Source: an uncultured Verrucomicrobiae bacterium | GTDB lineage: Bacteria > Verrucomicrobiota > Verrucomicrobiia > Chthoniobacterales > JAATET01 | Reading direction: 5' to 3' | DNA length: 64,000 nucleotides | NCBI GenBank assembly: GCA_963740185.1 | Contig: CAVUDH010000001.1 | Location: 386,839-450,838, forward strand | In this document: positions 1-64,000 of the stretch, piece by piece | Layout of the letters: each line of letters begins with the position of its first letter | How positions within the stretch are numbered: position 1 is the stretch's first letter | Translations under genes and position numbers: made by a program | Notes under the pieces: model-generated | Databases searched by the model: none | What the model saw: the letters and a program-made list of their open reading frames with translations, nothing else | What the model was told of the DNA's origin: nothing

Positions 1-254
1 AAAAAAGCGACGCCCCGCAGAAAGCCGCCCCCGAAGGCATCGAAGCCCTCAAGGAATCCAGCGGCCCCCTCGACACCGTCCTGCGCGAACTCATCGGCGG
101 CCTGCAATCCGGCATGGGCTACCTCGGAGCCGCCGACCTGACCGCCCTCAGAGCCAACGCCCGCTACATCCGCGTCAGCCCAGCCGGCCAGCGCGAAAGC
201 GCCCCCCACGACGTCATCACCGTCAAAGCCACCCCCGACACCAACCCGCGATAG
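1..254 (+). CDS. guaB: IMP dehydrogenase, C-terminal fragment (5' end outside window)
   Basis: Translation ...[54 protein letters not shown] matches the conserved GuaB C-terminus (GMGY.GA ... ES.PHDV). TAG at 252-254. Confidence 0.85.
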
Positions 255-265
255 CCCCTCGCCAA

Positions 266-382
266 CTAAACAGGATTAACAGGATTTACTGGATTAACAG
301 GAAGATGAGAGAAGGGAGATACGGCCCCATCCTCCCTTCAAAAAATCCAGTCAATCCTGCGAATCCAGTTAATCCCGTTTAG
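266..382. repeat. Hairpin element copy 1: inverted arms of three 9-bp tandem units (WGGATTWAC) around a core with an inner stem GAAGGGAG/CTCCCTTC
   Basis: Left arm is CTAAAC AGGATTAAC AGGATTTAC TGGATTAAC. Right arm is its reverse complement, ending ...GTTAATCC CGTTTAG. Inner stem at 311-318 / 332-339. Second copy at 21698-21808. Confidence 0.75.
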
Positions 383-394
383 TTTTTCACTCCC

Positions 395-1928
395 ATGCTC
401 ACTCCGTTCACCTCCCACCTCATCGCCGACACCGGCATCTCCACCGGCGACGAAGGCAAGGGCCGCGTCATCCTCGAAGTCATCGACGAAATCCGCGAAT
501 CCACCGGTCGCCCCGACGCCGTCGGCGCCGTCATGAAGGTCAACGGCGGCTCAAATTCCGGCCATTCCGTCGGCGACCTCAAGCTCAACCTCATCCCCGG
601 CGGAGTCGTCGACCCCCTCGTCCCCCACCTCACCATCGGAGCCGGCGTCGTCGCTGACCCCCGCAAATTTCTCTGGGAATCCGCCTACTGCGAACTCCAC
701 GGCCACCAGGCCCTTTCCCGCCTCCGCATCGACGAACGCACCCTCGTTTCCGACCTCTCCCACCGCCTCCTCGACCTCGCCTGGGAATCCTACCGCACCG
801 AGATTCTCCACGAGGAACCCCGCGGCTCCACCGGCCGCGGCATCACCCCCGCCTACACCGACGAGATTTCCCAATTTCAAATCACCTACGCCGACTTCCG
901 CGCCGACCGCACCATCTTCGAGCGAAAACTCCGTGCCCGAGCCGACCGCGCCCTCCGCGTGATCCAGCACGTCTGCCAGCTCGCTCCCGAGCGTTGGATC
1001 ACCCTCTTCGAAACCCTCACCACGGCCGAAACCCGCGCCCACGCGGCCACCATCGAAGCCGGTGCGCTCGAAGCCGCCGAGTTCGACTTCACCCACTTCG
1101 CCGGCCCCTCCCCCTTCACTATCGACCTCGACCACCTCGTCGAAACCTACTGGCAAGCCGGGCAAAAGCTCCTCCCCGCCATCACCGACGTCCGCGAGCT
1201 CACCCTCCAGGCGCTCAGCCCGCGGCCAATCCATTCTCGGCGAATTCGGCCAGGCCTACTGGCTCGATAAACGTCACGGCTTCCCGCCCAACGTCACCGC
1301 CTCCCACACGTTCACGCCCGAATTTTTCCAGTCCGCCGGCATCCCCGCCCAGCCCGTTCACACCATCGGCTGCTGCAAAGCCTACGACACCAAGGTCGGC
1401 ACCCACCTCTTCCTCACCGAACTCACCGACGAGCACCCACTCGGCCGTCGTCTGCGCCAGATCGAGTTCGGCTCCACGACCGGACGCCAACGCATGGTCG
1501 GCTGGTTCGACGCCGTCGAGAAAGGCGATGCCCTCCGCTACGGCGGCTACCAGGACCTCGTCCTCAACAAACTCGACGCCCTCAGCTACTCCGGCGACTG
1601 GACCGACGGCGAACTCGCCATCTGCGTCGCCTACCAGACTCCCGACGGCCAACGCGTCGACCACGTCCCCCGCGACGACGCGTTCCGCAAAACCCTTCAG
1701 CCGATTTACGAATGGCATCCCGGCTGGACCGAAGACATCAGCACCATCCGCCGCTACGCCGACCTCCCGGCCAACGCCCGGCGCTACGTCACCGCCCTCC
1801 TCCGCGCCATCATCGCCATCGCCGGAGCGGAAAAAACTCCGCCCAACCTCCGCTACATCGGCGTCGGCCCCCAGCGCAGCCAGATCATCAAAGACGTCCC
1901 CGCGACAACGGATCTACTCGCGGCGTAG
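395..1928 (+). CDS. Adenylosuccinate synthetase-family protein (divergent, long), frame break near 1219-1221
   Basis: PurA motifs are present: [50 protein letters not shown]. They are split between ORF 395-1270 and ORF 1062-1928. Deleting one C from the CCC run at 1219-1221 joins ...LTLQALS to [11 protein letters not shown]. Confidence 0.8.
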
Positions 1929-1942
1929 CCGCGATGGGGAGC

Positions 1943-2030
1943 ACACCCTTCCAGGGTGTCGCGCCGGGCTTCCAGCCCGGCGCAACTGCACGCAAGTGCA
2001 CCCCCGCGGAGCGGCAACCACCAGTGGAGT
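1943..2030. repeat. REP-like triple-hairpin element, copy 1
   Basis: Hairpins are ACACCCT-tcc-AGGGTGT, GCGCCGGGCT-tcc-AGCCCGGCGC (10-bp stem) and TGCAC-gcaa-GTGCA, followed by CCCGCGGAGCGGCAA. It lies between convergent genes. Near-identical copy at 28272-28349. Confidence 0.75.
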
Positions 2031-2053
2031 AGCACCCCACCGGCAACCATCCG

Positions 2054-2887
2054 CTACTTCGCCTGCGCCGCGACTTGCTCCCGATACTGGATGTAGAACG
2101 TCCGCGCCGAGACGTACGGATCGAGCGCGTTCTCCGTCGCCGCGTCGTAATTGCTCATCGCCTCCGGCAGTGCCCGCAGGGCATTGGCCGCCGGGATCGA
2201 GACCGTCCAGTCATACGTGTCGCTAAAGAACTTCCCGTTGTAGAAATACCCGACGTAAGTCACCGGGTTCAGCGCCGCGTCACCCGCCCAACCGACCGCG
2301 TCACGAACGCTGTTCGGTCCGAGCACCGGCAACACGAGATACGCCCCGTGCGGAATCCCCCACCGGGCAAACGTCTGCGCGGTATCGACCGTCGGAAGAT
2401 CCTTCAACTCAGGCACCCGATCCGAAAATTTCCAGATTCCCCCGACGCCGACCGAAGTATTCAGCAGGAATTTTCCGGTTTCCTGCGCCATCCGCTCAAA
2501 TTTGCCCTGCAGCAGGCTGTTCACGAAGCGCCCCGGATACTTCACGTTTTCGAAGATGTTCGACAAGGCCGTGCGCCCGGGTGTCGGGATCACGAACTCG
2601 TAGCCTTTCACGATTGGCCGCAGCAAGACGATGTAGACGCCCTCGTTCAGCATGAACGTCGCCCGATTCAGCGGTTCGAGCGGATCCGGCACCGCCACGG
2701 CATCGTATTCGTCGAGGTCATCGTATTCGCCGTCGCTCACCGCGAACGATTTCCCGTCGAAATCGTCCTCGATCACGACGCTCTCGGCATCCGCGAGATC
2801 GTCCCGATCCCTCTGGGTCGTGGTGGCACAGCCGCCGAGCAGCGCGGCGGAAAGGAGCAGGAAGAGCGGACGGTGGAGATTTTTCAT
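2054..2887 (-). CDS. mlaA: MlaA/VacJ family outer-membrane lipoprotein
   Basis: Lipobox LLGGC at the N-terminus. VacJ-like core: PLEPLNR..F..N...LLRP....Y..V.P...R..L.N.F.N. Last gene of the mla operon. Confidence 0.85.
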   Translation of the reverse strand: MKNLHRPLFLLLSAALLGGCATTTQRDRDDLADAESVVIEDDFDGKSFAVSDGEYDDLDEYDAVAVPDPLEPLNRATFMLNEGVYIVLLRPIVKGYEFVIPTPGRTALSNIFENVKYPGRFVNSLLQGKFERMAQETGKFLLNTSVGVGGIWKFSDRVPELKDLPTVDTAQTFARWGIPHGAYLVLPVLGPNSVRDAVGWAGDAALNPVTYVGYFYNGKFFSDTYDWTVSIPAANALRALPEAMSNYDAATENALDPYVSARTFYIQYREQVAAQAK

Positions 2888-3468
2888 TAGGGTCGGGCAA
2901 CGGATTGGGACAGCGCGTTGATCACCGCGTCGGCCCCTCCTTGTTTGTATTCGTTATCGAATTGGGTTCGGTAGTTCGCAATGAGACTCACACCTTCGAT
3001 CACCACGTCGGTAATCTTCCAACCCTCGGCCTTCTCGAGCCGATAGGCCACGTTGTAATCGCTTCCCTTGTAAAAAAGCGTCGTGGGCACCTCGACCCGA
3101 CCCGGCGCGGTCTCCGAGGCAGACTTGATCTTGATCTTCGGAGTTTCTCCCGGCGTCAGCTTCGCGCTGTAGGTCCGAATGATCAGCGTCGTGAAAAGTT
3201 TGGTGGCCTCGCTGCGCTGACCGCTGGAAAACTTCCGCCAACCCGGTCCGACGGCCCGCCGCGTCATCGCGTCGAAACTGATGGCCCGCGTCAACGTCGG
3301 TCGCAACTGCTCGGCCAGCTTCCCCCCGGAACTTCGCTGCGCCACCCCCAACACCTCGTCGATGGATTTTTTCAGCTTCGACTCGGCGGTGGCAACGTTG
3401 GAAGCGGCCAACGCTGATCCGCAGATGAAGAGCGTGGGAAGGAGGAGGAGGAAGTTACGTCGGTTCAT
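2887..3468 (-). CDS. mlaC: MlaC/Ttg2D-family periplasmic phospholipid-binding protein
   Basis: Signal peptide, ~190 aa, toluene-tolerance family pattern (FD...M.R.A.G..W..FS..Q). Position between mlaD and mlaA. Confidence 0.78.
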   Translation of the reverse strand: MNRRNFLLLLPTLFICGSALAASNVATAESKLKKSIDEVLGVAQRSSGGKLAEQLRPTLTRAISFDAMTRRAVGPGWRKFSSGQRSEATKLFTTLIIRTYSAKLTPGETPKIKIKSASETAPGRVEVPTTLFYKGSDYNVAYRLEKAEGWKITDVVIEGVSLIANYRTQFDNEYKQGGADAVINALSQSVARP

Positions 3469-3941
3469 GGAGTGGTCTCAGTTTCGCTTTCGTCGGCCAC
3501 ATTGCCGAAAGCCATTTTGCCAATCAAGGATTCCAGATCGACCGACGACTCCGTCATCGTGATCCGGTCGCCCTCGTTCATCATCGCCTCGTCTGCGCCG
3601 GGTGCCAGCGCAACGTATTTATCGCCGATCAGACCGGTCGTCTTGATCGATGCCATCGTGTCGGTCGAGAACTCGATGGCGTCCCGGACCCGCAGCGTCG
3701 CAATCGCGCTGTAGTCCTCCGGATCGATCTCGATCGCCTCGACCCGACCGACCGACACCCCGGCCAGCATCACGCTGCTGCCCACGTTCAGCCCGCCCGC
3801 GTTCGAGAAACGCGCCTCGAGTTCATAGGTCCCACCGCCAAGCAAAGACCCCGAACCGAGCTTGATCGCGAGGTAGCCGATGGCGACGATGCCGAGCAGG
3901 ACGAAGAAGCCGACGAGAAGTTCGAGTTTGGATTGATTCAT
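3465..3941 (-). CDS. mlaD: MlaD, MCE-domain protein
   Basis: N-terminal TM helix followed by an MCE fold (F.NAGGL..GS.V...GV.VG.V..I). ATGA overlaps with both neighbours. Confidence 0.85.
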   Translation of the reverse strand: MNQSKLELLVGFFVLLGIVAIGYLAIKLGSGSLLGGGTYELEARFSNAGGLNVGSSVMLAGVSVGRVEAIEIDPEDYSAIATLRVRDAIEFSTDTMASIKTTGLIGDKYVALAPGADEAMMNEGDRITMTESSVDLESLIGKMAFGNVADESETETTP

Positions 3942-4753
3942 GAAAGGGTGTCAGTCGGAGTGTTCTCTCCCGCGCGGATGGAAGCAAGCACGCTGCCAAG
4001 TTCCTCGGCGCTGTCGCGAAATCCCCGAACAATGGGATGATCGCTCGCCGAGAACTCCGCGGGCGTGCCCTCGAAGCACATTCTGCCTTTTTGCAGCAGC
4101 GACACCCGGTCACTCACCACCAGTGCCTCGACGACGTCGTGGGTCACGATCAAAGCAGTAAAGCCAAACTGAAGTTGATATTTCGCGATCATCGCGAACA
4201 CGGCGTTCCTCCGCAACGGGTCGAGACCCGCCGTGGGTTCATCAAAAAAAACCAACTCCGGCCGCGTGACAATCGCCCGCGCCAGAGCCAAACGCTTCTG
4301 CATTCCGCCCGAGAGCTGCCCGGGAAATTTCGCCGCGTGGTCCACCAGCTCGAGCTGTCGCAGCGCCTCCAGACTGCGCTCCCGGATCTCGTCACTCGAG
4401 ATCTCGGTCGTCTGCTCGAGCGGCAACGCCACGTTCTCGAGCGCCGTCATCGAGTCAAACAACGCGTTGCCTTGAAACAAAAAACTGCAGCGCTTCCGGA
4501 AATCCTGAATCGTCCGCGGATCGCTCGATTTCAATTCCCGCCCGTCGAACGTGATCGTCCCCGCATCCGGACTCTCGATGTCGGCCAGGCACTTCAACAA
4601 AACCGATTTCCCGGCGCCACTCGGACCCAACACCGTCGAAACACTCCCCCGCGCAACTTCCAGCCCGACCCCGGCCAGCACAACCTTCTCGCCAAAACTC
4701 TTGTGCAATCCGTCCACCCGAAGCAACGGCACCGATGGTGTCCCGCTCTCCAT
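3938..4753 (-). CDS. mlaF: MlaF-type ABC ATPase
   Basis: Walker A GPSGAGKS, signature LSGGMQKR, Walker B LVFFDEPTAGLD. Confidence 0.9.
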   Translation of the reverse strand: MESGTPSVPLLRVDGLHKSFGEKVVLAGVGLEVARGSVSTVLGPSGAGKSVLLKCLADIESPDAGTITFDGRELKSSDPRTIQDFRKRCSFLFQGNALFDSMTALENVALPLEQTTEISSDEIRERSLEALRQLELVDHAAKFPGQLSGGMQKRLALARAIVTRPELVFFDEPTAGLDPLRRNAVFAMIAKYQLQFGFTALIVTHDVVEALVVSDRVSLLQKGRMCFEGTPAEFSASDHPIVRGFRDSAEELGSVLASIRAGENTPTDTLS

Positions 4754-5529
4754 CAGACCAGGAACGAGGTGATGATGTAATCCGCCGCCAGCACGATGAT
4801 GCTGGCCTGCACAACCGCCCGGGTCGTCGCCGCACTGACCGCCCGCGCGCCAATCTCACCCCGGAAACGGTGGGAATTGAACCCATGATAAGCGCAGACA
4901 CTCATGGTCAAAATCCCGAAGGACGTTGCCTTCAAAAAGCACTCCCACACGTCGCGCGACCCGACCGCCCGCTCGACGGAGGACCAGTAAACCCCGGGCT
5001 CGACGCCCAACAACAGCGAACCCGACAAACTTCCACCCCACAACCCGATGGCCACGAACAGCGCCGTCTGGATCGGAAACGTGATCAATGCCGCGATCAA
5101 CCGCGGTGCCACCAAGTATCCGTGACTACTCACCCCCATGGTCTCCAGCGCGACGATCTGCTCCGTATTTCGCTGCATCCCCAGCTCCGCCGCCAGCGCC
5201 GATCCGGCCTGCCCGACCAGCATCAACGCCGCCAGCACGGGAGCCATCTCCCGCACCAGGCTCAACGACACCAACGCGCCGAGCAATCCCTCCGAACCAA
5301 ACCGATTCAGCACGTAATACCCCTGCAGACCCAGGACCAGGCCCGTGAAAGTCCCGACGATCAGAATCACCGGCAGGCACAGCGTACCCTGCTCGTAAAT
5401 GGCCCGCGCCACCCGACGCGACAGCCGCCGCGATCCGACGGCGGCCCCAAAAGCCCGCCCGGTGAAGAGAGCGTAGTCGCCGAGTCCACCAATAATTTCG
5501 AGGCCCGGCCGGCCAAAGAATCGCAACAT
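4753..5529 (-). CDS. mlaE: MlaE-type ABC permease
   Basis: 258-aa polytopic protein starting MLRFFGRPGLEIIG, typical of the MlaE/Ttg2B family. The longer ORF up to 6057 is rejected (see noticed_but_rejected). Confidence 0.88.
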   Translation of the reverse strand: MLRFFGRPGLEIIGGLGDYALFTGRAFGAAVGSRRLSRRVARAIYEQGTLCLPVILIVGTFTGLVLGLQGYYVLNRFGSEGLLGALVSLSLVREMAPVLAALMLVGQAGSALAAELGMQRNTEQIVALETMGVSSHGYLVAPRLIAALITFPIQTALFVAIGLWGGSLSGSLLLGVEPGVYWSSVERAVGSRDVWECFLKATSFGILTMSVCAYHGFNSHRFRGEIGARAVSAATTRAVVQASIIVLAADYIITSFLV

Positions 5530-5628
5530 CGTGCGGAATAAACGCTGAATCTCCAACAATATGCAATGCCCCCGGCGCGAAATATTGCGAGACTCGACAC
5601 GCTCCACACCGCCCCCTAGCGTCCCGCC

Positions 5629-5967
5629 ATGTCCTCCCCGACCCCTCCGCCGCCCGGCGACCCCGTGACCGCCGATTGGAATGCCATCGAAGCCGACGCC
5701 GACTTCCGCGCGCTGCTCAAGCAAAAGGCCGCCTTCGTCGTCCCCGCCACCGTATTCTTCATCGCCTACTACTTCTCGCTCCCGATCCTCGTCGGCTGGT
5801 TCCCCGAGATGATGAGCCGTCCCGTGTGGGGCGACGTCAACGCCGCCTACCTCTTCGCGCTTTCGCAGTTCGCCATGGCCTGGATCCTCGCCGGCCTCTA
5901 CGTCGCCGCCGCCGCCGGCTGGGACAAAAAGGCCACCGCCATTCTCGCCAAGTTCGGTCGCGTCTAA
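5629..5967 (+). CDS. yjcH: DUF485 (YjcH-like) inner-membrane protein
   Basis: 112 aa with two TM helices. Lies immediately upstream of actP, as in other bacteria. Confidence 0.78.
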   Translation: MSSPTPPPPGDPVTADWNAIEADADFRALLKQKAAFVVPATVFFIAYYFSLPILVGWFPEMMSRPVWGDVNAAYLFALSQFAMAWILAGLYVAAAAGWDKKATAILAKFGRV

Positions 5968-5973
5968 ACGACC

Positions 5974-6008
5974 ACTCGAAAATCCAAACTCGAAACTCGA
6001 AAATCTCA
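5974..6008. repeat. Heptamer array (ACTCGAA AATCCAA ACTCGAA ACTCGAA AATCTCA)
   Basis: Five 7-nt units that end on the actP ATG. Confidence 0.85.
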
Positions 6009-7550
6009 TGGCTCTCTGGATGTTTCTTACCTTCGTGGCGGCGACTCTCGTCATCACGTATTTCAGCGCTCGTAAATCAACCGGCTCGTCCGCCTACTTC
6101 GCCGCCGGACGCCGGATCACCGGTTGGCAAAACGGACTCGCCGTCGCCGGCGATTACATGAGCGCCGCCAGTTTCCTCGGCATCGCCGGGATGATCGCGA
6201 TGAATGGCTACGACGGCTTCATGTATTCCGTCGGCTTCCTCGTCGCCTACCTCACGGTCCTCTTCATCGTCGCGGAACCCCTCCGCAACGCCGGCAAATA
6301 CACCATGGCCGACGTCCTTGCCTACCGGCTGAAACCCCGCCCCGTTCGCGCCCTGGCCTCGCTCAGCACGCTCACGGTTTCCATTTTTTACATGATCGCG
6401 CAGATGGTCGGCGCCGGCGGCCTGGTCACGCTCCTCATCCCGGGCGTCAGCTACTCGCTCACCGTCATCGGGGTCGGCGTCCTCATGGTGATCTACGTCG
6501 TCTTCGGCGGCATGCTCGCCACGACCTGGGTGCAGATCATCAAAGCCGTCCTCCTCATGACCGGCAGCATCTTCCTGAGCTTCCTCGTGATGAAGCAATT
6601 CCACTTCAGCCTCGGCGAATTCTTCGCGTCGCTCACCGCCATCTCGTCAACCGCCGCCGACGGCACCACGCAGACGCGGAATTTTCTCACGCCCAACCTG
6701 CTGTTCAAAAACCCCTGGGACCAGATCTCCCTCGGCATGGCGCTCCTCTTCGGCACCGCCGGACTGCCGCACATTCTCATCCGCTTCTACACCGTCCCCG
6801 ACGCCAAGACCGCTCGTTCGTCCGTGGTCTGGGCGATGATTATCATCGGTCTGTTTTACATCATGACAACGTTCTTTGGCTTCGGAGCCGCGAGTCTGCT
6901 CACCCCCGACTTCATCCGCGAAAACGGCGGCAACAACATGGCCGCCCCGCTGCTCGCACAGTTTCTCGGTGGTGACATCTTCTTCGCCTTCATCTGCGCC
7001 GTCGCCTTCGCGACCATCCTAGCCGTCGTCGCCGGACTCACCATCAGCGCCTCCACCAGCTTCGCGCACGACTTTTACACGAACGTCCTCCACCACGGGA
7101 AGGAAACCCGGCCCGGCGAGGAAGTCCGAGTCGCCCGCATCACCGCCTTCGCTGTCGGTGCTCTCGCGATCATCATCGCGATCGTCCTCGGAGCCGAAAG
7201 TGAACGTCGCCTTCCTCGTCGGCCTCGCCTTCGCCGTCGCCGCCAGCGCCAATCTCCCCGTGATCATCCTTTCGATCTTCTGGAAACGCTTCAACACCGC
7301 CGGCGCCGTCGCCGGTCTCTCCGTCGGCCTCGTCGGGTCCATCGCCCTCATCCTCGTGAGCCCCGATTTCATGGGCGAAAACGCCCTCTATCCGCTAAAG
7401 AACCCAGCCCTCGCCAGCATCCCGCTCGGCTTCCTGGCTGCGGTAATCGGGACCCTCCTCTCCCGCGAACCCTCCGCCGAAGCCCGCTTCGCCGAATTCC
7501 AGGTCCGGGCCAACACCGGCCTCGGCTCCGAGAAAGCCACCGAGCACTGA
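6008..7550 (+). CDS. actP: Cation/acetate symporter ActP (SSS family), frame break near 7194-7200
   Basis: Collinear with E. coli ActP as I recall it (..VNVAFLVGLAFAVAASANLPVIILSIFWKRF..). Split over ORFs 6008-... and 7158-7550. Deleting one C at 7194-7195 gives LGAKVNVAFLVG. Confidence 0.85.
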
Positions 7551-7675
7551 AGAACGCATGTCTGAACAGAAGGCAGCTAAGAGCGCAAAGAATCCTGAAA
7601 GGAAGCTTCTACGAAGCTGACCACTCGGCTCATCCCGCGCAGCGGGAGAGAACTCTCAAATCCCCAGCGATTTAT

Positions 7676-7749
7676 TGCACCGGGCGGGGGTCGAACCCAC
7701 AACCTCAGCCTTCGGAGGGCTGCGCTCTATCCAATTGAGCTACCGGTGC
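7676..7749 (-). tRNA. tRNA-Arg (anticodon CCG)
   Basis: The reverse complement GCACCGGTAGCTCAATTGGATAGAGCGCAGCCCTCCGAAGGCTGAGGTTGTGGGTTCGACCCCCGCCCGGTGCA folds as a cloverleaf. Acceptor stem GCACCGG/CCGGTGC, anticodon loop CU-CCG-AA, T-loop TTCGACC. CCA is not encoded. Confidence 0.92.
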
Positions 7750-7802
7750 GATCAGTCGGAAAATATCGCGGCCGACCCGCAAAAAGCAAGCGCGGGAAAA
7801 AC

Positions 7803-8988
7803 TCAGGCCACCAACACCGGCCCCGCACCCACCGGAGCGACCCGCCGCAGCTTCCCGACCACTCCCGGGACGATCTCCAGCGCCGCCTCCACGTCGGCCT
7901 CGGTATTGAAGCGCCCAAACGAGAACCGCAGGCTTGCCCGCGCCCGCCGATCCGAAGCCCCCATCGCCTTCAGCACGTGCGACGGCGTCACCGACCCCGT
8001 CGTGCAGGCACTCCCCGCCGAGCAACACACCCCCGCCTCGTCCAGCAGCATCAGCGCGCCCTCGGCCTCGATCCCATCAAAGGCCAGACTCGTCGTATTC
8101 GGCAGCCGTTCCTCGCGATCCCCATTCACCTCGACCCCCGTGACCTCCGCCAAAATTGTCCTTTCAAAGCGATCCCGCATCGCCCGCACCCGCGTCCGCT
8201 CGTCGGCCAATTCCCGACCAGCGATCTCCGCCGCCACGCCCATCGCGACGATCGACGCCACGTTCTGCGTCCCGCCCCGCCGCGCTTCCTCCTGACTCCC
8301 CCGCAGCATCGGCGTGAACCGAACCTTCCGATTCACGTAAAGAGCGCCAACGCCCTTCGGACAGTGCAGCTTGTGACCCGAAATCGACGCAAAATGAATC
8401 CCCGACTCCTCGAACCGAATCGGAATTTTCCCAACCGCCTGCACCGCATCGCAGTGAAAAAGCACCCGCTTCGCCCGGCAGATCTCCGCCACCCGCTCCA
8501 CCGGAAACAACACCCCGGTCTCGTTGTTGGCCCACAGCAAACTCACGACCGCCGTATCCGTCCGGATCGATTTCTCCAAACGCTCCACGTCCAGCGTCCC
8601 GTCCCCGCCCACCGGCAACCACGTCACCTCGTAACCCCGCCGCGTCAGATGCTCGCACAATTTCACCGTCGCGCTGTGCTCGACCGCCGAAGTCACCACG
8701 TGCGTGCAATCCGGATCCCGCGCCACCGCCGACAGCAACGCCGCATTCGTCGACTCCGTCCCGCAGCTCGTAAAGAGAATCTCCCGCGCCTCACAGCCTA
8801 CCAGCTCCGCCACCTGACTCCCGCGCCCGCTCGACCGCATCCCGCGCCCGCTGCCCCAACCGATAAGCGCTCGACGGATTCCCGTATTCCTCACGCAGCC
8901 ACGGCAGCATCGCGTCGACCACCTCGGGATCGACCCGCGTCGTCGCGTTATTATCGAGATAGATGAGAGGCTGATCGGCGGAAATCAT
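7803..8988 (-). CDS. Cysteine desulfurase (NifS/IscS class), frame break at 8820-8822
   Basis: Motifs LIYLDNNATT, FTSCGTESTN, SGHKLHCPKGVGALYV (PLP lysine) and the active-site SAGSACTTGS. Removing one C from the CCC run at 8820-8822 joins ..AVERAR to SQVAELVG. Confidence 0.85.
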
Positions 8989-9067
8989 CGAAAGAGCCGG
9001 GCAAATTAAGGGAACCCCCCACCCCACCGCAAGGGCGATTCCTTCCCACGCCCGGGGGATGCACCCA

Positions 9068-9097
9068 CCATTCGCCATTCACCATTGGCCATTCACC
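9068..9097. repeat. Heptamer array (CCATTCG CCATTCA CCATTGG CCATTCA)
   Basis: Four 7-nt units, 22 nt upstream of the K+ channel ATG. Confidence 0.8.
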
Positions 9098-9119
9098 AGC
9101 TACACTCCGTCGTTTCCGA

Positions 9120-10814
9120 ATGAAATTCGTCGCCACTCTCGTCGCCTACTCCGTCCACAACCGAGCCGGTCGCCGCAATCTCGTCCAGCTCTTCCGCTTC
9201 CTCGCGATCCTCCTCGCCCTCGTCACCGTCTTCAGCATCCTCTTCCACTTCATCATGGCCGCCGAGGGCCAGAAATACACGTGGATGACCGGCTTCTATT
9301 GGACGCTCACCGTCATGTCCACGCTCGGCTTCGGTGACATCACGTTCACCTCCGACCTCGGCCGCTTCTTCTCCATCGTCGTGCTCCTCTCCGGCATGAT
9401 GTTTCTCCTCGTCCTACTCCCCTTCACGTTCATCGAATTCTTCTACGCCCCGTGGATGAAGTTGCAGGAATCCCGCCGCGCTCCGCGCCAACTCCCAACC
9501 ACGCTCAGCGGACACGTCCTACTCAGCCACTTCGACCCCGTCACCGAAGCGCTCATTCCCCGCCTCGAGCAGTTCAAATTCCCCTACGCCGTGATCGTCC
9601 CCGAGCTCGAGGACGCCCTCCGCCTCCACGACGAACGGATCCACGTCGTCGTCGGAGACCTCGACGACCCCGAGACCTACCGCCGCTGCGGCGTCGAGCG
9701 GGCCGCCCTCGTCGCCGCCACCTCCACCGACCCCGTCAATACCAACGTCGCCTTCACCGTCCGCGAACTCTCCGCCGACGTCCCCATCCTCACCACCGCC
9801 AACAGTGCCGAGTCCGTCGACGTCCTCGAGCTCGCCGGCAGCACGAACGTCCTCCGCCTCGGCGAAATGATGGGCCAATCCCTCGCCCGCCGCATCATCG
9901 GCGGCGACGCGCTCTCCCACGTCATCGGCACCTTCGACGACCTCCTCATCGCCGAGGCCACCGCCGCCGGCACCCCCCTGGTTGGCAAGTGCATCGCCGA
10001 CTGCAAACTCCGCGAAAATCTCGGGGTCACCATCGCCGGCGTGTGGGAACGCGGCACCTTCGTTACGCCAAAACCCAGCACCGTCATCCAGGCCAATACC
10101 GTCCTCATCCTCGCCGGGTCCCGCGAGCAGTTCCAAAAATACGACGAACTCTTCTGCATCTACCACGTCTCCGAAGCCCCCATCGTCATCATCGGCGGCG
10201 GGCGATCCGGTCGCGCCACCGGTGCCGCCCTCGAGCGCCGCGGAGCCGATTACCGCATCGTCGAATCCCTGGCCGAGCGGATCCGCGACACCGAGCACTA
10301 CATCCACGGCGACGCCGCCTCACTCGAAGTCCTCACCCGCGCCGGCATCATGGAGGCCCCCGCCGTCGTCATCACCCCGCACGAAGACGACATCAACACC
10401 TACCTCACAATCTACTGCCGCCGCCTCCGCCCCGACATCCAGATCATCACCCGGGCCACCTTCGAGCGAAACATCTCCACCATGCACCGGGCCGGCGCGG
10501 ACTTCGTGATGTCCTACGCCTCCATGGGTGCCAACAGCATCCTCAACGTCCTGAAAAACTCCGACATCCTCATGCTCGCCGAAGGCCTCGACGTCTTCCG
10601 CGTCCCCATCCCCCCCATCCTCGCGGGCAAAACCCTCGCCGAGTCCGGCATCCGCGAGAAAACCAATTGCAGCGTCATCGCTCTCGCCGACTCCGACGGC
10701 AAACACATCAACCCCGGCCCCTCCGCCACCCTCACCGAAGGCTCTCAAATCGTCCTCATCGGCGACATCGAGGCGGAAAAAAAATTCCTCACCACCTACG
10801 GCGTCGCGATGTGA
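9120..10814 (+). CDS. Potassium channel with two RCK/TrkA domains
   Basis: Pore helix and selectivity filter TVMSTLGFGDIT. Two Rossmann-like TrkA-N segments (..IIGGGRSGRA..) with TrkA-C segments. Confidence 0.85.
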   Translation: MKFVATLVAYSVHNRAGRRNLVQLFRFLAILLALVTVFSILFHFIMAAEGQKYTWMTGFYWTLTVMSTLGFGDITFTSDLGRFFSIVVLLSGMMFLLVLLPFTFIEFFYAPWMKLQESRRAPRQLPTTLSGHVLLSHFDPVTEALIPRLEQFKFPYAVIVPELEDALRLHDERIHVVVGDLDDPETYRRCGVERAALVAATSTDPVNTNVAFTVRELSADVPILTTANSAESVDVLELAGSTNVLRLGEMMGQSLARRIIGGDALSHVIGTFDDLLIAEATAAGTPLVGKCIADCKLRENLGVTIAGVWERGTFVTPKPSTVIQANTVLILAGSREQFQKYDELFCIYHVSEAPIVIIGGGRSGRATGAALERRGADYRIVESLAERIRDTEHYIHGDAASLEVLTRAGIMEAPAVVITPHEDDINTYLTIYCRRLRPDIQIITRATFERNISTMHRAGADFVMSYASMGANSILNVLKNSDILMLAEGLDVFRVPIPPILAGKTLAESGIREKTNCSVIALADSDGKHINPGPSATLTEGSQIVLIGDIEAEKKFLTTYGVAM

Positions 10815-10852
10815 TCACCGCCCAACGCAACGGCCCAGCCCCACCCCCTCAC

Positions 10853-10887
10853 CAATCCAAAATCCAAAATCTAAAATCTAAAATTCT
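10853..10887. repeat. Heptamer array (CAATCCA AAATCCA AAATCTA AAATCTA AAATTCT)
   Basis: Five 7-nt units preceded by CTCACC. Same family as the arrays at 12883 and 22125. Confidence 0.85.
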
Positions 10888-11462
10888 TTCACTCGGTGAA
10901 TCAGCACGAGATTCCGAATGTAAATCGCCCAGCCGGTTCCCTGCCCCAGCACCCCCACGATGTCCCGCCGCCAGATGAAATAGATCAGCAGCATCGTCGC
11001 CCCGATCAGACTCATCCACCAGAACGACACCGGCACCACCGACCGCTTTGATTTCTCGCTGGCTGCCCATTGCACCAGCATCCGCCCGGTAAAGAGCACC
11101 TGCCCCAGCAGCCCCAGCGACACCCAGATCACCCCCACCGGGCTCGTGATGTTGAACACGCTCTCCCACCAGCCCGTCCCCGTCCGGCTCTCGTATAAAA
11201 AGCGCGAAAATTCCTCCGCCGTCAGCAACCGGTCCGTCCCCGTTCCCAACCGCGTCAGCACGTAGCCCACGGACCCATCCGGCAATTCCACCACCTGCAC
11301 CCGATCCCGTGCCCCGGGCAATCCCACCTTGAGTTCACCGCGCGGCCCCGCCATCTCGACCCCATCCGCCGCCCGCCCCAGATCGTCCAGTGGCCCGCTG
11401 ACCTCCCCGCAACCCGCGACGGCAACCGCCATCAGAACAAAAATCGAAAATCGAAAATCCAA
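10878..11462 (-). CDS. Lipid-A-biosynthesis N-terminal (LAB_N) domain membrane protein
   Basis: C-terminal half GQVLFTGRMLVQWAASEKSKRSVVPVSFWWMSLIGATMLLIYFIWRRD resembles the LpxB-N/LAB_N domain. The start is uncertain because the first codons are the heptamer array. Confidence 0.65.
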   Translation of the reverse strand: MDFRFSIFVLMAVAVAGCGEVSGPLDDLGRAADGVEMAGPRGELKVGLPGARDRVQVVELPDGSVGYVLTRLGTGTDRLLTAEEFSRFLYESRTGTGWWESVFNITSPVGVIWVSLGLLGQVLFTGRMLVQWAASEKSKRSVVPVSFWWMSLIGATMLLIYFIWRRDIVGVLGQGTGWAIYIRNLVLIHRVKEF

Positions 11463-11467
11463 AATTA
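11440..11467. repeat. Heptamer array (AAAATCG AAAATCG AAAATCC AAAATTA)
   Basis: Four 7-nt units spanning the stop of the DUF983 gene and the start of the LAB_N gene. Confidence 0.85.
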
Positions 11468-11974
11468 CTTCGTTCCGACCAGTTCCGGATCCGGTTCCGG
11501 CACGCGATCCGGCGCCGGCACCGGCGCGTCCGGCGGCTCCACCGGACGATTCCCCCCGCCGTCATCCCCACCCTCCCGCCGGTGCGGGTCACAGAGATGA
11601 TCGAACGCAACGAAATACGATTTCGAATGCCGCGCAAACAACAGGTTGAAAATCAAGACCGGGATCAACACCCAGGCCAACTCCGCCGCCAGACTCATCT
11701 TGAAAAATAAAAGCAGCACCACGTAGATCGCGATTCCCAGCGCGCTCCCCGCTCCGTAATTAACCGCCCAGATCGACAACAAGAAGTAGCCCGGCTCCCG
11801 GTCATACGCGTAGCCGCAGCGCGGACAGCCATCCAGCGGCGTGAAATAATCGGAGACCCTGCGCACGCTCGACAGCTTGGGAAACATCGGCGACACCCCG
11901 CACACCGGACACCGCAGCAGCGTCGCCCGCCAAAAATAGGCCGCCACTTTCCCCACAAAACTTCCTTCCTTCAC
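11465..11974 (-). CDS. DUF983-like zinc-ribbon membrane protein
   Basis: CPVCG....CPRCG zinc ribbon followed by two TM helices. Pro/Asp-rich tail. Confidence 0.65.
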   Translation of the reverse strand: MKEGSFVGKVAAYFWRATLLRCPVCGVSPMFPKLSSVRRVSDYFTPLDGCPRCGYAYDREPGYFLLSIWAVNYGAGSALGIAIYVVLLLFFKMSLAAELAWVLIPVLIFNLLFARHSKSYFVAFDHLCDPHRREGGDDGGGNRPVEPPDAPVPAPDRVPEPDPELVGTK

Positions 11975-12116
11975 AGGTCATCACTACGCACCAGCCCCCA
12001 CCTCCGTCAAATGTCCTGAAATTTCGCTTGTGGGAACGGGTAACAGATTCCACCGTGCGCAATTCGCGACACCCCACTGAACAGTTCGCTTGATTGCTTA
12101 AAAAGTAACACCCCGC

Positions 12117-12872
12117 ATGCCCACCACCGCCATCTCCACCCCCGAGCGCACGCCGCCGCCCGTTGGCCCTCCGGCCGACCCGCCGCGTCACGTCGCCGTG
12201 ATCATGGATGGCAACGGCCGCTGGGCCCGGGAGCGCGGCCTCCCCCGCATCCAGGGACACCGCCAAGGCTCGCAAGCCGTTGGCGAATGCGTCGAAGGTT
12301 GCCGCGACGCCGGCGTCGAATTTCTCACCCTCTACGCGTTCTCCTCGGAAAATTGGAAACGCCCCGCCGCAGAGGTCAGCGCCCTCATGCTCCTCCTCGA
12401 TCGATTTCTCGAAGAGAAAACCGCCGAAATGGTGGAAAAGAATGTCCGCCTCCGAGCCATCGGCCGCCTTCAGGACCTCCCCGCCTCCTGCCAGAAGCGC
12501 CTCTCCCGCGCCATCGACGCCACCGCCGCCAATTCCCGGCTCACCCTCACCCTCGCCCTCAGCTACAGCGGCCGCGCCGAGATCGTCGACGCCGTCCAGT
12601 CCATCGTCCGCGACGCGACTCTGGGTAAAATCACCGAATCCGACGTCACCCCCGAGCTCATCGCCGCCCGTCTCTACACCCACGACCTCCCCGATCCCGA
12701 CCTCCTCATCCGCACCTCCGGCGAGCTCCGACTTTCCAATTTCCTCCTCTGGCAGCTCAGCTACACCGAGATCCACGTCACCACCAAGCTCTGGCCCGAT
12801 TTCACCAAAGCCGACCTCCATACCGCCATCGCCGACTACCACCAGCGCCACCGCCGCTTCGGCGGCATCTAG
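12117..12872 (+). CDS. uppS: Undecaprenyl-diphosphate synthase
   Basis: HVAVIMDGNGRWA, FSSENW.RP, LLIRTSGE.RLSNFLLWQ. Confidence 0.93.
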   Translation: MPTTAISTPERTPPPVGPPADPPRHVAVIMDGNGRWARERGLPRIQGHRQGSQAVGECVEGCRDAGVEFLTLYAFSSENWKRPAAEVSALMLLLDRFLEEKTAEMVEKNVRLRAIGRLQDLPASCQKRLSRAIDATAANSRLTLTLALSYSGRAEIVDAVQSIVRDATLGKITESDVTPELIAARLYTHDLPDPDLLIRTSGELRLSNFLLWQLSYTEIHVTTKLWPDFTKADLHTAIADYHQRHRRFGGI

Positions 12873-12882
12873 CCCCTCTCAC

Positions 12883-12917
12883 CAATCGAAAATCCAAATT
12901 CGAAAATCGAAAATCCC
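12883..12917. repeat. Heptamer array (CAATCGA AAATCCA AATTCGA AAATCGA AAATCCC)
   Basis: Five 7-nt units preceded by CTCACC. Ends 3 nt before the GTG at 12921. Confidence 0.85.
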
Positions 12918-12920
12918 AAA

Positions 12921-14423
<1,503 letters not shown>

Positions 14424-14427
14424 CGGA

Positions 14428-15345
14428 GTGGCTGCTTCCAGCTGCCAACAACCCGCTGGCCAGTTCAAAATCCCCACAGCGCTCCACGCCCGCCACCTCC
14501 GCAAAGGCGCCACCCACTCTCGCGCCGCCCTCGAAACCGCCCGCGATCTCGCCCGCATCCTCCTGGCCCAACCCGCCGCCCGCGTCATCCGAGCCGAGGG
14601 CAATGCCACTTTCCCGCCCGACGATCCCCGCCCCGTCGCCGTCTTCTCGCACTTCGAAGCCACCGGCGACGTCTCCGACGCGACCCTTGCCTACCTGACG
14701 GAACTCCGCACCGTCGCCTCAGCCATCGTCTTCGTCACCACCTCCGGCGATCTCACCCGGGTCCGCGACCACGCCGATCTCGCCATCCTTCGCGCCAACG
14801 TCGGCTACGATTTCGGCTCGTGGAAAGTCGGGCTCGCCGCAGCCAGCCAGACCATCGCCACCCGCGGCGTCATCCTCGCCAACGACAGCGTCCTCGGCCC
14901 CCGCCGCCCGTTCCGCCCCATCTTTGACCGCATGGGCAGCACGCCGTTTTGGGGAATGACCAATTCCCACGAACTCGCTCCCCACCTCCAGAGCTATTTT
15001 CTCGTTGCCACCCCCTCCGTCACCAGCGCGCGTTGGTTCCGGCACTTCTGGCGCCGCCTTCGCCACCTCCCAAACGCCTACAAATACCTCGTCGTCCGCT
15101 GCTACGAAGTCGGCCTCTCCCAACTAGCCCAAGCCAACGGACTCCAGCCGACCGCCGCCTTCCCCGTCGAACAACTCGCCCCCCCCGGCACCGATCTCAC
15201 GACCCTCAACCCCACCCAAAACTTCTGGCGCGAACTTGCCACGAGCTCAGATTTCCCTTTCCTCAAAAAGGGCATGCGCCGCCCCGAAAATCGCGAGCGC
15301 TTCGATGCCCACGACATCGACGACGTCATCCAAACGGAGTTTTAG
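14428..15345 (+). CDS. Rhamnan-synthesis RgpF-like glycosyltransferase family protein
   Basis: Family resemblance (..ANVGYDFGSWK.., NDS..GP, FWG.T.S.E..PHLQSYF). GTG start. Confidence 0.65.
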   Translation: MAASSCQQPAGQFKIPTALHARHLRKGATHSRAALETARDLARILLAQPAARVIRAEGNATFPPDDPRPVAVFSHFEATGDVSDATLAYLTELRTVASAIVFVTTSGDLTRVRDHADLAILRANVGYDFGSWKVGLAAASQTIATRGVILANDSVLGPRRPFRPIFDRMGSTPFWGMTNSHELAPHLQSYFLVATPSVTSARWFRHFWRRLRHLPNAYKYLVVRCYEVGLSQLAQANGLQPTAAFPVEQLAPPGTDLTTLNPTQNFWRELATSSDFPFLKKGMRRPENRERFDAHDIDDVIQTEF

Positions 15346-17105
15346 CCCGGAAAAATCACCGGTAGGAGACGAAAGCGAGTTTGAGCCGGAATGCAGCAAG
15401 ATTGGTGGGTTGCCAAGGAGTGAACGGCGGCGGGGAGTCGCGCTGGGATCGATTTCGGTGGGTTTGGGCGGCAATGGGGTGGATTTTGCGCCGAGGCAGG
15501 CACGACTTGCCGGGCCAAGCGCAAAACAGCGCAGGCAATCAAAGCCGCAATGAGGTGGCCTGGGGCGAGGCTGACTCAGGCGGGCGGACCGCAACCGGCC
15601 AGGCGCTGCTGGGCCTGAGCAAAAACACTCTGGAGCGGGTAGGCCGAACAAAGTGCGACGTGGATTCGACGAACGCTGACGCGGACAACGGCGGCGATTT
15701 TGAGCAACCGCAGGCGCACACTCCCGAGCGTGGCCGTGGCCAGGGTGCTGCCGACCAGTCCGATCGTGCGCACGCGCTCGAGCAGTAAATAAGCGAAGGC
15801 CGAAAACCAAAGCCGCAACTGGTTGGCGGCCATCCACGAACTGGACGTGCGGGCGGCTTTGAGGTCCAGGCTCATCTGTTTGATCATGTTCTCGGCGTTG
15901 CCGCGCCCGCAGTAGTCCTGCTCGTAGAGGCTCTCGATGTCGCCACTAACGAGCCGCTCTCCACCGTGGGAGCTGATGCCGCCCGGTGGGATGTTGGTCA
16001 CCACGAAGCGAGGGTTTTCTTTGTCACCGATAAGCACCTCGGCTTTGCCCAGAACCCGCCGCTCTTTGCTCCAGGAGTCGAGCGTGCGGTAGCGGCTGTC
16101 CACGTATTGGCGGCAGGCCGTGCCGCACAGACACGAACGCATCCGCGCGCTCACCATCGCCTCTTCCAGCAAGGCTTGCAGGCGTTTGTTGCGTGCCAGC
16201 CCAAGGAGGTAATGGACGTTCTCGCGCTCCTCGCACCACGCCATGATCGGCTCGCGCGCAAAGCCCGAGTCGGCCCGCACGATGATCCGGGCCTTGGGAA
16301 AACGACGCCGGATCGCTGCGGTGATTTTTTCCAATGCCTCGACCGTTCCCGCGCTGCCATCCTGGCCACTCTCCCGCAACTCGGCCCACAGCACCACCGA
16401 CCCGCAAAAACAGTAGAGCGGCAGGTAGCAATACGAGTCGTAGTAACCGTGGAAAAATCGTCCCTCCTGCTGGCCGTGCAGCGGGTTGTCCGTCGCATCG
16501 AAATCCAGAACAAAGACCTCCTGTCCCTTGGGCAAACACCGCACCCCGGCTTCCAGTAACGCGTCCTCCACGGCCTCGGGCTGCGCGTGCAGCTTGCGGT
16601 AGCGGTCGGAAAACTTCGTGCCCAGTTCGAGCCGATTGAGCGTGGCCGCACTGGCACACGCAAACCCCCGATCCTTGCTGCTGCGACGTTCCTGGCCCAA
16701 CACATCCTCTTTGCCGACGACCGCTGCCAGCAGCGGATCACGTCGCAGATCGGCGTGGTCGTTGAGGTCTTCGTAACCCAGCGCCAGAGCAATCGTGCGC
16801 TGCGCCACCAACTCCTCCACACTGTGCTCAACCAAATCCGGATCACGCCGATCCGTAAAACACCGCGCCAACATCCGCGTTAGACCCAGACCTCGGTCCG
16901 CCTGCCCCAGGAGAACCGCTCCGCCGTCGCTACTGAGTCGCCCTCCGCTGAAATCGGCCTCCACTTTTCGCGCTCCCAAATCTTGAAACCACATCGGCTC
17001 GGTGACACACTCTGTTTGGCGGGCGGCGGGTGCTGCTTTTGTCTTATTCTGTTTCACACCAAGATATTATTAGCGCCGGAGTGGCGGCGTCCAGCCGCCA
17101 ACAAC
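15346..17105 (-). mobile_element. IS1380-family insertion sequence (ends not resolved)
   Basis: A single DDE transposase gene fills the gap between the stop codons of two unrelated genes. I could not find clean terminal inverted repeats by eye. Confidence 0.65.
15576..17057 (-). CDS. IS1380-family DDE transposase
   Basis: 493 aa. N-terminal ..FSGGRLSSDGGAVLL...DRGLGL...L..CF.DRRDP..V.H....L..QR..ALALGYEDLNDH..LR.DPLL, characteristic of IS1380 transposases. Confidence 0.88.
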   Translation of the reverse strand: MKQNKTKAAPAARQTECVTEPMWFQDLGARKVEADFSGGRLSSDGGAVLLGQADRGLGLTRMLARCFTDRRDPDLVEHSVEELVAQRTIALALGYEDLNDHADLRRDPLLAAVVGKEDVLGQERRSSKDRGFACASAATLNRLELGTKFSDRYRKLHAQPEAVEDALLEAGVRCLPKGQEVFVLDFDATDNPLHGQQEGRFFHGYYDSYCYLPLYCFCGSVVLWAELRESGQDGSAGTVEALEKITAAIRRRFPKARIIVRADSGFAREPIMAWCEERENVHYLLGLARNKRLQALLEEAMVSARMRSCLCGTACRQYVDSRYRTLDSWSKERRVLGKAEVLIGDKENPRFVVTNIPPGGISSHGGERLVSGDIESLYEQDYCGRGNAENMIKQMSLDLKAARTSSSWMAANQLRLWFSAFAYLLLERVRTIGLVGSTLATATLGSVRLRLLKIAAVVRVSVRRIHVALCSAYPLQSVFAQAQQRLAGCGPPA

Positions 17106-17523
17106 CTATTCCACTGTCACCGCCGGACTCGGCTCCGGCGTCGGCGGAAAGTCCCCCAGCGGTGTAGCCGCCGGCGTCGGAGCGACCGCCGTAGCAGGAG
17201 TAGCGGTTGCCTCGGGCGTCATCGTCGGTTCGGGCGTGGCATCGACTTCCTCGGCTACCACTGGGGTGGGCGTTGGAGCATCAAGTCCCGCTTCCGCGTC
17301 CGCCTTGGCTTCCGCGAGTTCCTGCTTCGCTTCGTCCAACTCCTTGTGACCCTCGGCGATTTCCTCCTGCGCTTCCTGAACATCCTCAGTCGCCTCGTCC
17401 ACCTCTTCGCCAAGCTTCTCCTGCCGACCCTCGCAAGCCGCCAGGACCATCACCGCGCTTCCCAAGCCCATTAGAGCAGAGAGTCGAAGAACCCGGGGCA
17501 ATCGAATATTCAATTTCTTCATG
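17106..17523 (-). CDS. Small lipoprotein, coiled-coil plus Pro/Thr-rich tail
   Basis: Lipobox VLAAC after a signal peptide (MKKLNIRLPRVLRLSALMGLGSAVMVLAAC). Confidence 0.6.
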
Positions 17524-17575
17524 CTTTTCCTTCGATTCTCGCCCCGCCCCCGCGCGTCCCCCCGCCCGGAAAATT

Positions 17576-18781
17576 TCACTGCTCCGCCGTCGGCTTCCCG
17601 CAAGCCTCCCACACGATTTCGCCGATTCGACGCCCCGCAACCAACCCAGCCAGACCGGAAAACTGATAGTGAATGCCGCAATACACCCGGCTCATCGAGA
17701 TCTCCAGCGCCGCCGCCCACAGCGAACGGTAATCCCGCGTCACCCCCGGCACCCGGGGACTCGTCACCGAGAAATTGATTCCATCCGACTCAAAAAAACG
17801 CGCCAGCACTTCCGACGCCGCCCCGCTGAAACCCGCGTGCCCCGACGGATACTCCGGGTGCGGCGGAGCGGGCAGCAACGACTGCCAATCCGAGTCGCCC
17901 TCCGTCCCCGGGTTCCCGTCGTCCCAGGCTCCGGGCACCGCGTTGATCGGCCGCCAGAAACCATACTTGTATTTTGCCCGCCAGATCACGATCGCCGCGT
18001 CGGCCATCGCCAGATTCAGCGTCGCAAACAACCGCACGTTATCCGCAAACGACAATTCCCGATCCGCCGACAGCTCCCGCGCAATCGAGTTCCAGTGCCC
18101 CGGCGGAGTCTCCGTGAATTTCAGGTCTGACCAAAAATACGCGATCAACCGCTGCTCCCGCGTCCGCACCCGGCTCTTCTTCGCCCCCAGCGCGCGCACC
18201 TCCATCAGCCCGTCCGCGTAGGCCTGACTCGCCAGTTCCGGCGGTGGCTCCGGCAGGAACAAATCCGGATCCCGAATCGTAAACGGCCGCACCTCCCCCC
18301 ACTGCGGCAGCTCGGCCGGCAGGTAATCCGGCGGTGTGTGACGCCAGCGCCCGATCTGCTCGCTCCCCGGATAACTGACCTTCCGAGCACTCCCGTCGTC
18401 CCGCCGGTTGGCGATCAATTCCAGCGCGCACTGGGCACCAATCTGCCCCGCCTCCGTCCCCTGCCAATCCGCGTCCTTCGCCACCACCATCTCGCTTTCC
18501 GGAAAAAAATACTTCGCCACCCCCTCCGCCGCCGCCGCCGTGGCCACGCGCTGTTCCGCTTCGCTCAGACCCGCCTGCTCCGCCCGCGCCATGGCATTCC
18601 ACATCGAAAAGTGAAAAATCGCCAACGCCCGCGAGGCCCAGGCCGGCTCCGCGCCGACCTCCGCCAGCTCCTCGACAAACTTCTCGTTCCAGCTCGGCAC
18701 CAGATCGTCGCCGGCAACCACTCCGATCGGCCCCATCGCGAGAGCCAACGCGACCCCCAACGCCATCCTCCGCAAATCCAT
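17576..18781 (-). CDS. PAP2-superfamily protein, vanadium-haloperoxidase/acid-phosphatase-like
   Basis: Signal peptide. Motifs KYKYGFWRP, PEYPSGHAGFSGA, SRVYCGIHY. Confidence 0.75.
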   Translation of the reverse strand: MDLRRMALGVALALAMGPIGVVAGDDLVPSWNEKFVEELAEVGAEPAWASRALAIFHFSMWNAMARAEQAGLSEAEQRVATAAAAEGVAKYFFPESEMVVAKDADWQGTEAGQIGAQCALELIANRRDDGSARKVSYPGSEQIGRWRHTPPDYLPAELPQWGEVRPFTIRDPDLFLPEPPPELASQAYADGLMEVRALGAKKSRVRTREQRLIAYFWSDLKFTETPPGHWNSIARELSADRELSFADNVRLFATLNLAMADAAIVIWRAKYKYGFWRPINAVPGAWDDGNPGTEGDSDWQSLLPAPPHPEYPSGHAGFSGAASEVLARFFESDGINFSVTSPRVPGVTRDYRSLWAAALEISMSRVYCGIHYQFSGLAGLVAGRRIGEIVWEACGKPTAEQ

Positions 18782-18790
18782 CGGCCCTAT

Positions 18791-20189
18791 CTACCGCCCA
18801 CCCACCGAAGCCGACAATCGAATTTTCCCCGCCTCGACCCCCTCCGCCAGCTCCCGCCGACTCACCTTCCCCCGCGAGTTCACCGGAATCTCCCCCACCA
18901 CCAAAATCTCGCGCGGCACCTGCCAACCCGCCAACCGCCCCGCGGCCCACGCCCGCAAATCCGCCCCATCCACGTCCCCGACCACCAGCGCCACCAGCGA
19001 TTCCGCCCGCGACGCATCCCGCCGGCCAAATACCACCACCTCCGCCAACCCCGGGTAACTCCGCCAGCACCGCCTCCACCGCCGCCGGAGACACCTTCCG
19101 CCCCCCCACGTTCACCACGTCGGATACCCGTCCCACGATCCGCAATCCTCCCACCACGTCCCCCTCCAACCAATCGCCGGGCACAAACTCACCCCCCGCC
19201 CCCACGTGCAGCGCCGCACTCCGCACGCTCAGCGTCCCATCGTCCCGTCGCACCACCTCCACGCCACGCATCGGCGTCCCCACGAACCCATCCGCCACGA
19301 CCGGCCCGTCCGACGCATCGAAGCAAATCCCCCCGCACTCCGACGCCCCGTAAAACGACCGAATCTTCACACCCTGACGCTGAAAAAATTCCCGCCCGAC
19401 CCGTGCCAACAGCGGTGCCCCCGCCGAAATGCACAGCCGCAAACGCTCGACCGCCAAGCCATCCAAGCCCGCCAACGCGTGGAAAATCGCCGGCACCGCC
19501 GGCAGCACCGTCGCCCCGGTCGCCGCCAAACCCGCCCCCAGCGCCCGCGGCAACGAGTCCCGCGCCGCCACCACCGGCACCCCGCGAAACAACAGCGGCG
19601 TCACCAGATTCGAAAACCCGTAGGAATGCGAAAACGCGATCACCCCGTAATTCAAATCCCCCTCCCCGATCCCCATCGTCTCGCAAACCTGATCGCAATC
19701 CGCCACCACCGCCTCGCCCGAAAACTCCAGCGCGCGCGGCACCCCCGTCGTCCCGGAAGTCAGCTTGATCAGCACCCCCGCCCGCGTCTCCGCACCATCC
19801 AATTCTCGCAATTTGACCGCCCCATCCCACGTCAGCCGCGCCGCCGCCCCGCATTCCCGCTCCGCCCCCGCCACCTGGCCGTCCGTCAGCGTCGCGTCAA
19901 CCAGCAGCGCCGCGCAGCCCGCCCGCCAGATTCCCAGCACCATCGCCGGCCACGCCGCCACGTTCGGCGCCTGCAGGCTCACCACCGATCCCGGCGACCG
20001 TCCGGTCAATAATTCCGCGATCTCATCCGCCTCCCGCTCGATCTCCGCGAACGTCCTCGCCACCGTTCCATCGGATCGCAGCACCGCCGCCGCTCCACCC
20101 CGCCGTTCCAGCGTTCTGGCCCATCGCCGCTCGATCAACACTTTCGACTTGCACGCAACCCCGCCGTCACGCATTTTCTCCAGTTCCAT
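18791..20189 (-). CDS. AMP-dependent synthetase/ligase (acyl-CoA synthetase-like), frame break at 19045-19046
   Basis: [13 protein letters not shown]-binding motif, [26 protein letters not shown], and the C-terminal lysine motif ..PVNSRGKV. Removing one C joins LAELPGV to AEVVVFG. Confidence 0.75.
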
Positions 20190-20197
20190 TTTTCCTT

Positions 20198-20428
20198 ATG
20201 AAGACCGATATTCATCCAAACTACGTCGACACGGTTATCAACTGTGCGTGCGGTGCCTCTTACCACACCCGCTCGACGAGCGACAACCTTAGCATCGGCA
20301 TCTGCGCCGCGTGCCATCCCTTTTTCACCGGCGAACAAAAATTCGTCGATACCGCCGGACGCATCGAGAAATTTCAGCGCCGCTACGGCAGCGCCCGCGC
20401 CACCCGCGCGACCCGTCGCAAGCCTTAG
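20198..20428 (+). CDS. rpmE: 50S ribosomal protein L31
   Basis: MKTDIHPNY....C.CG........[23 protein letters not shown]. Confidence 0.93.
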
Positions 20429-20455
20429 CGACCCAGTCTCTCCGCAACTCCTCAC

Positions 20456-20496
20456 AACGGTGAGTCCGCCCCGCGCGGTCTCACCGTTTTCTTTTG
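20456..20496 (+). terminator. Rho-independent terminator after rpmE
   Basis: Stem AACGGTGAG / CTCACCGTT with a 15-nt loop, followed by TTTTCTTTTG. Confidence 0.7.
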
Positions 20497-20527
20497 CCCA
20501 CCCCCACCTTCCCCCCTCGGCATCAAA

Positions 20528-20610
20528 GTCGCCATTTCTCATTCCGCATTTCTAATTTCTAACCTGGCATCCGAGTCGCCATTTCTCATTTCGCATTTCT
20601 AATTTCTAAT
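20528..20610. repeat. Two 36-nt direct repeats, each built of CATTTCT-type heptamers
   Basis: GTCGCCATTTCTCATTCCGCATTTCTAATTTCTAAC at 20528-20563 and a near-identical copy at 20575-20610. Same family as the array at 23790. Confidence 0.85.
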
Positions 20611-20621
20611 TTTCCCCACCC

Positions 20622-21701
20622 GTGGATTTCGCCCCTCTCATCACCCGCATTCAGGACCGCTTCGCCGAACTCGACGCCGCCATCGCCTCCCCCGATCTCT
20701 ACGACGACCCCAGGCGCGCGCAGGAGATCCTCCGCGACCACTCGCGCCACCGCAGCCTCATCGAGAAATGGGACGCCTTCAGCAAGGCCACCCGCGAACT
20801 CGCCGAAAACCGCGAACTCGCCGCCGCCAGCGATCCTGAGATGGCCGAGCTTGCCCGCGCGGAAATCACCGACCTCGAAGAGCAACTCCCCCAGCTCGAG
20901 TTCGCCCTCCGCATCGCCCTCCTCCCGCCCGAACCCGACGAGGACAAGGACGCCATTGTCGAAATCCGGGCCGGCACCGGTGGAACGGAAGCCGCCCTCT
21001 TCGCCGCCGACCTCTACCGCATGTACACCCGCTTCGCCGAAGTCGCCGGTCTCAAGATCGAGATCATGGACAGCTCCGAATCCGACCTCGGCGGCCTCAA
21101 GGAAATCGTCTTCCGGCTCACCGGCGAATCCGTCTTTCGCCGCATGCGCTACGAATCCGGCCCCCACCGCGTCCAACGCGTCCCCGCCACCGAGACCCAG
21201 GGCCGCATCCACACCTCCGTCGCCACCGTCGCCGTACTCCCCGAAGCCGAAGAAGTCGACCTCGACCTACCCATGAGCGACCTCCGCATCGAAGTCTGCC
21301 GCTCCGGCGGCCCCGGCGGCCAGGGCGTCAACACCACCGACTCCGCCGTCCAGATCATGCACATCCCCACCGGCCGCATCGTCCGCTGTCAGGACGGTCG
21401 CTCGCAGATCCAAAACAAAGCCAGCGCCCTCCAGATCATGCGCTCCCGTCTACTCGAAGACAAACGCCGCGCCGAAGAAGAAAAATATTCCGCCCACCGC
21501 AAAGCCCTCCTCGGCGGAGGCGGACGCGAAGAAAAAATCCGCACCTACAACTACGCGCAAAACCGCGTCACCGACCACCGCATCGGCCTCACGCTTTACA
21601 ATCTCGACCGCTTCATCGAAGGCGACATCCTCGAGATGATCGAAGCCCTCGCCGCCTCCGACCTCGAAGACCGCCTCGTTGCGGAGACAACCGCCAACTA
21701 A
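20622..21701 (+). CDS. prfA: Peptide chain release factor 1
   Basis: GGQGVNTTDSAV (GGQ motif) and the RF1-type P-A-T tripeptide (RVPATETQGRIHTS). GTG start. Confidence 0.93.
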   Translation: MDFAPLITRIQDRFAELDAAIASPDLYDDPRRAQEILRDHSRHRSLIEKWDAFSKATRELAENRELAAASDPEMAELARAEITDLEEQLPQLEFALRIALLPPEPDEDKDAIVEIRAGTGGTEAALFAADLYRMYTRFAEVAGLKIEIMDSSESDLGGLKEIVFRLTGESVFRRMRYESGPHRVQRVPATETQGRIHTSVATVAVLPEAEEVDLDLPMSDLRIEVCRSGGPGGQGVNTTDSAVQIMHIPTGRIVRCQDGRSQIQNKASALQIMRSRLLEDKRRAEEEKYSAHRKALLGGGGREEKIRTYNYAQNRVTDHRIGLTLYNLDRFIEGDILEMIEALAASDLEDRLVAETTAN

Positions 21702-21808
21702 ACGGGATTGACTGGATTCACATGATTAACGGGATTTTTGAAGGGACCTGAAACGAATCCCTTTTTCCCCATCCTGTTAATCCAGAAAATCCTGTTAATC
21801 CTGTTTAG
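21698..21808. repeat. Hairpin element copy 2 (9-bp array arms), includes the prfA stop codon
   Basis: Left arm CTAAAC GGGATTGAC TGGATTCAC ATGATTAAC, right arm ... TGTTAATCC AGAAAATCC TGTTAATCC TGTTTAG, inner stem AAGGGA/TCCCTT. Fills the prfA-prmC spacer. Confidence 0.75.
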
Positions 21809-21812
21809 TTCC

Positions 21813-22646
21813 ATGACGACGCTCGAAGTTCTAAACGCCGCCGCCTCCTACCTGGCCAGGCACGACATCGAGTCCCCCCGCCTGAACGCCGAGCACCTCC
21901 TCGCTCACTCGCTCGGCAAGAAACGCCTCGACCTCTACCTCGAGTTCGACCGCCCGCTCAGCGAAGCCGAACGCGCCCCCCTCCGCGAACTCATCCGCCG
22001 ACGCGGCGGCGGTCACCCGCTCCAGCACCTGCTCGGCACCACCGAATTCCACGGCCACGAATTTCTCACCGACCCCCGCGCCCTCATCCCCCGCCCCGAA
22101 ACCGAACATCTCGTCGAACTCACCAAATCCAAAATCCAAAATCCAAAATCCAAAATTGCCGACATCGGCACCGGCAGCGGAGTCATCGCGATCACCCTCG
22201 CCCTCGCCCTCCCCAACGCCACCATCTACGCCACCGACCTCAGCCCCGACGCCCTCACCCTCGCCCGGGAAAACGCCACCCGCCTCGCCGCCACCAACGT
22301 CACTTTTCACGCCGTCGATCTCCTTCCACCCGGCGACGCCCGCTACGACGCCATCGTCGCCAACCTCCCCTACATCCCCGCCGCCGAGGTCGCCTCACTT
22401 TCCCGCGAGGTCCAGCACGACCCCACCGCCGCCCTCGACGGCGGTCCCGACGGCCTCGATCCCATCCGCCGTCTGATTGATCTCGCTCCCGCCCGCCTGA
22501 CCCCCGGCGGACACCTCTTCCTCGAGATCGGCCACGACCAATCCGACCGCGTCATCGACCTCTGCCTGACCGCCGGATTCGCCACCGCCACCGCTCTCCC
22601 TGACCTCGCCGACGTCCCCCGCTTCATCGTGGCCGCCGCAACCTGA
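21813..22646 (+). CDS. prmC: Release-factor glutamine N5-methyltransferase
   Basis: PRPETE, DIGTGSGVIA (SAM binding), NLPY (NPPY-type) motif. Follows prfA. Confidence 0.88.
   Translation: MTTLEVLNAAASYLARHDIESPRLNAEHLLAHSLGKKRLDLYLEFDRPLSEAERAPLRELIRRRGGGHPLQHLLGTTEFHGHEFLTDPRALIPRPETEHLVELTKSKIQNPKSKIADIGTGSGVIAITLALALPNATIYATDLSPDALTLARENATRLAATNVTFHAVDLLPPGDARYDAIVANLPYIPAAEVASLSREVQHDPTAALDGGPDGLDPIRRLIDLAPARLTPGGHLFLEIGHDQSDRVIDLCLTAGFATATALPDLADVPRFIVAAAT
22125..22159. repeat. Heptamer array (AAATCCA x4 + AAATTGC) translated as KSKIQNPKSKI
   Basis: Preceded by CTCACC. Encodes the variable linker before the DIGTGSG motif of prmC. Confidence 0.85.
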
Positions 22647-22686
22647 AGCACGCACCACCCCACCCAGAGCCGATTCCGCTGCGACC

Positions 22687-23787
22687 ATGGACTCACCCGC
22701 TCCCCCGAACTCCGCCCCCCCCCCTCCGCCGCACGACTGGCTCCTCCGCCGCTGCGCACTCACCCTCACGATCCTCAGCGTCTTTTACACCCTGTATTTC
22801 GTCCGCGCGCTCATCCTGCCCCTTTTCCTCGCGATCCTCCTCAGTTTCCTCCTCTCGCCCCTCGTCCGTTTCCTGAAGCAAAGCCTCGGAGTCCCCAACG
22901 GCCTTGGAGCCAGCGGCATCCTCCTCTCGCTGGTTGGCCTCATCGCCGTCGCCGTTGTCTTTGCCATCCAACCCGCCAGCGACTGGTTACAGACCATCCC
23001 CTCCCGCCTACCCGAGCTCAGGCATCAACTCAGCGAGCTGAAAGTCCCCTTCGCCAAGTTCACCGAAGCCACCCAGCAGGTTCAGGATATGACCGCCATC
23101 ACCGAAGAGTCGGAACGGGTGGTCCAGGTTGCGACCCAACCCCTCAGCACCGTCGTCATGATGCAGACCCCGGTCTTCCTCGCGAACCTCGTCCTGATGT
23201 TCATCCTCCTCTACTTCCTCCTCGCCTCCGGCGACACCTTCCTCCGCAAACTCGTCCAGGCCGTTCCAAAATTCGAAGACAAACGTCGCACCGTCGAGAT
23301 CGCGCACGAGGTCGAGCAACGGATCGCCCGCTACCTCGGCGCCATCACGCTCATCAACCTCGGCCTCGGCATCACGATCGGTTTCGCCTCCTGGTGGGTC
23401 GGCTTCAACAACCCCTTCCTCTGGGGATTTCTCGCCTTCGCGCTCAACTACATTCCCTACCTCGGCGCCATCATCGGTTCCCTCATCGCGCTCATCGCCG
23501 GACTCCTCACCTTTCCCGAGCCCAGCCAGGCCCTCGCCCTTCCCGCCGTCTACGTCGCCTGCAACGTCGTCGAAGGCAATCTCATCACCCCCCTGCTCGT
23601 CAGCCGCATCCTCACCCTCAACCCCGTCGTCGTCTTCGTCTCGATCATGTTCTGGGGCTGGCTGTGGAACATCCCCGGAGCTCTCCTCGCCGTTCCCATT
23701 CTCGCCGCCATCAAGATCGTCTGCGACCACGTCGACGGGCTGAACCCAATCGGGAGCTTCATCGGCGGCGACCCGAAGAGCGATTAA
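22687..23787 (+). CDS. AI-2E (PerM/UPF0118) family transporter
   Basis: 366-aa polytopic protein. C-terminal half with ..NYIPYLGAIIG......L....P..A....V......EGNLITPLLV... typical of the family. Confidence 0.8.
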   Translation: MDSPAPPNSAPPPPPHDWLLRRCALTLTILSVFYTLYFVRALILPLFLAILLSFLLSPLVRFLKQSLGVPNGLGASGILLSLVGLIAVAVVFAIQPASDWLQTIPSRLPELRHQLSELKVPFAKFTEATQQVQDMTAITEESERVVQVATQPLSTVVMMQTPVFLANLVLMFILLYFLLASGDTFLRKLVQAVPKFEDKRRTVEIAHEVEQRIARYLGAITLINLGLGITIGFASWWVGFNNPFLWGFLAFALNYIPYLGAIIGSLIALIAGLLTFPEPSQALALPAVYVACNVVEGNLITPLLVSRILTLNPVVVFVSIMFWGWLWNIPGALLAVPILAAIKIVCDHVDGLNPIGSFIGGDPKSD

Positions 23788-23789
23788 CG

Positions 23790-23831
23790 CCATTTCTCAT
23801 CCCGCATTCCACATTCCTCATTTCTCATTCC
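23790..23831. repeat. Heptamer array (CCATTTC TCATCCC GCATTCC ACATTCC TCATTTC TCATTCC)
   Basis: Six 7-nt units between the AI-2E stop and the next ATG. Confidence 0.85.
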
Positions 23832-23857
23832 ACCGAACTCATTGTATTGAATGGGCC

Positions 23858-24241
23858 ATGGTCAAAAAACTTCTGCACACCCGCTACCGCGTTTCCGACA
23901 TCGACCTCGCCATCGGATTCTACCGCGACGTCCTCGGACTCGAGCAAACCCGCCGCTCCACCAGCCCTCGCGGCTCGGAACTCGTCTTCTTCAAAGCCCC
24001 CGGTAGCGAGGAGGAAATCGAAATTTGCAAATTCGACGAGAGCGGTCCCGTGCAGGTCGGCCCCGACCTCACCCACCTCGCCTTCGAAGTCGACGATATC
24101 GAAGCCTTCGCCGCCCACTCGGAGAAACTCGGCTTCCCGCTCAGCGATGGACCCACCAAGACCTCCAGCGGATCCGTCATTGCCTTCATCGACGCGCCCG
24201 ACGGCTACGAAATCGAGTTGATTCAACCCGCGTCCAACTGA
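23858..24241 (+). CDS. VOC-family protein, glyoxalase I-like
   Basis: 127 aa. LLHT.YRV.D.D.AI.FY..VLG... and ..HLAFEVDDI... with a ..YEIELIQ end. Confidence 0.78.
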   Translation: MVKKLLHTRYRVSDIDLAIGFYRDVLGLEQTRRSTSPRGSELVFFKAPGSEEEIEICKFDESGPVQVGPDLTHLAFEVDDIEAFAAHSEKLGFPLSDGPTKTSSGSVIAFIDAPDGYEIELIQPASN

Positions 24242-24386
24242 GCAACTCTCAGTTGAACCCAAAAAGACAGCCCGGTCAGGCCCTCGTCCCCAAGACTCCC
24301 CCAAATCTTGGGAACACCCCCTCCCGACCGGACTGCTTTCTGAATACACCCGCTCAGATAGCAGTCACCGTGCCAACTCCATCCCG

Positions 24387-24824
24387 ATGAAATCCTGCGT
24401 CCGATCACCCCGCTTCTGGTGGGCTCTCTTCGTCGGGTGGCTGCTCACGGTCTGCGTCCTGTCGTCCATTCCCGGAAATCAATTCCGCACCACCGACCTG
24501 CCGAACGCCGACAAGTTCGTCCACGTCGCTATCTTCCTCACCGGCGCGGGTTTGCTCACCTTCGCCCTCCGCACCGGCACCGCCTGGTCGACCGCCCGCA
24601 TCGCCATCCTCACCTTCCTCGCCCTCTCCGCGTTCGCAATCGCCGACGAATTTCACCAGACCTTCACCCCGCACCGCAGCGGCGCCGACGTCGGCGACCT
24701 CATCGCCGACACCATCGGCACCCTCCTTGGCGTCATTCTCGCACTCACGATTCATGCCCAGCTCAAAAACAGACAGCGCCCCAAAGCAACTCTCGGAACT
24801 CCGAGCCCGGATCCAGCGGCATAA
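24387..24824 (+). CDS. VanZ-like membrane protein
   Basis: Four TM helices with DKFVH and ADEFHQ.F.P.R....DL.AD motifs. The 3' end overlaps the ligA start by ~70 nt. Confidence 0.72.
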   Translation: MKSCVRSPRFWWALFVGWLLTVCVLSSIPGNQFRTTDLPNADKFVHVAIFLTGAGLLTFALRTGTAWSTARIAILTFLALSAFAIADEFHQTFTPHRSGADVGDLIADTIGTLLGVILALTIHAQLKNRQRPKATLGTPSPDPAA

Positions 24825-27002
24825 CGCGCTCTACCACGAGCAGGCCGCCCCCGAGATTACCGACCAGCAATACGACGCGCTCTACGCCGCGCTCGTCGCC
24901 CTCGAAGCCGCGCACCCCAATCTCGTCACCGCCGACTCGCCGACTCAGACCGTCGGCGGCCACGCCATCCTCGACGCCTTCCAGCCCGCCCAGCACCTCG
25001 TCCGGATGCAGAGCCTGGACAACACCTACTCCGAAGCCGAAGTCGCCGAATTCGTCCGCCGCATGCAGCGCCTCCTCCCCGGCGAAGACATTCCGCTCAC
25101 CGTCGAACCCAAGGTCGACGGCGTCGCGATCTCCCTCCTCTACGAAGGCGGAAAATTCGTCCGCGCCGTGACCCGCGGCGACGGCACCACCGGCGACGAC
25201 GTCACCGGCAACGCCCGCACCATCCGCTCGATTCCCGACACCCTCCTCGGCCCGGCCCCGGATCGCATCGAAATCCGCGGCGAAATCTACCTGCCAAAAA
25301 CCGAGTTCGTTCGCGTCAACGCCGAACGCGACGAAGCGGGTCTCCCCGCCTTCGCCAACCCTCGCAACACCGCCGCCGGCACGCTGAAACAGCTCGACTC
25401 CCGCGTCGCCGCCTCGCGCAACCTCGGGGCCGTCTTCTACGGATTCGGCCTCATCGAAGGCGACGCCCCCGGCACGCAATCCGCTTTCATGGATTGGCTC
25501 AAAAGTGCCGGCCTCCCCACTACCGAATGGCAGCGCCTGACCACCACCATCGACGAAACCCTCGCGGCCATCCGCGAACTCGGCCACGTCCGCCATGACT
25601 TTGTCTTCGAAACCGACGGAGCCGTCCTCAAAGCCAACCACCTCGAGCAGCAACGCGCCCTCGGCTCCACCAGCAAAGCCCCGCGCTGGGCGATGGCCTA
25701 CAAGTACGAATCCGAGCAAGCCGAGACCCGCCTCCACGACATCACCGTCCAGGTCGGCCGCACCGGCGTCCTCACCCCCGTGGCGGAACTCGATCCCGTC
25801 ACCGTGAGCGGCAGCAACGTCGCCCGCGCGACCCTGCACAACGAAGAAGAGATCGCCCGCAAAGACATCCGCATCGGCGACACCGTCGTCATCGAAAAGG
25901 CCGGCGAAGTCATCCCCGCCGTCATCCGCGTCCGCACCGACCTTCGCACCGGCGACGAACGCACGTTCGAGATGCCCACCCACTGCCCCGCCTGCAACGA
26001 CCCCGTCGTGCGGGAAGACGGCTTCGTCGCCGTTCGCTGCGTCAATCTCCACTGCCCCGCGCAAACCACGCGCCTGCTCGAGCACTTCGCGATGCGCGGC
26101 GCGCTCGACATCGAAGGCCTCGGAGACAAGGTCGCCCTCACCCTCGTCGAGCGCGGCCTCGCCCGCTCACCGCTCGATCTCTTCGACCTCACGCTCGACG
26201 TCCTCGGCCCGCTCAACCTCGGCACCACCGAAGAGCCCCGCACCTTCGGCGAAAAGAACGCCCGCAAGCTCCTCGACGCCCTCGAACGAGCCCGGACCGC
26301 CCCGCTCTGGCGCTGGCTTTTCGCCCTCGCCATCCCCGACATCGGCGCCGTCACCGCCCGCGACATCGGCGAACTCCACCCCGACCTCGCCGCCGTCGCC
26401 AACTCCGAAATCCTCCGCGACACCGTCCGCCTCCACGCGCTCAACGAACAAATCACCCGCGAAAATCCCGCCAGCCGCTCCCACAAGGATCTCCCAAAGG
26501 AAGAACGCGAAGCGATGAAGCCCGCTTGGGAAACCCTCAAGCAAACCGCCGACGAACTCGCCGAAAAACTCATCGCCGCTCACGCCGCTTCACCATCCAA
26601 GGCCCAGGGCAAGGCTCCCCGCGACGCCAACACCCGGATCGGCCCCGTCGCCGCGACCGCCGCACTCCGATGGTTCGAGAGCGAACCCGGCCGCCAACTC
26701 CTCGCCAAGCTCACCGCCCACGGCATCAACCCGGTCGCCGAACCGCCCACCACCGCCGAATCCACCGACGGTTGCCGTTCACCGGAAAAACCTTCGTCAT
26801 CACCGGCACCCTCAGTCAGCCCCGCGACGAGATCGCCGACGCGATTCGCCAACACGGCGGCAAAGTCACCGGCTCGGTCAGCGCAAAAACCGACTACCTC
26901 GTCGCCGGCAACGAAGCCGGCAGCAAACTCGAAAAGGCTCAAAAGCTCGGCCTCAAAATCCTCGACGAGCCAGCGTTCCAAAAGTTGCTCAACCCGTCTT
27001 AA
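24754..27002 (+). CDS. ligA: NAD-dependent DNA ligase, frame break (missing base) near 26771-26773
   Basis: Adenylation motif [13 protein letters not shown]/Zn finger CPACN...C.N..CPAQ, HhH repeats. The BRCT domain ([14 protein letters not shown]...) is in the next frame (ORF 26526-27002). Confidence 0.9.
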
Positions 27003-27052
27003 TTCCTTTCACCCTCTGCGGAATCCGCGAAATCTGCGGTCAAATCACCTCA

Positions 27053-28270
27053 TGCCCACCGTCCAATCACGCTACGCCACCTCCGTCGTCCCCACCTACG
27101 GTCGCTTCGACCTCGTCATCGAGCGCGGCAGCGGGTCCCGCGTCTGGGACGACGCCGGACGCGAATTTCTCGACTTCGGCGGCGGCATCGCCGTCTGCTC
27201 GCTCGGCCACGCCCATCCCCGCGTCACCGCCGCCGTCACCGCCCAGGCCGCCACCCTCGTTCACACGTCGAACCTCTACTACACCCGCCCGCAGATCGAT
27301 CTCGCCGAACGCCTCGTCGACGCCGTCGGCACGCCGGGGAAAATTTTCTGCTGCAACAGCGGCGCCGAAGCCAACGAAGGCCTCATCAAGACGGCCCGCC
27401 GCTTCGGCAGCGCCACCTCCCGCCACCACATCATCACCTTCACCGGCTCCTTTCACGGCCGCACCATGGCTGGGATTTCCGCCACGGGTCAGGACAAGGT
27501 GAAAACCGATTTCGGCCCACTCCTCGACGGCTTCACCCACGTTCCGCTCGGCGACCTTGCCGCCGTCCGCGCCTCCATCACTCCCCACACCGCCGCCATC
27601 CTCATCGAGCCCATCCAAGGCGAAGGCGGCATCCATCCCGCCGAGGGAAAATTCCTCACCGACCTCCGCGCCCTCTGCGATCAACACGACCTGCTCCTCC
27701 TCTTCGACGAGGTCCAGTGCGGCCTCGGCCGCACCGGCCATTACAGTGGCTGGCACGCCATCCCCGGTGCCACCGACGTCGTCCCGGACGGCATCAGTTG
27801 GGCCAAAGGCATCGCGAACGGTTTCCCGCTCGGCGCGTTCTGGATCCGCGACCGCCCCACCGGCAAAGATCGCGGCGCCCTCTGCGACCTCCTCGGTCCC
27901 GGCTCCCACGGCACCACCTACGGCGGCAATCCCGTTGCCTGCGCCGCCGCCCTCGCCGTGTTCGATGAGATCGAGGAAAAGCAACTCCTCGCCCACGTCC
28001 GCATGCTGGGAGCCATCTTCGCCGAAGCCCTTGCCGACCTCGACTCCCCGCACATCACCGACATCCGCGCCCTCGGCCTCATGATCGGTGTCGAACTCAC
28101 CCCCGACGATCCCGCGCTCGGAGCGCTGGCCATGACCAAAAAACTCATGGCCGCCCGGCCTCCTCGTCGTCCCCGCCGGCGCCCACACCATCCGCTTCCT
28201 CCCCCCACTCAACGTCTCCGCCGAAGACATCGCGAAGGCCGTCCAAATCCTCGCCACCACCATCGGGTAG
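27053..28270 (+). CDS. argD: Acetylornithine/succinyldiaminopimelate aminotransferase, frame break at 28154-28156
   Basis: Class-III aminotransferase: FCNSGAEANEG, GSFHGRT, LLLFDEVQCGLGRTG, WAKGIANGFPLGA (PLP Lys). Deleting one C restores the ..KLMAAGLLVVPAGAHTIRFLPPLNVS.. tail. Confidence 0.88.
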
Positions 28271-28271
28271 C

Positions 28272-28349
28272 ACAGGCATCCTGCCTGTCGCGCCGGGCTT
28301 CCAGCCCGGCGCATTGCACGCAAGTGCACCCCGCGGAGCGGCAAACACC
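28272..28349. repeat. REP-like triple-hairpin element, copy 2
   Basis: ACAGGCA-tcc-TGCCTGT, GCGCCGGGCT-tcc-AGCCCGGCGC, TGCAC-gcaa-GTGCA, then CCCGCGGAGCGGCAA. Confidence 0.78.
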
Positions 28350-28370
28350 AATATCCCCACCGACCCGCCC

Positions 28371-29102
28371 ATGGCCCCGCCACCACTCACACCCGCCCGC
28401 CGCCCCCTCCTGCGGGTCGCCATCGCCTGCAGCCTCGGCCTTCTCCTCCCGCTCATCGGCGTTCTCTGCGGCATTGCCGGAGCCTTCGATCACATCACCG
28501 ACCTCCGCGACATCGGCTGGTGGCTTGCCCCCGCCTATCTCGTCATCGGTGGCATCGTCGTCGGCCTCGCACTCGTCCCCTCCCACCTGACATCACTTCT
28601 GGCCGGGCTTCTCTTCGGCTTCACCACCGGTCTCCCCGTCGCCACCGGAATCGTGCTCATCGGAGTCCTCATCGGTTACTCGGTCGGTCGGCGCTACGCC
28701 GGCGACGATCTACGAGCCCTCGTCGACCGCTCCCGCTGGGGACGACGACTGGCAACGGCCTTGATCGACGCGACCACCGGACGAGCGATCGTGGTCGTCG
28801 CACTCGCCCGCCTGCCGCCGCAGATGCCCTTCGCCATGGGCAACGTTCTCGCGGCCAGCAGCGGCGTCCGACGGATCCCACTCGTCATCGGCACCGCCCT
28901 CGGCATGACCCCTCGAATCGGACTCGTCGTCTGGATCGGGGCCGAGCTCTCGACGTGGACCCCCGGAACCCCGATTCCCGTCGGCCTGGGCTGGGCCATC
29001 GGCAGCGCCATCGTTGGATTCGGCGGCCTCGCACTCTGGAGTTGGTGGCTACTCCGGCACTCGAACGATCCCGGCGAACCCGAAAAAGCCGTCACTTCCT
29101 GA
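28371..29102 (+). CDS. TVP38/TMEM64 (DedA-related) family membrane protein
   Basis: Polytopic protein with VPSHLTSLLAGLLFGFTTG.......IGVLIGYSVGRR resembling the SNARE-associated/TVP38 signature. Confidence 0.68.
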   Translation: MAPPPLTPARRPLLRVAIACSLGLLLPLIGVLCGIAGAFDHITDLRDIGWWLAPAYLVIGGIVVGLALVPSHLTSLLAGLLFGFTTGLPVATGIVLIGVLIGYSVGRRYAGDDLRALVDRSRWGRRLATALIDATTGRAIVVVALARLPPQMPFAMGNVLAASSGVRRIPLVIGTALGMTPRIGLVVWIGAELSTWTPGTPIPVGLGWAIGSAIVGFGGLALWSWWLLRHSNDPGEPEKAVTS

Positions 29103-29107
29103 CCCCG

Positions 29108-30193
29108 TCACTGCGGGGCAGCTTCGTCACCAGACAGCCGGTCCAGCAAGTCCCGCACTGCCTCCATCCCGACCCCGTCCCGGGCCACCACGGGCAACGT
29201 CTCGACCTTGGGAAAGCGTTCGCGGAAAGCCGCCAGCTTCTCGTCCGCCCCGGGTACGTCCATTTTGTTCGCAATCACGACCCAGGGCCGATCCGTCAGC
29301 GTCGCGTCGTAAAGCTTCAGCTCGCGCCGCAGATTTTCCAAATCACTGACCGGCTCCCGCCCCTCCGAGCCCGCCATGTCGACGACGAACATCAGCATCT
29401 GACAGCGCACGATGTGCCGCAGAAACTCGTGACCCAACCCCTTGTCCGCGTGCGCCCCGTCGATCAATCCGGGAATGTCCGCCACCGTCACGCGTCGATA
29501 CCCACCGAGTTCCACCACGCCGACCACCGGGTTCAAGGTCGTGAAGGGATAGGACGCCACCCGCGGATGCGCCGCTGAGAGCTGCGAGATCAAAGTCGAT
29601 TTCCCCGCGTTCGGGTAACCGACCAGGCCCGCGAACGCGATCGTCTGGAGCTCCAAAATGTACCACCCCTGTTCACCCAAATCACCGGGATTGAACTGCC
29701 GTGGAACCCGGTTTCGGGAACTCTTAAAACGGGTATTGCCCCGCCCCCCCTTGCCGCCCTCGCACAGCACAAATTCCTGATCCGGCTCGGACAGATCCAT
29801 GATCGGCTCCATGTCCTTGATTTCCAATTTCTCCTTCCTCGGCGCGACCGCCTCCTCGTCCGTGGGATCCGGAGTAAACGGCTTGAAACGATCCGGCATC
29901 TCGTAGACGAGCGTCCCCACGGGGACCTTCACGATCCGGGATTCGCCCGACTTCCCGTGCTTGTTTTTCCCCAGCCCATGCCCGCCACGCTGCGCGCGAA
30001 CGATGGGTTCGTAATAGAGCGAGATGAGATTATCGGTGTGAACGTCCGCCTTCAGAATCACGTCGCCGCCGTTCCCGCCGTCGCCACCATCCGGGCCGCC
30101 CTTGGGTACGAATTTCTCTCGCCGAAAACTCACGCACCCCTTCCCCCCATCGCCCGCAATCGCGTGCACCCGAATCTGATCGACAAATTTCAC
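29108..30193 (-). CDS. obg: GTPase Obg/CgtA
   Basis: MKFVDQ..V...AGDGG.G.VSFRREKF.PKGGPDGGDGG.GG.V Obg fold. G1 GYPNAGKST, G3 DIPGLI. Confidence 0.93.
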   Translation of the reverse strand: MKFVDQIRVHAIAGDGGKGCVSFRREKFVPKGGPDGGDGGNGGDVILKADVHTDNLISLYYEPIVRAQRGGHGLGKNKHGKSGESRIVKVPVGTLVYEMPDRFKPFTPDPTDEEAVAPRKEKLEIKDMEPIMDLSEPDQEFVLCEGGKGGRGNTRFKSSRNRVPRQFNPGDLGEQGWYILELQTIAFAGLVGYPNAGKSTLISQLSAAHPRVASYPFTTLNPVVGVVELGGYRRVTVADIPGLIDGAHADKGLGHEFLRHIVRCQMLMFVVDMAGSEGREPVSDLENLRRELKLYDATLTDRPWVVIANKMDVPGADEKLAAFRERFPKVETLPVVARDGVGMEAVRDLLDRLSGDEAAPQ

Positions 30194-30291
30194 GCGTCTT
30201 ATGTCTCACGCAAAGCCGCGATGCCGCGAAGGAATTCAGCCAGACATCGGATATAAAATCTCCGCGCCCTCCACGCCTCCGCGTGAAAAAA

Positions 30292-31494
30292 TCACTCCAC
30301 CAACGACCGATACAACTCCACCGTCCGCTCCGCGATCGCGTCCCACCCGAACGTCTCCTCCGCGCGCCTCCGTCCCGCCTTCCCCATGGCCGCCTGCTTC
30401 TCCGGATCGCCCATCACCGAATTCACCGCCGCCGCCAACGCCTTCGCAAAAATTTCCGGGTCCCGCGGCTCGAACGGACTCTCGTCCATCTGATCCAGCG
30501 GCACGAGAATCCCCGTCTCGCCGTCGACCACGACCTCCTTGATTCCCCCCACCGCACTCGCGACCACCGCCGTGTCGCACGCCATCGCCTCGAGGTTGAT
30601 GATCCCGAACGGCTCGTAAATCGAAGGGCAAACGAACACCCCCGCGTTGCTGTAAAGCTCGATCTTCGTCGGCGTGTCGACCATCTCCTCGATCCACACG
30701 ATCCCGCCACGATCCTGCTGCGCCCGCGCGACCGCCGCCTTCATTTCCGTCGCGATCTCCGGCGTGTCCGGCGCGCCCGCGCACAACACGACTTGAAACC
30801 CCGGATCCATGTGCCGGATTGCGTTCACCAAGTGAATAATCCCCTTCTGCCGGGCAATCCGCCCGACGAACAGCGCGTAGGGCTGCGTCGGGTCGACACC
30901 CAATCGCTTCAGAGCCGCCGTGGAATCCGTGTGTTGATATTCGTTCAGATCGATCCCGTTGTAGATGATCGGGACCCGCTCTTCCGGGATGTCGAACAGT
31001 CGCAAAATATCCGCCCGGGTCTCCTTCGACACCGCGATCACCGCGTCCGCCATCTCCATCGTCGTCTTCTCGAGCCAGCTCGAAAAATCGTAGCCGCGCC
31101 CGAGTTGCTCCCGCTTCCAGGGCCGCAACGGCTCGAGGCTATGAACCGTCACCACCAGCGGAATCCCGTAATTCATCTTCGCCAACAACCCACCGAAGTG
31201 GGAATACCAAGTGTGGCAATGCACGAGATCCGCATCGATCCCCGCCGTGTTGAAATCCAAACACCGCTGCACCGCACCGAAAGCGGATCGCAATTCCTTC
31301 GGGCACTCCATCGCCGAACTATCGACCCCAAAACCCCGCGCCGTCAGCCGCCCCTCGGACGTGTCCTGATCGCCAAAACACCGCACCTCCACGTCCACGA
31401 ACTTCGCCAATCCCCGGCTCAAATAATCCACGTGAACCCCCGCCCCCCCGTAAATATTTGGCGGATACTCGTTGGAGAGGAGAAGAGCTTTCAT
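30292..31494 (-). CDS. glgA: GT4 glycogen synthase (Corynebacterium-type GlgA-like)
   Basis: MKALLLSNEYPPNIYGGAGVHV.YL...L. C-terminal E..G...LEAMA GT4 motif. Symbol is tentative. Confidence 0.72.
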   Translation of the reverse strand: MKALLLSNEYPPNIYGGAGVHVDYLSRGLAKFVDVEVRCFGDQDTSEGRLTARGFGVDSSAMECPKELRSAFGAVQRCLDFNTAGIDADLVHCHTWYSHFGGLLAKMNYGIPLVVTVHSLEPLRPWKREQLGRGYDFSSWLEKTTMEMADAVIAVSKETRADILRLFDIPEERVPIIYNGIDLNEYQHTDSTAALKRLGVDPTQPYALFVGRIARQKGIIHLVNAIRHMDPGFQVVLCAGAPDTPEIATEMKAAVARAQQDRGGIVWIEEMVDTPTKIELYSNAGVFVCPSIYEPFGIINLEAMACDTAVVASAVGGIKEVVVDGETGILVPLDQMDESPFEPRDPEIFAKALAAAVNSVMGDPEKQAAMGKAGRRRAEETFGWDAIAERTVELYRSLVE

Positions 31495-31622
31495 CGCCGT
31501 CGACGCTACCAGAGCAAACCCGCCATTTCCAAGCTCCCAGCCAGCCAGTATCCCCCATCCCCTCACGCTGGCTCGCAATTCCCTCGCCCCTCGCCGCCTC
31601 CCCGGGCAAAACCTTACCGGAC

Positions 31623-32864
31623 ATGCGCATCGTTTTCGCGTCCCTCGGCTCGCTGGGCGATCTCCATCCGCTTCTCGCGCTCGCCCGCACCGCCGCCGAC
31701 CGCAGCCACGTCCCGATCGTCGCCACTTCCATCGGCTTTCGCGATTACGTGATCGGCCTCGGGTTTGAGCATCGTTCCCTTCGCCCCGATTTCGATTTCG
31801 AACCCCAGCTCGTCGACCACCTCTTCCACCCGACCAGAGGCCCCGAGCGCCTGATGCGGGAGCAAGTGTTCCCAAACGTTCGCGCCACCTACGACGACCT
31901 CCTCGCCGCTACGTCAGACGCCGACCTCCTCGTCGTCGGCGAGCTTCTCTACGTCGCCCCACTCGTGGCCGCCACCCGGGACATCCCCTGGGCCAATGCC
32001 ATCCTTGCTCCCACGTCGTTCCTTTCCGCTGACGACCCCTGCATTCTCGCCCCGGCCCCGTGGCTCCACCCACTCCGACACCTCGGCCGCTGGCCGCACA
32101 AACTCACCTTCGCTCTCGGTCGCCTCGTCACCAACCGCTGGGGCAAACCGCTCGCCAGACTTCGCGCCGAACTCGGCCACCCACCGGCTCCCAGCCCCAT
32201 CTTCGACGCCAAACATTCCCCGCACCTCACCCTCGCGCTTTTTCCGGAATTCCTCGGCTCGCCCCAGGCTGATTGGCCCGGACAAACTGTTCAGACCGGT
32301 TTCCCCTTCTTCGAGCAACCCATCGCGGACGACATCGCCGATCGGCTCGCCAACTTTCAGTCAACCGGTCCAGCTCCTTTCGTCTTTACTCTCGGATCCT
32401 CTGTCGTGCACATCGCTCGGGATTTCTACCCCACCGCCGCCCGCGTCGCGCAACGCCTCGGCCACCGCGCCATCCTACTCACCGGGAGCAATCCCGCCCC
32501 ACCCGATCTCCCCCCGACGATCCTCGCCATCGACTACGCCCCCCTCGACCGCGTCCTCCCCGGAGCCTCCGCCGTCATCCACCAGGGCGGCATCGGCACC
32601 TGCGCCGAAGCCCTCCGTCACGGCGTGCCCTCGCTCATCATCCCCCACGGCTTCGATCAGCCGGACAATGCCGACCGCCTTCGCCGCCTGGGTGTCGCCC
32701 GCGTCCTCGCCCGTCACCGGGTTTCCGAGACCACCCTCGCCGACAAACTCACCAGCCTCCTTGCCACCCCCACGCCCAGTCTTGCCGAGCAGATCGATCC
32801 GGCCCACGACCTGTCCGACTCCCTCGACGCACTCGAGCGGATCGTCCGGCCCGCCGCCCGCTAG
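31623..32864 (+). CDS. GT1-family (MGT/UDP-glycosyltransferase-like) glycosyltransferase
   Basis: MRIVFASLGSLGDLHPLLALAR. C-terminal donor-binding HQGGIGT..EAL..GVP....P...DQ..NA. Confidence 0.75.
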   Translation: MRIVFASLGSLGDLHPLLALARTAADRSHVPIVATSIGFRDYVIGLGFEHRSLRPDFDFEPQLVDHLFHPTRGPERLMREQVFPNVRATYDDLLAATSDADLLVVGELLYVAPLVAATRDIPWANAILAPTSFLSADDPCILAPAPWLHPLRHLGRWPHKLTFALGRLVTNRWGKPLARLRAELGHPPAPSPIFDAKHSPHLTLALFPEFLGSPQADWPGQTVQTGFPFFEQPIADDIADRLANFQSTGPAPFVFTLGSSVVHIARDFYPTAARVAQRLGHRAILLTGSNPAPPDLPPTILAIDYAPLDRVLPGASAVIHQGGIGTCAEALRHGVPSLIIPHGFDQPDNADRLRRLGVARVLARHRVSETTLADKLTSLLATPTPSLAEQIDPAHDLSDSLDALERIVRPAAR

Positions 32865-35800
32865 ACGCTCCCGACCACGCTGCTCCCGCCGAGCGCCGTT
32901 CCAACCTCCCCGACCCAACCCGAATCCGGCAGCGCATACGGTCGAAAAATCTCCATCGTCCCCGAATGATCGCTGTAAAGGATCGCGCGATGCAGCCCCA
33001 AATTCCCCGCCCGTGGCGAGTCGATCAAGCTCGCCGAATCGTTCGCGCTCATCTGAAAAACCACCCTCATCTCGAACTCCGACAGCGCCTTCCGGTTGAT
33101 GAACCGCCCCACGCTATTGAAACCATCGACCGACGCCAACACGTGCATCCCCAGCGCTCCACCCTCCGCAATCAGTTCGCCAAACTGCGAGGCCGCGCTC
33201 GGACCACTCTCCGACATCGAGAAGTCGAACTCGTCCGCCGCCCGCAGTTTCCGAAACCGCTGCAGCCCGTGCACCAGCAGGAACGTCTCCACCGCATCGC
33301 CCCCAGCCCCACCGTTCTTCCGTCGTTCCAACTCCCCGCCCAGCATCGCCATCACTTCCTCCAGATGCTCCGCTCCCCCCACCGTCACGTCGTGCCCGAC
33401 CGCGCCCACCATCTCCTCGACAAACCGCCAGCCCGCCGAATCCGACGCCAACTGGTGCAATAAAATCAACCGCACCCCGCCCACCGGATACTGCGCCGAC
33501 AGCGCGGCCAACGACACCCCCAGCATCGCCAGCGCCGCATCGTCCCGCTGCCCCACGATGAGCAGATTGCTCCCACTCTGCCGCGCGAACCGGGCCTCGG
33601 TCGGCCCCTTGATCGAATTCGGCGCCCCCAGCCACACCCGCGCCTCCGGCGGCACCGCCGTCGGACGCACCCGCAGCGCGTGCGCCAGCACCGGATTCTT
33701 CCCGCACCTCCGCCGGCGCGTTCCCCTCGAAGACCACCGGAGCCGCGTCCATTTCCGGACTCGCCTCCGCCATCGCCCGCACCCGATCCAATTGCGCATC
33801 CCGTTCCTCGTCCGACAGCCAGCACACCTGAAACGGACTGTTCCCCTCCATCGCCCCCGACGCGTCGTTGTAAATCCCCTCGCCCGGACGCGACAGCAAC
33901 CTCGGCGCGGCATTGTCATCATCCATGATCAAATACGCGTCCGCCTCGTTGCATTGCAGCGCCACCCGGATCGCCATCTGCCCCAGCGTCGCCCGCGCCA
34001 GCGAGTACGCCCCACCCAAAGTCTGCGACCCCAGGATCACGTGAATCCCAAACGCCCGCCCCTGCCGCACGATCCGGTCCAGCAACACCGACGCACTCTG
34101 CGCCGTCGCGTCGTCCTCCACGAAAAATTCCTGAAACTCATCGATCATCAACAACGTCCGCGGCAACGCCTCAAAATCCTCGCCACTCTCCGCCTCCCGC
34201 CGATAACCCGCCAGATCCTGAACCCCCGCCTTCCGAAACAGATCTCCCCGCCGCCTCAGTTCTTCATCCAACCGCTCCAGCACGCTCAGCCCAAACTCCC
34301 GATCGCTCTCCACCGCCACCACCCGCGCGTGCGGCAGCCGCTTGCTCGCGTAGCACTTGAACTCCACGCCTTTCTTGAAATCGATCAGGTAAAATTCCAC
34401 CTCCCTCGGACTGCACGTCAGCGCCAGATTCGTCACGATCACGTGAAACAACGTCGATTTTCCCGACCCCGTCTTACCCGCGATCAACGCGTGCTGCCGC
34501 GTCCCCTTCCCGATCGCCAGCATCTGCTGCTTCGTCGCGCCCGACCGGCCGATCGCCACCCGCAGCTCCCGCGTCGTATCGCCCTCCCACAACACCTCCG
34601 GCGCGATCTGATCGAACGGCACCTCCACCCGGTTCGAATCCACGCTCGCACTCCCCAGAACCTCGATAAACTTCAACCCGAGTTCCGCCGACGGAGCCGC
34701 GTCGAGCGCCAGGCGTGCGTCCGCCCGCACCGTCCCGCAGTCCAGCGTCAATCCATCCCGCCCCCCCTGCACGCCCACACTGCTCGAGCGCAATTCCTCG
34801 GCCGGAAAGCCCGTCGGCAACGCCTGCCGCCGGTCCCAATGAATCAGCGTGTGGACCCCGCACCGCGGCCCGCTCGTAATCACGCTCTGCAGCCGCTTGA
34901 CCGCCGTCTCACTGAACCCCGCCGGAAAATCCGCGATCACCAGAAAGTGATACTTCTCCGCCGTGCTTCCCGCCCGCTCGTTGTATTCCGCGATCGTCGC
35001 GTATTCGTCGCGCAGATACATCTGGATCACCTTCTCGATGTGCGCGTTCAACTCCGCCAGCCGCTCCTCGATCTGATCCGGCTGCGTCCAGATCCGCCGC
35101 GTGATCAGACTCTCCTCGTAATCCCCCAGGTGCATCAGTCCTGCGAAGTTTTGGCCCAGCCCGACCGGGTCCAGAATCGTGAAACTCAGCTTCCCCGGCG
35201 GCGTCGTCGCCAACAGCCTCAGGATCACCTGATTCAGACACGACATCACCGCCCCATCCACCGCCCCCGGCGTCTCGAACAACAGCGACCCCGTCTCCGG
35301 AAACGTCAACGCCAGCGGAATCGACACCTCCCGCGACCCCGGCAACTCCAACCGCGAATCCGCCGCCATCGGCACCTCCACCTCGAGTCGCGCAAATTTC
35401 GTCGCCAACAAAAACCTCTCCGTCGGCTCCCAACCCTCCACAAATTCCGTCGTCCACTCCGGAAACGCCTCCGCCGCCAACGCGTTCACTTCCCCGATCT
35501 CCGCGTAGATCGGCTGGATCTCCGACTCCCACCGCTCCACCAGCTCCCCCCACCGCCGCTCCCGCTCCGCCTCGAAGACTCCCCGAGCCTCCGCATTCCC
35601 CGCCCGCGCCGCTTCACCCGCGCTCCGCCCCGCCGCCTCCAGCTTCGTCAGCCGCTCACCCACCTCCCGCTCCAGCCGGGCCAACCTCGCATCGACCAAT
35701 TCCTCGTTCCGCGCCAAAGCCCGCGGCACCGCCGCCCGCAACCGCTCCCGCTCCCGCGCCGCGAAACCCGCCTTCTCCTCGTCCGCCCGCTCCATCTTGT

Positions 35801-36725
35801 TCCCGATCTCCGCCTCCAGCGCCGCCTCCTCGTCCGCGATCCGTTTCAGTTCCCCCTCGTATCCCGTTTCCGCCGCCAGCCGAGCCGCCGCGAACCCCGC
35901 CCGCGCCCGGTGCACGGCTGAAACCACCCGTCCCGCGCGCTCCCGCGATTGCACCCGAGCCAGGACGTGCAGCGCCACCAAACCGACCCCCACCAATCCA
36001 CCCACCGTCAACAGCCGGGTCCAATCCGCCGTCCCCGCCTGCTCGCCAAACCAATAAACGGCGAACCCCACCGCGCCCAGCGACACCGGCAACGGCGCGA
36101 AACTCAGCACCCGCGGCAACACCAATTCCCGAAACTCCGCCAACTCCCGCTCCGCCTCGTCCAGCGCCGTCTCCACGTCCCCCGTCGTCTCCACCGCCCC
36201 CTTCCCCCACTGCAGCCGCACCAGATAGCTCAAAAACCCCGTGAACGAATCCCGCGCCCTTCCCCGCAACTTCCGCAACCTCACCGCCTGCCCCGCCAGC
36301 ACCGCCTCCGCCCGACCTTCCTCCGCCGCGCCCCGTTCCGCCGCCAATTCCCGCGACCGCGACACGTGCCGCATCTGCAACTCGCCCAGCCACCGCTCCC
36401 GCACCTTCTGCGCCCGCACCGGCAGCGTCCGCAGCGCGTCCCGCCCCGCCACCTCGATCCGCTCACGCCGGCCCGCGCGCACCTCCGCCAATCTCGCCCG
36501 CTCCGCCTCCAAAAACTCCCGCGTCGCCCCCGCACCCCGCGCATCCTCCGCGACCGCCGCCGCAACCCGCTCCTCCGCCTCCCGCTCGACCTCCCGCTCG
36601 CTCAACCGCAACTCCCGCGCCAGCTCCCGCTCCTCCTTGGCAAAGGCATCCAACGTCCCGTCCAGCCGCTTCAACAGCTCCAACCCCCGCCCCACGTCCA
36701 AACTTTTTAAGGCATTCTCACTCAT
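32861..36725 (-). CDS. EssC/EccC-like FtsK/SpoIIIE-family ATPase (about 1285 aa), frame break at 33701-33703
   Basis: The N-terminal ~450 aa are coiled-coil with two TM helices, followed by three FtsK-like modules. Only the middle module has Walker A GKTGSGKS (34454-34477) and Walker B LLMIDEF. The third module continues in ORF 32861-33922. Confidence 0.8.
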
Positions 36726-36760
36726 CAAACCATCAACCAATAACCATCAACCAATAACCA
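36723..36760. repeat. Heptamer array (CCATCAA CCAATAA CCATCAA CCAATAA)
   Basis: Fills the spacer between the 70-aa gene and the ATPase start on the opposite strand. Confidence 0.8.
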
Positions 36761-36765
36761 CGCAC

Positions 36766-36978
36766 TCACTCACACTCGCTCCGCACCTGACGCAAAAACC
36801 GCTCGATTCCCCCCATCCCCTCCAGCGACTTCCCGATCACCGACGGCATTGCCTCCAGGTAATCGCTCTCGAAATGATCCGCCTTCGCGTCCCGCCAATG
36901 CACCCGCACCTCCTCCCAATTTCGGGAGAGTTCCTTCCCGCTTTCGGACAAGGCGGCGGCAGTGGCTTTCAGGCTCAT
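36766..36978 (-). CDS. 70-aa helical protein with W-x-D...F motif (WXG100-like half?)
   Basis: ..NWEEVRVHWRDAKADHFESDYLEAM... ATGA overlap with the upstream gene. Confidence 0.55.
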   Translation of the reverse strand: MSLKATAAALSESGKELSRNWEEVRVHWRDAKADHFESDYLEAMPSVIGKSLEGMGGIERFLRQVRSECE

Positions 36979-37514
36979 GAGGGGAATTCGTTCGCGGAGT
37001 CGGGTTCGGCGGCGACGGTCTCAGATTCCGTCCCGCCCGCTCCGCTTCGATCAACGTAGACATCGAGCGCCCGCTGCACGTTCGATAAAAACGCGATGGC
37101 CTCCGGAAGCTCGTGGTCAGCCGCCATCCGCAGCCCCCCGAGCTGCTTCACCAGCGGGTCCACCACGATGTCGAATTGCCGCGCCCAATACTTCACCCGC
37201 CGCAGCTTCTCCTCCGCCTCGTGCAACTCCCGCCGCGACTGCGTTACCGCCTGCTGTTGCGCCGCCTTCTCCTCCCGCAACGACGACATCCTCGCCGCCA
37301 GCAACTCCTGCTGCGCCTCGTCGACCCGCTTCGCCCGCCGCCGCACCTCGCTTTGCCAAAAAAACCGCCGGTCGTTGACCACCCACTCCCGCGTCCGCCG
37401 CACCTCCGCGTTCACCTCATCCAGCGACCGACGCGCCACCTCCGTGAACAAAATCAAACGCGACCGGAACGATCCCAACGCCTCCACCGACGTCACGTGA
37501 GCCTCGGTCGCCAT
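36975..37514 (-). CDS. 179-aa coiled-coil protein of the WXG/FtsK cluster
   Basis: Heptad-rich, charged sequence. 6-nt gap from the WXG-like gene and a 4-nt overlap with the next gene. Confidence 0.6.
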   Translation of the reverse strand: MATEAHVTSVEALGSFRSRLILFTEVARRSLDEVNAEVRRTREWVVNDRRFFWQSEVRRRAKRVDEAQQELLAARMSSLREEKAAQQQAVTQSRRELHEAEEKLRRVKYWARQFDIVVDPLVKQLGGLRMAADHELPEAIAFLSNVQRALDVYVDRSGAGGTESETVAAEPDSANEFPS

Positions 37515-37520
37515 CTCCCC

Positions 37521-37802
37521 CTACCGTTGATCCAGATACTGTTCGATCCGCTGCGCCTTCCGCATCAGGTAAGGCGTGTGCTTGTCCGCCACTTCCACAA
37601 ATCGCTTCAGCGCCTTCATCGTCACCACAAATTCCTCCGCAAATTTGTCGTGTTCCTGGTCCTGCCAACTTCCGCCCAGCGCCGCGAACCGCGCCTGCAA
37701 CGACCCCGCCCTCACCTGCACGTCCTCGGTGAACCGCTTCAACTCCGAAGCAAACCGCCGCACCTCCTCCGGATCCATAATCGCCTGCGCCATAAAATGC
37801 AT
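37521..37802 (-). CDS. WXG100-like small helical-hairpin protein
   Basis: 93 aa (or 90 from the ATG at 37793). M.QAIMDPEEVRRF... and central ..LGGSWQDQEHDKFAEEF.. parallel the EsxA pattern as I recall it (IKMSPEEIR ... NWEGQAFSRFEEQF). W codon at 37665-37667. Confidence 0.68.
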   Translation of the reverse strand: MHFMAQAIMDPEEVRRFASELKRFTEDVQVRAGSLQARFAALGGSWQDQEHDKFAEEFVVTMKALKRFVEVADKHTPYLMRKAQRIEQYLDQR

Positions 37803-37883
37803 TCTACCTCCCCTGTCATTTTGAGCGCAGCGAAAAATCTCTGACTTACACTCGACCCTCGCGATACTCTCGCCAGCTTCCGA

Positions 37884-37931
37884 TCACCAGTCACCCCCTC
37901 CACCAATCACCAGTCACCAGTCACCAATCAC
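37884..37931. repeat. Heptamer array (TCACCAG/TCACCAA type)
   Basis: Abuts the ATG of the ABC gene. Lies in the divergent promoter region shared with the WXG cluster. Confidence 0.8.
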
Positions 37932-39768
<1,837 letters not shown>

Positions 39769-39789
39769 CGCGACGGGATGATGATTCTC

Positions 39790-39862
39790 GCGCGCAGCCG
39801 CAGAGCCGCAAAGAATTTCGATTCAGAAATGTATTTCCTCCGCGTCTCTGCGCCTCTGCGCG
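39790..39862. repeat. Imperfect inverted repeat (CGCGCAG..GCAGAGCCGCAAAGAA / TTCCTCCGCGTCTCTGC..CTGCGCG)
   Basis: ~25-nt arms with a 20-nt loop, just after the ABC stop codon. Related half-sites at 7565-7600 and 57950-58050. Confidence 0.6.
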
Positions 39863-39966
39863 AGCCTCCGCATCGTATTTCCTTCCACCCTCACCGATCC
39901 CCCACGTCCCCCAACTCCTCCGCCTGAGCTTCCTTCCGCTCGCGCTGCCGATGCCTCACCCGACTC

Positions 39967-40557
39967 TCACCAAAGCCCGCCCGGCCACGCGTCGTCCGCC
40001 TCCCGCGCCGCCGCCTCGTGCTTGTCGATGAGCGCCGTCAGCGGATCAGGTGCGCCGAGAATTTCGTCCGGCAACGCCCAGATTCTCTCAAAGGTCCGCC
40101 GCCTCGCCGTCGCCTCGTCGGAAGGATCGAGTGGATTCGCCTCCCGCGCCAAATGATCGCGCCAACTCTCGAGGTCCCGGGCCAGGGCGTGATGCCGTCG
40201 AAACCAATTCCGCGCGGTCTTCTGGGCCTCGTCCAGCCAGCGAAGCAGGTCCAATCGATCCACCGAAGCGAGTCTCGCCTCCGCCGCCGTCCGGTTCCGT
40301 TCCACTCCGGCCAGCACCGAGTGCCAGACGATCAGGAAAACCTCCGTCCGCGATCCCCGCTCCTCCTTCCGACAGGAGTCACACCAGAGTTCCTCCCGGA
40401 TGATCCCGTAAACCACGGGGCTCGAACTCAAGACCGAGCCGATCTTAAAAGTCGCCATCGCACAATCGAACTCCTTCGTCTGAAGGTCGGAAATTTCCTT
40501 CCCGCAAAACCCGCACGGAATCGCCGGCGAAAAATTGATCGTGTCGAACATCCCCAC
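39967..40557 (-). CDS. Hypothetical protein with Cys4 (CGFCG...CDSC) N-terminal module
   Basis: ORF with coding-like composition. No family recognised. GTG start, with an ATG 2 codons in. Confidence 0.45.
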   Translation of the reverse strand: MGMFDTINFSPAIPCGFCGKEISDLQTKEFDCAMATFKIGSVLSSSPVVYGIIREELWCDSCRKEERGSRTEVFLIVWHSVLAGVERNRTAAEARLASVDRLDLLRWLDEAQKTARNWFRRHHALARDLESWRDHLAREANPLDPSDEATARRRTFERIWALPDEILGAPDPLTALIDKHEAAAREADDAWPGGLW

Positions 40558-40871
40558 CCTTCCACGATAAGACGATCCTCGCCTTCATCAAGCCAAGGCA
40601 TTCGCATTCCAACTGTCGGCACCGCAATCAAGCTCCCCGCCCGCCGGGAAGCCACTTTGAATTATTCTTCCTCGCAGAGGCCCTGGCCGTTCAGCCCAGC
40701 TGGTTCCAGACGCGCTCCGGAAGCGGAAACTCGCCACCCAGCTCGGGCGGAGCTTCGTTGGGGCTCCCTCACTGCGAACCAAGACTGCAAATCAGGGACT
40801 TTTCGGTGCAGCGGGCACCTCGGAAGCCCCTTGCGTAAACCCTGGTCTACGTGCAACCGTGCTGCACGAAA

Positions 40872-41108
40872 ATGAACGTCACGTTGAAACTACCCGATCA
40901 TCTCTGTCGCGAGGCCAAACACCGCGCGATCCACGAGTCCAAATCCTTTTCACAATGGACCGCAGACTTGATCCGGCTCGAACTTGTCCGATCCCAACCG
41001 GATCGGAGGACTCTCCTCGAGCGCTTGGGAGATCCCGCGAGCGCCGATCAGGACTTCGAGCTTCCCGACCGGAACGACGATCGGGAACGACCCATCTCGT
41101 TTCGGTGA
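40872..41108 (+). CDS. vapB: VapB-type antitoxin (RHH-like)
   Basis: MNVTLKLPDHLCREAKHRAIHESKSFSQWTADLIR. Stop overlaps the GTG of the PIN gene (GTGA). Confidence 0.7.
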   Translation: MNVTLKLPDHLCREAKHRAIHESKSFSQWTADLIRLELVRSQPDRRTLLERLGDPASADQDFELPDRNDDRERPISFR

Positions 41109-41530
41109 ACGCGGTCCTACTCGACACGGTCACCATCTCCGAACTCCGCAAAGACAAACGAGCCGATCCGGCGGTCCAACGATGGCAGGAAACATCGCGG
41201 ACGTTCGAATCCTGGATCAGCGTCACGACACCTCTCGAAATCAGGGTCGGCATCCTTCGGGTGCGTCCCCGCGATCCAGCGTTTGCCGAAACCCTCGAAG
41301 CGTGGTTGCTGAACATTGTCCTGCCCGAATTCTCCGACCGCACCCTGGGGATTGACCTCACGATCGCACTCCAAGCCGCAGAATACCGGGTTCTCCACGG
41401 ACTGGCCCCCAACGACTCCCTCATCGCCGCCACCGCCAAAATCCACGGCCTCACCCTCGCCACGCGCAATGTCGCCGACTTCGCGAGCACCGGCATCGCG
41501 CTCGTCAATCCCTGGGAACTCCCCGCCTGA
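41105..41530 (+). CDS. vapC: VapC-type PIN-domain toxin
   Basis: Four PIN acidic positions in context: LLDT, TPLEI, NDSLIAATA, TRNVADF. Confidence 0.85.
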   Translation: MNAVLLDTVTISELRKDKRADPAVQRWQETSRTFESWISVTTPLEIRVGILRVRPRDPAFAETLEAWLLNIVLPEFSDRTLGIDLTIALQAAEYRVLHGLAPNDSLIAATAKIHGLTLATRNVADFASTGIALVNPWELPA

Positions 41531-41686
41531 ATTGCCACTCTCTTGCGGCTACGCACCCGCCGCACCCCCCAGCGGAACCCCGACAATCACCTCGCCCAGC
41601 GCCGGATTCAATACCTCCGCCCGCTCCACCGCCTCCGGCAACAGCCACCTCCCCACGAACGAGCCGAAAACCCTCACGAATTCAAT

Positions 41687-41954
41687 CCATCAACCAAAAA
41701 CCATCAACCGCGCCACCGGTGCCCTCGCCTTCGAAGCCGTTAACTTCCGCTACTCCTCCCGCGCCGACACCCGCCTCATCGCCAACCGCACCGCCCTCAT
41801 CATCGCCCACCGCCTGGCCACGATTCGCCCAGTCGACCGCATCTACGTGGTCGAATCCGGCACCGTCATCGAATCCGGCACCCACACCGAACTCACCGCC
41901 AACCCCCACGGCCACTACCGCCGCATCGCCGAAATGCAATTCACCCACCCCTAG
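41687..41954 (+). pseudogene. Remnant of an MsbA-like ABC gene (linker + start of NBD fused to the last ~60 codons)
   Basis: ..ALAFEAVNFRYSSRADT | LIANRTALIIAHRLATIRPVDRIYVVESGTVIESGTHTELTANPHGHYRRIAEMQFTHP*. Walker A through Walker B are missing. The 3' ~175 nt are roughly 90 percent identical by eye to 39590-39768. Confidence 0.78.
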
Positions 41955-41989
41955 CCAGCGGACTCTATCAGCTGATAAGCTCGAGCAGC

Positions 41990-42403
41990 TCAGCCCCGCT
42001 CACTCACCGCCTCACGGAGAAGCCCATCCAACTTCGTCAAATCAAACGGCTTCACGAAGTGCTCCCGAAAACCCGCCTCCAGACTTCGCCGCCGATCCGA
42101 GCCTCCGCCAAACCCGCTCATCGCGATGGCAAAATCCGGTGGATCATTCGCAATTTGCCCCAGCAGTTCCCACCCGCTTCCGTCCGGCAGCCCGATGTCG
42201 GAAATTAACACCTCACACCCGTCCGTGTTGAGCAGCCGAACCGCGTCTCTCACGGAACCTACCGCTCGCACCCGGTGGCCCGCCATCTCGAGATACATTC
42301 GCAGGTATTTCCGCGTGTCGGCATGATCTTCCACCACAACAATATTCAGCGATTCCGTGGCCAGGTTCCCGCATCGGTCCGCGCGCTCCCGGGAAGCGAT
42401 CAC
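41990..42403 (-). CDS. Single-domain CheY-like response regulator
   Basis: IVVVEDH...VLISDIGLPDGSG...AMSGF...KPF. The start is uncertain (GTG at 42403 is proposed; the ORF is open to 42679). Confidence 0.72.
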   Translation of the reverse strand: MIASRERADRCGNLATESLNIVVVEDHADTRKYLRMYLEMAGHRVRAVGSVRDAVRLLNTDGCEVLISDIGLPDGSGWELLGQIANDPPDFAIAMSGFGGGSDRRRSLEAGFREHFVKPFDLTKLDGLLREAVSERG

Positions 42404-42551
42404 AATCCCTTCCCCGATCGAGTTTGATTTTGATGTCCTCGGAAACCCACCTCTGCTGCATCGTTTCCCACCGGACCCGCGGCTCCCTTTTTCCTTCTCC
42501 CCAGCGAGCCGGGAATACTTGCACTCGTCCGCACTCCAACGAACGTATCCC

Positions 42552-43136
42552 ATGAAATTCCCCGACCCATTCCGCGTTGCCCTGGCAACCCTCATCTTCA
42601 CCACGATCCCCGCTATGAATGCTGCCGAAACCAAAAAAGCCGTCCTGGCCGCCGGATGTTTCTGGTGCGTCGAAGCCATCTACGAGCGGGTCCCCGGCGT
42701 CACCGACGTCATCTCGGGCTACGCCGGAGGTCACACGGAAAACCCCACCTACGAGTCGTCGAACACCGGTCGCACCGGCCACGCCGAAGCCGTCGAAATC
42801 ACCTACGACCCGGAAAAAGTCACCTTCGCCGACCTCCTCGATCCCTTCTTCAAGAGCTTCGATCCGACCGAGGGTCGCGGCGTCGCGCCCGACTTCGGCT
42901 CCCAGTACCGTCCCATCGCATTCTACTCGGACGCCGACGAGAAAGCGGCTATCGAAAAAAAAATCGCCGACCTTCAGCCCCAATACGACAAGCCCATCGC
43001 CGTCGAAGTGACCGAGCTCGAAAAATTTTGGGTCGCCGAGGACTACCACCAGGACTACGAGGAAAACAATCCGAACAATCCCTACATCCGCAACGTCAGC
43101 ATCCCCCGGATGAAGCGCGCTGGTATCACCGAGTAA
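42552..43136 (+). CDS. msrA: Peptide-methionine (S)-S-oxide reductase
   Basis: Signal-like N-terminus, then AGCFWCVE, GYAGG...NPTYE, GHAEAV...DP, EDYHQ.Y. Confidence 0.9.
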   Translation: MKFPDPFRVALATLIFTTIPAMNAAETKKAVLAAGCFWCVEAIYERVPGVTDVISGYAGGHTENPTYESSNTGRTGHAEAVEITYDPEKVTFADLLDPFFKSFDPTEGRGVAPDFGSQYRPIAFYSDADEKAAIEKKIADLQPQYDKPIAVEVTELEKFWVAEDYHQDYEENNPNNPYIRNVSIPRMKRAGITE

Positions 43137-43145
43137 CCGCGCGCA

Positions 43146-43655
43146 TCACCCGCGCCGCTCGAGGAAAAACGCCTTCAGCAACCCGGCGCACGCCTCCGCC
43201 TCCACTCCGGAAACCACCTCCGCCCGGTGGTTCAACTGCGTCGTTCTCAGCAGATCGATCCATCCCCCTGCCGCCCCGCCCTTCGCGTCGGAACACCCGA
43301 AAATCACCCGTCGCAGCCGCGCGTGGACGATGGCTCCCGCGCACATCGGGCACGGCTCCTTCGTCACGTAAAGATCGCAGTCCGTCAGCCGCCAATCCTC
43401 GATCACGGATTCCGCCTGGGTAATCGCCAGCATCTCGGCGTGCGCCGTCGCGTCGGTCAGTGTCTCGACCTGATTCCAGGCTCGCGCGATGATCCGGCCC
43501 TCCCGCACGACCACCGCGCCGACCGGCACTTCCTCGGCTTCGTAAGCCCGCCTCGCCTGCCGCAGCGCCTCGCGCATGAAATACGCATCGCTCTCCAAAT
43601 CGATCACCACCGCCTCGTCATCCACGCAATCCGGTATAGTCGAAGCCACCGCCAT
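43146..43655 (-). CDS. tadA: tRNA adenosine(34) deaminase
   Basis: HAEM..I and TKEPCPMCAGAI zinc motifs. Confidence 0.88.
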   Translation of the reverse strand: MAVASTIPDCVDDEAVVIDLESDAYFMREALRQARRAYEAEEVPVGAVVVREGRIIARAWNQVETLTDATAHAEMLAITQAESVIEDWRLTDCDLYVTKEPCPMCAGAIVHARLRRVIFGCSDAKGGAAGGWIDLLRTTQLNHRAEVVSGVEAEACAGLLKAFFLERRG

Positions 43656-43673
43656 CCGCTAAAACATTCCGCC

Positions 43674-44336
43674 GTGAACGCCAGCAACGCCCGACCCACC
43701 ATCATCGCCCCTTCCATCCTGGCCAGCGACTTCAGCCGACTCGGCGAGGAAGTCGCCTCCGTCACCGCCGCCGGAGCGGACTGGATCCATTGCGACATCA
43801 TGGACGGCCACTTCGTCGACAACATCTCGTTCGGACCCGCGATCACCGAGGCCGCCAGCCGCCACACCAAACTCCCGCTCGACGTCCACCTCATGATTTC
43901 GCGACCGGATCAATACTTCGATCGGTTCACCGACTTCGCCGCCTCGGTCACGTCCCACGTCGAAGCCGACCACGACGTCGCCGACACCCTCCGGCGAGTC
44001 CGGGCCGCCGGGTGCCGCGCCGGACTCGCCATCAGCCCGCCGACTGACTTTTCGACCATCGAAGCATTCGTCGGGCAATTCGATCTGCTCCTCGTGATGA
44101 CCGTCAACCCCGGCTTCGGCGGCCAACCGTTCCTCACCGAGACCCTGGAAAAAGTCCGCGCCGCCGCCAGGCTTCGCACGGATCGACAGCTTGATTTCGA
44201 CATCGAAGTCGACGGCGGGATCACCGCCGAGACGATCGGCCCAGCGCGCGAGGCCGGAGCCAACGTCTTCGTCGCCGGCACCTCCGTCTTCAAAGCCGAC
44301 GACCGCAAGGCCGCCATCGCCTCACTCCGTCAGTAG
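43674..44336 (+). CDS. rpe: Ribulose-phosphate 3-epimerase
   Basis: IAPSILASDF, HCDIMDGHFV.N..FGP, DVHLM, MTVNPGFGGQ.F, DGGI. GTG start. Confidence 0.9.
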   Translation: MNASNARPTIIAPSILASDFSRLGEEVASVTAAGADWIHCDIMDGHFVDNISFGPAITEAASRHTKLPLDVHLMISRPDQYFDRFTDFAASVTSHVEADHDVADTLRRVRAAGCRAGLAISPPTDFSTIEAFVGQFDLLLVMTVNPGFGGQPFLTETLEKVRAAARLRTDRQLDFDIEVDGGITAETIGPAREAGANVFVAGTSVFKADDRKAAIASLRQ

Positions 44337-45551
44337 ACCGAGAGCCTCCCCCACCAAAAACAAAGACCCCGCAACCAGAACATGGGGAGCACGCCCATCC
44401 TGGGCGTCGCGTCCGGCATCCTGCCGGACGCCAGTGACCCAACGCGGCGCAGCCGCCACTTTCAACGCGACATCCACCGTCGCCACCACCCGCCCCGGCA
44501 CGTCCGTCATCCCCAGGAATCCCCCCGGATCCTCCCCCCGCTCCGAGTCCACCGCAACGAACAAAAACTCCGCCGCGATCCCCGCCAACTCCCCCAGCAT
44601 CGCCGCGCAATCCTTGTCACCCAACGCGCCAAAGATCACCGGCACCCGCGCCGCGCCGTACTCCGCCCGCCACGTCGCGACCAACTGCCGCGCGCCCTGC
44701 ACGTTGTGCGCCCCATCGAGCACCACGTCCCCGACCCGCTGAAACCGCCCCGGCCACCGCACGTCCGAGATCCCCCGCCGCGCCGCCACCTCGTCCCCCG
44801 CCCAGCCCGCCGCGCGCAGAGCCGCCAGCGCCAACGCCGCGTTCCGCCGCTGGTGCCCACCAACCAATCCCACCGACCAATCCCCCGCGACCTCGCCGTC
44901 CACGAAATCCACTTCCGCTCCCACCCGCGCCGCCCGCTCCCGGATCACCCGTTCCACCTCCGGCTCCTGCCCCGCGCTCACCACCGGCACCCCCGGTTTG
45001 ATGATCCCCGCCTTCTCCCCCGCGATCTCCACGAGCGTCCCCCCCAGCCACCGCGCGTGATCCATCGCGACCGGCGTGATCACGCTCACCACCGGCTTCA
45101 CGATGTTCGTCGCATCCAGCCGCCCCCCCATGCCGGTCTCCAACGCGACCACGTCCACCCCCACTTCCGCGAACCGCATGATTGCCAACACCGTCGCCAG
45201 CTCGAAAAACGTCGGCGCGTGCGACCACCCATCCACCGCGTCGCGCAGCCGAGTCAATCCTGCCGCCACGTCCGCCTCCCCGATCCACTCTCCGTCCACC
45301 CGGATCCGCTCGCGGAAATTCACGAGGTGCGGTGACGTGTAGAGACCGACCCGCTGACCACCCGCCCGCAACACGGAGTCCAGCATCGCGGAGACCGACC
45401 CCTTCCCATTCGTCCCGGCGACGTGGATAAACTTCAGCCCGTCGTGCGGATTACCAACCGCCGCGAGCAGACGCTCCGTATTCTCCAGACCGAGCTTGAT
45501 CCCGAACCGCTGCGTCGAATCCAGCCAGTCCAGCGACTCGCCAAAGGTCAT
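44322..45551 (-). CDS. folC: Dihydrofolate synthase/folylpolyglutamate synthase
   Basis: HVAGTNGKGSV, YTSPHL..F.ERI, LETGMGGRLDATN. Confidence 0.88.
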   Translation of the reverse strand: MTFGESLDWLDSTQRFGIKLGLENTERLLAAVGNPHDGLKFIHVAGTNGKGSVSAMLDSVLRAGGQRVGLYTSPHLVNFRERIRVDGEWIGEADVAAGLTRLRDAVDGWSHAPTFFELATVLAIMRFAEVGVDVVALETGMGGRLDATNIVKPVVSVITPVAMDHARWLGGTLVEIAGEKAGIIKPGVPVVSAGQEPEVERVIRERAARVGAEVDFVDGEVAGDWSVGLVGGHQRRNAALALAALRAAGWAGDEVAARRGISDVRWPGRFQRVGDVVLDGAHNVQGARQLVATWRAEYGAARVPVIFGALGDKDCAAMLGELAGIAAEFLFVAVDSERGEDPGGFLGMTDVPGRVVATVDVALKVAAAPRWVTGVRQDAGRDAQDGRAPHVLVAGSLFLVGEALGLLTE

Positions 45552-46396
45552 TTTTTGCCGGCGGCGAAATACGTGATCAAAAGACCGAGCAGCTCACGCA
45601 TCTTCGCGCGCGGCGAAATGTGATCGACCAACCCGTGTTTCTCGAGAAATTCGGCGGTCTGGAATCCAGCCGGCAGATCCTGATGAGTTGTCTCCTTGAT
45701 CACCCGCGGCCCGGCAAACCCGACCATGCTCTTCGGCTCGGCCACGATCACGTCACCCAGCGACGCAAAGCTCGCGGTCACGCCCGCCATCGTCGGATTC
45801 GTCAGCACCGCGATGTAGGGCAGCCGCGCCTTCGCGTGCCTCGCCAGCGCCCCGCTCGTCTTCGCCATCTGCATCAAACTCAGAATCCCCTCGTACATCC
45901 GCGCCCCGCCCGAGGCACACACCACGATCACCGGCATTTTCTGGGCGGTCGCCAACTCGATGGCGCGTGTGATCTTCTCGCCGACGACCGAGCCCATCGA
46001 GGCCCCGAGAAAGGAAAAATCCATCACCGCCAAGGCAACCGGCGAGCCTTCGATCTCGGCCGTCCCCGTAATCACCGCGTCCTTCAGGCCCGTGCGTTCC
46101 TGGTACGTCTTCAGCCGCTCCTGATACGCCGCCACGCCGGTGAAACTCAGCGGATCAGCGGAGACCATCTCGGCATCCGTCTCGACGAAGCTCCCCACGT
46201 CGGTCAGCAACGCAACCCGGTCCCGGCACCCCATCGTGAAGTGATGCTCGCACTTCGGGCAAACGCGGTGATTCTCGGCCAGTGCCAGATTGTGAATCAC
46301 CTCCCCGCACGACGGGCATTTCGTCCAGAGTCCCTCGGGCATTTCGCGGCTCTTCCGATTGAGTATGTTGAGAACGGGTTTGCGAAAAATTGCCAT
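45548..46396 (-). CDS. accD: Acetyl-CoA carboxylase carboxyltransferase beta subunit
   Basis: N-terminal Zn ribbon CPSCGE....CPKC.HH and the carboxyltransferase core (..DFSFLGASMGSVVGEK..). Confidence 0.92.
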   Translation of the reverse strand: MAIFRKPVLNILNRKSREMPEGLWTKCPSCGEVIHNLALAENHRVCPKCEHHFTMGCRDRVALLTDVGSFVETDAEMVSADPLSFTGVAAYQERLKTYQERTGLKDAVITGTAEIEGSPVALAVMDFSFLGASMGSVVGEKITRAIELATAQKMPVIVVCASGGARMYEGILSLMQMAKTSGALARHAKARLPYIAVLTNPTMAGVTASFASLGDVIVAEPKSMVGFAGPRVIKETTHQDLPAGFQTAEFLEKHGLVDHISPRAKMRELLGLLITYFAAGKK

Positions 46397-46419
46397 AGGA
46401 AGATCGGTTCAGATTTGGG

Positions 46420-47160
46420 CTAACCTCGCGCCACGGTGATTGCGTTGACGGAGGCCGCCCCGGCCTCGACGAGGACGCGCGCGCACTCGTCGAGCGTCGA
46501 GCCCGTCGTCAGGATATCGTCCACCAGCAAAATGTGTCGGTCAGCCACCCGCGCATTCTGGCTCAGCTCGAACGCGTCGCGCAAGTTTTGCATCCGCCGC
46601 TTTCGGTCGAACCGCGTCTGCGTCACCGTGTAACGCCGCCTCCGCAACGCGCTCACCGTCGGCACGCCGCGCAGCCGCGTCACCCATTCCGCCAGCTCCT
46701 GCGCCTGATTAAACTGCCGCTCCCGCTCCCTCGTCGGGTGCAATGGCACCGGCACCAACCCATCGGGCTCGACGTCAGCCAGCCTCGAATCGTCCAGCGC
46801 CTCCGCCAACCAAGTCCCCAGCAACCGCCGCAACGACCGCTCACGACCGTATTTATAACGATGCATCAACTCCCGCACCGGCCCCACGCACCGCATCACC
46901 GCCACCCCGCTGTCGAAATGAAACGCGTGGTCCCGGCAATTCGGACACTCCAGCTCATCCACCATTCCATCAAACGGATGCGAACACGTCCCGCATCGAG
47001 GTAACTCCACGCGCCGCACCCCCGCCGCACACCGCTCGCAGATCAGCTCCCGCTCCCCCACCGCCCGGTCGCAAGCCGCGCAATGCGCGGGGTAAAACAA
47101 ACCCGTCAGCGCATCGAGCCACGGACGCACCGCACTCACCCGGAATTCCGCATTCCGCAT
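46420..47160 (-). CDS. comF: ComF-family phosphoribosyltransferase protein
   Basis: Cys-rich N-terminus (C..C....C..C) and the PRTase motif ILLVDDILTTGST. The start is either the ATG at 47160 or the GTG at 47139 (GTGA overlap with the upstream stop). Confidence 0.8.
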   Translation of the reverse strand: MRNAEFRVSAVRPWLDALTGLFYPAHCAACDRAVGERELICERCAAGVRRVELPRCGTCSHPFDGMVDELECPNCRDHAFHFDSGVAVMRCVGPVRELMHRYKYGRERSLRRLLGTWLAEALDDSRLADVEPDGLVPVPLHPTRERERQFNQAQELAEWVTRLRGVPTVSALRRRRYTVTQTRFDRKRRMQNLRDAFELSQNARVADRHILLVDDILTTGSTLDECARVLVEAGAASVNAITVARG

Positions 47161-48137
47161 TCCGCATTCCGCAATTTCCCAAGATACCAGGCAACCATCG
47201 CCGCCGTCAGCAGCAGCGCCACCAGCGGAACAACGCCAGTCGGGACCATTCCGCTCACCACGTTCGGCCCGATCCACGGCATCCAGGCGTCCGACGGCTT
47301 GATCCGAAATTTCGCGAAAAGGTTCAGCGACTGCTGACCCAGGATCCAACCCGCGTGCAGCCCGATCGGCAGCCACAACGAGTGCGTGCGCCGACAAGCC
47401 AGCGCCAGGATGATCCCAATCACGAAGAGCGTGACGCAACCCGCGAGAAAAATCCCCACAGTATCCACGCTCGAAAACGCCGATCCCAGCAGCTCGAACC
47501 CGCTCGTCCACCCGACGTCCTCCCGCGCGATCTTCCCACGCGGTTTGAAAAAGTGCACCAGCGCAAAGATCGCCGACACCGACAGGATGCCCGGCCATTT
47601 CCCGACGAACCGGATCGCCAACCCCAGCATCACGCCCCGGAAAATGAATTCCTCGAAGACCGACACCGCCGTCGCCGTCCCCAGAATCCGAATCAACGTC
47701 CCGAAGCCCGCGTCCTCCCGCACCTTGTAGACCTCCAGCGAGAGGTAGACCGCCGCCAGCGCCACCAGCGGCACGATCGCGCAGACCAGCCCGACCACGA
47801 CATCCCGCACTGCACGCCCGTTCCGCTCGATCCCCAATTCCCTCAGACTCCGGATGTGCAGCCACCACGCCGCCGGCACGATCAACACCAGCGCCGACAC
47901 CTGAGCGATCCGACCCCAGTAGCGAAAAAACGGAAACTTCTCCGCCGCCGGGATCCATCCCGAATCGGCCAGCGCCATTGCCGCCCAGTAAATTGGCGGC
48001 GACAACACGCACGCGATCAGAATCACCGTAACTACGAACAACAGTATTTTAGCGAAAGGATTCACAACCCCTCGACGCTTACACCCAAGGGGCGGACAGA
48101 GCGAATCATAGCCGACCCAGCCGGGCAACCGCAGCAT
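47136..48137 (-). CDS. CPBP-family (CAAX/Abi) intramembrane metalloprotease
   Basis: EEFIFRG and FALVH motifs in a polytopic protein. Start uncertain. Confidence 0.75.
   Translation of the reverse strand: MLRLPGWVGYDSLCPPLGCKRRGVVNPFAKILLFVVTVILIACVLSPPIYWAAMALADSGWIPAAEKFPFFRYWGRIAQVSALVLIVPAAWWLHIRSLRELGIERNGRAVRDVVVGLVCAIVPLVALAAVYLSLEVYKVREDAGFGTLIRILGTATAVSVFEEFIFRGVMLGLAIRFVGKWPGILSVSAIFALVHFFKPRGKIAREDVGWTSGFELLGSAFSSVDTVGIFLAGCVTLFVIGIILALACRRTHSLWLPIGLHAGWILGQQSLNLFAKFRIKPSDAWMPWIGPNVVSGMVPTGVVPLVALLLTAAMVAWYLGKLRNAECGMRNSG
47142..47177. repeat. Heptamer array (GCATTCC x3, flanked by GGAATTCC and GCAATTT)
   Basis: Covers the CPBP stop and the comF start. Translated as RNAECGMRN in both reading contexts. 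Confidence 0.85.
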
Positions 48138-48366
48138 CTCGAATCAGATCAGACGCCCAGGCCACCTCTTTCAGACGCCGTCCCAAGATCTCATCGGTGT
48201 TCGCGTTGGCCGCTGCCGCGCGGAGCGCCAGCGAACGCGCGTCGATCCTTTCGTGCGACTGCATCCCCCACCAATGCGACAGGGACAATCACTTGGCAAT
48301 CACCGACGTCACCGACGTCTCGAGTTGCGCTGACCGCACGACGAGCCAAAAGCCCGCTTCCTGCCT

Positions 48367-49152
48367 TCAGTCGAACCGCGCCGTCTTCTCCTGCGTCACG
48401 TAGGCCACCACGCTAAAGCGATCCCCGTCTGACTCCGACAGCACCAACGAAACGTAATACCAACCGGGCGGAGGCGGGTTCAGTTTCGCCGTATTCCGCA
48501 CGTCATTAAACACGTGGCCCGCATCCAATTGACCCTTTCGCACCTGGCCGACCTCCCAACCGTTGATCGCGCCCCCTCGATAAGGCGTCTCCGTCGCCCA
48601 GAGAGAAAGCTTCAACGTTCCCGTCTGCCCCCTCCGAGTGTGCGAGATCTTTTCGATCGCCATGTCGACCGTCCCCGCTTCGAGGTTCGTTCGCCAGCTC
48701 CACTTCCCGGACAGGTTGAACAACGGGGGCGGCGGCCCCAAAGTTCGCCGGTTGCTCAACGTGACGTGATCCACGATCGCGTAGCCCTGCGAGCGGTATT
48801 CCAACAGAACGAGATTGATGGAATACGAGCGGCGCACGTTCGGGCGGCTGACCTTCTCCGTTCGCACCAGGTTTTTGTAAAATTGCTGCGGCCCGAGCCC
48901 TTCCAACTTCCCCGTGCTCGCCAGTAGTGTCCCGCGAATCGTCCCGCCGCGATAGGGCGAATCCGTCGCCCAAAGCTGCATCTTCAACGACCCCGTCGCG
49001 TTCTCCGGGCTCGGGTTGAGCACCTTGCCCCCCTTGAGCACAACGGACGTGTCGTCATTGAAAAATTCCACCCCCGTCGAAGTGGCAAAATACGGATTCG
49101 CCATCGCGACCGAAGTCGTTAGCAAAAAGGTCGCGATCAGGTGTGCTTTCAT
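48367..49152 (-). CDS. Secreted protein with two tandem homologous domains
   Basis: Signal peptide MKAHLIATFLLTTSVAMA. Internal repeat GSLKMQLWATDSPYRGGTIRG... / GTLKLSLWATETPYRGGAING.... Last gene of the DUF4062 operon. Confidence 0.6.
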   Translation of the reverse strand: MKAHLIATFLLTTSVAMANPYFATSTGVEFFNDDTSVVLKGGKVLNPSPENATGSLKMQLWATDSPYRGGTIRGTLLASTGKLEGLGPQQFYKNLVRTEKVSRPNVRRSYSINLVLLEYRSQGYAIVDHVTLSNRRTLGPPPPLFNLSGKWSWRTNLEAGTVDMAIEKISHTRRGQTGTLKLSLWATETPYRGGAINGWEVGQVRKGQLDAGHVFNDVRNTAKLNPPPPGWYYVSLVLSESDGDRFSVVAYVTQEKTARFD

Positions 49153-49178
49153 AAATTTTCCGGAAAATCCCACCGCCC

Positions 49179-50384
49179 TCAATCCGCCCCGATCTTCTCG
49201 TAGATCGGCTGCGACCGCTCGGTCGCCTCCGCGAGGATCGCGTCCGTCGCCGCGTATTGCAGATCCTCGTTCGAATACTCCTCTCCATCCACGATCCAAC
49301 CGACCAACTTCTCGTTGTCGAAATTCATGATCTCCACCTGCTTCGCGACGCCCTCGATCCCCGTGTCCCGCCCCTCGCGCACCGTGAACGTCGAGACCAA
49401 CAACCCGTCCCTGAAGTAATAGATCACGTAGGTCTCGTTCTCCTCGTCCTTACTATCCACGTAGACCAACTGCTTGATTACGTAAGCTTCCACGTAGCCC
49501 ATGGCATTCAGCTTCCGCCCCGGCACTTCGCTGTCGCGGTGCACCTTCACCTTCCTCACGGTTTCCGACTCCAGCGCCGCGTCGATCTCCGCCCGCAGCG
49601 CCTTGAACGCCGCCGCGCTGTGGTCCTTCGACTTCGCATCATCGATCTCACCCGCCGCGGCACCCCCGCCGCCCGTCGCATTCGCGGAACCGAGCACCTT
49701 CGCCTCCGGCCCGTAGTCACCCCGACTCATCAACACATTCAGCGTGCCCTCCACCGACGGCGCATCCTCCGTCCACTCCATGTCCGGCCCGCCCCGCACC
49801 GGCACCTGCCCCAGATAATTGATCGTCACCTCGACCGGATCCGTGATCATCAATTCCCCACCCGGATCCACCACACTCCCCGGCGAAAAGGTGAAAACGT
49901 AATAGTCCGCGTGCTCCGTCCCCTTCGCCTCCTCCTGCGCTGTCGCCGCCTCGCTCAGCTGCTCATCGATGTCCGCCTGCGAACCGAATTCGCTGTCGGC
50001 CTCCACCAAAATCACCGCCGTCGACTCCCACTTTCCCCCGTAGAAAAACAACCCAAACCGCGCCCCCTCCTGATACGGCCCCCACAAAATATCCAGCGAT
50101 CCATGACTCATTCCCGGGAAATACGACTGAAAATTCTCCTCGGTTCCGAGCGTCAGCACCCGCTTGTTCGTCTCGAGGCCCACGATCGAATTCGAATCAT
50201 CCCCCTCCAGCACCACGACCATCTCCCCGTCGTCCGTCGCCGAGTCGTTGAAGATCAACCCCGACCCACCATCGAAGGTGATGCTTTCCACCGCTTCCCG
50301 AGCCAACCCGCTGCTCACCCCACCAACCAACAAAATCGCCGAACAAACCCAGCGCGAAATCAACGTCTCAATCTTCAACTTCAT
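49179..50384 (-). CDS. Secreted or membrane-anchored hypothetical protein (401 aa)
   Basis: N-terminal hydrophobic signal/anchor. Start overlaps the stop of the upstream gene (ATGA). Confidence 0.6.
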   Translation of the reverse strand: MKLKIETLISRWVCSAILLVGGVSSGLAREAVESITFDGGSGLIFNDSATDDGEMVVVLEGDDSNSIVGLETNKRVLTLGTEENFQSYFPGMSHGSLDILWGPYQEGARFGLFFYGGKWESTAVILVEADSEFGSQADIDEQLSEAATAQEEAKGTEHADYYVFTFSPGSVVDPGGELMITDPVEVTINYLGQVPVRGGPDMEWTEDAPSVEGTLNVLMSRGDYGPEAKVLGSANATGGGGAAAGEIDDAKSKDHSAAAFKALRAEIDAALESETVRKVKVHRDSEVPGRKLNAMGYVEAYVIKQLVYVDSKDEENETYVIYYFRDGLLVSTFTVREGRDTGIEGVAKQVEIMNFDNEKLVGWIVDGEEYSNEDLQYAATDAILAEATERSQPIYEKIGAD

Positions 50385-52543
50385 AAATTCTCTCCGCGCT
50401 CCTCCGCCAGCAATTGGTATTCCTCAAATCCAGCCTTCATCTCCTCCGGCGCGTCCTCCGACTCGTCGTAAACCCCGAGCGCCAGGCCACTCCATCGCCG
50501 AACCTCCACCCAGTCCTCCGCCCGCGCAAACGCCACGCACAGCGCGTCAACGCTCTTCAGCGTTCTCTCATCGGCCGCCCCGAGGCGCTGCTTCCGTGTC
50601 TCATAACTCGCTTCCAGCAGCGGCACCGCCAAATCTTCAAGACGATTTACGATGTAGTCGACCGCCAGAGAATATTGATCCGCAGCCACCGCCAGCGAAT
50701 CCGCGCCGAAAAGTCGCTCCGCCGTCGCGATCTTCTCCAGCATCGCCGCCTGATACGCCTCCGATTTCTCCTGCGCATCCAACACTCGCGCCAAATCTCC
50801 CATCGCATCCACGACCTGCTCCTGATCCGGACCAATCGTCGCAACCAAGATCTCCAGCTGCCGCCGTGTCAGAGCCTCAGACTCCTCGAAGCTTTCCTCC
50901 CGGCGAAGCCGCGACGCCACCGTTCCCATCAACATTGTCGCCATCCCGCTCTCCGAACCCAACGAAGACTCCGCATCCGCCAGCAACCCCCGATAATACG
51001 CCGTCGTTTCCCCCGAGTCTCCGTGATCCGCCAAGAACATCGCCAGACCCAACCGCGCGTCCAGCGTCGCCTCCGCCCCCGGGCCATTCACCTCCGTGCT
51101 CGTCGCAACTGCCTGCCGGATCACCGTCTCCGCTTCGTCCAACCGCCCCTGATCCGCCAGCGACTGAGCGTAGGTCCAGCGGGCGCTCAACGTCCGCTCA
51201 CTCCCCGCCCCCAGCCGCTCATCCAAAGCCGCGATCACCCGTAAAAACAGCGCGTCCGCCTCCTCGAATTCATCCGCCATTCGCCTGATCATCGCCAGAG
51301 TCCAAGCCGCATCCACCGTCTCCGGAGCATCCATTCCCAATTCCCTCTCCCGGACTTCCAGCACGTGCTGCCCCAACTCAATGCTCTCCCCCAGGCTCAC
51401 CGGCCGTTCCTTGGACAGTGCCAACATCAGTTCCAGGGTCGCCGGATGTTCGCGGCCCAATTCCGGATTCGCCTCCGCCCAATCGACTCCTTCTCGCAGA
51501 ATTTCAACCGGTTCCATCGACTTCCGATCCCACCGCCCGACCAGCTCTGCCAGCGTCACGACCGTTCCCGCCCATTCCACCGGCTGCTCGTCTCGGTCCA
51601 GCAACGCCAGCCGCTCCCGATAAGCCGCGATCGCCTCCGTGTTTCGACCCAGCGCCGCCTCCCCCTCCGCCAACCTCAGCAACGCCGCCACCTTCACCGC
51701 CGGATCCGTCGCCCCAGCCACCGCCGCCTCCGCCGCCCGAATCTCCTCCTCGACCGCCGCCCGAATCTCCTCCGGCGTCCGACCCGTTGCCTTGGCCACG
51801 TTGGCCTCCGCCCTAGCCACCACGTCAACACCCCCACCATCGATCGACTCCCGCAACCGAGCCTGCTCCGCCAGCAGCATCGCGATCAGCTCACTCTGCT
51901 CATCAAGTTTGCTCGTCGTCTCGGCAATCACCGCTTCCTGCGACTGGGTCTTCGAATACAGAAAAATTCCACCCGCCACCGCGACCAGCAACGCCACCGC
52001 CGACACCACCATCGTCATCCGTCGCCTCGCCCGTTCCTTCGCCAGCTCCTTCCGCAGCCCCTCCACGCTCAACTGCAGCTCCCGCGTCCGCGAATTCAGG
52101 TCCTCTCGCGTCTCAAACTCGTAATACAGCTCATCCCGCTCCAGCAACCTCGCCCGGTGCGCCAACTGCAACGCTTGCTTGTCCTCCGGCTCGGGCTCGT
52201 GCTCGTCGAAGGGATAATCCTTCCCGCACAAAAACACGTAGCACGGCAACCCCAGCTCCACCGCGATCTCGTATTCCAGCTGCGTGAAACTCCGCCGCTC
52301 CGGCGAGCCCTCCAGCACCGGCTGCGGCTCCGCCCCGTAGTAAAATCCCGCCAGGTGCACCACCGCGTTGCACGTCTCCAGCTTCGTGCGCAACATTTCC
52401 CGCACGCTCTTGTAGTCTGGCGGAAAATCGTCCTGCACGATCGGCAGACACTCCATCCGCCTCAGTCCCTCACTCACCAACCCCCGCGCCGTCCGCAAAT
52501 CCCGGCTCGTCGCACTGACAAAAATTCTTGGAACTGGCTGCAT
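50381..52543 (-). CDS. DUF4062 (TIR-like) - TM - TPR-array protein
   Basis: N-terminus IFVSATSRDL...R..V...L......P..QDDF......V...L..K.E.CNAVVHLAGFYYG....RSFTQLEYEIA...LPCYVFL fits my recollection of the DUF4062 pattern. One TM helix (MTMVVSAVALLVAVAGGIFLY) follows KERARRR. Then about 8 KLC-type TPRs (..LG..HP.TL..). Confidence 0.8.
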   Translation of the reverse strand: MQPVPRIFVSATSRDLRTARGLVSEGLRRMECLPIVQDDFPPDYKSVREMLRTKLETCNAVVHLAGFYYGAEPQPVLEGSPERRSFTQLEYEIAVELGLPCYVFLCGKDYPFDEHEPEPEDKQALQLAHRARLLERDELYYEFETREDLNSRTRELQLSVEGLRKELAKERARRRMTMVVSAVALLVAVAGGIFLYSKTQSQEAVIAETTSKLDEQSELIAMLLAEQARLRESIDGGGVDVVARAEANVAKATGRTPEEIRAAVEEEIRAAEAAVAGATDPAVKVAALLRLAEGEAALGRNTEAIAAYRERLALLDRDEQPVEWAGTVVTLAELVGRWDRKSMEPVEILREGVDWAEANPELGREHPATLELMLALSKERPVSLGESIELGQHVLEVRERELGMDAPETVDAAWTLAMIRRMADEFEEADALFLRVIAALDERLGAGSERTLSARWTYAQSLADQGRLDEAETVIRQAVATSTEVNGPGAEATLDARLGLAMFLADHGDSGETTAYYRGLLADAESSLGSESGMATMLMGTVASRLRREESFEESEALTRRQLEILVATIGPDQEQVVDAMGDLARVLDAQEKSEAYQAAMLEKIATAERLFGADSLAVAADQYSLAVDYIVNRLEDLAVPLLEASYETRKQRLGAADERTLKSVDALCVAFARAEDWVEVRRWSGLALGVYDESEDAPEEMKAGFEEYQLLAEERGENL

Positions 52544-52666
52544 TCGATTGGCAAATATTGGGTTGGCAATTAATCTCCGCGATCACCCTAAAAAACCTCA
52601 CCCCGCACGGTCAACCCTCACGATCCCGAGCCACATTCCCCTCGCCCGCCCCGCCCCTTTTGAGCT

Positions 52667-53584
52667 TTGCTGCCCCCCGTGAACGCAACCGACAGCTTCC
52701 TCAAAGCCCTCCACAAAATCACCGGCACCGGCCAATTCCACTCCACCGGCACCTCCCCCTTCTTCCTGCCCGGCATCCACCTCGAAGGCGTTGGTGAACT
52801 CGCCTTCCCGCTCCCCACCGCCCAGGCCGAAGCCCTCAAAACGCACGCCGAACCCGCCCCCTATGGCCAGGGCACCGCCACCATCCTCGACGAAACCGTC
52901 CGCAAATGCTGGCAACTCGACGCCGCCCACCTCTCATTTCAATCCCCCGAATGGCCCGAGTTCCTCGAACTCATCGCCACCCAGATCCGCGAAGACCTCG
53001 GCATCAAAGGCCGCATCTCCCTCCACCCCTACAAGCTCCTGCTCTACGGACCCGGCGGCCACTTCCGCGCCCACCGCGACACCGAAAAACTCGATTCCAT
53101 GATCGGCTCTCTCATCGTCGCGCTCCCCTCCGCGCACGACGGCGGCGAACTCCTCATCCGCCACGACGACCGGGAAGTCCTCGTCGACTTCAGCGACGAC
53201 ACCCGCCTTCGCACCTTTCAATACGCCGCCTTCTTCGCTGATTGCGAACACGAGGTCCGCCCCGTGCGATCCGGATACCGCTGCTGCCTCGCCTACGACC
53301 TCCGCCTCGACCACGGCAATCCCAGCCAACTCAACGTCCCCCTCACCCGGCAATCCCAGACGCTCACCGCCCCCGTCACCGCCCTCCGCGACGAGCGATC
53401 CGGCCAACTTTCCGTCGTCCCCCTCGAGCACCAATACACCCGGGCCAACCTCTCCTGGGCCGCGCTCAAAGGCAACGACGCCGTCAAAGGCCACGCCCTT
53501 TCCGCCGCCCTCCGATCCGCCGATTGTCACGTCCATCTCGCCCTCCTCACGCTTCACCAGATGGGCCAACTCGAAGACGGCTAA
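52667..53584 (+). CDS. 2OG-Fe(II) oxygenase (prolyl-hydroxylase-like) domain protein, N-terminal part, ends at an in-frame TAA
   Basis: HxD...H triad context: GGHFRAHRDTEK ... CEHEVRPVRSGYRCCLAYDL. TTG/GTG start is uncertain. Confidence 0.75.
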   Translation: MLPPVNATDSFLKALHKITGTGQFHSTGTSPFFLPGIHLEGVGELAFPLPTAQAEALKTHAEPAPYGQGTATILDETVRKCWQLDAAHLSFQSPEWPEFLELIATQIREDLGIKGRISLHPYKLLLYGPGGHFRAHRDTEKLDSMIGSLIVALPSAHDGGELLIRHDDREVLVDFSDDTRLRTFQYAAFFADCEHEVRPVRSGYRCCLAYDLRLDHGNPSQLNVPLTRQSQTLTAPVTALRDERSGQLSVVPLEHQYTRANLSWAALKGNDAVKGHALSAALRSADCHVHLALLTLHQMGQLEDG

Positions 53585-53617
53585 GGTCGATTCGAAGTCG
53601 ACGAAGACGACGCCACC

Positions 53618-54790
53618 ATGGGCGAAATCTACGAAGAAAGCCTCACTCTCGACCACTGGCGCGACGCCCAGGATCAACCCACAGAACTCGGCTGCTACCG
53701 CATCGCCACCGATGCCCTGCTGACGTCCGAACCCATCACCTCCGCCGAGCCCGACGAAAAAGAAGCCGAAGGCTACACCGGCAACGCCGGCTGCACCGTC
53801 GACCTCTGGTATCGCCGCGCCGCCATCGTCTTCTGGCGGACATCCGACGACGAAACCATCCGCGCCCACCACGATCTCTCCGGCGCCTGCCAACAACTCA
53901 CCGCACTCGCCCGACAGGAAAAGCACCACCCCTCCGACGCCTTTATCCGCCTCGCGACAGCCATCATCCAGCGCTATCCCGAAGCCCTCCCCTACCACCT
54001 CCACCGATCGACCGCCGCCGCAGAAGACCGCTTCCCCACTCTGCTTAAAGCCCTCGCCACCACCCGCGCCGCCGACCTCTTCGAGCGCCTCGCCGACCGC
54101 GTCCCCGTCGCCGCCTTCACACTCTGCGACGCCCCGCTCTGGAAAAAACTTCTCAACGCCTTCGGCACCGCCAGATGCCAAAGCCTTGTCGACCGCACCA
54201 ACGATCAGCCAATCGAAGAATGCCGCCCCTTCCTCTTCGATCTCCTCGACGCCATCTGGAACGAGCCCGACGCCGCCCCCCTCGCCCGACGCCTCACCGA
54301 GCTTCTCGCCAACCTAGCCCCCAAGCCCCCCGCCAGCCCCGGCTGGAACCGCCCCGCAGAAACCAATCCGCCCGGCGACCCCGCAGAAATCCGCGTCCCC
54401 GCCCGCGAGCCCGGCTCACTCATTCCCGAGCTCACCGCCTTCGCCCAAGCCACCCTCGAAGCCGAGATCGCCCGCCCCCTCGAACCCTACCCCGACTGGA
54501 CCCGCCCCGTCCCCGAAACCGCAGAAAATCGCCCACCACTCATTCGCGAATTACTCACCTTCCTGGCCGACCCCACCGAGTCCACCCACCGATTCAAGCG
54601 CAACCAAGGAGATCGCTCCGTCATCGAGCAATTCATTCGAAGCCACCAACTTGATCTCGACCATCGCACCGAAGAGACCAGCCGCCCCTACTCCCTCATC
54701 TGCAAAAAAACCGAGGCCTCCTTCCACCGCCGCCGCGCCCACCGCGACCGCGAAATCGACCTCGCCGAAAAACTCACCCACCTCGCCTGA
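53618..54790 (+). CDS. Hypothetical protein, same frame as the 2OG oxygenase ORF (probable C-terminal part)
   Basis: Frames of 52667 and 53618 are identical. Only the TAA at 53582-53584 separates them. Confidence 0.65.
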   Translation: MGEIYEESLTLDHWRDAQDQPTELGCYRIATDALLTSEPITSAEPDEKEAEGYTGNAGCTVDLWYRRAAIVFWRTSDDETIRAHHDLSGACQQLTALARQEKHHPSDAFIRLATAIIQRYPEALPYHLHRSTAAAEDRFPTLLKALATTRAADLFERLADRVPVAAFTLCDAPLWKKLLNAFGTARCQSLVDRTNDQPIEECRPFLFDLLDAIWNEPDAAPLARRLTELLANLAPKPPASPGWNRPAETNPPGDPAEIRVPAREPGSLIPELTAFAQATLEAEIARPLEPYPDWTRPVPETAENRPPLIRELLTFLADPTESTHRFKRNQGDRSVIEQFIRSHQLDLDHRTEETSRPYSLICKKTEASFHRRRAHRDREIDLAEKLTHLA

Positions 54791-54851
54791 CCCTACCTTC
54801 GGATTCAGGCACCCACCCCCCCCCACGCATCCCGGCCCGCGCAGAAACCCG

Positions 54852-54945
54852 GCGGGCAGAATGCCCGCACGGGGAGCGCGGGCATCCTGCCCGCTCCTCG
54901 GGGCTTCCAGCCCCGAGGCCCGACCCAACCGCGAAGCGGCACTTC
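54852..54945. repeat. REP-like multi-hairpin element, variant copy 3
   Basis: GCGGGCA-gaa-TGCCCGC, GCGGGCA-tcc-TGCCCGC, CCTCGGGGCT-tcc-AGCCCCGAGG, then ..CGCGAAGCGGCA. Confidence 0.7.
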
Positions 54946-55166
54946 CAACCGCGCACCACCTCGTCAACAGACCGAATACCGACCCCGTTGAAGTCGCTCC
55001 GAGGAAAAATCCCGGCACATTCATCAAGGCAAGCGGACCGATCTGAAACCCATTCACGAATCACGACCACGGCCCCGGACAGGATCCCCGAATACCCCAT
55101 CAGTCCGCAGTCGGCGGTCGGTGCCCGGAGTCAAAACTTCCGGCCCCCCACCGAGAAATCTCCCCC

Positions 55167-55904
55167 CTACCGCGCGGCGACGTCGTTCGACGCCGTCACA
55201 ATTTCCTTCGCCTGGCTCAGGAACTCGTCGCGATTCAGTGTCTTGCTGACTTCGAGCAGCACCTGGCCATCCGCATCGGTGAGGACCATCGACGGAATGT
55301 AGCCGTAGGTGTTCGGTGGCACGGCGCGAACCGGGCTCTTGTCGAGGTCCACCCCCGGCCACGGCATCCGATGATCCTTCAGATACGCAACCTCGGCGTC
55401 GCGGCTTTTGTCGCTGGGAACCAGGACCGCCGCCAACGACGCGTCCCGTCCCTTCAGTTGCTTGTAAAATCGGACCAGCTCTGGCGTGAAAGCTACGCAC
55501 GGTCCACACCACGACGCACTGTAGTAAAAGAGGTAATACTTCGGCGCGGACCCGTCAGAATTGAGAATCGACGCCGAGCCACCCCGATCATCGAGCAAAT
55601 TGCCCTCCAACGCAGCCGGGATCTTCGCCGTGGCGGGAACGGCGTTCGCGGCGACGGCCGCCGCAGCGCTGGCTTGCTCGTCAATCCAAGCCAGGTCCGC
55701 CTCGCTCAGAAAGCTTCGCTGCACATATTGCGCGCGTCCATTCGGGAGCAGCAGGGTGATTTTTTCGCCCTCCACCTTGTGAAAACTCGCCTCCATCGTC
55801 GCCGTCCCGTCGCGGCTCGTCCACGAGCGCAACTCGTCGGCGCTCACGTCCGAATTCAAGAAAAAGATCGATGCGGCCAGCCCGGCGATGAAGCGAATGT
55901 TCAT
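55167..55904 (-). CDS. Secreted thioredoxin-like (nucleoredoxin/TlpA-like) protein with an N-terminal SHD1-like domain
   Basis: Signal peptide, ELRSWTSRDG....A.F......I.LL..NG, then a WCGPC redox motif. Confidence 0.78.
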   Translation of the reverse strand: MNIRFIAGLAASIFFLNSDVSADELRSWTSRDGTATMEASFHKVEGEKITLLLPNGRAQYVQRSFLSEADLAWIDEQASAAAAVAANAVPATAKIPAALEGNLLDDRGGSASILNSDGSAPKYYLFYYSASWCGPCVAFTPELVRFYKQLKGRDASLAAVLVPSDKSRDAEVAYLKDHRMPWPGVDLDKSPVRAVPPNTYGYIPSMVLTDADGQVLLEVSKTLNRDEFLSQAKEIVTASNDVAAR

Positions 55905-55969
55905 GGGCCGAACATTCACGGAATTTAGACCGTTTGCAAGACGGTCCGGCCCCGGGGAATCCCCTAGAT

Positions 55970-56860
55970 TTAGGCGCGAGGATGAAACTGCTTGTGGACG
56001 TTTTTGAGCCGCTTCTGGTCCACGTGGGTGTAGATCTGCGTCGTCGCGATGTCGGCGTGCCCGAGCAATTCCTGGATGATGCGCAGATCGGCCCCGTTCC
56101 CGAGCAGATGCGTGGCAAAACTGTGCCGCAACAAGTGCGGGTAGACGTTTGCCTCCAGCCCGGCGAGCGCGCCGTATTTTTTCACGAGCTGCCACACCCG
56201 CTGCGGCGTGAGGCGCTTGCCGCGATTTGACAAAAAGATCTCCGCCCCCGTCTTCGGCCCGACCAGCCCCGGACGTTCATTCGACAGATACCGGCCGATG
56301 GCATCTCGCGCCGCCTTTCCCACCGGCACCATCCGCGTTTTGTTCCCCTTGCCCGTCACGCGAATCCAACCCTCCTCCGCGTCGAAATTCTCCAGCCTCG
56401 CGTTGCACAATTCCGAAATCCGCAACCCCGACGCGTAAAGCAGTTCAAAGATCGCCCGGTTTCGCAACCCCAGCGGATCGTTGTCGTTCACAGCCGCGAT
56501 CAGCCGCTCGACTTCGGGAACGTTCAGCGTGTCGGGCAGGTAGCGCTCGATCCGCGGGATCGAAATGAACTCCGCCGGGTCGACCCGAAGCCGCCCGCGT
56601 GCCACCAGAAACCGGAAGAAGATCCGAATCGCCACGGCCTCGACCTTGATCGACGCGGCCGCGAGTCCTGCGCGCTTGCGATGCGCCAGGTAGTCACTGA
56701 TGTGCCCGGCCTCGACCGCCGTAGACTCCGTGACCTGCACCGTCTTCGACGCCCACGCGGCGAAGGTCTCCAGCGAGCGGCGGGTCGAAAGTTGGTAATT
56801 CGTGGACAGCCCCCGCTCCGTCGCGAGATAGATCAGAAAATCTTCAAGGTCGGATTCCAT
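55970..56860 (-). CDS. xerD: Tyrosine recombinase XerD-like
   Basis: R..HLLRHSFATHLL..GADLR.IQ.LLGHADI.TTQIYTHV. C-terminal ..FHPRA resembles XerD. Confidence 0.82.
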   Translation of the reverse strand: MESDLEDFLIYLATERGLSTNYQLSTRRSLETFAAWASKTVQVTESTAVEAGHISDYLAHRKRAGLAAASIKVEAVAIRIFFRFLVARGRLRVDPAEFISIPRIERYLPDTLNVPEVERLIAAVNDNDPLGLRNRAIFELLYASGLRISELCNARLENFDAEEGWIRVTGKGNKTRMVPVGKAARDAIGRYLSNERPGLVGPKTGAEIFLSNRGKRLTPQRVWQLVKKYGALAGLEANVYPHLLRHSFATHLLGNGADLRIIQELLGHADIATTQIYTHVDQKRLKNVHKQFHPRA

Positions 56861-57749
56861 GACCCGACGCGTCGAATTTCAGCCCCGTCAGCCGGGTGTA
56901 AGCATCGACGTATTTTTCCGAAGTCCGCCGGGCCACGTCCGGTGGCAGCTCCGGGGCCGGGTCCGTCTTGTCCCAATCCAGCGTCTCGAGGTAGTCGCGC
57001 ACGTATTGTTTGTCGAAGCTGAGCGGACTTGACCCGACCTCGTATTGGTCCGCCTGCCAGAACCGCGACGAGTCCGGCGTCAGGCATTCGTCGATCAGAA
57101 CGAGGTCGCCGTCGACCATTCCGAATTCAAACTTCGTGTCCGCAATGATGATCCCCCGCTGCGCCGCGATGGCCCGCCCGTGTTCGTAGAGTTCGACGCT
57201 CCAATCCCGGACCTGCAGAGCGACCTCATCGCCGAGGAGCGCGCGACATTGGTGCCACGAAATGTTCTCGTCGTGTCCCGACGTCGCCTTCGTCGACGGC
57301 GTGAAGATCGGCTCCGGCAGCTTCTCGGCCTGCCGCAATCCCGCGGGCACCCCGTGCCCGCAGACCCCGCCCGACCGCTGGTAATCCGCCCAACCCGAGC
57401 CCGCGAGGTAACCCCGCACCACGCACTCGACCGGTAGCGGCATCGCCTTTTCGACGACCATCGACCGACCCGCCAGCATCTCCTCGTGCGGCTTCAGAGC
57501 TTCCGGAAACGACCCCGGTTTCAGCTCGGTCAAATGATTGGGAACAAAATCCAGCCGCTCGAACCAGAACTGCGAAAGCTGCGTCAGCACACTCCCCTTC
57601 GAAGGGATCGCCGTCGGCAGGATGCAATCGAACGCCGAGATCCGATCCGTCGCCACGATGAGCAGCCGCTCGCCCAGATCAAACACCTCGCGCACCTTTC
57701 CGCTGCGCAATTTTTTAATACCTCGCAGGTCAACCGTCAGAACATCCAT
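56844..57749 (-). CDS. purC: Phosphoribosylaminoimidazole-succinocarboxamide synthase
   Basis: SGKVREVF......L..ATDRISAFD, long-form PurC. ..DTKFEFG... Confidence 0.92.
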   Translation of the reverse strand: MDVLTVDLRGIKKLRSGKVREVFDLGERLLIVATDRISAFDCILPTAIPSKGSVLTQLSQFWFERLDFVPNHLTELKPGSFPEALKPHEEMLAGRSMVVEKAMPLPVECVVRGYLAGSGWADYQRSGGVCGHGVPAGLRQAEKLPEPIFTPSTKATSGHDENISWHQCRALLGDEVALQVRDWSVELYEHGRAIAAQRGIIIADTKFEFGMVDGDLVLIDECLTPDSSRFWQADQYEVGSSPLSFDKQYVRDYLETLDWDKTDPAPELPPDVARRTSEKYVDAYTRLTGLKFDASGHGIRP

Positions 57750-58355
57750 CTCCGCGCGACCCTATTTTCGCCGCTCCAAAAGGCAATTTTCTTCCACACC
57801 GCCCGATCAGGACCGCTTCAGGCTCCTGAGCGCCTGAAGGTTTGACTCGCTCAATACCGAGGCACCATCTCCACTGATACCTGCTGATAACTGAGCAACG
57901 TAATCCGCAACCTTCCAAGGTGAAGCTATTTGCAGTCCGGGAATTAGAAGGGAAGCCGCTGATTGCACAGATTGCACGGATGGCGAGCCGCACTCGCGAC
58001 CCACGGGCTTTTGTCTTCCTGTGTCCTCTGTGAAATCCGTGGTTCAAGAATTAAGACGTTGTCGTCGGAGCGGTCTGCCGATTCCTGGGCTTCTCCCGTT
58101 TCCAAACCGCGACGCCGTTCTCGTGGTGGAAAGGAAGTTGAGAGTTCAAAGTCGATTGGCTGGGAATCAGCAGCTCGCGTGGCTTGCGCCGATTACCTGC
58201 CGAGGGAAATTGCAATTTGGTGCAAGTGACTCATTTTCAGACCTCAACCCTCAACAACCCCCTTTCTTTCCGAGGTCGATCCGTCAGATGCGAGCCCGGA
58301 GCCTCTCGGGAAATCTCGTTGGCGAGTGGAAAAGTTTCGCCTTGGATGTGTGGGA

Positions 58356-59900
58356 ATGGCCCCGCCCCCTCCAGCCACCGAGCCCGCCCCGTCGCTCGTC
58401 GACGCGCTGGAACCAAAGGGTCACTACGGCCTCCGGCAATGGGCGGGCTGGGTCCTTGGCCCAGGATTCCTGATCCTCACCCTCCTCGTCGATCCACCCA
58501 TTGGATTGAGCGTCGCCGGATGGCGAACCGCGGGCGCAGCCGGGCTCATGGCCGTGTGGTGGATCAGCGAATCGGTCCCCATCCCGGTGACGGCTCTCCT
58601 CCCCCTGGTGCTCTTTCCCCCGCTCGAGCTCGGTTCGATCAAGGATGTGGCGGCGCCCTACGCCAACCCAATGGTCTATCTCTTTCTTGGTGGATTTCTC
58701 ATCGCCCTCGCGATGCAGCGCTGGAATCTCCATCGCCGCATCGCCATCGGATTGATCTCGGCTCTGGGGACCCGTCCGGACCGGATCGTCGCCGGATTTC
58801 TCATTGCCGGCGCCTTGATCAGCATGTGGGTGAGCAACACCGCGACCGCCCTGATGATGCTCCCCATCGCGATGTCGGTCGTCACGCTCGCGAGAGGGAT
58901 CGAGGGTATCAACCAACCCGGCAAGGACTTCGGAGCCGCGCTCATGTTGGCGGTAGCCTACGGGGCGACGACCGGCGGCATGGCCACCCTCATTGGCACT
59001 CCGCCCAACGCCCTGCTCGCTGGCTACCTGAATCGCGTCTACGATTCCGAAATCGGCTTCGGCCAGTGGATGCTGATCGGCCTGCCGGTCACGTTGATCG
59101 CCCTTCCCCTGGTCTACCTCGTGCTGACCAGAATCTCGTTTCGTTTGGGAAATCAACCCGTTCACGGCATGGAGGAACTTATCGCGACGGAACGCGCGAA
59201 CCTGGGAAAATTCTCGCTCGGAGAAGGACTGGTCACCCTCGTCTTCGTCCTCACGGCACTGGGATGGATTCTCCGACCGCTCATCGAACGCAGCCTGCCG
59301 ATGATCTCGGACACCACCATCGCAATGGCCGGCGGCGTGGCGCTCTTTCTGCTGCCGACCAATTTGAAGCGGGGCGAATTCGTCATGAACTGGGATGCTA
59401 CCAAAGGAATGCCCTGGGAAGTCCTCCTGCTCTTCGGCGGAGGACTCGGCCTTGCCGGCGCGATTCAGGAACACGGCCTGTCCGAATATCTCGGCTCACT
59501 CTGCGCCGCACTCGGTGGCTGGCACGTCATCCTCATCCTCGCCGTGATCTGTCTGGGAATGCTGATGCTCACCGAACTCACCAGCAACACCGCGACCGCC
59601 GCGACCTTCCTGCCGATCGTTGCGGCGGTCGCCGTCAGCCTCGGGCAAAATCCCCTCCTCTTCCTCGTTCCGACCGCCCTGGCCGCCAACTGCTCCTACA
59701 TGATGCCGGTCGGCACCCCGCCCAACGCCATTGTCTTCGGCAGCGGCGTCCTGCAACTTCCCCAAATGGCCCGGGCCGGATTCCTCCTCAACTTGCTGCT
59801 CGTGCCACTCGTCGTCCTCCTCGTCTGGTTTTTGGGGCCACTCGTCTTCGACCTGCACCTGAACACCCTCCCCGACTGGGTGCCAGCCGCCGACCGGTAG
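58356..59900 (+). CDS. DASS/SLC13-family anion:sodium symporter
   Basis: AVWWISESVPIPVTALLP..L.P and a second SNTATA..LPI motif in the C-terminal half. An alternative GTG start lies at 58326. Confidence 0.85.
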   Translation: MAPPPPATEPAPSLVDALEPKGHYGLRQWAGWVLGPGFLILTLLVDPPIGLSVAGWRTAGAAGLMAVWWISESVPIPVTALLPLVLFPPLELGSIKDVAAPYANPMVYLFLGGFLIALAMQRWNLHRRIAIGLISALGTRPDRIVAGFLIAGALISMWVSNTATALMMLPIAMSVVTLARGIEGINQPGKDFGAALMLAVAYGATTGGMATLIGTPPNALLAGYLNRVYDSEIGFGQWMLIGLPVTLIALPLVYLVLTRISFRLGNQPVHGMEELIATERANLGKFSLGEGLVTLVFVLTALGWILRPLIERSLPMISDTTIAMAGGVALFLLPTNLKRGEFVMNWDATKGMPWEVLLLFGGGLGLAGAIQEHGLSEYLGSLCAALGGWHVILILAVICLGMLMLTELTSNTATAATFLPIVAAVAVSLGQNPLLFLVPTALAANCSYMMPVGTPPNAIVFGSGVLQLPQMARAGFLLNLLLVPLVVLLVWFLGPLVFDLHLNTLPDWVPAADR

Positions 59901-60007
59901 AGCCCTCGCCAGCTTCCTCTGCCCATCCGCCAGACCAACGATCCGCCCGCTTCCCAGTTGATCTTTTCCGCCGGGCGTGACTACCAGCAGACTAACCCTT
60001 CTCCGAA

Positions 60008-60907
60008 TTGAACTCGCTCCAGCACTCTTGCCCCCTTGCCCCGTCTTCCGTCGTCGCCGCGCTGACCCTTCTTCTCGTCGGCGCAACGTTCGCCCACGCC
60101 GAGAAACTCGAAGCCGATCTTTCCGGCAGGGTTCTCCTGTTCGAGCCCGCCGAAACCATCGACCGACAGATGGACGCCCACGTCATTCTGCGTTCGGAAC
60201 TCGGGCTCATCGAGGACATCGAAGTTTACACCGAATGGAGCGGCCCGCTGGGTGCCCGGCAAAAGAGCTGGGAATTCTACGACGTCGTCGGCACGCAATA
60301 CGCTGGATACGTCGAGCGGCTCTTCACCGACGACAGCGGCATCATCCGATTCAGCCGCACCGAGGTCAGCGGATTCATTTCGCAGGAAATTGACGCAAAG
60401 TCCGGCTCCGGCGAAGTGTCGTGGATCATCGACGAAGACGGCGACTTCCGCGACGAAACCGAGGACCCCGAAGACTCCGACCTGGACCTCGACGGCGTCC
60501 CCGACGACATCGATCCCGAAATCGACACGCCCGAGCGGGACGCCGACGAAGAAGGGGAACTGAACCTCGTCCTCTTCCGCTCCATCAATTTCAAATCCAC
60601 CGGCGACAACGATCACCCGGAGGTCACCCTCGTCGAAGAAGGTGATGAGACGCTCTCCGAAGGACTCGCCCGCCGCCACGAAGCCGAGTTGGAGGGAATC
60701 GGCGACGGCTCCCTCGCATTCGACCAGAACCGAGCCAACCGCGAACGCGAAGAAGCACTCGAAGAGGCCCAGCCGGACGCTCAGCCGGACTCGGGTCCCT
60801 CCCCCGACCCGACGCCCGATGCGGAGTTGGACAATGGTTTCGATGAAGAAACGGATGAGTTTATCGATGACCCCGACCCCGACCCCGACATCGATTCCTC
60901 GATCTGA
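60008..60907 (+). CDS. Secreted, extremely acidic hypothetical protein
   Basis: TTG start, signal peptide (..LLLVGATFAHA). The C-terminal half is dominated by D/E/P. Confidence 0.5.
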   Translation: MNSLQHSCPLAPSSVVAALTLLLVGATFAHAEKLEADLSGRVLLFEPAETIDRQMDAHVILRSELGLIEDIEVYTEWSGPLGARQKSWEFYDVVGTQYAGYVERLFTDDSGIIRFSRTEVSGFISQEIDAKSGSGEVSWIIDEDGDFRDETEDPEDSDLDLDGVPDDIDPEIDTPERDADEEGELNLVLFRSINFKSTGDNDHPEVTLVEEGDETLSEGLARRHEAELEGIGDGSLAFDQNRANREREEALEEAQPDAQPDSGPSPDPTPDAELDNGFDEETDEFIDDPDPDPDIDSSI

Positions 60908-60949
60908 CGGGACGGCACCGCTCCGGACTCGAGGCAGCGACCCGCACGA

Positions 60950-61630
60950 TCAGGTCGAACGAGCGAAGCGGGCAATCAAGAGCAAGTCACACCGATAAAA
61001 ATCGGTGAGAATTTCCTGCTCGCGGCTTCCGACGGTTGGCACCGACGACGCAGCGTTCGTCCGATTCTTCGATTGCAATTCGACCCCCCGAATTCCGAGC
61101 TGCCCGCAAATCCGGGCGAACGCCCCGGGCAACGACCCAAAGTGCCCCGCAAAATCGAGGCAGGGAACCCCGTTTTCATCCGAGACGAAAAACGTCTGCG
61201 GGCGGAAGTGGACGTAATTTTGGATGCTTGAGTCCTCCCGAAACGCCGCGACAAACGTCGGAAAATCGCCGAACGCTTCGCGGTGATCCTTTCGGAATCT
61301 CGAGTCCTGTTCGTTGATCCCACCGCCGCGCAGAAATCGATAAGCGGAAACGAAACGATCCACCGGATCGCGGAGAATACAAAATTTCCAATAGCGCGTC
61401 ATCGTCCTCGGGTCCGCCAGCGCGCACCGGCGATAAATCCGGTGATTGGTATGGTGCCCTTCGAGCAAACTCTCGCTGATCGCGATACCGCCGGTTTTGG
61501 GGATGTGAAAAAAGACGCACTGATGCCGTCGCTCGAATGGACTCAAAAAATCCTCCTCCTCCGCCAACCCCAACCGTCGGCGAATTCGGTTCCGTTGGTG
61601 AATGGTGAGCAACTTGGCCGGGTGAATCAT
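60950..61630 (-). CDS. Sulfotransferase-family protein (PKTGG-type 5'-PSB loop)
   Basis: FFHIPKTGG near the N-terminus and RDPVDRFVSAY (3'-PB-like). Confidence 0.72.
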   Translation of the reverse strand: MIHPAKLLTIHQRNRIRRRLGLAEEEDFLSPFERRHQCVFFHIPKTGGIAISESLLEGHHTNHRIYRRCALADPRTMTRYWKFCILRDPVDRFVSAYRFLRGGGINEQDSRFRKDHREAFGDFPTFVAAFREDSSIQNYVHFRPQTFFVSDENGVPCLDFAGHFGSLPGAFARICGQLGIRGVELQSKNRTNAASSVPTVGSREQEILTDFYRCDLLLIARFARST

Positions 61631-61673
61631 CGAAAATTTCGCTCCGCGAAGGATCTATCGCTGGTTCTCCTCC

Positions 61674-61701
61674 CACTCAACTCTCAACTCCGAACTCTCA
61701 A
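61674..61701. repeat. Heptamer array (CACTCAA CTCTCAA CTCCGAA CTCTCAA)
   Basis: Four 7-nt units, 44 nt upstream of the sulfotransferase start on the opposite strand. Confidence 0.8.
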
Positions 61702-61759
61702 CCAGCTCAGGGTCGAGGTCGGTCCTTCATAACGACACGTCCACCCAAAGCGTTAAGGT

Positions 61760-62492
61760 TCACCTCAGATCTTCACTCGACGTTCCGACCACCGTCTCCT
61801 CGGTGTAGACCTCCCGATTACTCGCCTGAAACTCCGCCTTGAGCTGCACCAGCAGCTTCGATAGATCGACCAACTCCCACGCATCCAACCGAAACTTCCG
61901 TCCGCTTTCGCCGTTGTGGCGGAAGCCCGCCAGCAAATGCACCGCATCCTCGTGCACCTTGCTCGTCCCCCCGCGAGGTTCGTAATAAAATGTCCGCAAC
62001 GACGAATCCCGACTCTCCGGACCCGTATAATTTCGGGTCCAGAAAAAGCACCTTCCCCCCATCCGTCACGATCCGCAGGTCCGGGTACCCCGAACGCTGC
62101 TCCTTGCCGTCCACCGTCGTCGGCACACCACACGTCCACCCGGGAATCGCCCCCACCGTTTCCTGGAGTTCAACTTCGACGTAGCGACTGGCCTCGTTCA
62201 CCCGGCCCACTTTGTGGATCGGATGGTCGGGATCATTGAGCCGCTTCACCGCCGCATCGATTGCCCCGCCCAGGGTCTCCAAGATCCCCGCATCCCCCAC
62301 CCGGTCCACCGCCACGATTTCCTGCCCGGTCGTCGCCCGAACCACCTCGGCAAACGGCACTTCTTCCAAACCCTCACGGTTCTCCAATAACCACGGAATC
62401 AACGAACCCACCTCGTCCGAAACGGAGTGGCGGCTTCCAGCCGCCAACACCAACAGCAGCACCAGCGCGACCCTTCTTCGGCAAGCTCTCAC
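61760..62492 (-). CDS. Signal-peptide hypothetical protein coupled to deoA, frame break near 62008-62024
   Basis: GTG start overlaps the deoA TGA (GTGA). The N-terminal part lies in ORF 61818-63251 and the C-terminal part in ORF 61760-62062. Deleting one C from either CCC run joins them. Confidence 0.5.
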
Positions 62493-63721
62493 CCGACCTC
62501 CACCGCTCGGGACAGCGTCCGCGCCGCCACGCCCGCTGCCTCCTCCGTTCGCGCGTGGATCTTTAACAAGGACTCCCCTCGTTCCACCGACTCGCCGATT
62601 TTTTTGATTTCGCTGAACCCGACGGCGAAATCCACCGCGTCCGAAGCCACCCGCCGACCCGCGCCCAACTGCACGCTCGCCCGCCCGATCTCGCCGGCAT
62701 CCATCCGCGTCACAACTCCATCCGCTCGCGCGGCAAATTCCCGCACCACCGGTGCCGAGTGCACCTCGCCCAGTCGCTCCAATGCCGCCGACTCTCCACT
62801 TTGCGCCTCGACCATCGCCACGAATTTCTCCCAGGCCGCGCCCGAATCCAACCGCTCCGCCAACTGTTCCCGCGAACTTTCCGACACCCTCGCCGCCAGG
62901 TCCAAAGTCAGCTCCCGCACGTCCTCCGGCCCGCCGCCCTGCAACAAATCGACCGATTCCATCACCTCCAGCGCGTTTCCCACCGTTCGGCCCAACGGCT
63001 GATTCATGTCCGAAATCAAGAACTCCGTCCGCACCCCATTCTCCTGCGCCGTCGCCCGCAGCGCCCCCGCTAATTCCTCCGCCTCGGCTGCCGTTTTCAT
63101 GAACGCCCCACTCCCCCACTTCACGTCCAGCACCAGGCGATCCAGCGACTCGGCCAATTTCTTCGACAGAATGCTCGCCACAATCAAGGCCTGTGAAGGC
63201 ACCGTCCCCGTCACATCCCGGAGCGCGTAAAGCTTCTTGTCCGCCGGGCAAAAATCCGACGTCTGCCCCGCCATGAATACCCCAATCCGCTCCAGTTGCC
63301 GAAGCGCCGCTTCCTCCGACAAGCCCACGTCAAATCCCGGGATCGCCTCCAGTTTATCCAGCGTTCCCCCCGTAATGCCCAGTCCCCGCCCCGACACCAT
63401 CGGCACCCACACCCCGTCACACGCCAACAACGGAGCCAGGATCAGCGAAATCTTGTCCCCCACTCCTCCAGTCGAATGCTTATCGACCTTCGGCGGCGTC
63501 CCGTCCGGATAGGAAAATACCCGCCCGCTGTCCCGCATCGCCGCCGTCAGCGCCGCCGTCTCGCGCGTCGTCATCCCGGCAAAAAACACCGCCATCGCCC
63601 ACGCGCTCATTTGATAATCCGCCACCTCCCCCCGGGTAAACCCTCCGATCAACTTCCCGATTTCACCGGCCGTCAACTCCTCCCCATCGCGCTTTCGTTC
63701 GATCAACTGCGGAACATGCAT
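62489..63721 (-). CDS. deoA: Thymidine/pyrimidine-nucleoside phosphorylase
   Basis: LIERKRDG..L...EI........G...DYQ.SA.AMA, VDKHSTGGVGDK, SGRGLG.TGGTLDKLE. Confidence 0.9.
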   Translation of the reverse strand: MHVPQLIERKRDGEELTAGEIGKLIGGFTRGEVADYQMSAWAMAVFFAGMTTRETAALTAAMRDSGRVFSYPDGTPPKVDKHSTGGVGDKISLILAPLLACDGVWVPMVSGRGLGITGGTLDKLEAIPGFDVGLSEEAALRQLERIGVFMAGQTSDFCPADKKLYALRDVTGTVPSQALIVASILSKKLAESLDRLVLDVKWGSGAFMKTAAEAEELAGALRATAQENGVRTEFLISDMNQPLGRTVGNALEVMESVDLLQGGGPEDVRELTLDLAARVSESSREQLAERLDSGAAWEKFVAMVEAQSGESAALERLGEVHSAPVVREFAARADGVVTRMDAGEIGRASVQLGAGRRVASDAVDFAVGFSEIKKIGESVERGESLLKIHARTEEAAGVAARTLSRAVEVG

Positions 63722-63894
63722 CCCGCGAATATGGGGGATGCGATCCGGAGTTGAAACGGATTTACGCAGGATAGTTTCAGCCGACAAGGTGCCTTCTGAA
63801 AAGAGAAGGACATCCGTCATTAAACGGATGCCCTCCTCGAACAAAACAACCTGGCGTCTCACGACGCCGAGCTGGATTTAAAAAAATTGACGCG

Positions 63895-64000
63895 TTACGC
63901 GCTGACCGGAGTCGGATCGACGTTCACGCGGCGACCTTCGCGGTCGAACTTCACGCGGCCCTCGACGAGCGACCAGATCGTGTAATCGCGACCCAATCCA
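63895..64000 (-). CDS. rpmA: 50S ribosomal protein L27, C-terminal fragment (5' end outside window)
   Basis: Reverse translation ..[34 protein letters not shown]. Confidence 0.82.

Follow-up and report, generated by a model that had tools for sequence, protein, structure and literature searches.

Heptanucleotide Repeat Arrays in Gene Spacers and Domain Linkers of a Strand-Biased Verrucomicrobium

The DNA analysed here, called the window, is a stretch of 64,000 nucleotides from an uncultured soil Chthoniobacterales/Terrimicrobiaceae-like Verrucomicrobium (GCA_963740185.1, CAVUDH010000001.1:386839-450838). Around and within genes such as prfA, prmC, an actP-like gene and an ABC exporter gene lie 15 tandem arrays of seven-nucleotide units (Table 1). 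These arrays had been listed in an initial annotation of the same DNA, and Tandem Repeats Finder (TRF) recovered all 15 within a few bases of the positions given there. The annotation had also pointed to flanks shared by some arrays, and both similarities are visible in the sequence: CTCACCAAT precedes three AAAATCS arrays, and CGCCATTTCTCAT is common to the arrays at 20528 and 23790. At least nine unit types occur in the window. The only period-7 match that is not C-rich, a 2.1-copy CGTCGAG repeat within a gene, is trivial.

Table 1. Period-7 arrays of the window and their surroundings
Unit and copies	Position	Strand	Setting	Basis
ACTCGAA/AATCCAA x 4.1	5974..6002	+	fills 40-nt spacer from stop of small upstream ORF (5629-5967) to ATG (6008) of actP-like gene (SSF family)	TRF, sequence, Pfam SSF, gap map
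CACCATT x 4.7 (14-nt super-period x 2.4)	9066..9098	+	225-nt divergent gap; ends 21 nt before TrkA-type channel ATG (9120)	TRF, sequence, gap map
AATCCAA/AATCTAA x 4.4	10854..10884	+	convergent gap; includes stop codon of LAB_N-family gene (10878-10880, minus strand)	
AAAATCG x 3.7	11440..11465	+	junction of two minus-strand genes; 0-7 nt upstream of LAB_N gene start	
AATCGAA x 4.6	12884..12915	+	between prenyltransferase stop (12872) and NtrC-like GTG (12921)	
CACCAAT x 5.7	14160..14199	+	within NtrC-like gene; linker from AAA+ lid to HTH_8 domain	
47-nt unit x 1.9, built of CATTTCT/CATTCCG heptamers	20519..20612	+	between rpmE terminator hairpin and prfA GTG (20622)	TRF
AAATCCA x 4.6	22125..22156	+	within prmC; linker directly before (I/L)D(V/I)GTGSG SAM motif	
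CATTYCN x about 6	23791..23833	+	between AI-2E transporter stop (23787) and glyoxalase-family ATG (23858)	
AACCATCAACCAAT x 2.4 (two heptamers per unit)	36728..36760	+	about 27 nt upstream of minus-strand FtsK/SpoIIIE (EssC-like) gene start	TRF, sequence, gap map
CACCAAT/CACCAGT x 4.4	37901..37931	+	adjoins ABC exporter ATG (37932); degenerate units reach back to about 37884	
ACCAATC x 5.3 (perfect)	38988..39032	+	within ABC exporter; linker from membrane domain to ATPase domain	
TCAACCA x 3.9, weakest (76% matches, score 33)	41682..41709	+	window-specific segment of uncertain coding status	
ATTCCGC x 4.1 (perfect)	47145..47173	+	on the minus strand encodes final Rce1-like codons; at or across comF-like start region	TRF, relatives' sequence
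CTCAACT x 3.9	61676..61702	+	46 nt upstream of minus-strand sulfotransferase-family gene start (61630)	TRF

A strict lag-match scan of the window returned seven arrays of period 7 and at most one for each other period from 4 to 15, except period 14, whose six arrays are consistent with period-7 arrays detected at double period. Sixty block-wise dinucleotide shuffles yielded a mean of 0.05 period-7 arrays and never more than one. The head-to-tail units, whose length falls in the 5-11 nt range, thus form arrays longer than composition would lead one to expect.

The arrays contain 40% GC, compared with about 85-90% at four-fold degenerate sites, which means that they are not simply neutral DNA at equilibrium. 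Their units have a common core, (A/C)A(A/T)TC (the AWTC core). The information content of 26 unique units comes to 5.71 bits, compared with 4.75 +/- 0.19 bits for shuffled units (z about 5). Arrays inside genes use A/T-ending codons, with a third-position GC content of about 27-47% by our own count as against 0.81-0.85 in the genes that contain them. This difference means that the DNA repeat, not the protein, drives the sequence of these segments.

The nearest genome compared (L081) has about 80% DNA identity to the window, and 95% identity in PrfA. Three kinds of change separate the orthologous arrays of L081 from those of the window: an indel of 7 nt, a duplication of 47 nt and substitutions in the units. 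The indel affects the array at 11440, which has 2.7 copies in L081. Between rpmE and prfA, L081 has a single copy of the 47-mer, and L082 has 15.6 copies of GACCTTC. Both the indel and the copy number in L082 are whole-unit differences between related genomes, the signature of slippage. The array at 12884 recurs in L081 with G-to-T unit changes, and the one at 23791 has a diverged counterpart. The NtrC-like linker is non-repetitive in L081 at nearly equal length, and the array at 10854 is missing there, where L081 has an extra gene. The prmC array is identical at 32 of 32 positions, amid genes that are about 80% identical.

Comparison with further relatives extends this picture. Most Chthoniobacterales lack an insert in the stretch from the rpmE terminator to prfA; the clade of the window has heptamer inserts of differing units, and arrays upstream of prfA recur in four relatives. 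The prmC site holds CTCTCNA units in L001, CAATCAC in L082, TGCCGAA in L044 and AAAATCG or CCAAATC in distant relatives, and heptamer arrays occupy it even in very distant ones. The ABC exporter linker contains an AACCAAC-type array in L203; in L204 it lacks an array and is shorter by 9 nt. At the start of the same gene (37901), both L203 and L204 lack the array. At the comF junction, L203 carries CATTTCC/CATCTCG units whose total length equals that in the window. The CTCAACT unit of the array at 61676 recurs 8.4 times in the distant relative L058. At the prmC, ABC-linker and comF-junction sites, units differ among relatives with frame and length kept, and more distant relatives are without these arrays; leader arrays vary. 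Since close relatives have other units or copy numbers at the same sites, the sequence comparison indicates that the arrays at shared sites undergo concerted evolution. Taken together, these comparisons mark the arrays as derived and subject to turnover.

Eleven of about 42 intergenic gaps contain an array. Intergenic DNA amounts to about 7 kb on our gene map, which is approximate, and arrays are roughly 20-fold enriched in it. Sequence that was mapped as coding or as unassigned (57 kb) holds four arrays, three in recognised inter-domain linkers (PrmC, the NtrC-like regulator and the ABC exporter) and the one at 41682 in unassigned sequence. For ten of the 11 intergenic arrays, the distance between the array end and a start codon is 0-46 nt, in agreement with the initial description of arrays gathering at gene boundaries. 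In each of five longer gaps the array lies at the start-codon end (rough post hoc probability 0.002). That description had also placed the arrays where a Shine-Dalgarno sequence would be expected. The comparison is apt, but Shine-Dalgarno motifs are missing from this lineage in general. GGAG or GAGG occurs upstream of none of 32 genes on the C-rich strand and of 6 of 35 on the G-rich strand; the latter equals the control rate and gives no sign of Shine-Dalgarno enrichment.

The start-proximal positions raise the question as to whether the arrays are functional elements of 5' leaders. They could be ribosome landing pads, or arrays of sites for a single-strand nucleic-acid-binding protein (S1, a cold-shock-domain protein or similar), with the number of units tuning expression in a lineage without Shine-Dalgarno sites. 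Such a role would give the AT-richness and the AWTC core the explanation they need, it would suit the recurrence of arrays upstream of prfA with different units, and TAACTGA repeats provide a precedent (PMC4679880), with heptanucleotide promoter/5'-UTR repeats in Haemophilus as a further analogue. Leaders of + genes with arrays are also predicted to fold more weakly (mean -3.95 vs -8.10 kcal/mol, p = 0.027, with orthologues in the comparison not being independent), but predicted folding of − gene leaders reveals no reduction of structure with arrays. Furthermore, by our own count arrays stand in the leaders of six + genes and four − genes. The RNA sequences of these two groups are complementary, which argues against one sequence-specific RNA role and agrees with the earlier remark that orientation does not follow the transcript. 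One array occupies a convergent gap, three or four are located within genes, and low-skew relatives have array hairpins at convergent 3' ends. At operon junctions the spacer leaves no room for an array far from a start codon, and in most relatives these genes are translated with no array present. We consider a primary role as leader elements conceivable but doubtful.

As initially described, the arrays share one polarity and are poor in G on the + strand (G 6%, C 34%, A 37%, T 22%; GC skew -0.70), and the window contains no inverted array pairs. Four-fold degenerate sites have a GC skew of -0.75 in + genes and of -0.59 in − genes read on the + strand. The AT skew of the arrays (about +0.25) has the same sign as that of third positions (+0.16 to +0.24). 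All arrays scored at high-skew loci (TRF period 7, at least 2.8 copies; 14 in the window, four in L081, two in L082 and one in L001) have a GC skew between -0.33 and -1.00, and the arrays of L203 are C-rich by sequence. In contrast, array-rich relatives with low skew hold these unit types in either orientation inside one and the same 21-kb locus, frequently as inverted pairs that form hairpins.

One could still argue that polarity is intrinsic to the repeats, either because slippage is confined to the lagging strand or because a protein reads AWTC on one strand, and that the arrays mark the direction of replication like other skewed oligomers. The uniform skew at high-skew loci and the existence of a common core would fit this idea, and so would the consistently A-rich orientation of units in which G and C are equal in number (AAAATCG type), which with three window arrays and two L081 orthologues are too few to test. 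However, the skew of the arrays matches that of unconstrained sites quantitatively and low-skew relatives contain both orientations, so that no strand-specific mechanism or function is needed. Heptamer repeats of Xanthomonas likewise have no leading/lagging preference (PMC4692102). We judge intrinsic polarity to be improbable. Of the replication-strand link proposed at the outset, a weak form remains, in that polarity equals the background strand bias; a strand-specific repeat mechanism and the suggested one-strand protein binding are superfluous. The extreme strand skew of this genome is a bigger surprise than the repeats themselves. Finally, although composition is very biased and both actP and the ABC exporter show apparent frameshifts that resemble indel errors or pseudogenes, the notion that the arrays are chance low-complexity products or assembly artefacts is refuted by the shuffles (0.05 vs 7, period 7 only) and by the recurrence of the same arrays, site for site, in genomes assembled independently, and its probability is negligible.

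The reading we favor, with a probability of roughly 0.6, is that the arrays are slippage-generated heptanucleotide SSRs which are tolerated in spacers and linkers, take their polarity from background strand bias, and have at most a secondary function. They represent the class of long SSRs with 5-11 nt units, as a trait of the Chthoniobacterales lineage that is especially dense in this genome. Replication slippage and template switching within arrays probably create and homogenise them. Their distribution shows that arrays persist in insertion-tolerant places, namely spacers from stop codons or terminators to start codons and flexible inter-domain linkers. The G-poor polarity would then be no feature of the repeats themselves but the look of any weakly constrained DNA on this strand, reflecting a genomic bias of C far above G that is independent of gene orientation. 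Function, if any, is probably secondary and local. Arrays might set spacer length, and in this lineage, which makes no use of Shine-Dalgarno sites, they might give genes on the C-rich strand a leader that is AT-rich, free of G and hence unstructured.

Several observations sit uneasily with this reading. Slippage of arbitrary 7-mers alone does not predict a common core, and the GC content of the arrays lies far below that of neutral sites. The perfect identity of the prmC array between the window and L081, the heptamer arrays at this same site in very distant relatives and the constant adjacency of long-gap arrays to start codons also speak against the favored reading. In addition, replacement of units within genes at constant length is awkward for slippage in steps of +/-7 nt, because each step shifts the frame.

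Known repeat systems place these arrays in context. The initial annotation considered this repeat class undescribed, but over-representation of heptanucleotide SSRs and heptamer families have been published (PMC4692102 and PMC4679880, which cite Mrazek et al. 2007), and the window arrays belong to this already known heptameric class. We found no description of heptamer SSRs for Verrucomicrobia in the literature. According to Mrazek et al. (2007), as relayed in PMC4679880 and PMC4692102, heptamers are the most abundant long SSRs (5-11 nt units) in many bacteria, and slippage has been proposed as their origin, 7 nt being the polymerase contact length (footprint). As summarised there, long SSRs resemble the window arrays as tandem heptanucleotides beyond chance expectation, mostly intergenic, in free-living bacteria and without a link to virulence genes. 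In contrast to that summary, the window combines several unit types with a common core, recurrent linker arrays, and a single polarity in a genome of extreme strand bias.

The heptanucleotide repeats in the promoter/5'-UTR of Haemophilus influenzae hmw1A, a phase-variation locus, share the seven-base unit and the position between promoter and start, where repeat number could grade expression (PMC8262952, PMC12721329). Such contingency loci belong to surface-protein genes of host-adapted pathogens and have many copies with documented within-strain variation; the window arrays stand at housekeeping genes with 3-6 copies, and those in genes keep frame and length between relatives, which would speak against on/off switching, while leader arrays do vary. 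Contingency-type tuning of expression, one of the initial suggestions, is a speculative role for the window arrays. A further comparison is with the TAACTGA direct repeats of marine Beggiatoaceae, some cyanobacteria and Bacteroidetes (MacGregor 2015, PMC4679880). Like the ten start-proximal arrays of the window, these repeats (2-6 direct copies) sit a few nucleotides ahead of start codons. They overlap the site where a ribosome would be expected to bind, in genomes that rarely have Shine-Dalgarno sequences, and a few copies are found in ORFs. TAACTGA is however a single unit placed "forward" to the downstream gene (169 direct sets, 1 indirect), whereas the window has many units, oriented according to the DNA strand and not to the gene.

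The GGGAATC repeats of Xanthomonas, the GGGGA(C/T)T (GGGGAYT) repeats of Nostoc and other cyanobacterial heptamers (Rehm et al. 2015, PMC4692102) are rich in G-tracts and form G-quadruplexes or i-motifs. The consensus units of the window arrays lack any tract of three or more G or C, and the four tracts of at least GGG on one strand that a G-quadruplex takes are absent. Those repeats occur mostly just downstream of ORFs and without strand or leading/lagging preference, unlike the single-polarity arrays of the window, which lie mostly just upstream of starts. Hairpin-capable inverted pairs, including convergent ones, are shared only with the low-skew relatives of the window. In other respects the two correspond (PMC4692102): a heptamer unit in typically about four copies, about 90% intergenic location near ORF ends, length and sequence that vary widely between related species at conserved positions, and units that contain the GAWT/AWTC core.

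TRF recovered all 15 period-7 arrays that the initial annotation had read from the window, and the flanks it described as shared between arrays are legible in the sequence. Their single polarity was borne out as well: the AT-rich period-7 arrays are all G-poor on the + strand (G 6%, C 34%, A 37%, T 22%), and TRF found none of the opposite polarity in the window. A strict lag-identity scan of the window returned seven arrays at period 7, compared with 0.05 in block-wise dinucleotide shuffles. The same scan gave six detections at period 14, consistent with double-period calls of period-7 arrays, and never more than one array at any other period from 4 to 15. The observation of the arrays is real and statistically solid. 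An Rfam search of the window returned tRNA only, with no known RNA family overlapping any array. Minimal two-copy duplications of 7 nt are in 2.5-fold excess in the window; since relatives have no such excess, this measure was discarded as an uninformative signal of array birth.

The best matches to the PrfA protein of the window come from uncultured Chthoniobacterales, Terrimicrobiaceae or 'Spartobacteria' MAGs, the closest at 95% (P0001, the PrfA of a relative on ENA ERZ25039505 contig_19781) and then at 92% identity. The window has a GC content of 63.7%, and its GC skew is negative throughout (-0.12 to -0.39) although genes occupy both strands (~27 kb of coding DNA on +, ~30 kb on -). At third codon positions the skew is -0.57 for + genes and +0.36 for - genes in their own sense, which equals -0.36 on the + strand. 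Read on the + strand, four-fold degenerate sites hold C 79% and G 11% in + genes (GC skew -0.75), and C 66.5% and G 17% in - genes (-0.59). This compositional strand bias is extreme and independent of gene orientation, and + and - genes therefore favour largely different synonymous codons. Values of 66-79% C and 11-17% G at four-fold sites look very unusual next to typical bacterial ones; a GC-skew search of the literature on this order found no paper on extreme skew in the lineage. The bias is also present in the related loci L001, L002, L005, L011, L081, L082 and L203-L205. Since |skew| is mostly <0.1 at more distant Chthoniobacterales loci, we regard the bias as a clade-specific trait, which may merit separate study.

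The uniform polarity of the arrays is a property of the genome and not of the repeats, because the array GC skew (-0.70) lies within the four-fold-site range and array-rich relatives with weak skew bear both orientations. Of the strand-linked phenomenon initially proposed, what stands is that the strand bias of the genome imprints on the arrays; any further sense of it was not upheld. The array AT skew (~+0.25) has the same sign as that of third positions. In the weak-skew relatives (L043, L044, L047, L052, L061 and L063), a single 21-kb locus contains units of the same types in both orientations, often as inverted pairs (AATGACG ... TTCGTCA in L044, L047 and L052) that form hairpins between convergent genes, the arrangement described for the Xanthomonas GGGAATC repeats. 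One such pair, in L047, makes a hairpin between apparently convergent ORFs and resembles a bidirectional terminator built from microsatellites. A metagenome scan for AATCNMMAATCNMMAATCNMMAATC (AATCNMM x3.6), in which polarity was compared with local skew, gave about 10 high-GC matches with mixed results and was uninformative. Being degenerate, the pattern fits (CCCCAAT)n as well, and most of the listed matches (L083-L162) are contigs of 1-14 kb and 14-33% GC that bear this repeat, in many cases at the two ends and inverted. These contigs are unrelated to the arrays; their arrangement looks like that of telomeres of small linear eukaryotic chromosomes.

Orthologous sites record how the arrays change. 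In most Chthoniobacterales the rpmE-prfA spacer consists of a terminator hairpin followed directly by ATG. In the window's clade it holds a heptamer-like insert of 60-116 nt with differing units: CATTTCT in the window, L081 and L001, CCGACYTT in L002 and L011, and GACCTTC x15.6 in L082. The L082 array occupies the site of a 47-nt duplicated CATTTCT block in the window and lies directly upstream of prfA; no other heptamer array observed comes close to its length of 116 nt. The start codon of prfA is GTG in the window, L081 and L001 and ATG in 10 other relatives compared, and a Shine-Dalgarno motif upstream of it is absent from all of these. The prmC linker likewise carries AAATCCA in the window and L081, CTCTCNA in L001, CAATCAC in L082, AAAATCG in L051, L062 and L063, CCAAATC in L043 and L047, and TGCCGAA in L044; window and L081 are identical here at 32/32 positions. 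The closest syntenic relative (L081/L203, ~80% DNA identity to the window) has arrays at many of the same sites (Table). What distinguishes them from those of the window is an indel of 7 nt, a duplication of 47 nt, or substitutions that recur from unit to unit of an array. An additional array of this relative, ATTTCAA x5.9, directly adjoins an aminotransferase ATG. The ABC-linker array is missing from the more distant L204. This history shows tandem repeats evolving in concert at sites that are fixed and tolerant. SSR turnover at such sites, which would be driven by slippage or template switching, is the most likely mechanism (probability about 0.6).

Table. Coordinates of arrays and other features in the window and in related loci
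Feature	Locus	Position	Remark
Array	window	10854	no counterpart in L081/L203
Array	window	11440	same site in L081/L203
Array	window	12884	same site in L081/L203
Array	window	14160	absent from L081/L203
Array	window	20519	same site in L081/L203
Array	window	22125	same site in L081/L203
Array	window	23791	same site in L081/L203
Array	window	36728	window-specific, in segment missing from L203
Array	window	37901	absent from L081/L203
Array	window	38988	same site in L081/L203
Array	window	41682	window-specific, in segment missing from L203
Array	window	47145	same site in L081/L203; encodes Rce1-like C-terminus, at/across comF start region (minus strand)
GACCTTC array	L082	9882-9997	
Inverted pair	L044	13750-13834	
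Inverted pair	L047	14021-14095	
Inverted pair	L052	14564-14673	
Inverted pair	L052	18162-18291	
prfA	window	20622-21701	start at 20622
prfA start	L081	10001	
prfA start	L001	10001	
Segment absent from L203	window	~32860-37800	FtsK/SpoIIIE (EssC-like) gene and two small genes
Segment absent from L203	window	~40560-42360	PIN-domain gene
Palindromic element	window	266-382	
Palindromic element	window	21698-21808	
Apparent frameshift or read-through	window	6008-7738	
Apparent frameshift or read-through	window	24727-28590	
Apparent frameshift or read-through	window	37932-40031	

The gene map is approximate and combines third-position GC, Pfam hits and the gene calls of syntenic relatives. On this map, arrays lie in 11 of ~42 intergenic gaps of the window. 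In ten cases the array ends 0-46 nt ahead of a start codon, which confirms the proximity to starts that had been noticed at first sight. One array lies between convergent genes, and three fall in inter-domain linkers: in the NtrC-like protein between AAA+ lid and HTH, in PrmC between the N-domain and the methyltransferase motif, and in the ABC exporter between membrane and ATPase domains. The in-gene arrays use A/T-ending codons (third-position GC ~27-47%, counted from the sequence) within genes of third-position GC 0.81-0.85, so that the DNA repeat is primary and the peptide secondary. At operon junctions the spacer consists essentially of the array, and in 5/5 longer gaps the array sits at the start-codon end (rough post-hoc probability 0.002). 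The clade shows no enrichment of Shine-Dalgarno motifs; they precede 0/32 genes on the C-rich strand (control 4/32) and 6/35 on the G-rich strand (control 6/35). Array-bearing leaders of + genes fold more weakly (-3.95 vs -8.10 kcal/mol, p = 0.027, small n), and those of - genes show no weaker folding (small n), so that this test is supportive of an unstructured leader for + strand genes only. The arrays may serve secondarily as a spacer or an unstructured leader; as the main reason for their persistence, such a role seems rather unlikely.

Some properties are not explained by neutrality, namely the low GC content of the arrays (40%, compared with ~85-90% at four-fold sites), a shared core, the identical prmC array and the weaker folding of + leaders. 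After an unbiased choice of rotation and strand, the units of the window and its relatives share the core (A/C)A(A/T)TC, with an information content of 6.5 bits over all 45 arrays (4.40 +/- 0.27 for shuffled units) and 5.71 over the 26 unique units (4.75 +/- 0.19 shuffled, z ~5). Given the AWTC core and the AT-richness, a more specific determinant, of recognition or of mechanism, is conceivable, and the core recurring every 7 nt might mark it. It could be a single-strand nucleic-acid-binding protein, for which the arrays would be platforms of Shine-Dalgarno-independent translation whose copy number can be tuned. Or the replisome might have a conserved feature that makes GAWT/AWTC heptamers the preferred slippage unit. 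AT-richness amid GC-rich neutral sites speaks for such a determinant, as does the retention of arrays at given sites among deeply diverged relatives, for instance in the prmC linker; we nevertheless consider it improbable. Readings as a CRISPR-like array, as an assembly artefact (the arrays are common to independent assemblies) or as coding heptads selected at the protein level (on codon usage) were rejected.

The window contains other features of note. A palindromic element of ~115 nt occurs in two copies, with arms of about four tandem 9-mers (AACAGGATT ... AATCCTGTT), ends reading CTAAACRGGATT ... AATCCYGTTTAG and an RNA fold of -51.5 kcal/mol (z = -9.3). One copy, also found in L081 and L082, fills the prfA-prmC spacer, and its left end includes the stop codon of prfA. 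The element and the heptamers have an AATCC/GGATT core in common. Several reading frames appear shifted or read through, from either indel errors of long-read assembly or pseudogenization. In the actP-like ORF at 6008-7738, the sequence past about residue 405 is Arg/Pro-rich nonsense, and the tail of the ORF overruns a minus-strand tRNA-Arg. The ABC exporter ORF at 37932-40031 has 699 aa where relatives have 602 aa, and its homology ends at about residue 546. A single ORF of 1287 aa at 24727-28590 spans ligA and the aminotransferase downstream of it. The scarcity of stop codons on the C-rich strand keeps such broken frames open.

A full-text literature search (heptanucleotide / tandem repeat / Verrucomicrobia) found no paper on heptamer repeats in this lineage. 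The present analysis extends the poorly understood phenomenon of heptameric SSRs to soil Verrucomicrobia and shows their concerted evolution at fixed sites, including linkers within essential genes. It also uncovers a clean natural experiment, in which sister lineages have one repeat family in common but differ in strand bias, weak in some and extreme in others. Traits of the repeat (period, AWTC core, AT-richness, proximity to start codons) are thereby set apart from a trait of the genome (polarity).

The arrays belong to an already known kind of heptameric repeat. Heptanucleotide repeats have been reported to be the commonest long-SSR class in many bacteria, and a slippage hypothesis has been based on polymerase contact length (Mrazek et al. 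2007, as relayed in passages of PMC4679880 and PMC4692102). The repeats of Xanthomonas (GGGAATC) and Nostoc (GGGGATT) are intergenic, with about four units, often in inverted pairs and variable between related species; they are strand-neutral and G-tract-rich (PMC4692102), whereas our arrays are without G or C tracts. TAACTGA repeats lie just upstream of start codons in Shine-Dalgarno-poor genomes, with one unit in gene-forward orientation (PMC4679880). The GAWT/AWTC core of the arrays recurs in the Xanthomonas and Nostoc units; were it the mark of a determinant as considered above, it might explain the dominance of heptamers among bacterial long SSRs in general. From these known repeats, the arrays differ in the diversity of their units, their uniform polarity and their recurrence in protein linkers.

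Follow-up and report, generated by a model that had tools for sequence, protein, structure and literature searches.

A four-gene locus (g1 to g4) in a Verrucomicrobiae contig reads best as a self-contained relative of the core found in type VII secretion systems (T7SS), namely the PVC (Verrucomicrobiota/Planctomycetota) form of the systems in which a solo WXG protein accompanies a three-domain YueA-like ATPase. It would act as a minimal T7SS-like machine for export or handling, and we put the probability of this reading at roughly 0.55. The analysis shows the homologies and domain architecture, a predicted transmembrane (TM) hairpin, the strict synteny of the four genes and the cassette's autonomy. 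A sequence-only reading of the same DNA had proposed a stripped-down WXG/FtsK system for export or substrate handling; this proposal was supported, and its hedged wording fits.

Open reading frame calls across the window (the whole 64-kb stretch of DNA that was analyzed) placed the four genes in the same orientation on the minus strand (Table 1). A 6-nt gap (GGGGAG) separates g1 from g2, the g2 stop codon overlaps the g3 ATG as ATGA, and the g3–g4 spacer is 40 nt given a g4 start at ATG 36725. The tight packing described previously was thus borne out, and the motifs quoted at that time are present in the sequence. The heptamer array of the spacer also exists (TGGTTAT/TGGTTGA, five copies, period 7; TRF 36728-36760), but it is not specific to the cassette, as the period-7 array is an intergenic feature genome-wide. 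Since g3 overlaps g4 in two related loci (L001 and L002), the spacer has the appearance of an insertion, specific to this lineage, of a repeat that is spread throughout the genome. As noted earlier, the cassette is flanked by a glycosyltransferase, here assigned to the GT1 type, and by an ABC exporter, and an Mla operon (MlaFEDCA, 2054-6057) lies elsewhere in the window. The extreme strand-specific third-codon bias of the host is also present in the cassette, which argues for long residence in this genome. The 64-kb window contained no further paralogues of the cassette genes.

Table 1. Features of the four-gene cassette, in positions of the window
Feature	Position	Strand	Description
g1	37521-37802	-	helical hairpin of the WXG100 family, listed at 93 aa
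g2	36975-37514	-	long helical hairpin, 179 aa
g3	36766-36978	-	shortened WXG100-like hairpin, 70 aa
g3-g4 spacer	36726-36765	-	40 nt, heptamer array
g4	32861-36740	-	EccC/EssC-like ATPase; +1 frameshift near 33,699
g4 TM hairpin, aa ~206-264	35949-36125	-	predicted by Kyte-Doolittle
g4 module 1, aa ~471-715	34596-35330	-	degenerate FtsK-like, without Walker A
g4 module 2, aa ~716-1015	33696-34595	-	sole module with canonical motifs
g4 module 3, aa ~1016-1292, shifted frame	32861-33695	-	degenerate FtsK-like
Extra base in g4	33698-33700	-	relatives read ...IRENALL...; frame shifts

The four-gene cassette is real and widely conserved in Verrucomicrobia and Planctomycetes. The order g1-g2-g3-ATPase was present in 54 of the 80 related loci that we fetched; these come from a wide range of Verrucomicrobiota and Planctomycetota, among them Singulisphaera sp. 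Ch08, whose genome is complete. The flanks were unrelated between genomes, and we found no recurrent fifth gene, as no other family occurred in more than 6 of the 80 loci within ±5 kb. The same intervals contained no other T7SS components. Synteny of the block in relatives from two phyla and the absence of other T7SS parts therefore agree with the earlier description.

As had been proposed, g1 is a WXG100 hairpin. It passed the Pfam WXG100 threshold (39.1 bits; cut-off 27.3), and the g1 family profile matched H. pylori HP0062, its best solved relative (6.6e-14), as well as EsxB/EsxA (1e-9 to 1e-6; EsxB, 2e-9). The W46-x-D48 turn was invariant in an alignment of 28 g1 homologues (alignment A3), HP0062 likewise having a W-R-D turn, and the C-terminal tail RKAxRIExYLxQR was also invariant. 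Database relatives (n=7,953), nearly all 90 aa in length, carry the label YukE or 'WXG100 family type VII secretion target'. Since almost all homologues are 90 aa and begin with MAQAIMDPEE, the true start of g1 may be ATG 37793. By sequence comparison, g3 is a shortened WXG-like paralogue of g1, in keeping with the resemblance seen previously: the two aligned with hhalign (probability 74%, E 2.9e-5), cross-matched reciprocally in jackhmmer, and WXG100 was the commonest weak Pfam match of g3 (9 of 32 members, 0 above threshold). Among the 32 g3 homologues in alignment A4, W28-x-D30 was invariant and DCE was conserved at the C-terminus.

The suggestion that the small proteins are WXG100-like hairpins held for g1 and g3 but not for g2, a predicted hairpin without WXG100 or LXG similarity. 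The coiled-coil character that had been assigned to g2 corresponds to two long helices predicted by AF2 (residues 10-76 and 80-159, pLDDT 86.6), and the protein ends in a disordered acidic/Pro-rich tail. Residues W44, W53, W110, L150 and Y153 are conserved (alignments A2 and A5). A search for the g2 domain (E<=1e-10) gave 2,288 cluster representatives, in which it is invariably N-terminal and followed by a variable C-terminus; long forms from some Planctomycetota carry a C-terminal Imm33-like domain (PF24719). No Pfam family matched g2, and fold and family searches gave no significant match. Judged by these searches, g2 belongs to no described family.

Removal of one base gives a g4 protein of 1292 aa that starts at ATG 36725 or TTG 36740. 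The two TM segments recognized earlier are adjacent hydrophobic stretches at about aa 206-229 and 241-264, preceded by a coiled-coil-like region (aa 1-205) and followed by a second helical region (aa 265-470). This hairpin was predicted in 12 of 13 family members (Kyte-Doolittle) and is absent from Helicobacter and Caballeronia plasmid relatives. Three FtsK-like P-loop modules had been described; each of them does resemble FtsK, but a P-loop is present in the middle module alone. Module 2 contains Walker A (GKTGSGKST, 34452-34478) and Walker B (LLMIDEF) motifs, both invariant columns in alignment A1, and matched Pfam FtsK_SpoIIIE at 1.9e-34 and positions 406-659 of TIGR03924 EccCa. In module 3, GQRDDAA replaces Walker A and the FQMSANDSASLIDS motif is conserved (alignment A1). 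Module 3 aligned with module 2 (hhalign 94%, E 1.5e-7, 204 columns) and with module 1 (84%, E 7.5e-6). Plausibly, only one of the three modules can hydrolyse ATP, and module 3 is a candidate substrate-recognition domain. NCBIfam scores for g4 were 124 bits for EccCa, 113 for EccCb, 83 for EssC and 28 for FtsK, all far under the family cut-offs (124 versus 509 bits). A PDB sequence search gave EccC at 1.3e-34, EccC5 at 3.9e-31, YukB at 3e-24 and FtsK at 8.6e-10. When the three modules were modelled with AF2 (pLDDT 76), the model was collinear with EccC D1-D3, and Foldseek matched it to the EccC cytoplasmic domain (3.3e-27, 892 columns), to EssC (1e-18) and to FtsK (1.6e-11). By sequence and predicted fold, g4 groups with EccC/EssC far better than with FtsK, and these searches agree with its earlier placement nearer to EccC/EssC than to DNA translocases.

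The sequence-only reading had mentioned surveys of WXG100/FtsK pairs outside Gram-positives, and such a survey exists. Footnote 6 to Table 1 of Zhang, de Souza, Anantharaman, Iyer and Aravind (2012, Biol Direct; PMC3482391) describes a solo WXG with a YueA-like ATPase of three domains, the middle one alone active, and includes planctomycetes and verrucomicrobia in its list of lineages. The class is not new, which lowers the novelty of the locus; the description is a single table footnote without mention of g2, g3 or a four-gene cassette. Solo-WXG systems include H. pylori HP0062/HP0066 (PMC3397514, PMC4978471). On a Helicobacter plasmid the gene order matches; the middle gene encodes a 340-aa protein that combines a helical N-terminal part with a toxin domain of the WHH/colicin-DNase kind, and a SUKH immunity gene, a 77-aa gene and the ATPase come next. 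On a Caballeronia plasmid, WXG100, 436-aa, 113-aa and 76-aa proteins precede the ATPase. Both share the series of WXG protein, middle helical protein, ~76-aa protein and ATPase with the cassette, whereas the PVC ATPase has ~470 more N-terminal residues, with the TM hairpin between coiled-coil-like regions, and PVC g2 has neither a toxin domain nor an adjacent immunity gene.

The ten T7SS subtypes listed by Garrett, Higginson and Palmer (2024; PMC11217815) come from two Gram-positive phyla only. The cassette resembles T7SSa/ESX of Actinomycetota in having a WXG100 hairpin pair, as in EsxA/EsxB, and an ATPase in which an N-terminal TM hairpin precedes tandem FtsK-like domains, EccC being the best sequence and fold match. 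Unlike ESX, it lacks EccB, EccD, EccE and MycP, has one active nucleotide-binding domain and W-x-D rather than W-x-G, and g4 has a long coiled-coil N-terminus before the TM hairpin. With T7SSb to T7SSj (EssC/YukB/TsxC with EsxA/TsxA; Bacillota and Actinomycetota) it shares the two universal components, ATPase and WXG100 protein, and YukB and EssC were significant sequence and fold matches of g4; however, FHA domains, EsaA, EssA, EssB and EsaB/TsxB are absent. Three reports (PMC9600955, PMC10653861, 10.64898/2026.08.24.746431) describe Gram-positive and mycobacterial T7SS toxins as needing small helical partners, in pairs or trios. By analogy, the putative complex of the cassette would resemble LXG, EsaD or EatA toxins with their partners (Lap1/Lap2, EsxB/C/D, TapA1/2), in which a long helical protein encoded between or beside two small WXG-like hairpins is passed to an EssC/EccC ATPase; the toxin and immunity gene in the Helicobacter relative add to this likeness. 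In contrast, g2 has no detectable LXG/WXG100 similarity or toxin domain, and in some lineages carries the Imm33-like domain instead.

In the proposed mechanism, g1 would pair in the cytoplasm with g3, and both would probably pack along the roughly 100-angstrom g2 hairpin, giving a composite helical bundle that would resemble the toxin and small-partner complexes of Gram-positive T7SS. The ATPase would be anchored in the cytoplasmic membrane via its TM hairpin and would oligomerise. Its degenerate C-terminal module would recognize the bundle, most plausibly by the invariant g1 tail, and the intact middle module would drive the bundle, with anything borne on the variable g2 C-terminus, into or across the cytoplasmic membrane toward the periplasm. 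Crystals of EccC ATPase domains 2-3 that include the signal peptide of a substrate have been obtained (4n1a). We infer all protein-protein contacts, oligomerisation, transport direction and export itself.

Several findings count against export. At the loci examined we found no EccB/D/E, MycP, EsaA, EssA, EssB or linked outer-membrane conduit, and in some loci the ATPase had, within 3-5 kb, g3 as its sole partner or no partner at all. In the g1 and g3 families, Asp takes the place of the Gly that is canonical for the W-x-G turn, and one plausibly ATP-hydrolysing module likewise weighs against export. We detected neither sequence nor fold similarity of g2 to LXG, WXG100 or any T7SS substrate. 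Homology between g2 and the N-terminal region of the Helicobacter toxin was not detected either, so the analogy with cargo is one of gene position only. Many g2 proteins end in the Imm33-like domain; annotation gives this family an immunity role, and immunity proteins normally remain inside the cell. Since the ATPases of the proteobacterial plasmid relatives have no TM segment, the clade is able to function other than as a membrane channel.

We regard as somewhat doubtful the possibility that the cassette works inside the cell, as a module for substrate handling or conflict (defence or toxin-immunity), and exports nothing, its ATPase remodelling or sensing the hairpin complex at the inner membrane face or acting on nucleic acid. 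The closest non-PVC relatives have soluble ATPases and lie in conflict-type islands, with an HNH toxin and SUKH immunity on the Helicobacter plasmid and a TerY/VWA-PP2C-kinase-CARF island on the Caballeronia plasmid. WxG and FtsK genes have been described alongside genes for helicases, nucleases and the TerY-P triad (PMC4978471), and Zhang et al. (2012; PMC3482391) used the term 'mobile versions of T7SS' for the solo-WXG systems. The Imm33-like domain fits this alternative, and one cassette (L002) adjoins methyltransferase, DUF87/HerA, SWI2/SNF2 and integrase genes. PADLOC models SspH and mad8 matched the ATPase domain; however, the matches span the generic P-loop domain only and score under EccC models, and a PADLOC search with the three small proteins gave no match. 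Moreover, the PVC ATPase acquired or kept its EccC-like TM hairpin, the flanks are ordinary housekeeping genes in most genomes, no nuclease or other effector gene accompanies the PVC cassette (80 loci, ±5 kb), and a Pfam search detected no DNA-binding domain.

Two other explanations concern g4 itself. Treated as one ORF in the sequence-only reading, it is split in the given sequence: the stretch spans 3880 nt (1 mod 3), an extra base within GAAGAAT on the minus strand leaves ORF 33114-36740 and the true C-terminal frame, which runs to 32861, and tblastx switched frame at 33693/33700. The public protein record for the contig (P0001) has the same out-of-frame tail. If the frameshift were real, the locus could be a decaying pseudogene remnant and the system dead in this organism. 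We consider this very unlikely. Within 13 kb, similar single-base frameshifts affect the essential or housekeeping genes LigA and ArgD as well as the ABC exporter, so that of g4 is most likely an assembly error and g4 is probably intact in the organism. ATPase ORFs were broken too in Microflora-Danica-labelled MAG loci, and g4 relatives are intact (1257-1327 aa). Both halves of g4 are open, with 60-63% identity to the closest relatives and no stops in the correct frames; g1, g2 and g3 are intact, and a contig from an independent assembly (run ERR12040027) carries g2 and g3 in identical form. A role for g4 as an FtsK/TraB/TcpA-type DNA translocase, serving chromosome segregation or conjugation beside unrelated passenger genes, is hardly credible. 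The Pfam family is FtsK_SpoIIIE and public relatives are called 'DNA segregation ATPase' or 'cell division protein FtsK', but EccC/EssC outscored FtsK and TcpA by far in sequence and fold, the three tandem domains have the EccC/EssC layout, 54 loci hold the ATPase together with all three small genes in an unvarying order, and relaxase and other conjugation genes are absent from the flanks.

For the preferred reading, a PVC form of the solo-WXG systems, the new elements are the conserved g2 and g3 partners of the WXG/ATPase pair, the invariant W-x-D turn in both the g1 and g3 families, the TM hairpin of the PVC ATPase that the Proteobacteria plasmid relatives lack, and a Helicobacter relative with a nuclease toxin in the g2 slot.

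Four minus-strand genes, g1 to g4, form a compact cassette between a glycosyltransferase gene and an ABC exporter gene. The sequence-only reading had proposed them as a minimal type-VII-like module, and the module proved to be real once two points had been corrected: g4 is frameshifted in the assembled sequence, and it carries one P-loop rather than three. The spacing of the genes is as that reading described it from the sequence. The 6 nt between g1 and g2 read GGGGAG, which is Shine-Dalgarno-like; ATGA forms the overlap of g2 with g3; and a 40-nt spacer holding a period-7 array lies between g3 and the ATG of g4 at 36725. All four ORFs show the third-codon G+C excess typical of real genes in this genome. 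When 32.6-38.1 kb was scanned for promoters and terminators, nothing exceeded shuffled controls. The MlaFEDCA operon at 2054-6057 confirms that the host is a diderm, as had been proposed from this operon.

Coordinates of the cassette, its flanking genes and the single-base frameshifts in the window
Feature	Position	Strand	Description
g1	37521-37802	-	93-aa ORF
g2	36975-37514	-	179-aa ORF
g3	36766-36978	-	70-aa ORF
g4	32861-36740	-	1292 aa once one base is removed
GT1-type glycosyltransferase	31458-32864		flank of cassette
ABC exporter	from 37932		flank of cassette
LigA (NAD-dependent DNA ligase), BRCT	~26,900-27,000		single-base frameshift, continuation readable in another frame
ArgD, C-terminus	~28,150		single-base frameshift, continuation readable in another frame
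ABC exporter	~39,570		single-base frameshift, continuation readable in another frame
g4	~33,699		single-base frameshift, continuation readable in another frame

Although g4 had been read as a single ORF, a +1 frameshift splits it in the assembled sequence, where the gene spans 3880 nt (1 mod 3). Taking one base out at ~33,698-33,700 (GAAGAAT) gives the full-length protein, and the resulting junction, ...EVRENPVLAHAL..., agrees with ...NIRENALLAKVL... and ...DIRENALLHSAL... of intact relatives. The frameshift could mean that the cassette is a pseudogene, dead in this organism. However, four genes are frameshifted within 13 kb, and the two housekeeping genes among them indicate an indel-prone, probably long-read, assembly. 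ATPase ORFs are likewise fragmented in related loci from MAGs carrying the Microflora-Danica label. A contig of run ERR12040027 has g2 and g3 in identical form. Because LigA, ArgD and the ABC exporter share the defect and the ATPases of those MAGs are also broken, the lesion in g4 appears far more likely to be an assembly indel, and a dead cassette is unlikely.

A WXG100 pattern had been proposed for g1 and a similar motif noted in g3, and both hold; g2, which had been read as a coiled coil, showed no similarity to g1 (probability 0.7% between the two profiles). g1 scored 39.1 bits against Pfam PF06013 (WXG100; cut-off 27.3), and the solved structures found by its family profile were Helicobacter pylori HP0062 (6.6e-14), then EsxB and EsxA, in support of a WXG100-like hairpin. 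It is a stand-alone protein of 90-93 aa with no toxin fusion, and nearly all of the relatives listed have 90 aa. g3 matched g1 in hhalign (74%, E 2.9e-5) and in reciprocal jackhmmer searches, and the commonest weak Pfam match of its family was WXG100; by these comparisons g3 is a shortened relative of g1. The hairpin turn is W-x-D, not W-x-G, and is invariant in 28 g1 and 32 g3 homologues. The C-terminal tail of g1, RKAxRIExYLxQR, is nearly invariant, and g3 ends in a conserved DCE. HP0062 has a W-R-D turn and an FtsK neighbour (PMC3397514), and its turn resembles that of g1 and g3, whereas the canonical type VII (T7SS) turn is W-x-G. PADLOC gave no match for g1, g2 or g3.

No family was assigned to g2 in Pfam and NCBIfam searches. 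An AF2 model predicted a long hairpin of two helices (~67 and 80 residues) with a disordered tail behind it. An exhaustive HMM search returned 2,288 cluster representatives at E<=1e-10, and the g2 domain was always N-terminal among the HMM matches. It is followed by a disordered tail or, in about half of the best 150 of the 2,288, by an extension, often with an Imm33-like domain. LXG (PF04740) matched neither g2 nor its 41 homologues, and no toxin domain was found in g2. Searched against the PDB, the AF2 model reached a best E of 0.06, with generic coiled-coil hairpins as the only matches. The type III secretion stalk protein YscO was among the fold matches (TMt 0.57), and its Pfam model weakly matched 3 of 42 family members; we treat this possible resemblance as no more than a lead. 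The g2 homologues of Tepidisphaeraceae, Sedimentisphaerales and related Planctomycetota (loci L018, L030 and L075; proteins P0024, P0264, P0327 and others) have 330-390 aa, the last part being an Imm33-like domain (PF24719) attached through a disordered linker; in other members, such as P0267, the small domain at the C-terminus is a different one.

The ATPase g4 contains three FtsK-like folds in tandem. Three P-loop modules had been claimed; only module 2 has one, since GQRDDAA occupies in module 3 (aa ~1016-1280) the position of GKTGSGKS in module 2, and module 1 lacks a Walker A motif. Profile-profile comparison showed module 3 to be homologous to module 2 (94%, E 1.5e-7) and module 1 to module 3 (84%, E 7.5e-6). 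We modelled the three modules of P0003, a 61%-identical relative, with AF2 (pLDDT 76), and the model was collinear with the cytoplasmic domain of T. curvata EccC, which holds three ATPases. Foldseek matched it to EccC 4nh0 with an E of 3.3e-27 over 892 columns, to EssC with 1e-18 and to single-domain FtsK with 1.6e-11. A sequence search of the PDB with the ATPase likewise gave 1.3e-34 for EccC versus 8.6e-10 for FtsK. NCBIfam scores of g4 were 124 and 113 bits for EccCa and EccCb (the T7SSa models TIGR03924/03925; cut-offs 509 and 347), 83 bits for EssC (the T7SSb model TIGR03928; cut-off 778) and 28 bits for FtsK, so that g4 attained none of the curated family cut-offs. From the NCBIfam, PDB sequence and fold scores we conclude that g4 is EccC/EssC-like rather than FtsK-like, as had been suggested, and that a DNA translocase is an unlikely identity for it. 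Hydropathy predicted a transmembrane hairpin at aa ~206-264, flanked by two long helical regions, and two hydrophobic segments in this position in 12 of 13 members of the ATPase family. No FHA domain was matched in g4. The PADLOC models SspH, mad8 and HerA matched the ATPase only across the generic P-loop domain, and we do not class the cassette as a known defence system.

A first whole-ATPase homology search gave at least 13 close relatives, and a genome scan then showed the family to be much larger. With one genome per species, the scan yielded at least 78 loci, nearly all from Verrucomicrobiota (Chthoniobacter, Prosthecobacter, Luteolibacter and Limisphaerales) or Planctomycetota (Singulisphaera sp. 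Ch08, a complete genome, Gemmata, Pirellulales, Tepidisphaeraceae, Phycisphaerales, Sedimentisphaerales and Kuenenia), the two phyla that we call PVC here. In the genome of Singulisphaera sp. Ch08 (NZ_CP155447.1) the cassette lies at about 5.085-5.098 Mb. Together with L001 and L002, 78 loci from the scan made up the 80 that were fetched. The order g1-g2-g3-ATPase was present in 54 of the 80, most of the remainder being truncated contigs; the four-gene block is thus syntenic in relatives. When all flanking ORFs of the 80 loci were clustered, no further family recurred in more than 6 loci, which bears out the proposed absence of other T7SS parts. EccB, EccD, EccE and mycosin were neither in the flanks of relatives nor recurrent in the 80 loci, EsaA, EssA, EssB and EsaB were absent from both, and no immunity gene lay beside the cassette in the 80 loci. 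The flanks differ completely from genome to genome. Relatives occur on plasmids, and no PVC copy was found on one. The extreme strand-specific third-codon bias of the host extends to the cassette, which argues against a recent arrival.

Four PVC loci (L009, L040, L054 and L060) have only g3 and the ATPase within 3-5 kb, and four (L010, L028, L045 and L057) have the ATPase without a small partner within that distance; either g1 and g2 may lie at another site in these genomes, or the ATPases may be paralogues that serve a different role. Cyanobacteria and Chloroflexi contain a few distant ATPase relatives (27-32% identity) in another gene arrangement (L069, L070 and L074), with a pair of WXG100 genes (91-98 aa) and a gene for a 146-192-aa protein downstream of the ATPase, not upstream. 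In the cyanobacterial L070 and L074 the 146-192-aa protein is matched by the g1 profile too; in L069 it is matched by the g2 profile alone.

The cassette is the system of Zhang et al. 2012 (PMC3482391), a class already on record as a comparative-genomics footnote. Its diderm solo-WXG systems have a stand-alone WXG protein in common with g1. Footnote 6 of its Table 1 gives an ATPase with three HerA/FtsK domains, the middle one alone being active, and g4 agrees, activity being judged from motifs; the lineages named in that footnote (planctomycetes, verrucomicrobia and other Gram-negative bacteria) match the carriers of the cassette. That class also shows signs of mobility; for the cassette, the varying flanks and the plasmid relatives speak for mobility, and the lack of a plasmid-borne PVC copy and a base composition in equilibrium with the host speak against it. 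In the literature searched, g2, g3 and the four-gene unit are not described and no experiments are reported, and searches for WXG100 or T7SS with Verrucomicrobia or Planctomycetes found no dedicated paper. A 2024 survey (PMC11217815) places T7SSa to T7SSj only in Bacillota and Actinomycetota. Like the core T7SS ATPase, g4 would be anchored by two N-terminal transmembrane helices, as predicted from hydropathy; unlike it, g4 has a single Walker A instead of nucleotide-binding motifs in each of three domains. T7SSa (ESX) encodes EccB, EccD, EccE and mycosin alongside EccC, and T7SSb has EsaA, EssA, EssB, EsaB and the N-terminal FHA domains of EssC, whereas the cassette lacks all of these. LXG toxins with Lap partners have an LXG N-terminus, a toxin C-terminus and an adjacent immunity gene, none of which accompanies g2.

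Two plasmid relatives bear on the role of g2. In Helicobacter sp. NHP19-012 the order is a WXG protein (89 aa), a 340-aa protein, a SUKH immunity protein, a 77-aa protein and the ATPase. The 340-aa protein joins a helical N-terminal region to a WHH/colicin-DNase nuclease domain, and from its middle position we infer that the g2 slot there holds a polymorphic toxin. Caballeronia pSBC2-5 encodes WXG100, 436-aa, 113-aa and 76-aa proteins followed by the ATPase, within a VWA/PP2C/kinase/CARF island. The transmembrane hairpin predicted in the g4 of PVC bacteria is missing from both plasmid ATPases. Three reports describe Gram-positive and mycobacterial T7SS toxins as targeted in a bundle with small helical partners, two or three in number (PMC9600955, PMC10653861, 10.64898/2026.08.24.746431). 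The Helicobacter toxin in the g2 slot parallels such bundles; g2 itself has no detectable homology to the plasmid middle proteins: when its HMM was run on their N-terminal halves, neither the Helicobacter toxin (E 1.6) nor the Caballeronia 436-aa protein (12 bits) gave a significant match.

Homology, architecture and synteny support the interpretation of the cassette as an uncharacterised WXG/FtsK system for export or substrate handling in a diderm. We infer the contacts, the oligomerisation and the export in the following scheme, to which we give a probability of about 0.55: a bundle of g1, g3 and g2 would be recognised and moved by the membrane-anchored ATPase. g1 and g3 would pair and pack onto the g2 hairpin, and the bundle would be recognised by the degenerate module 3 of an oligomeric ATPase, plausibly via the invariant g1 tail. 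EccC, in which ATPase domains 2-3 bind the substrate signal peptide (4n1a), provides the model for this recognition. ATP hydrolysis by module 2 would then drive the bundle, with any C-terminal payload of g2, into or across the cytoplasmic membrane.

More tentatively, the cassette could be a complete, autonomous diderm export machine, in which the ATPase alone, with a single functional nucleotide-binding domain, would serve as inner-membrane channel (12 transmembrane helices per hexamer) and deliver the W-x-D bundle of g1, g3 and g2 to the periplasm. It would then be a minimal, possibly ancestral, type VII core without the accessory proteins thought necessary in Gram-positive bacteria, and an unrecognised secretion route in thousands of environmental PVC bacteria. 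In the main rival to the scheme, the cassette might be an intracellular handling or conflict module from which nothing is exported. The soluble ATPases and conflict-island settings of the plasmid relatives point this way, as do the Imm33-like fusions on g2 and the absence from the cassette of accessory membrane proteins and of an outer-membrane component; the predicted hairpin sets the PVC ATPases apart from those soluble relatives, and we regard a purely intracellular role as less likely than the scheme.

Accounts of type VII secretion still treat it as a Gram-positive and mycobacterial system. Here its two universal components are joined by two conserved partners in a stable unit of four genes, found in dozens of species of Verrucomicrobiota and Planctomycetota at the least, and database figures give ~8,000 g1 sequence clusters. 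Breadth in PVC bacteria and minimal composition are the grounds for interest. As an exporter of protein, the cassette would be the simplest T7SS-type machine known, convenient for the question of the minimal channel and a model for the coupling of recognition to transport by one active and two degenerate ATPase domains. If it exports none, the WXG100/EccC pair would have a non-secretory role.

Other features of the window deserve mention. Its plus strand is C-rich from 1 to 64000, with a GC skew of -0.08 to -0.40 per 2 kb and a cumulative skew without a turn. Third codon positions hold 0.53-0.78 C and 0.10-0.21 G in plus-strand genes and 0.38-0.70 G in minus-strand genes. Skew is near 0 in the relatives' loci, and the asymmetry goes far beyond ordinary replication skew. 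Intergenic heptamer arrays (for example of GGTGAYT and AACCAAT types) lie at 5974, 9066, 10854, 11440, 11894, 12884, 14160, 20580, 22125, 23805, 36728-36760, 37901-37931, 38988-39024, 41682, 47145 and 61676, the array of the g3-g4 spacer (36728-36760) being one of this window-wide set. One array lies in frame within the ABC exporter ORF, with NHQSPITNHQS as the encoded peptide. For the pattern GGTGAYTGGTGAYT the count is 11 versus 0.12 expected. The arrays resemble cyanobacterial STRR repeats.

At 39,967-41,954, the 3' end of the ABC exporter is present in a second copy ~2 kb downstream of the first. Between the copies are a minus-strand 196-aa ORF (39967-40557), an RHH-antitoxin-like ORF (40851-41108) and a PIN-like ORF (~41100-41530); the duplication looks like an insertion with duplicated target or the remnant of a second exporter gene. 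At 50381-54790, a minus-strand gene for a 720-aa DUF4062 and TPR protein adjoins genes for a 2OG-Fe(II) oxygenase and a 390-aa protein without a Pfam family, a neighbourhood that may be a conflict or signalling module.

Follow-up and report, generated by a model that had tools for sequence, protein, structure and literature searches.

Protein A has a domain from DUF4062/NIR, a family of TIR-like enzymes that hydrolyze NAD+, and joins it through a predicted transmembrane (TM) helix to a predicted periplasmic array of TPR repeats. With moderate confidence, we propose that A is a periplasm-sensing, ligand-activated NADase receptor in the inner membrane, oriented N-in/C-out, and that the adjacent gene encodes a co-sensor, B.

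The locus spans 48367-52543 of the 64-kb window (the whole stretch of DNA that we analyzed). ORF calling finds three co-directional genes there, A, B, and C, all on the minus strand and just where an earlier note on this DNA had put them (Table 1). The stop of A overlaps the start of B as ATGA, as the note had also observed, and 26 nt separate B from C. From its N-terminus, A has the DUF4062/NIR domain, a stalk helix, the TM helix, a juxtamembrane helical segment, and the TPR array. All of the motifs that had been cited for A are present in its translation (IFVSATSRDL at residue 7, AVVHLAGFYYG at 60, SFTQLEYEIA at 85, CYVFL at 101, and KERARRR at 169). There are about 41 full-length homologs of A, with 37-60% identity.

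Table 1. Genes and protein features of the locus, with positions in the window.
Feature	Position	Strand	Remarks
Gene A	50381..52543	-	720 aa; ORF; Pfam DUF4062 + TPR_12
A, DUF4062/NIR TIR-like domain, cytoplasmic (predicted)	52109..52543	-	residues 1-145; PF13271
A, E90 codon, candidate catalytic Glu in E-Y motif (TQLEYEIA)	52274..52276	-	invariant; aligned to KpSwz, Eva01
A, stalk helix, residues 146-175, with KERARRR positive cluster at its end	52019..52108	-	78% mean identity
A, single TM helix, residues 176-197, MTMVVSAVALLVAVAGGIFLYS	51953..52018	-	hydropathy; conserved GG motif
A, predicted periplasmic juxtamembrane helical segment (predicted coiled coil), residues 198-290	51674..51952	-	placement from topology argument
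A, predicted periplasmic kinesin-light-chain-type TPR array, residues 291-720	50384..51673	-	Pfam TPR matches
Gene B	49179..50384	-	401 aa; predicted secreted; start overlaps A stop
B, signal peptide (predicted), residues 1-28	50301..50384	-	hydrophobic N-terminus; predicted cleavage after SGLA
B, N-terminal domain, residues 29-254, beta-rich, unannotated	49623..50300	-	no Pfam match
B, C-terminal domain, residues 255-401	49182..49622	-	helix, beta-sheet, helix; invariant R-E-G motif
Gene C	48367..49152	-	261 aa counted from ATG; signal peptide + tandem beta-sandwiches

The NADase-type domain of A

The earlier note assigned the N-terminal domain of A to DUF4062, and profile searches agree. PF13271 matches residues 6-94 over its full model, 1-82 (E = 2e-12; 47.5 bits, with a gathering cutoff of 24.7 bits). 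Furthermore, a profile of the A family matches the solved structure of the KpSwz DUF4062 domain (PDB 10wc; E = 1.8e-9), in an alignment that ends at about position 130 of the profile. These matches suggest that the domain has a TIR-like fold. By pairwise alignment, it is 33% identical to a DUF4062 protein from a Staphylococcus aureus plasmid, which we take to be Eva01 from its residue numbering and the type of plasmid.

In 2026 preprints, DUF4062 was renamed NIR and was described as a TIR-like NADase in phage defense, with Swarozyc, Avs2-NIR/Vulcan/Vesta, and Evangelion as the systems. The catalytic glutamates are E97 of KpSwz, E87 of Eva01, and E108 of PsAvs2; those of KpSwz and Eva01 were validated experimentally and are reported to be required for defense. 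NAD+ cleavage by the family is likewise reported to depend on this residue. The corresponding residue of A, which the earlier note had left to be located, is probably E90: it aligns with the position of the E97A substitution in KpSwz, and E90-Y91 align with E87-Y88 of the Eva01-type plasmid protein. F8 of A aligns with F11 of the same protein (the N-terminal aromatic motif), and S85-F86-T87 align with the S-Y-T that precedes its glutamate. E90 is invariant among 46 diverse relatives, and the family consensus around it is RRSYTQLEYD. Sequence comparison establishes that the domain is a member of DUF4062/NIR, the family of TIR-like NADases, and that its putative catalytic residues are conserved. 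It also suggests that the domain is an active NADase.

We also considered that the N-terminal domain of this membrane-anchored clade might not be an NADase. Instead, it could be an enzyme similar to nucleoside 2-deoxyribosyltransferases or CMP hydrolases, or purely an oligomerization or adaptor module. The A-family profile does match nucleoside 2-deoxyribosyltransferase weakly (E = 0.006), the DUF4062 domain of Avs2 was initially annotated as a CMP hydrolase, and the identity to validated NADases is only about 33%. However, the A family keeps the N-terminal phenylalanine, S-[YF]-T, and the catalytic glutamate, all of them near-invariant, and NAD+ is hydrolyzed by all four of the bacterial DUF4062 systems tested and by human TEP1. 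We think it unlikely that the domain has another function.

Membrane topology and the TPR array

A lacks an N-terminal signal peptide. Its only strongly hydrophobic segment follows KERARRR (22 residues without a charge; Kyte-Doolittle hydropathy of 2.45 over 19 residues). The earlier note predicted a TM helix here, and the relatives of A bear this out: 52 of 72 have a TM-like segment at the same position. The DUF4062-TM module is conserved and is common in Verrucomicrobiota and Planctomycetota, and across phyla it is the hydrophobicity of the segment that is kept, not its sequence. Most of the TM segments (41 of 52) contain a GG, GxG, or GxxxG motif; in the A family, G191 is invariant and G192 is nearly so. 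The preceding stalk has a pattern that is common to relatives of A (RELQ..VE.L..EL), and by analogy it may be comparable to the helical stalk behind the TIR-like domain of KpSwz.

Positive charges suggest that the N-terminal side is cytoplasmic. Lysine and arginine account for 7 of the 15 residues before the TM helix of A, with 2 after it. The relatives average 4.4 before and 2.75 after, and 42 of the 52 with a TM segment have the excess on the N-terminal side. Among distant relatives this positive-inside bias is only modest, which weighs against our proposal, as does the fact that kinesin-light-chain-type TPR arrays typically belong to cytoplasmic STAND proteins.

The orientation can also be predicted from gene fusions. 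In 17 homologs of A, the C-terminal domain of B is joined to the C-terminus of the TPR array. Outside of these fusions, proteins with the B domain carry signal peptides or a lipoprotein signal: at a strict threshold, a signal peptide precedes the free-standing domain in 26 of 32 proteins, and the other 6 have borderline signal peptides or are fragments. Because the domain at the end of the array is otherwise found behind signal peptides, the TPR array of A is probably periplasmic. The earlier note had placed the array there, and the fusions are independent backing for this predicted orientation. Hydropathy and the fusions together suggest that A is a bitopic, single-pass inner-membrane protein (N-in/C-out).

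Alternatively, the hydrophobic segment might not span the membrane, or it might be inserted in the opposite orientation, with B and C as unrelated neighbors. In that case, A would be a repeat protein similar to Vulcan, either cytoplasmic or peripheral. Kinesin-light-chain-type TPRs are usually cytoplasmic, and C often occurs without A, as would be expected. But this seems very improbable given the length, lack of charge, and conserved hydrophobicity of the segment; the lack of a signal peptide on A; the secreted nature of the domain that is fused to the TPR end elsewhere; and the conserved overlap of A and B.

The TPR region that the earlier note described is present, with matches to TPR_12 (E = 1e-18), TPR_NPHP3, TPR_14, and TPR_10, but it extends for about 430 amino acids, not about 480. 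Across the A family, the mean identity is about 85% for the NIR domain and about 32% for the TPR array. The juxtamembrane segment is intermediate, at 38%, with A245, V249, and A250 conserved. We infer that the array is the variable, fast-evolving sensor of A, that is, its ligand-binding ectodomain. A is also found in tandem paralogs: the syntenic site in L079 reads A-C-B-A-A-B, and L036 has three copies of A.

The next-nearest homologs of the TPR array are in receptors with a Ser/Thr kinase, one TM helix behind the kinase, and TPRs. These kinase-TM-TPR_12 proteins, from Planctomycetota, Acidobacteriota, and Gemmatimonadota, have the same plan as A and a homologous C-terminal TPR region, but their output is a kinase instead of an NADase-type domain. 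Judging from the sequences, the output module has been swapped. A itself is not a receptor kinase, as Pfam gives no Pkinase match. The precedent of the kinase-TM-TPR proteins, the contrast between the conserved effector and the diverging TPRs, and the arrays of tandem paralogs all favor our proposal that A is a receptor.

The neighboring genes B and C

All homologs of B have signal-peptide-like N-termini. The N-terminal domain is predicted with low confidence (AlphaFold pLDDT mostly <50); other proteins with the C-terminal domain also have N-domains related to it. The C-terminal domain is predicted well (pLDDT about 90), but it has no match in Pfam, PDB sequences, or PDB folds, and it is rare: a set of 1.84 billion proteins contains just 50 representative clusters of it. 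Homologs of B adjoin A in L007, L003, and L079, and the ATGA overlap, by which B is translationally coupled to A, is also kept in L007. Taken with the fusions and with the export signals that go with the B domain, this indicates that B is a real partner of A and is tightly linked to it, whether adjacent or fused. The A family does not depend on B, however, as many homologs of A lack both the gene and the fused domain. Since B supplies in trans the small domain that is fused behind the TPRs in many paralogs, it most likely docks on the array or caps it.

As the earlier note had it, C has a signal peptide (predicted residues 1-18, with cleavage after AMA) and two homologous tandem domains: its halves are 35% identical over 79 amino acids (E = 4e-12). 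The predicted structure has two tandem Ig/FnIII-like beta-sandwiches (pLDDT 88.8). Foldseek matches it to RbmA, transglutaminase beta-barrels, and arrestin, with E values of about 1e-6 yet TM-scores of just 0.2-0.3. C adjoins an A gene in 4 of 9 contexts; in the other 5, it is in unrelated neighborhoods without A. So of the two secreted partners that had been suggested, only B is upheld. C is only a facultative neighbor, or an occasional accessory, of A.

Genomic context and the proposed role

The neighbors of the locus are housekeeping genes (purC, xerD, thioredoxin, a CAAX protease, comF, accD, and folC). PADLOC has no match for A, B, or C, and there is no defense island at the locus. The surroundings of six related loci with Pfam-annotated neighbors are also mostly housekeeping. 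(A PIN/PhdYeFM pair lies 8 kb from the relative of A in L092, and an IS481 transposase is near the relative in L093.) The context therefore does not support the role in defense that the earlier note had raised. Its reading of A as a transmembrane sensor-effector fares better, as the domain, the TM helix, and the topology are backed, if not C as a partner.

A role in housekeeping envelope surveillance or signaling, instead of immunity, would be compatible with the same architecture and topology. The TPRs and B would watch the state of the envelope, such as lipid or outer-membrane homeostasis, and the output would be a signal such as ADP-ribose, or local modulation of NAD+, without killing the cell. 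Besides the lack of PADLOC matches and the housekeeping neighbors, the chromosomal site (purC-xerD-trx) is shared with L079. The phage collection had no matches, and on plasmids only distant DUF4062 proteins matched. Also, in at least eight related genomes, A adjoins a TPR-S gene and a Mla-like MlaE-MlaF operon, which in most cases includes an MCE-like gene. However, this synteny is absent from the 64-kb window and may be mere inherited gene order. The extreme contrast between conserved effector and diverging sensor, along with the expansion of tandem paralogs, is typical of conflict systems, and all DUF4062 proteins tested so far act in defense by depleting NAD+. We regard the housekeeping role as a real possibility, if not a likely one.

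Our proposal for A as a receptor is modeled on Swarozyc, Avs-NIR, and Vulcan, in which target binding drives assembly and turns on the NADase. The TPR array, with B docked on it or capping it as co-sensor, would bind a periplasmic ligand. This would change the oligomeric state of the TM and stalk helices or how they pack, so activation may be by oligomerization. Autoinhibition of the cytoplasmic NADase domains would be relieved, and NAD+ would be converted to ADP-ribose and nicotinamide. The outcome would be growth arrest or an abortive response.

Like A, Swarozyc and Evangelion have an N-terminal DUF4062/NIR domain with an aligned catalytic glutamate, then a helical stalk, and finally a C-terminal region for sensing that varies. 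But they are described as soluble and cytoplasmic, their auxiliary regions are short and unrelated, and they are found on defense islands or plasmids, while A is chromosomal and among housekeeping genes. In A, the stalk is followed by a TM helix and a 520-aa sensing region (predicted periplasmic coiled coil and TPRs). A is not a Swarozyc: it lacks the KpSwz-type C-terminal auxiliary domain, and the rest of A is TM helix, predicted coiled coil, and TPRs. Vulcan and the NIR-bearing Avs2/STAND proteins also couple a NIR effector to an alpha-solenoid repeat sensor. Their sensors are cytoplasmic and act on phage proteins, whereas A has a membrane helix between effector and repeats. We also rejected an Avs/STAND-NIR protein, as the central P-loop NTPase is absent: the 720 residues of A contain no Walker A motif, and Pfam gives no match to NB-ARC or NACHT, in line with the earlier note. 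(Some TM-less relatives carry GxxGxGKT: L061, L066, L067, L072, L074, and L077.) Vulcan likewise has no NTPase between NIR and repeats, but it is a direct fusion to HEAT repeats, while those of A are of the TPR_12/TPR_10 type.

Toll-like receptors have an extracytoplasmic solenoid sensor, one TM helix, and a cytoplasmic TIR domain, and some have a secreted co-receptor. Their likeness to A, given its predicted topology, is in functional topology only. Their LRR ectodomains are not homologous to the TPRs; they are type I proteins and A is type II, with the opposite orientation; and their TIR domain is a scaffold, while DUF4062 is a distinct family of TIR-like enzymes.

The earlier note did not recognize A as a named system. 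This is fair for the architecture, which is not described in the 2026 preprints cited here, but the domain itself has now been characterized. The NIR family was already known as NADases; what is new is the combination of NIR, a TM helix, and a predicted periplasmic TPR array. Most likely, A would sense an aggressor, such as a phage, while it is at the envelope.

The N-terminal domain, membrane helix and TPR array of protein A

The earlier note had described an operon of three genes (A, B and C), and the ORF list confirmed its coordinates and strand: all three genes run in the same direction. The stop codon of A (TGA) overlaps the ATG of B in the sequence ATGA; between B and C there is a gap of 26 nt. 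A promoter and terminator scan of 47900–52900 found sites no more often than in shuffled sequences, and a cluster look-up for A, B and C returned no names or accessions. A 716-aa ORF at 18039–20189 was ruled out as a paralog of A, since it encodes an AMP-binding enzyme.

Features of the A-B-C region and of neighborhoods at related loci (L numbers are loci from other genomes)
Feature	Location	Strand	Size or remark
A	window 50381-52543	minus	720 aa
B	window 49179-50384	minus	401 aa
C	window 48367-49152	minus	261 aa
2OG-Fe(II) oxygenase and 390-aa ORF	window 52667-54790	plus	oxygenase 305 aa; between thioredoxin gene and A
Mla-like neighborhood	L089:4650-8938		
Mla-like neighborhood	L090:4114-8405		
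Mla-like neighborhood	L092:13427-17801		
Mla-like neighborhood	L079:18488-21125		
Mla-like neighborhood	L001, L003-L005, L008, L013		
TrkA_N/RyR protein	L089:11287-12945		
TrkA_N/RyR protein	L081:6280-7983		
TrkA_N/RyR protein	L005:6769-8415		
TrkA_N/RyR protein	L008:12267-13928		

The motifs previously quoted for A are all present in their places. Pfam identified DUF4062 (PF13271) at residues 6–94, with a score of 47.5 bits (cutoff 24.7), which bears out the proposed N-terminal domain, and also TPR_12 (E = 1e-18). The Walker A motif is absent from the sequence, in agreement with the claim that A lacks an NTPase module.

DUF4062 is now named NIR, and preprints from 2026 describe it as a TIR-like NADase that is the effector of phage-defense proteins. 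The family includes human TEP1, NWD1/2, and NPHP3. A glutamate is required in each of the characterized NIR proteins (E97 of KpSwz, E108 of PsAvs2, E98 of Vulcan, E103 of VstA, and E87 of Eva01). We built a profile of the N-terminal domain (the first 175 residues of A) from 46 diverse relatives. This profile matches the solved chain of KpSwz, from Swarozyc, at E = 1.8e-9 (PDB 10wc, 11cq, 11cv). In the deposited E97A variant of KpSwz, the alanine aligns exactly with the invariant E90 of A, the candidate catalytic residue. Furthermore, searching plasmids with tblastn identified S. aureus plasmids of ~20.7 kb that encode a 147-aa DUF4062 protein. Its residue numbering and the type of plasmid fit the Evangelion paper, and on these grounds we regard it as Eva01. 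In a pairwise alignment, F8 of A falls on F11 of the Eva01-type protein, S-F-T falls on S-Y-T, and E90-Y91 falls on E87-Y88. The PF13271 score, the profile match, and the motif alignments place A in the DUF4062/NIR family, as judged from its sequence, with all of the described sequence motifs. The putative catalytic center is intact at the same level of evidence. Searching a phage collection with the N-terminal domain gave no match.

The earlier note had also placed a single hydrophobic helix after KERARRR. It lies at residues 176–197 (Kyte-Doolittle hydrophobicity of 2.45). A genome scan for relatives of the N-terminal domain yielded 78 loci, mostly from MAGs of Verrucomicrobiota and Planctomycetota; Nitrosomonas, Methylococcales, and Acidobacteriota contribute a few. 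A TM-like helix directly follows the domain and a stalk helix in 52 of the 72 relatives of at least 230 amino acids, so this is a conserved module. Among these TM-type relatives, the 15 residues before the helix contain an average of 4.4 lysines and arginines, against 2.75 after it; A has 7 and 2. These results uphold the reading of the segment as a TM helix. The relatives without an early TM helix frequently have a P-loop. DUF4062 with a P-loop is the classical STAND arrangement.

Mean pairwise identity across 31 family members drops steadily along A, from the NIR domain (85%) through the stalk helix (78%), the TM helix (49%), and the juxtamembrane segment (38%) to the TPR array (32%). The stalk-TM module is conserved and the TPR array is fast-diverging. 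Within the TM helix, hydrophobicity is kept and the sequence is not; GG, GxG, or GxxxG is found within the segment in 41 of the 52 TM-type relatives, and G191 of A is invariant in the close family. Other TM-type relatives have kinesin-light-chain-type TPR arrays of varied length, or C-terminal regions without a Pfam match. Outside the family, the best matches of the TPR array of A are Ser/Thr kinase-TPR proteins. All of them carry one TM helix C-terminal to the kinase, whereas the STAND-TPR matches have none. The architecture of A is therefore the known plan of Ser/Thr kinase-TM-TPR receptors, with a putative NADase in place of the kinase.

The signal-peptide proteins B and C

Neither B nor C had any match in Pfam. 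In the predicted model of B, the last ~147 residues form a domain of helix, beta-sheet, and helix (pLDDT about 90), and the N-terminal 250 residues are of low confidence. Foldseek found no match in PDB at E ≤ 0.001, with TM-scores of about 0.1, and an alignment of the C-terminal domain against Pfam and PDB sequences gave only noise. Among 1.84 billion representative proteins, a profile of this domain matched just 50 clusters, in which it is fused to A-type proteins, belongs to B-type proteins, or occurs in small stand-alone proteins. Of the members that are not A-type and have sufficient N-terminal sequence, 26 of 32 pass a strict test for signal-peptide-like hydrophobicity; the other 6 have borderline signal peptides or are obvious fragments. 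One member is a lipoprotein.

B is a secreted partner of A, and its C-terminal domain is fused to the TPR array in paralogs: in 17 of ~41 homologs of A, the domain occurs once or twice at the C-terminus of the array. B homologs also adjoin A in L007 (two copies, with the ATGA overlap kept), in L003 (one copy), and in L079. Since many other homologs of A have neither B nor a fused domain, B is a real but accessory partner.

The fusions also bear on topology. Because the domain at the end of the TPR array otherwise follows signal peptides, we infer that the TPR array of A is periplasmic and that its N-terminus is cytoplasmic. Both the positive-inside rule and the lack of a signal peptide on A fit this placement.

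C consists of two homologous beta-sandwiches (pLDDT of 88.8; internal repeat at E = 4e-12) after its signal peptide. Foldseek returned only generic Ig/FnIII-like beta-sandwiches, which say nothing about function; the low TM-scores are due to domain orientation. C lies beside A in the window, L007, L079, and L081 (where the order is A, a TrkA_N/RyR membrane protein, C), and without A in five unrelated neighborhoods (L080, L084, L087, L096, and L097). So, of the two secreted partners that had been proposed, B stands, as it adjoins or is fused to A, whereas C is a facultative neighbor and not a dedicated component. We also noticed that in L093, two 205-aa proteins with weak fn3 matches (6568–7185 and 14838–15455), and also an IS481-family transposase, flank the gene for P0044, a distant DUF4062-TM-TPR protein. 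Small secreted beta-sandwich proteins besides C may be a recurring theme near A-type genes.

Genomic neighborhood

We found no known defense genes around the A-B-C locus. Given A, B, C, and two neighbors, PADLOC reported only a generic 2OG-oxygenase match on one neighbor. Pfam matches for the surrounding ORFs include a thioredoxin-like protein, a 2OG oxygenase, and a CAAX protease; the names purC, xerD, comF, accD, folC, and rpe come from reading the window's translations and from Pfam matches of purC, xerD, and thioredoxin in the syntenic L079. The related loci likewise have mostly housekeeping genes. In L001–L078, none of rpe, folC, accD, comF, the CAAX protease, the 2OG oxygenase, the 390-aa ORF, the thioredoxin, or xerD is near A. 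The one purC match, in L030, we take to be coincidental. Unsupervised clustering of flanking ORFs from the 78 loci gave no partner conserved across phyla, and was dominated by antisense shadow ORFs of high-GC genomes.

The purC-xerD-thioredoxin synteny with the window was found in L079, which lies outside that set. L079:6988-16594 (ERZ25039505 contig_6573) corresponds to window 48367–57749, at the same site downstream of these genes, with a tandem array A-C-B-A-A-B where the window has A-B-C. (In the array, C and the second copy of B seem to be frameshifted.) The site resembles a hotspot where A, B, and C genes are gained and lost. The 2OG-Fe(II) oxygenase and the 390-aa ORF, which has no solid Pfam match, look like an insertion, because neither occurs at the L079 site or at any related locus.

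At least eight related genomes have, beside A, a TPR-S (PF20308) gene and an Mla-like operon that encodes MlaE, the ABC ATPase MlaF and, in most cases, an MCE-like protein of ~307 aa. In L089, only 62 nt lie between this operon and A, which follows it directly on the same strand. The window lacks this neighborhood, which may be an inherited arrangement of genes or may connect A with the homeostasis of envelope lipids. Also, a membrane protein of 550–570 amino acids with TrkA_N (RCK, NAD-binding Rossmann) and RyR domains is encoded immediately downstream of A homologs. L009 also encodes one downstream of A, and in L034 and L037 more distant homologs lie at 3–6 kb from A. With a putative NADase as its neighbor, such an NAD(H)-binding protein could serve as a sensor or act as an effector downstream.

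Several other observations concern individual loci. In L003:9965-13420, from the MAG with the closest N-terminal domain after L007, the A homolog is split into 486 aa and a separate 295-aa ORF, and the B homolog into two overlapping pieces; the cause is either pseudogenization or indel errors in long reads. L049:9986-19954 encodes a 2560-aa DUF4062 protein without an early TM helix and then a 712-aa ORF; near an A gene in L028 (7582–8346) there is a homolog of the N-terminus of this ORF (IVLGIAGH...LARGADQ), which may represent another accessory family. In the window, a 1287-aa ORF (24727–28590, plus strand) has NAD-dependent DNA ligase domains and then a class-III aminotransferase domain. Two neighboring genes joined by read-through in a mechanical ORF list are a likelier explanation than a real fusion. 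The window is about 63% G+C, and the plus-strand GC skew is strongly and uniformly negative across 1–64000 (-0.08 to -0.40 per 2-kb bin), so that the cumulative skew is monotonic, without the turning point expected at a replication origin or terminus.

Proposed role of A

We propose that the periplasmic TPR array would bind a ligand, with B as a cap or co-sensor. Binding would change how the TM and stalk helices oligomerize or pack, and this would switch on hydrolysis of NAD+ in the cytoplasm. KpSwz is regulated via dimer and oligomer interfaces and stalks. The outcome may be abortive defense or envelope signaling: the conserved effector, the variable sensor, and the tandem paralogy speak for a role in conflict, and the housekeeping context and the recurrent Mla neighborhood in related genomes speak for surveillance of the envelope. 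Returning to conflict, a joint reading, which we offer tentatively as possible rather than probable, is that A is the founding example of widespread receptors with Toll-like topology in Planctomycetota and Verrucomicrobiota: the hypervariable periplasmic TPR array and the secreted co-receptor B would recognize a phage or competitor component at the envelope, and clustering through the Gly-Gly TM helix and stalk would fire the cytoplasmic NADase.

As of 2026, the DUF4062/NIR family is already known, and the closest known systems to A are Swarozyc and Evangelion, Vulcan, and NIR-Avs. Membership of A in Swarozyc, Avs, or Vulcan is not supported. The main texts of the Swarozyc, NIR-Avs/Vulcan, and Evangelion preprints contain no transmembrane, periplasmic, TPR-ectodomain, or Verrucomicrobiota/Planctomycetota variants, and a search of the literature for bacterial membrane-anchored TIR or DUF4062 receptors found nothing specific. 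Animal Toll-like receptors have the same topological build as is predicted for A (recognition outside the cytoplasm, with the effector across the membrane), by analogy of topology only.

The NAD+-depleting modules in the NIR preprints sense their triggers inside the cell, at a stage when phage DNA and proteins have already entered it. A NADase linked through the membrane to diversifying periplasmic repeats would couple recognition outside to the same effector. If our proposal is true, extracytoplasmic immune sensing is coupled to NAD+ depletion, which is not known for any characterized DUF4062, TIR, or SIR2 defense system in the cited literature. The DUF4062-TM module is abundant in Verrucomicrobiota and Planctomycetota, with varied ectodomains, tandem paralog arrays, and a new, rare, secreted partner domain, and the set provides defined constructs for studying what sensing from the periplasmic side detects. 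A extends the newly named NIR family to membrane receptors; if its role is in envelope homeostasis and not in immunity, this would be the first non-defense function proposed for a bacterial NIR domain.
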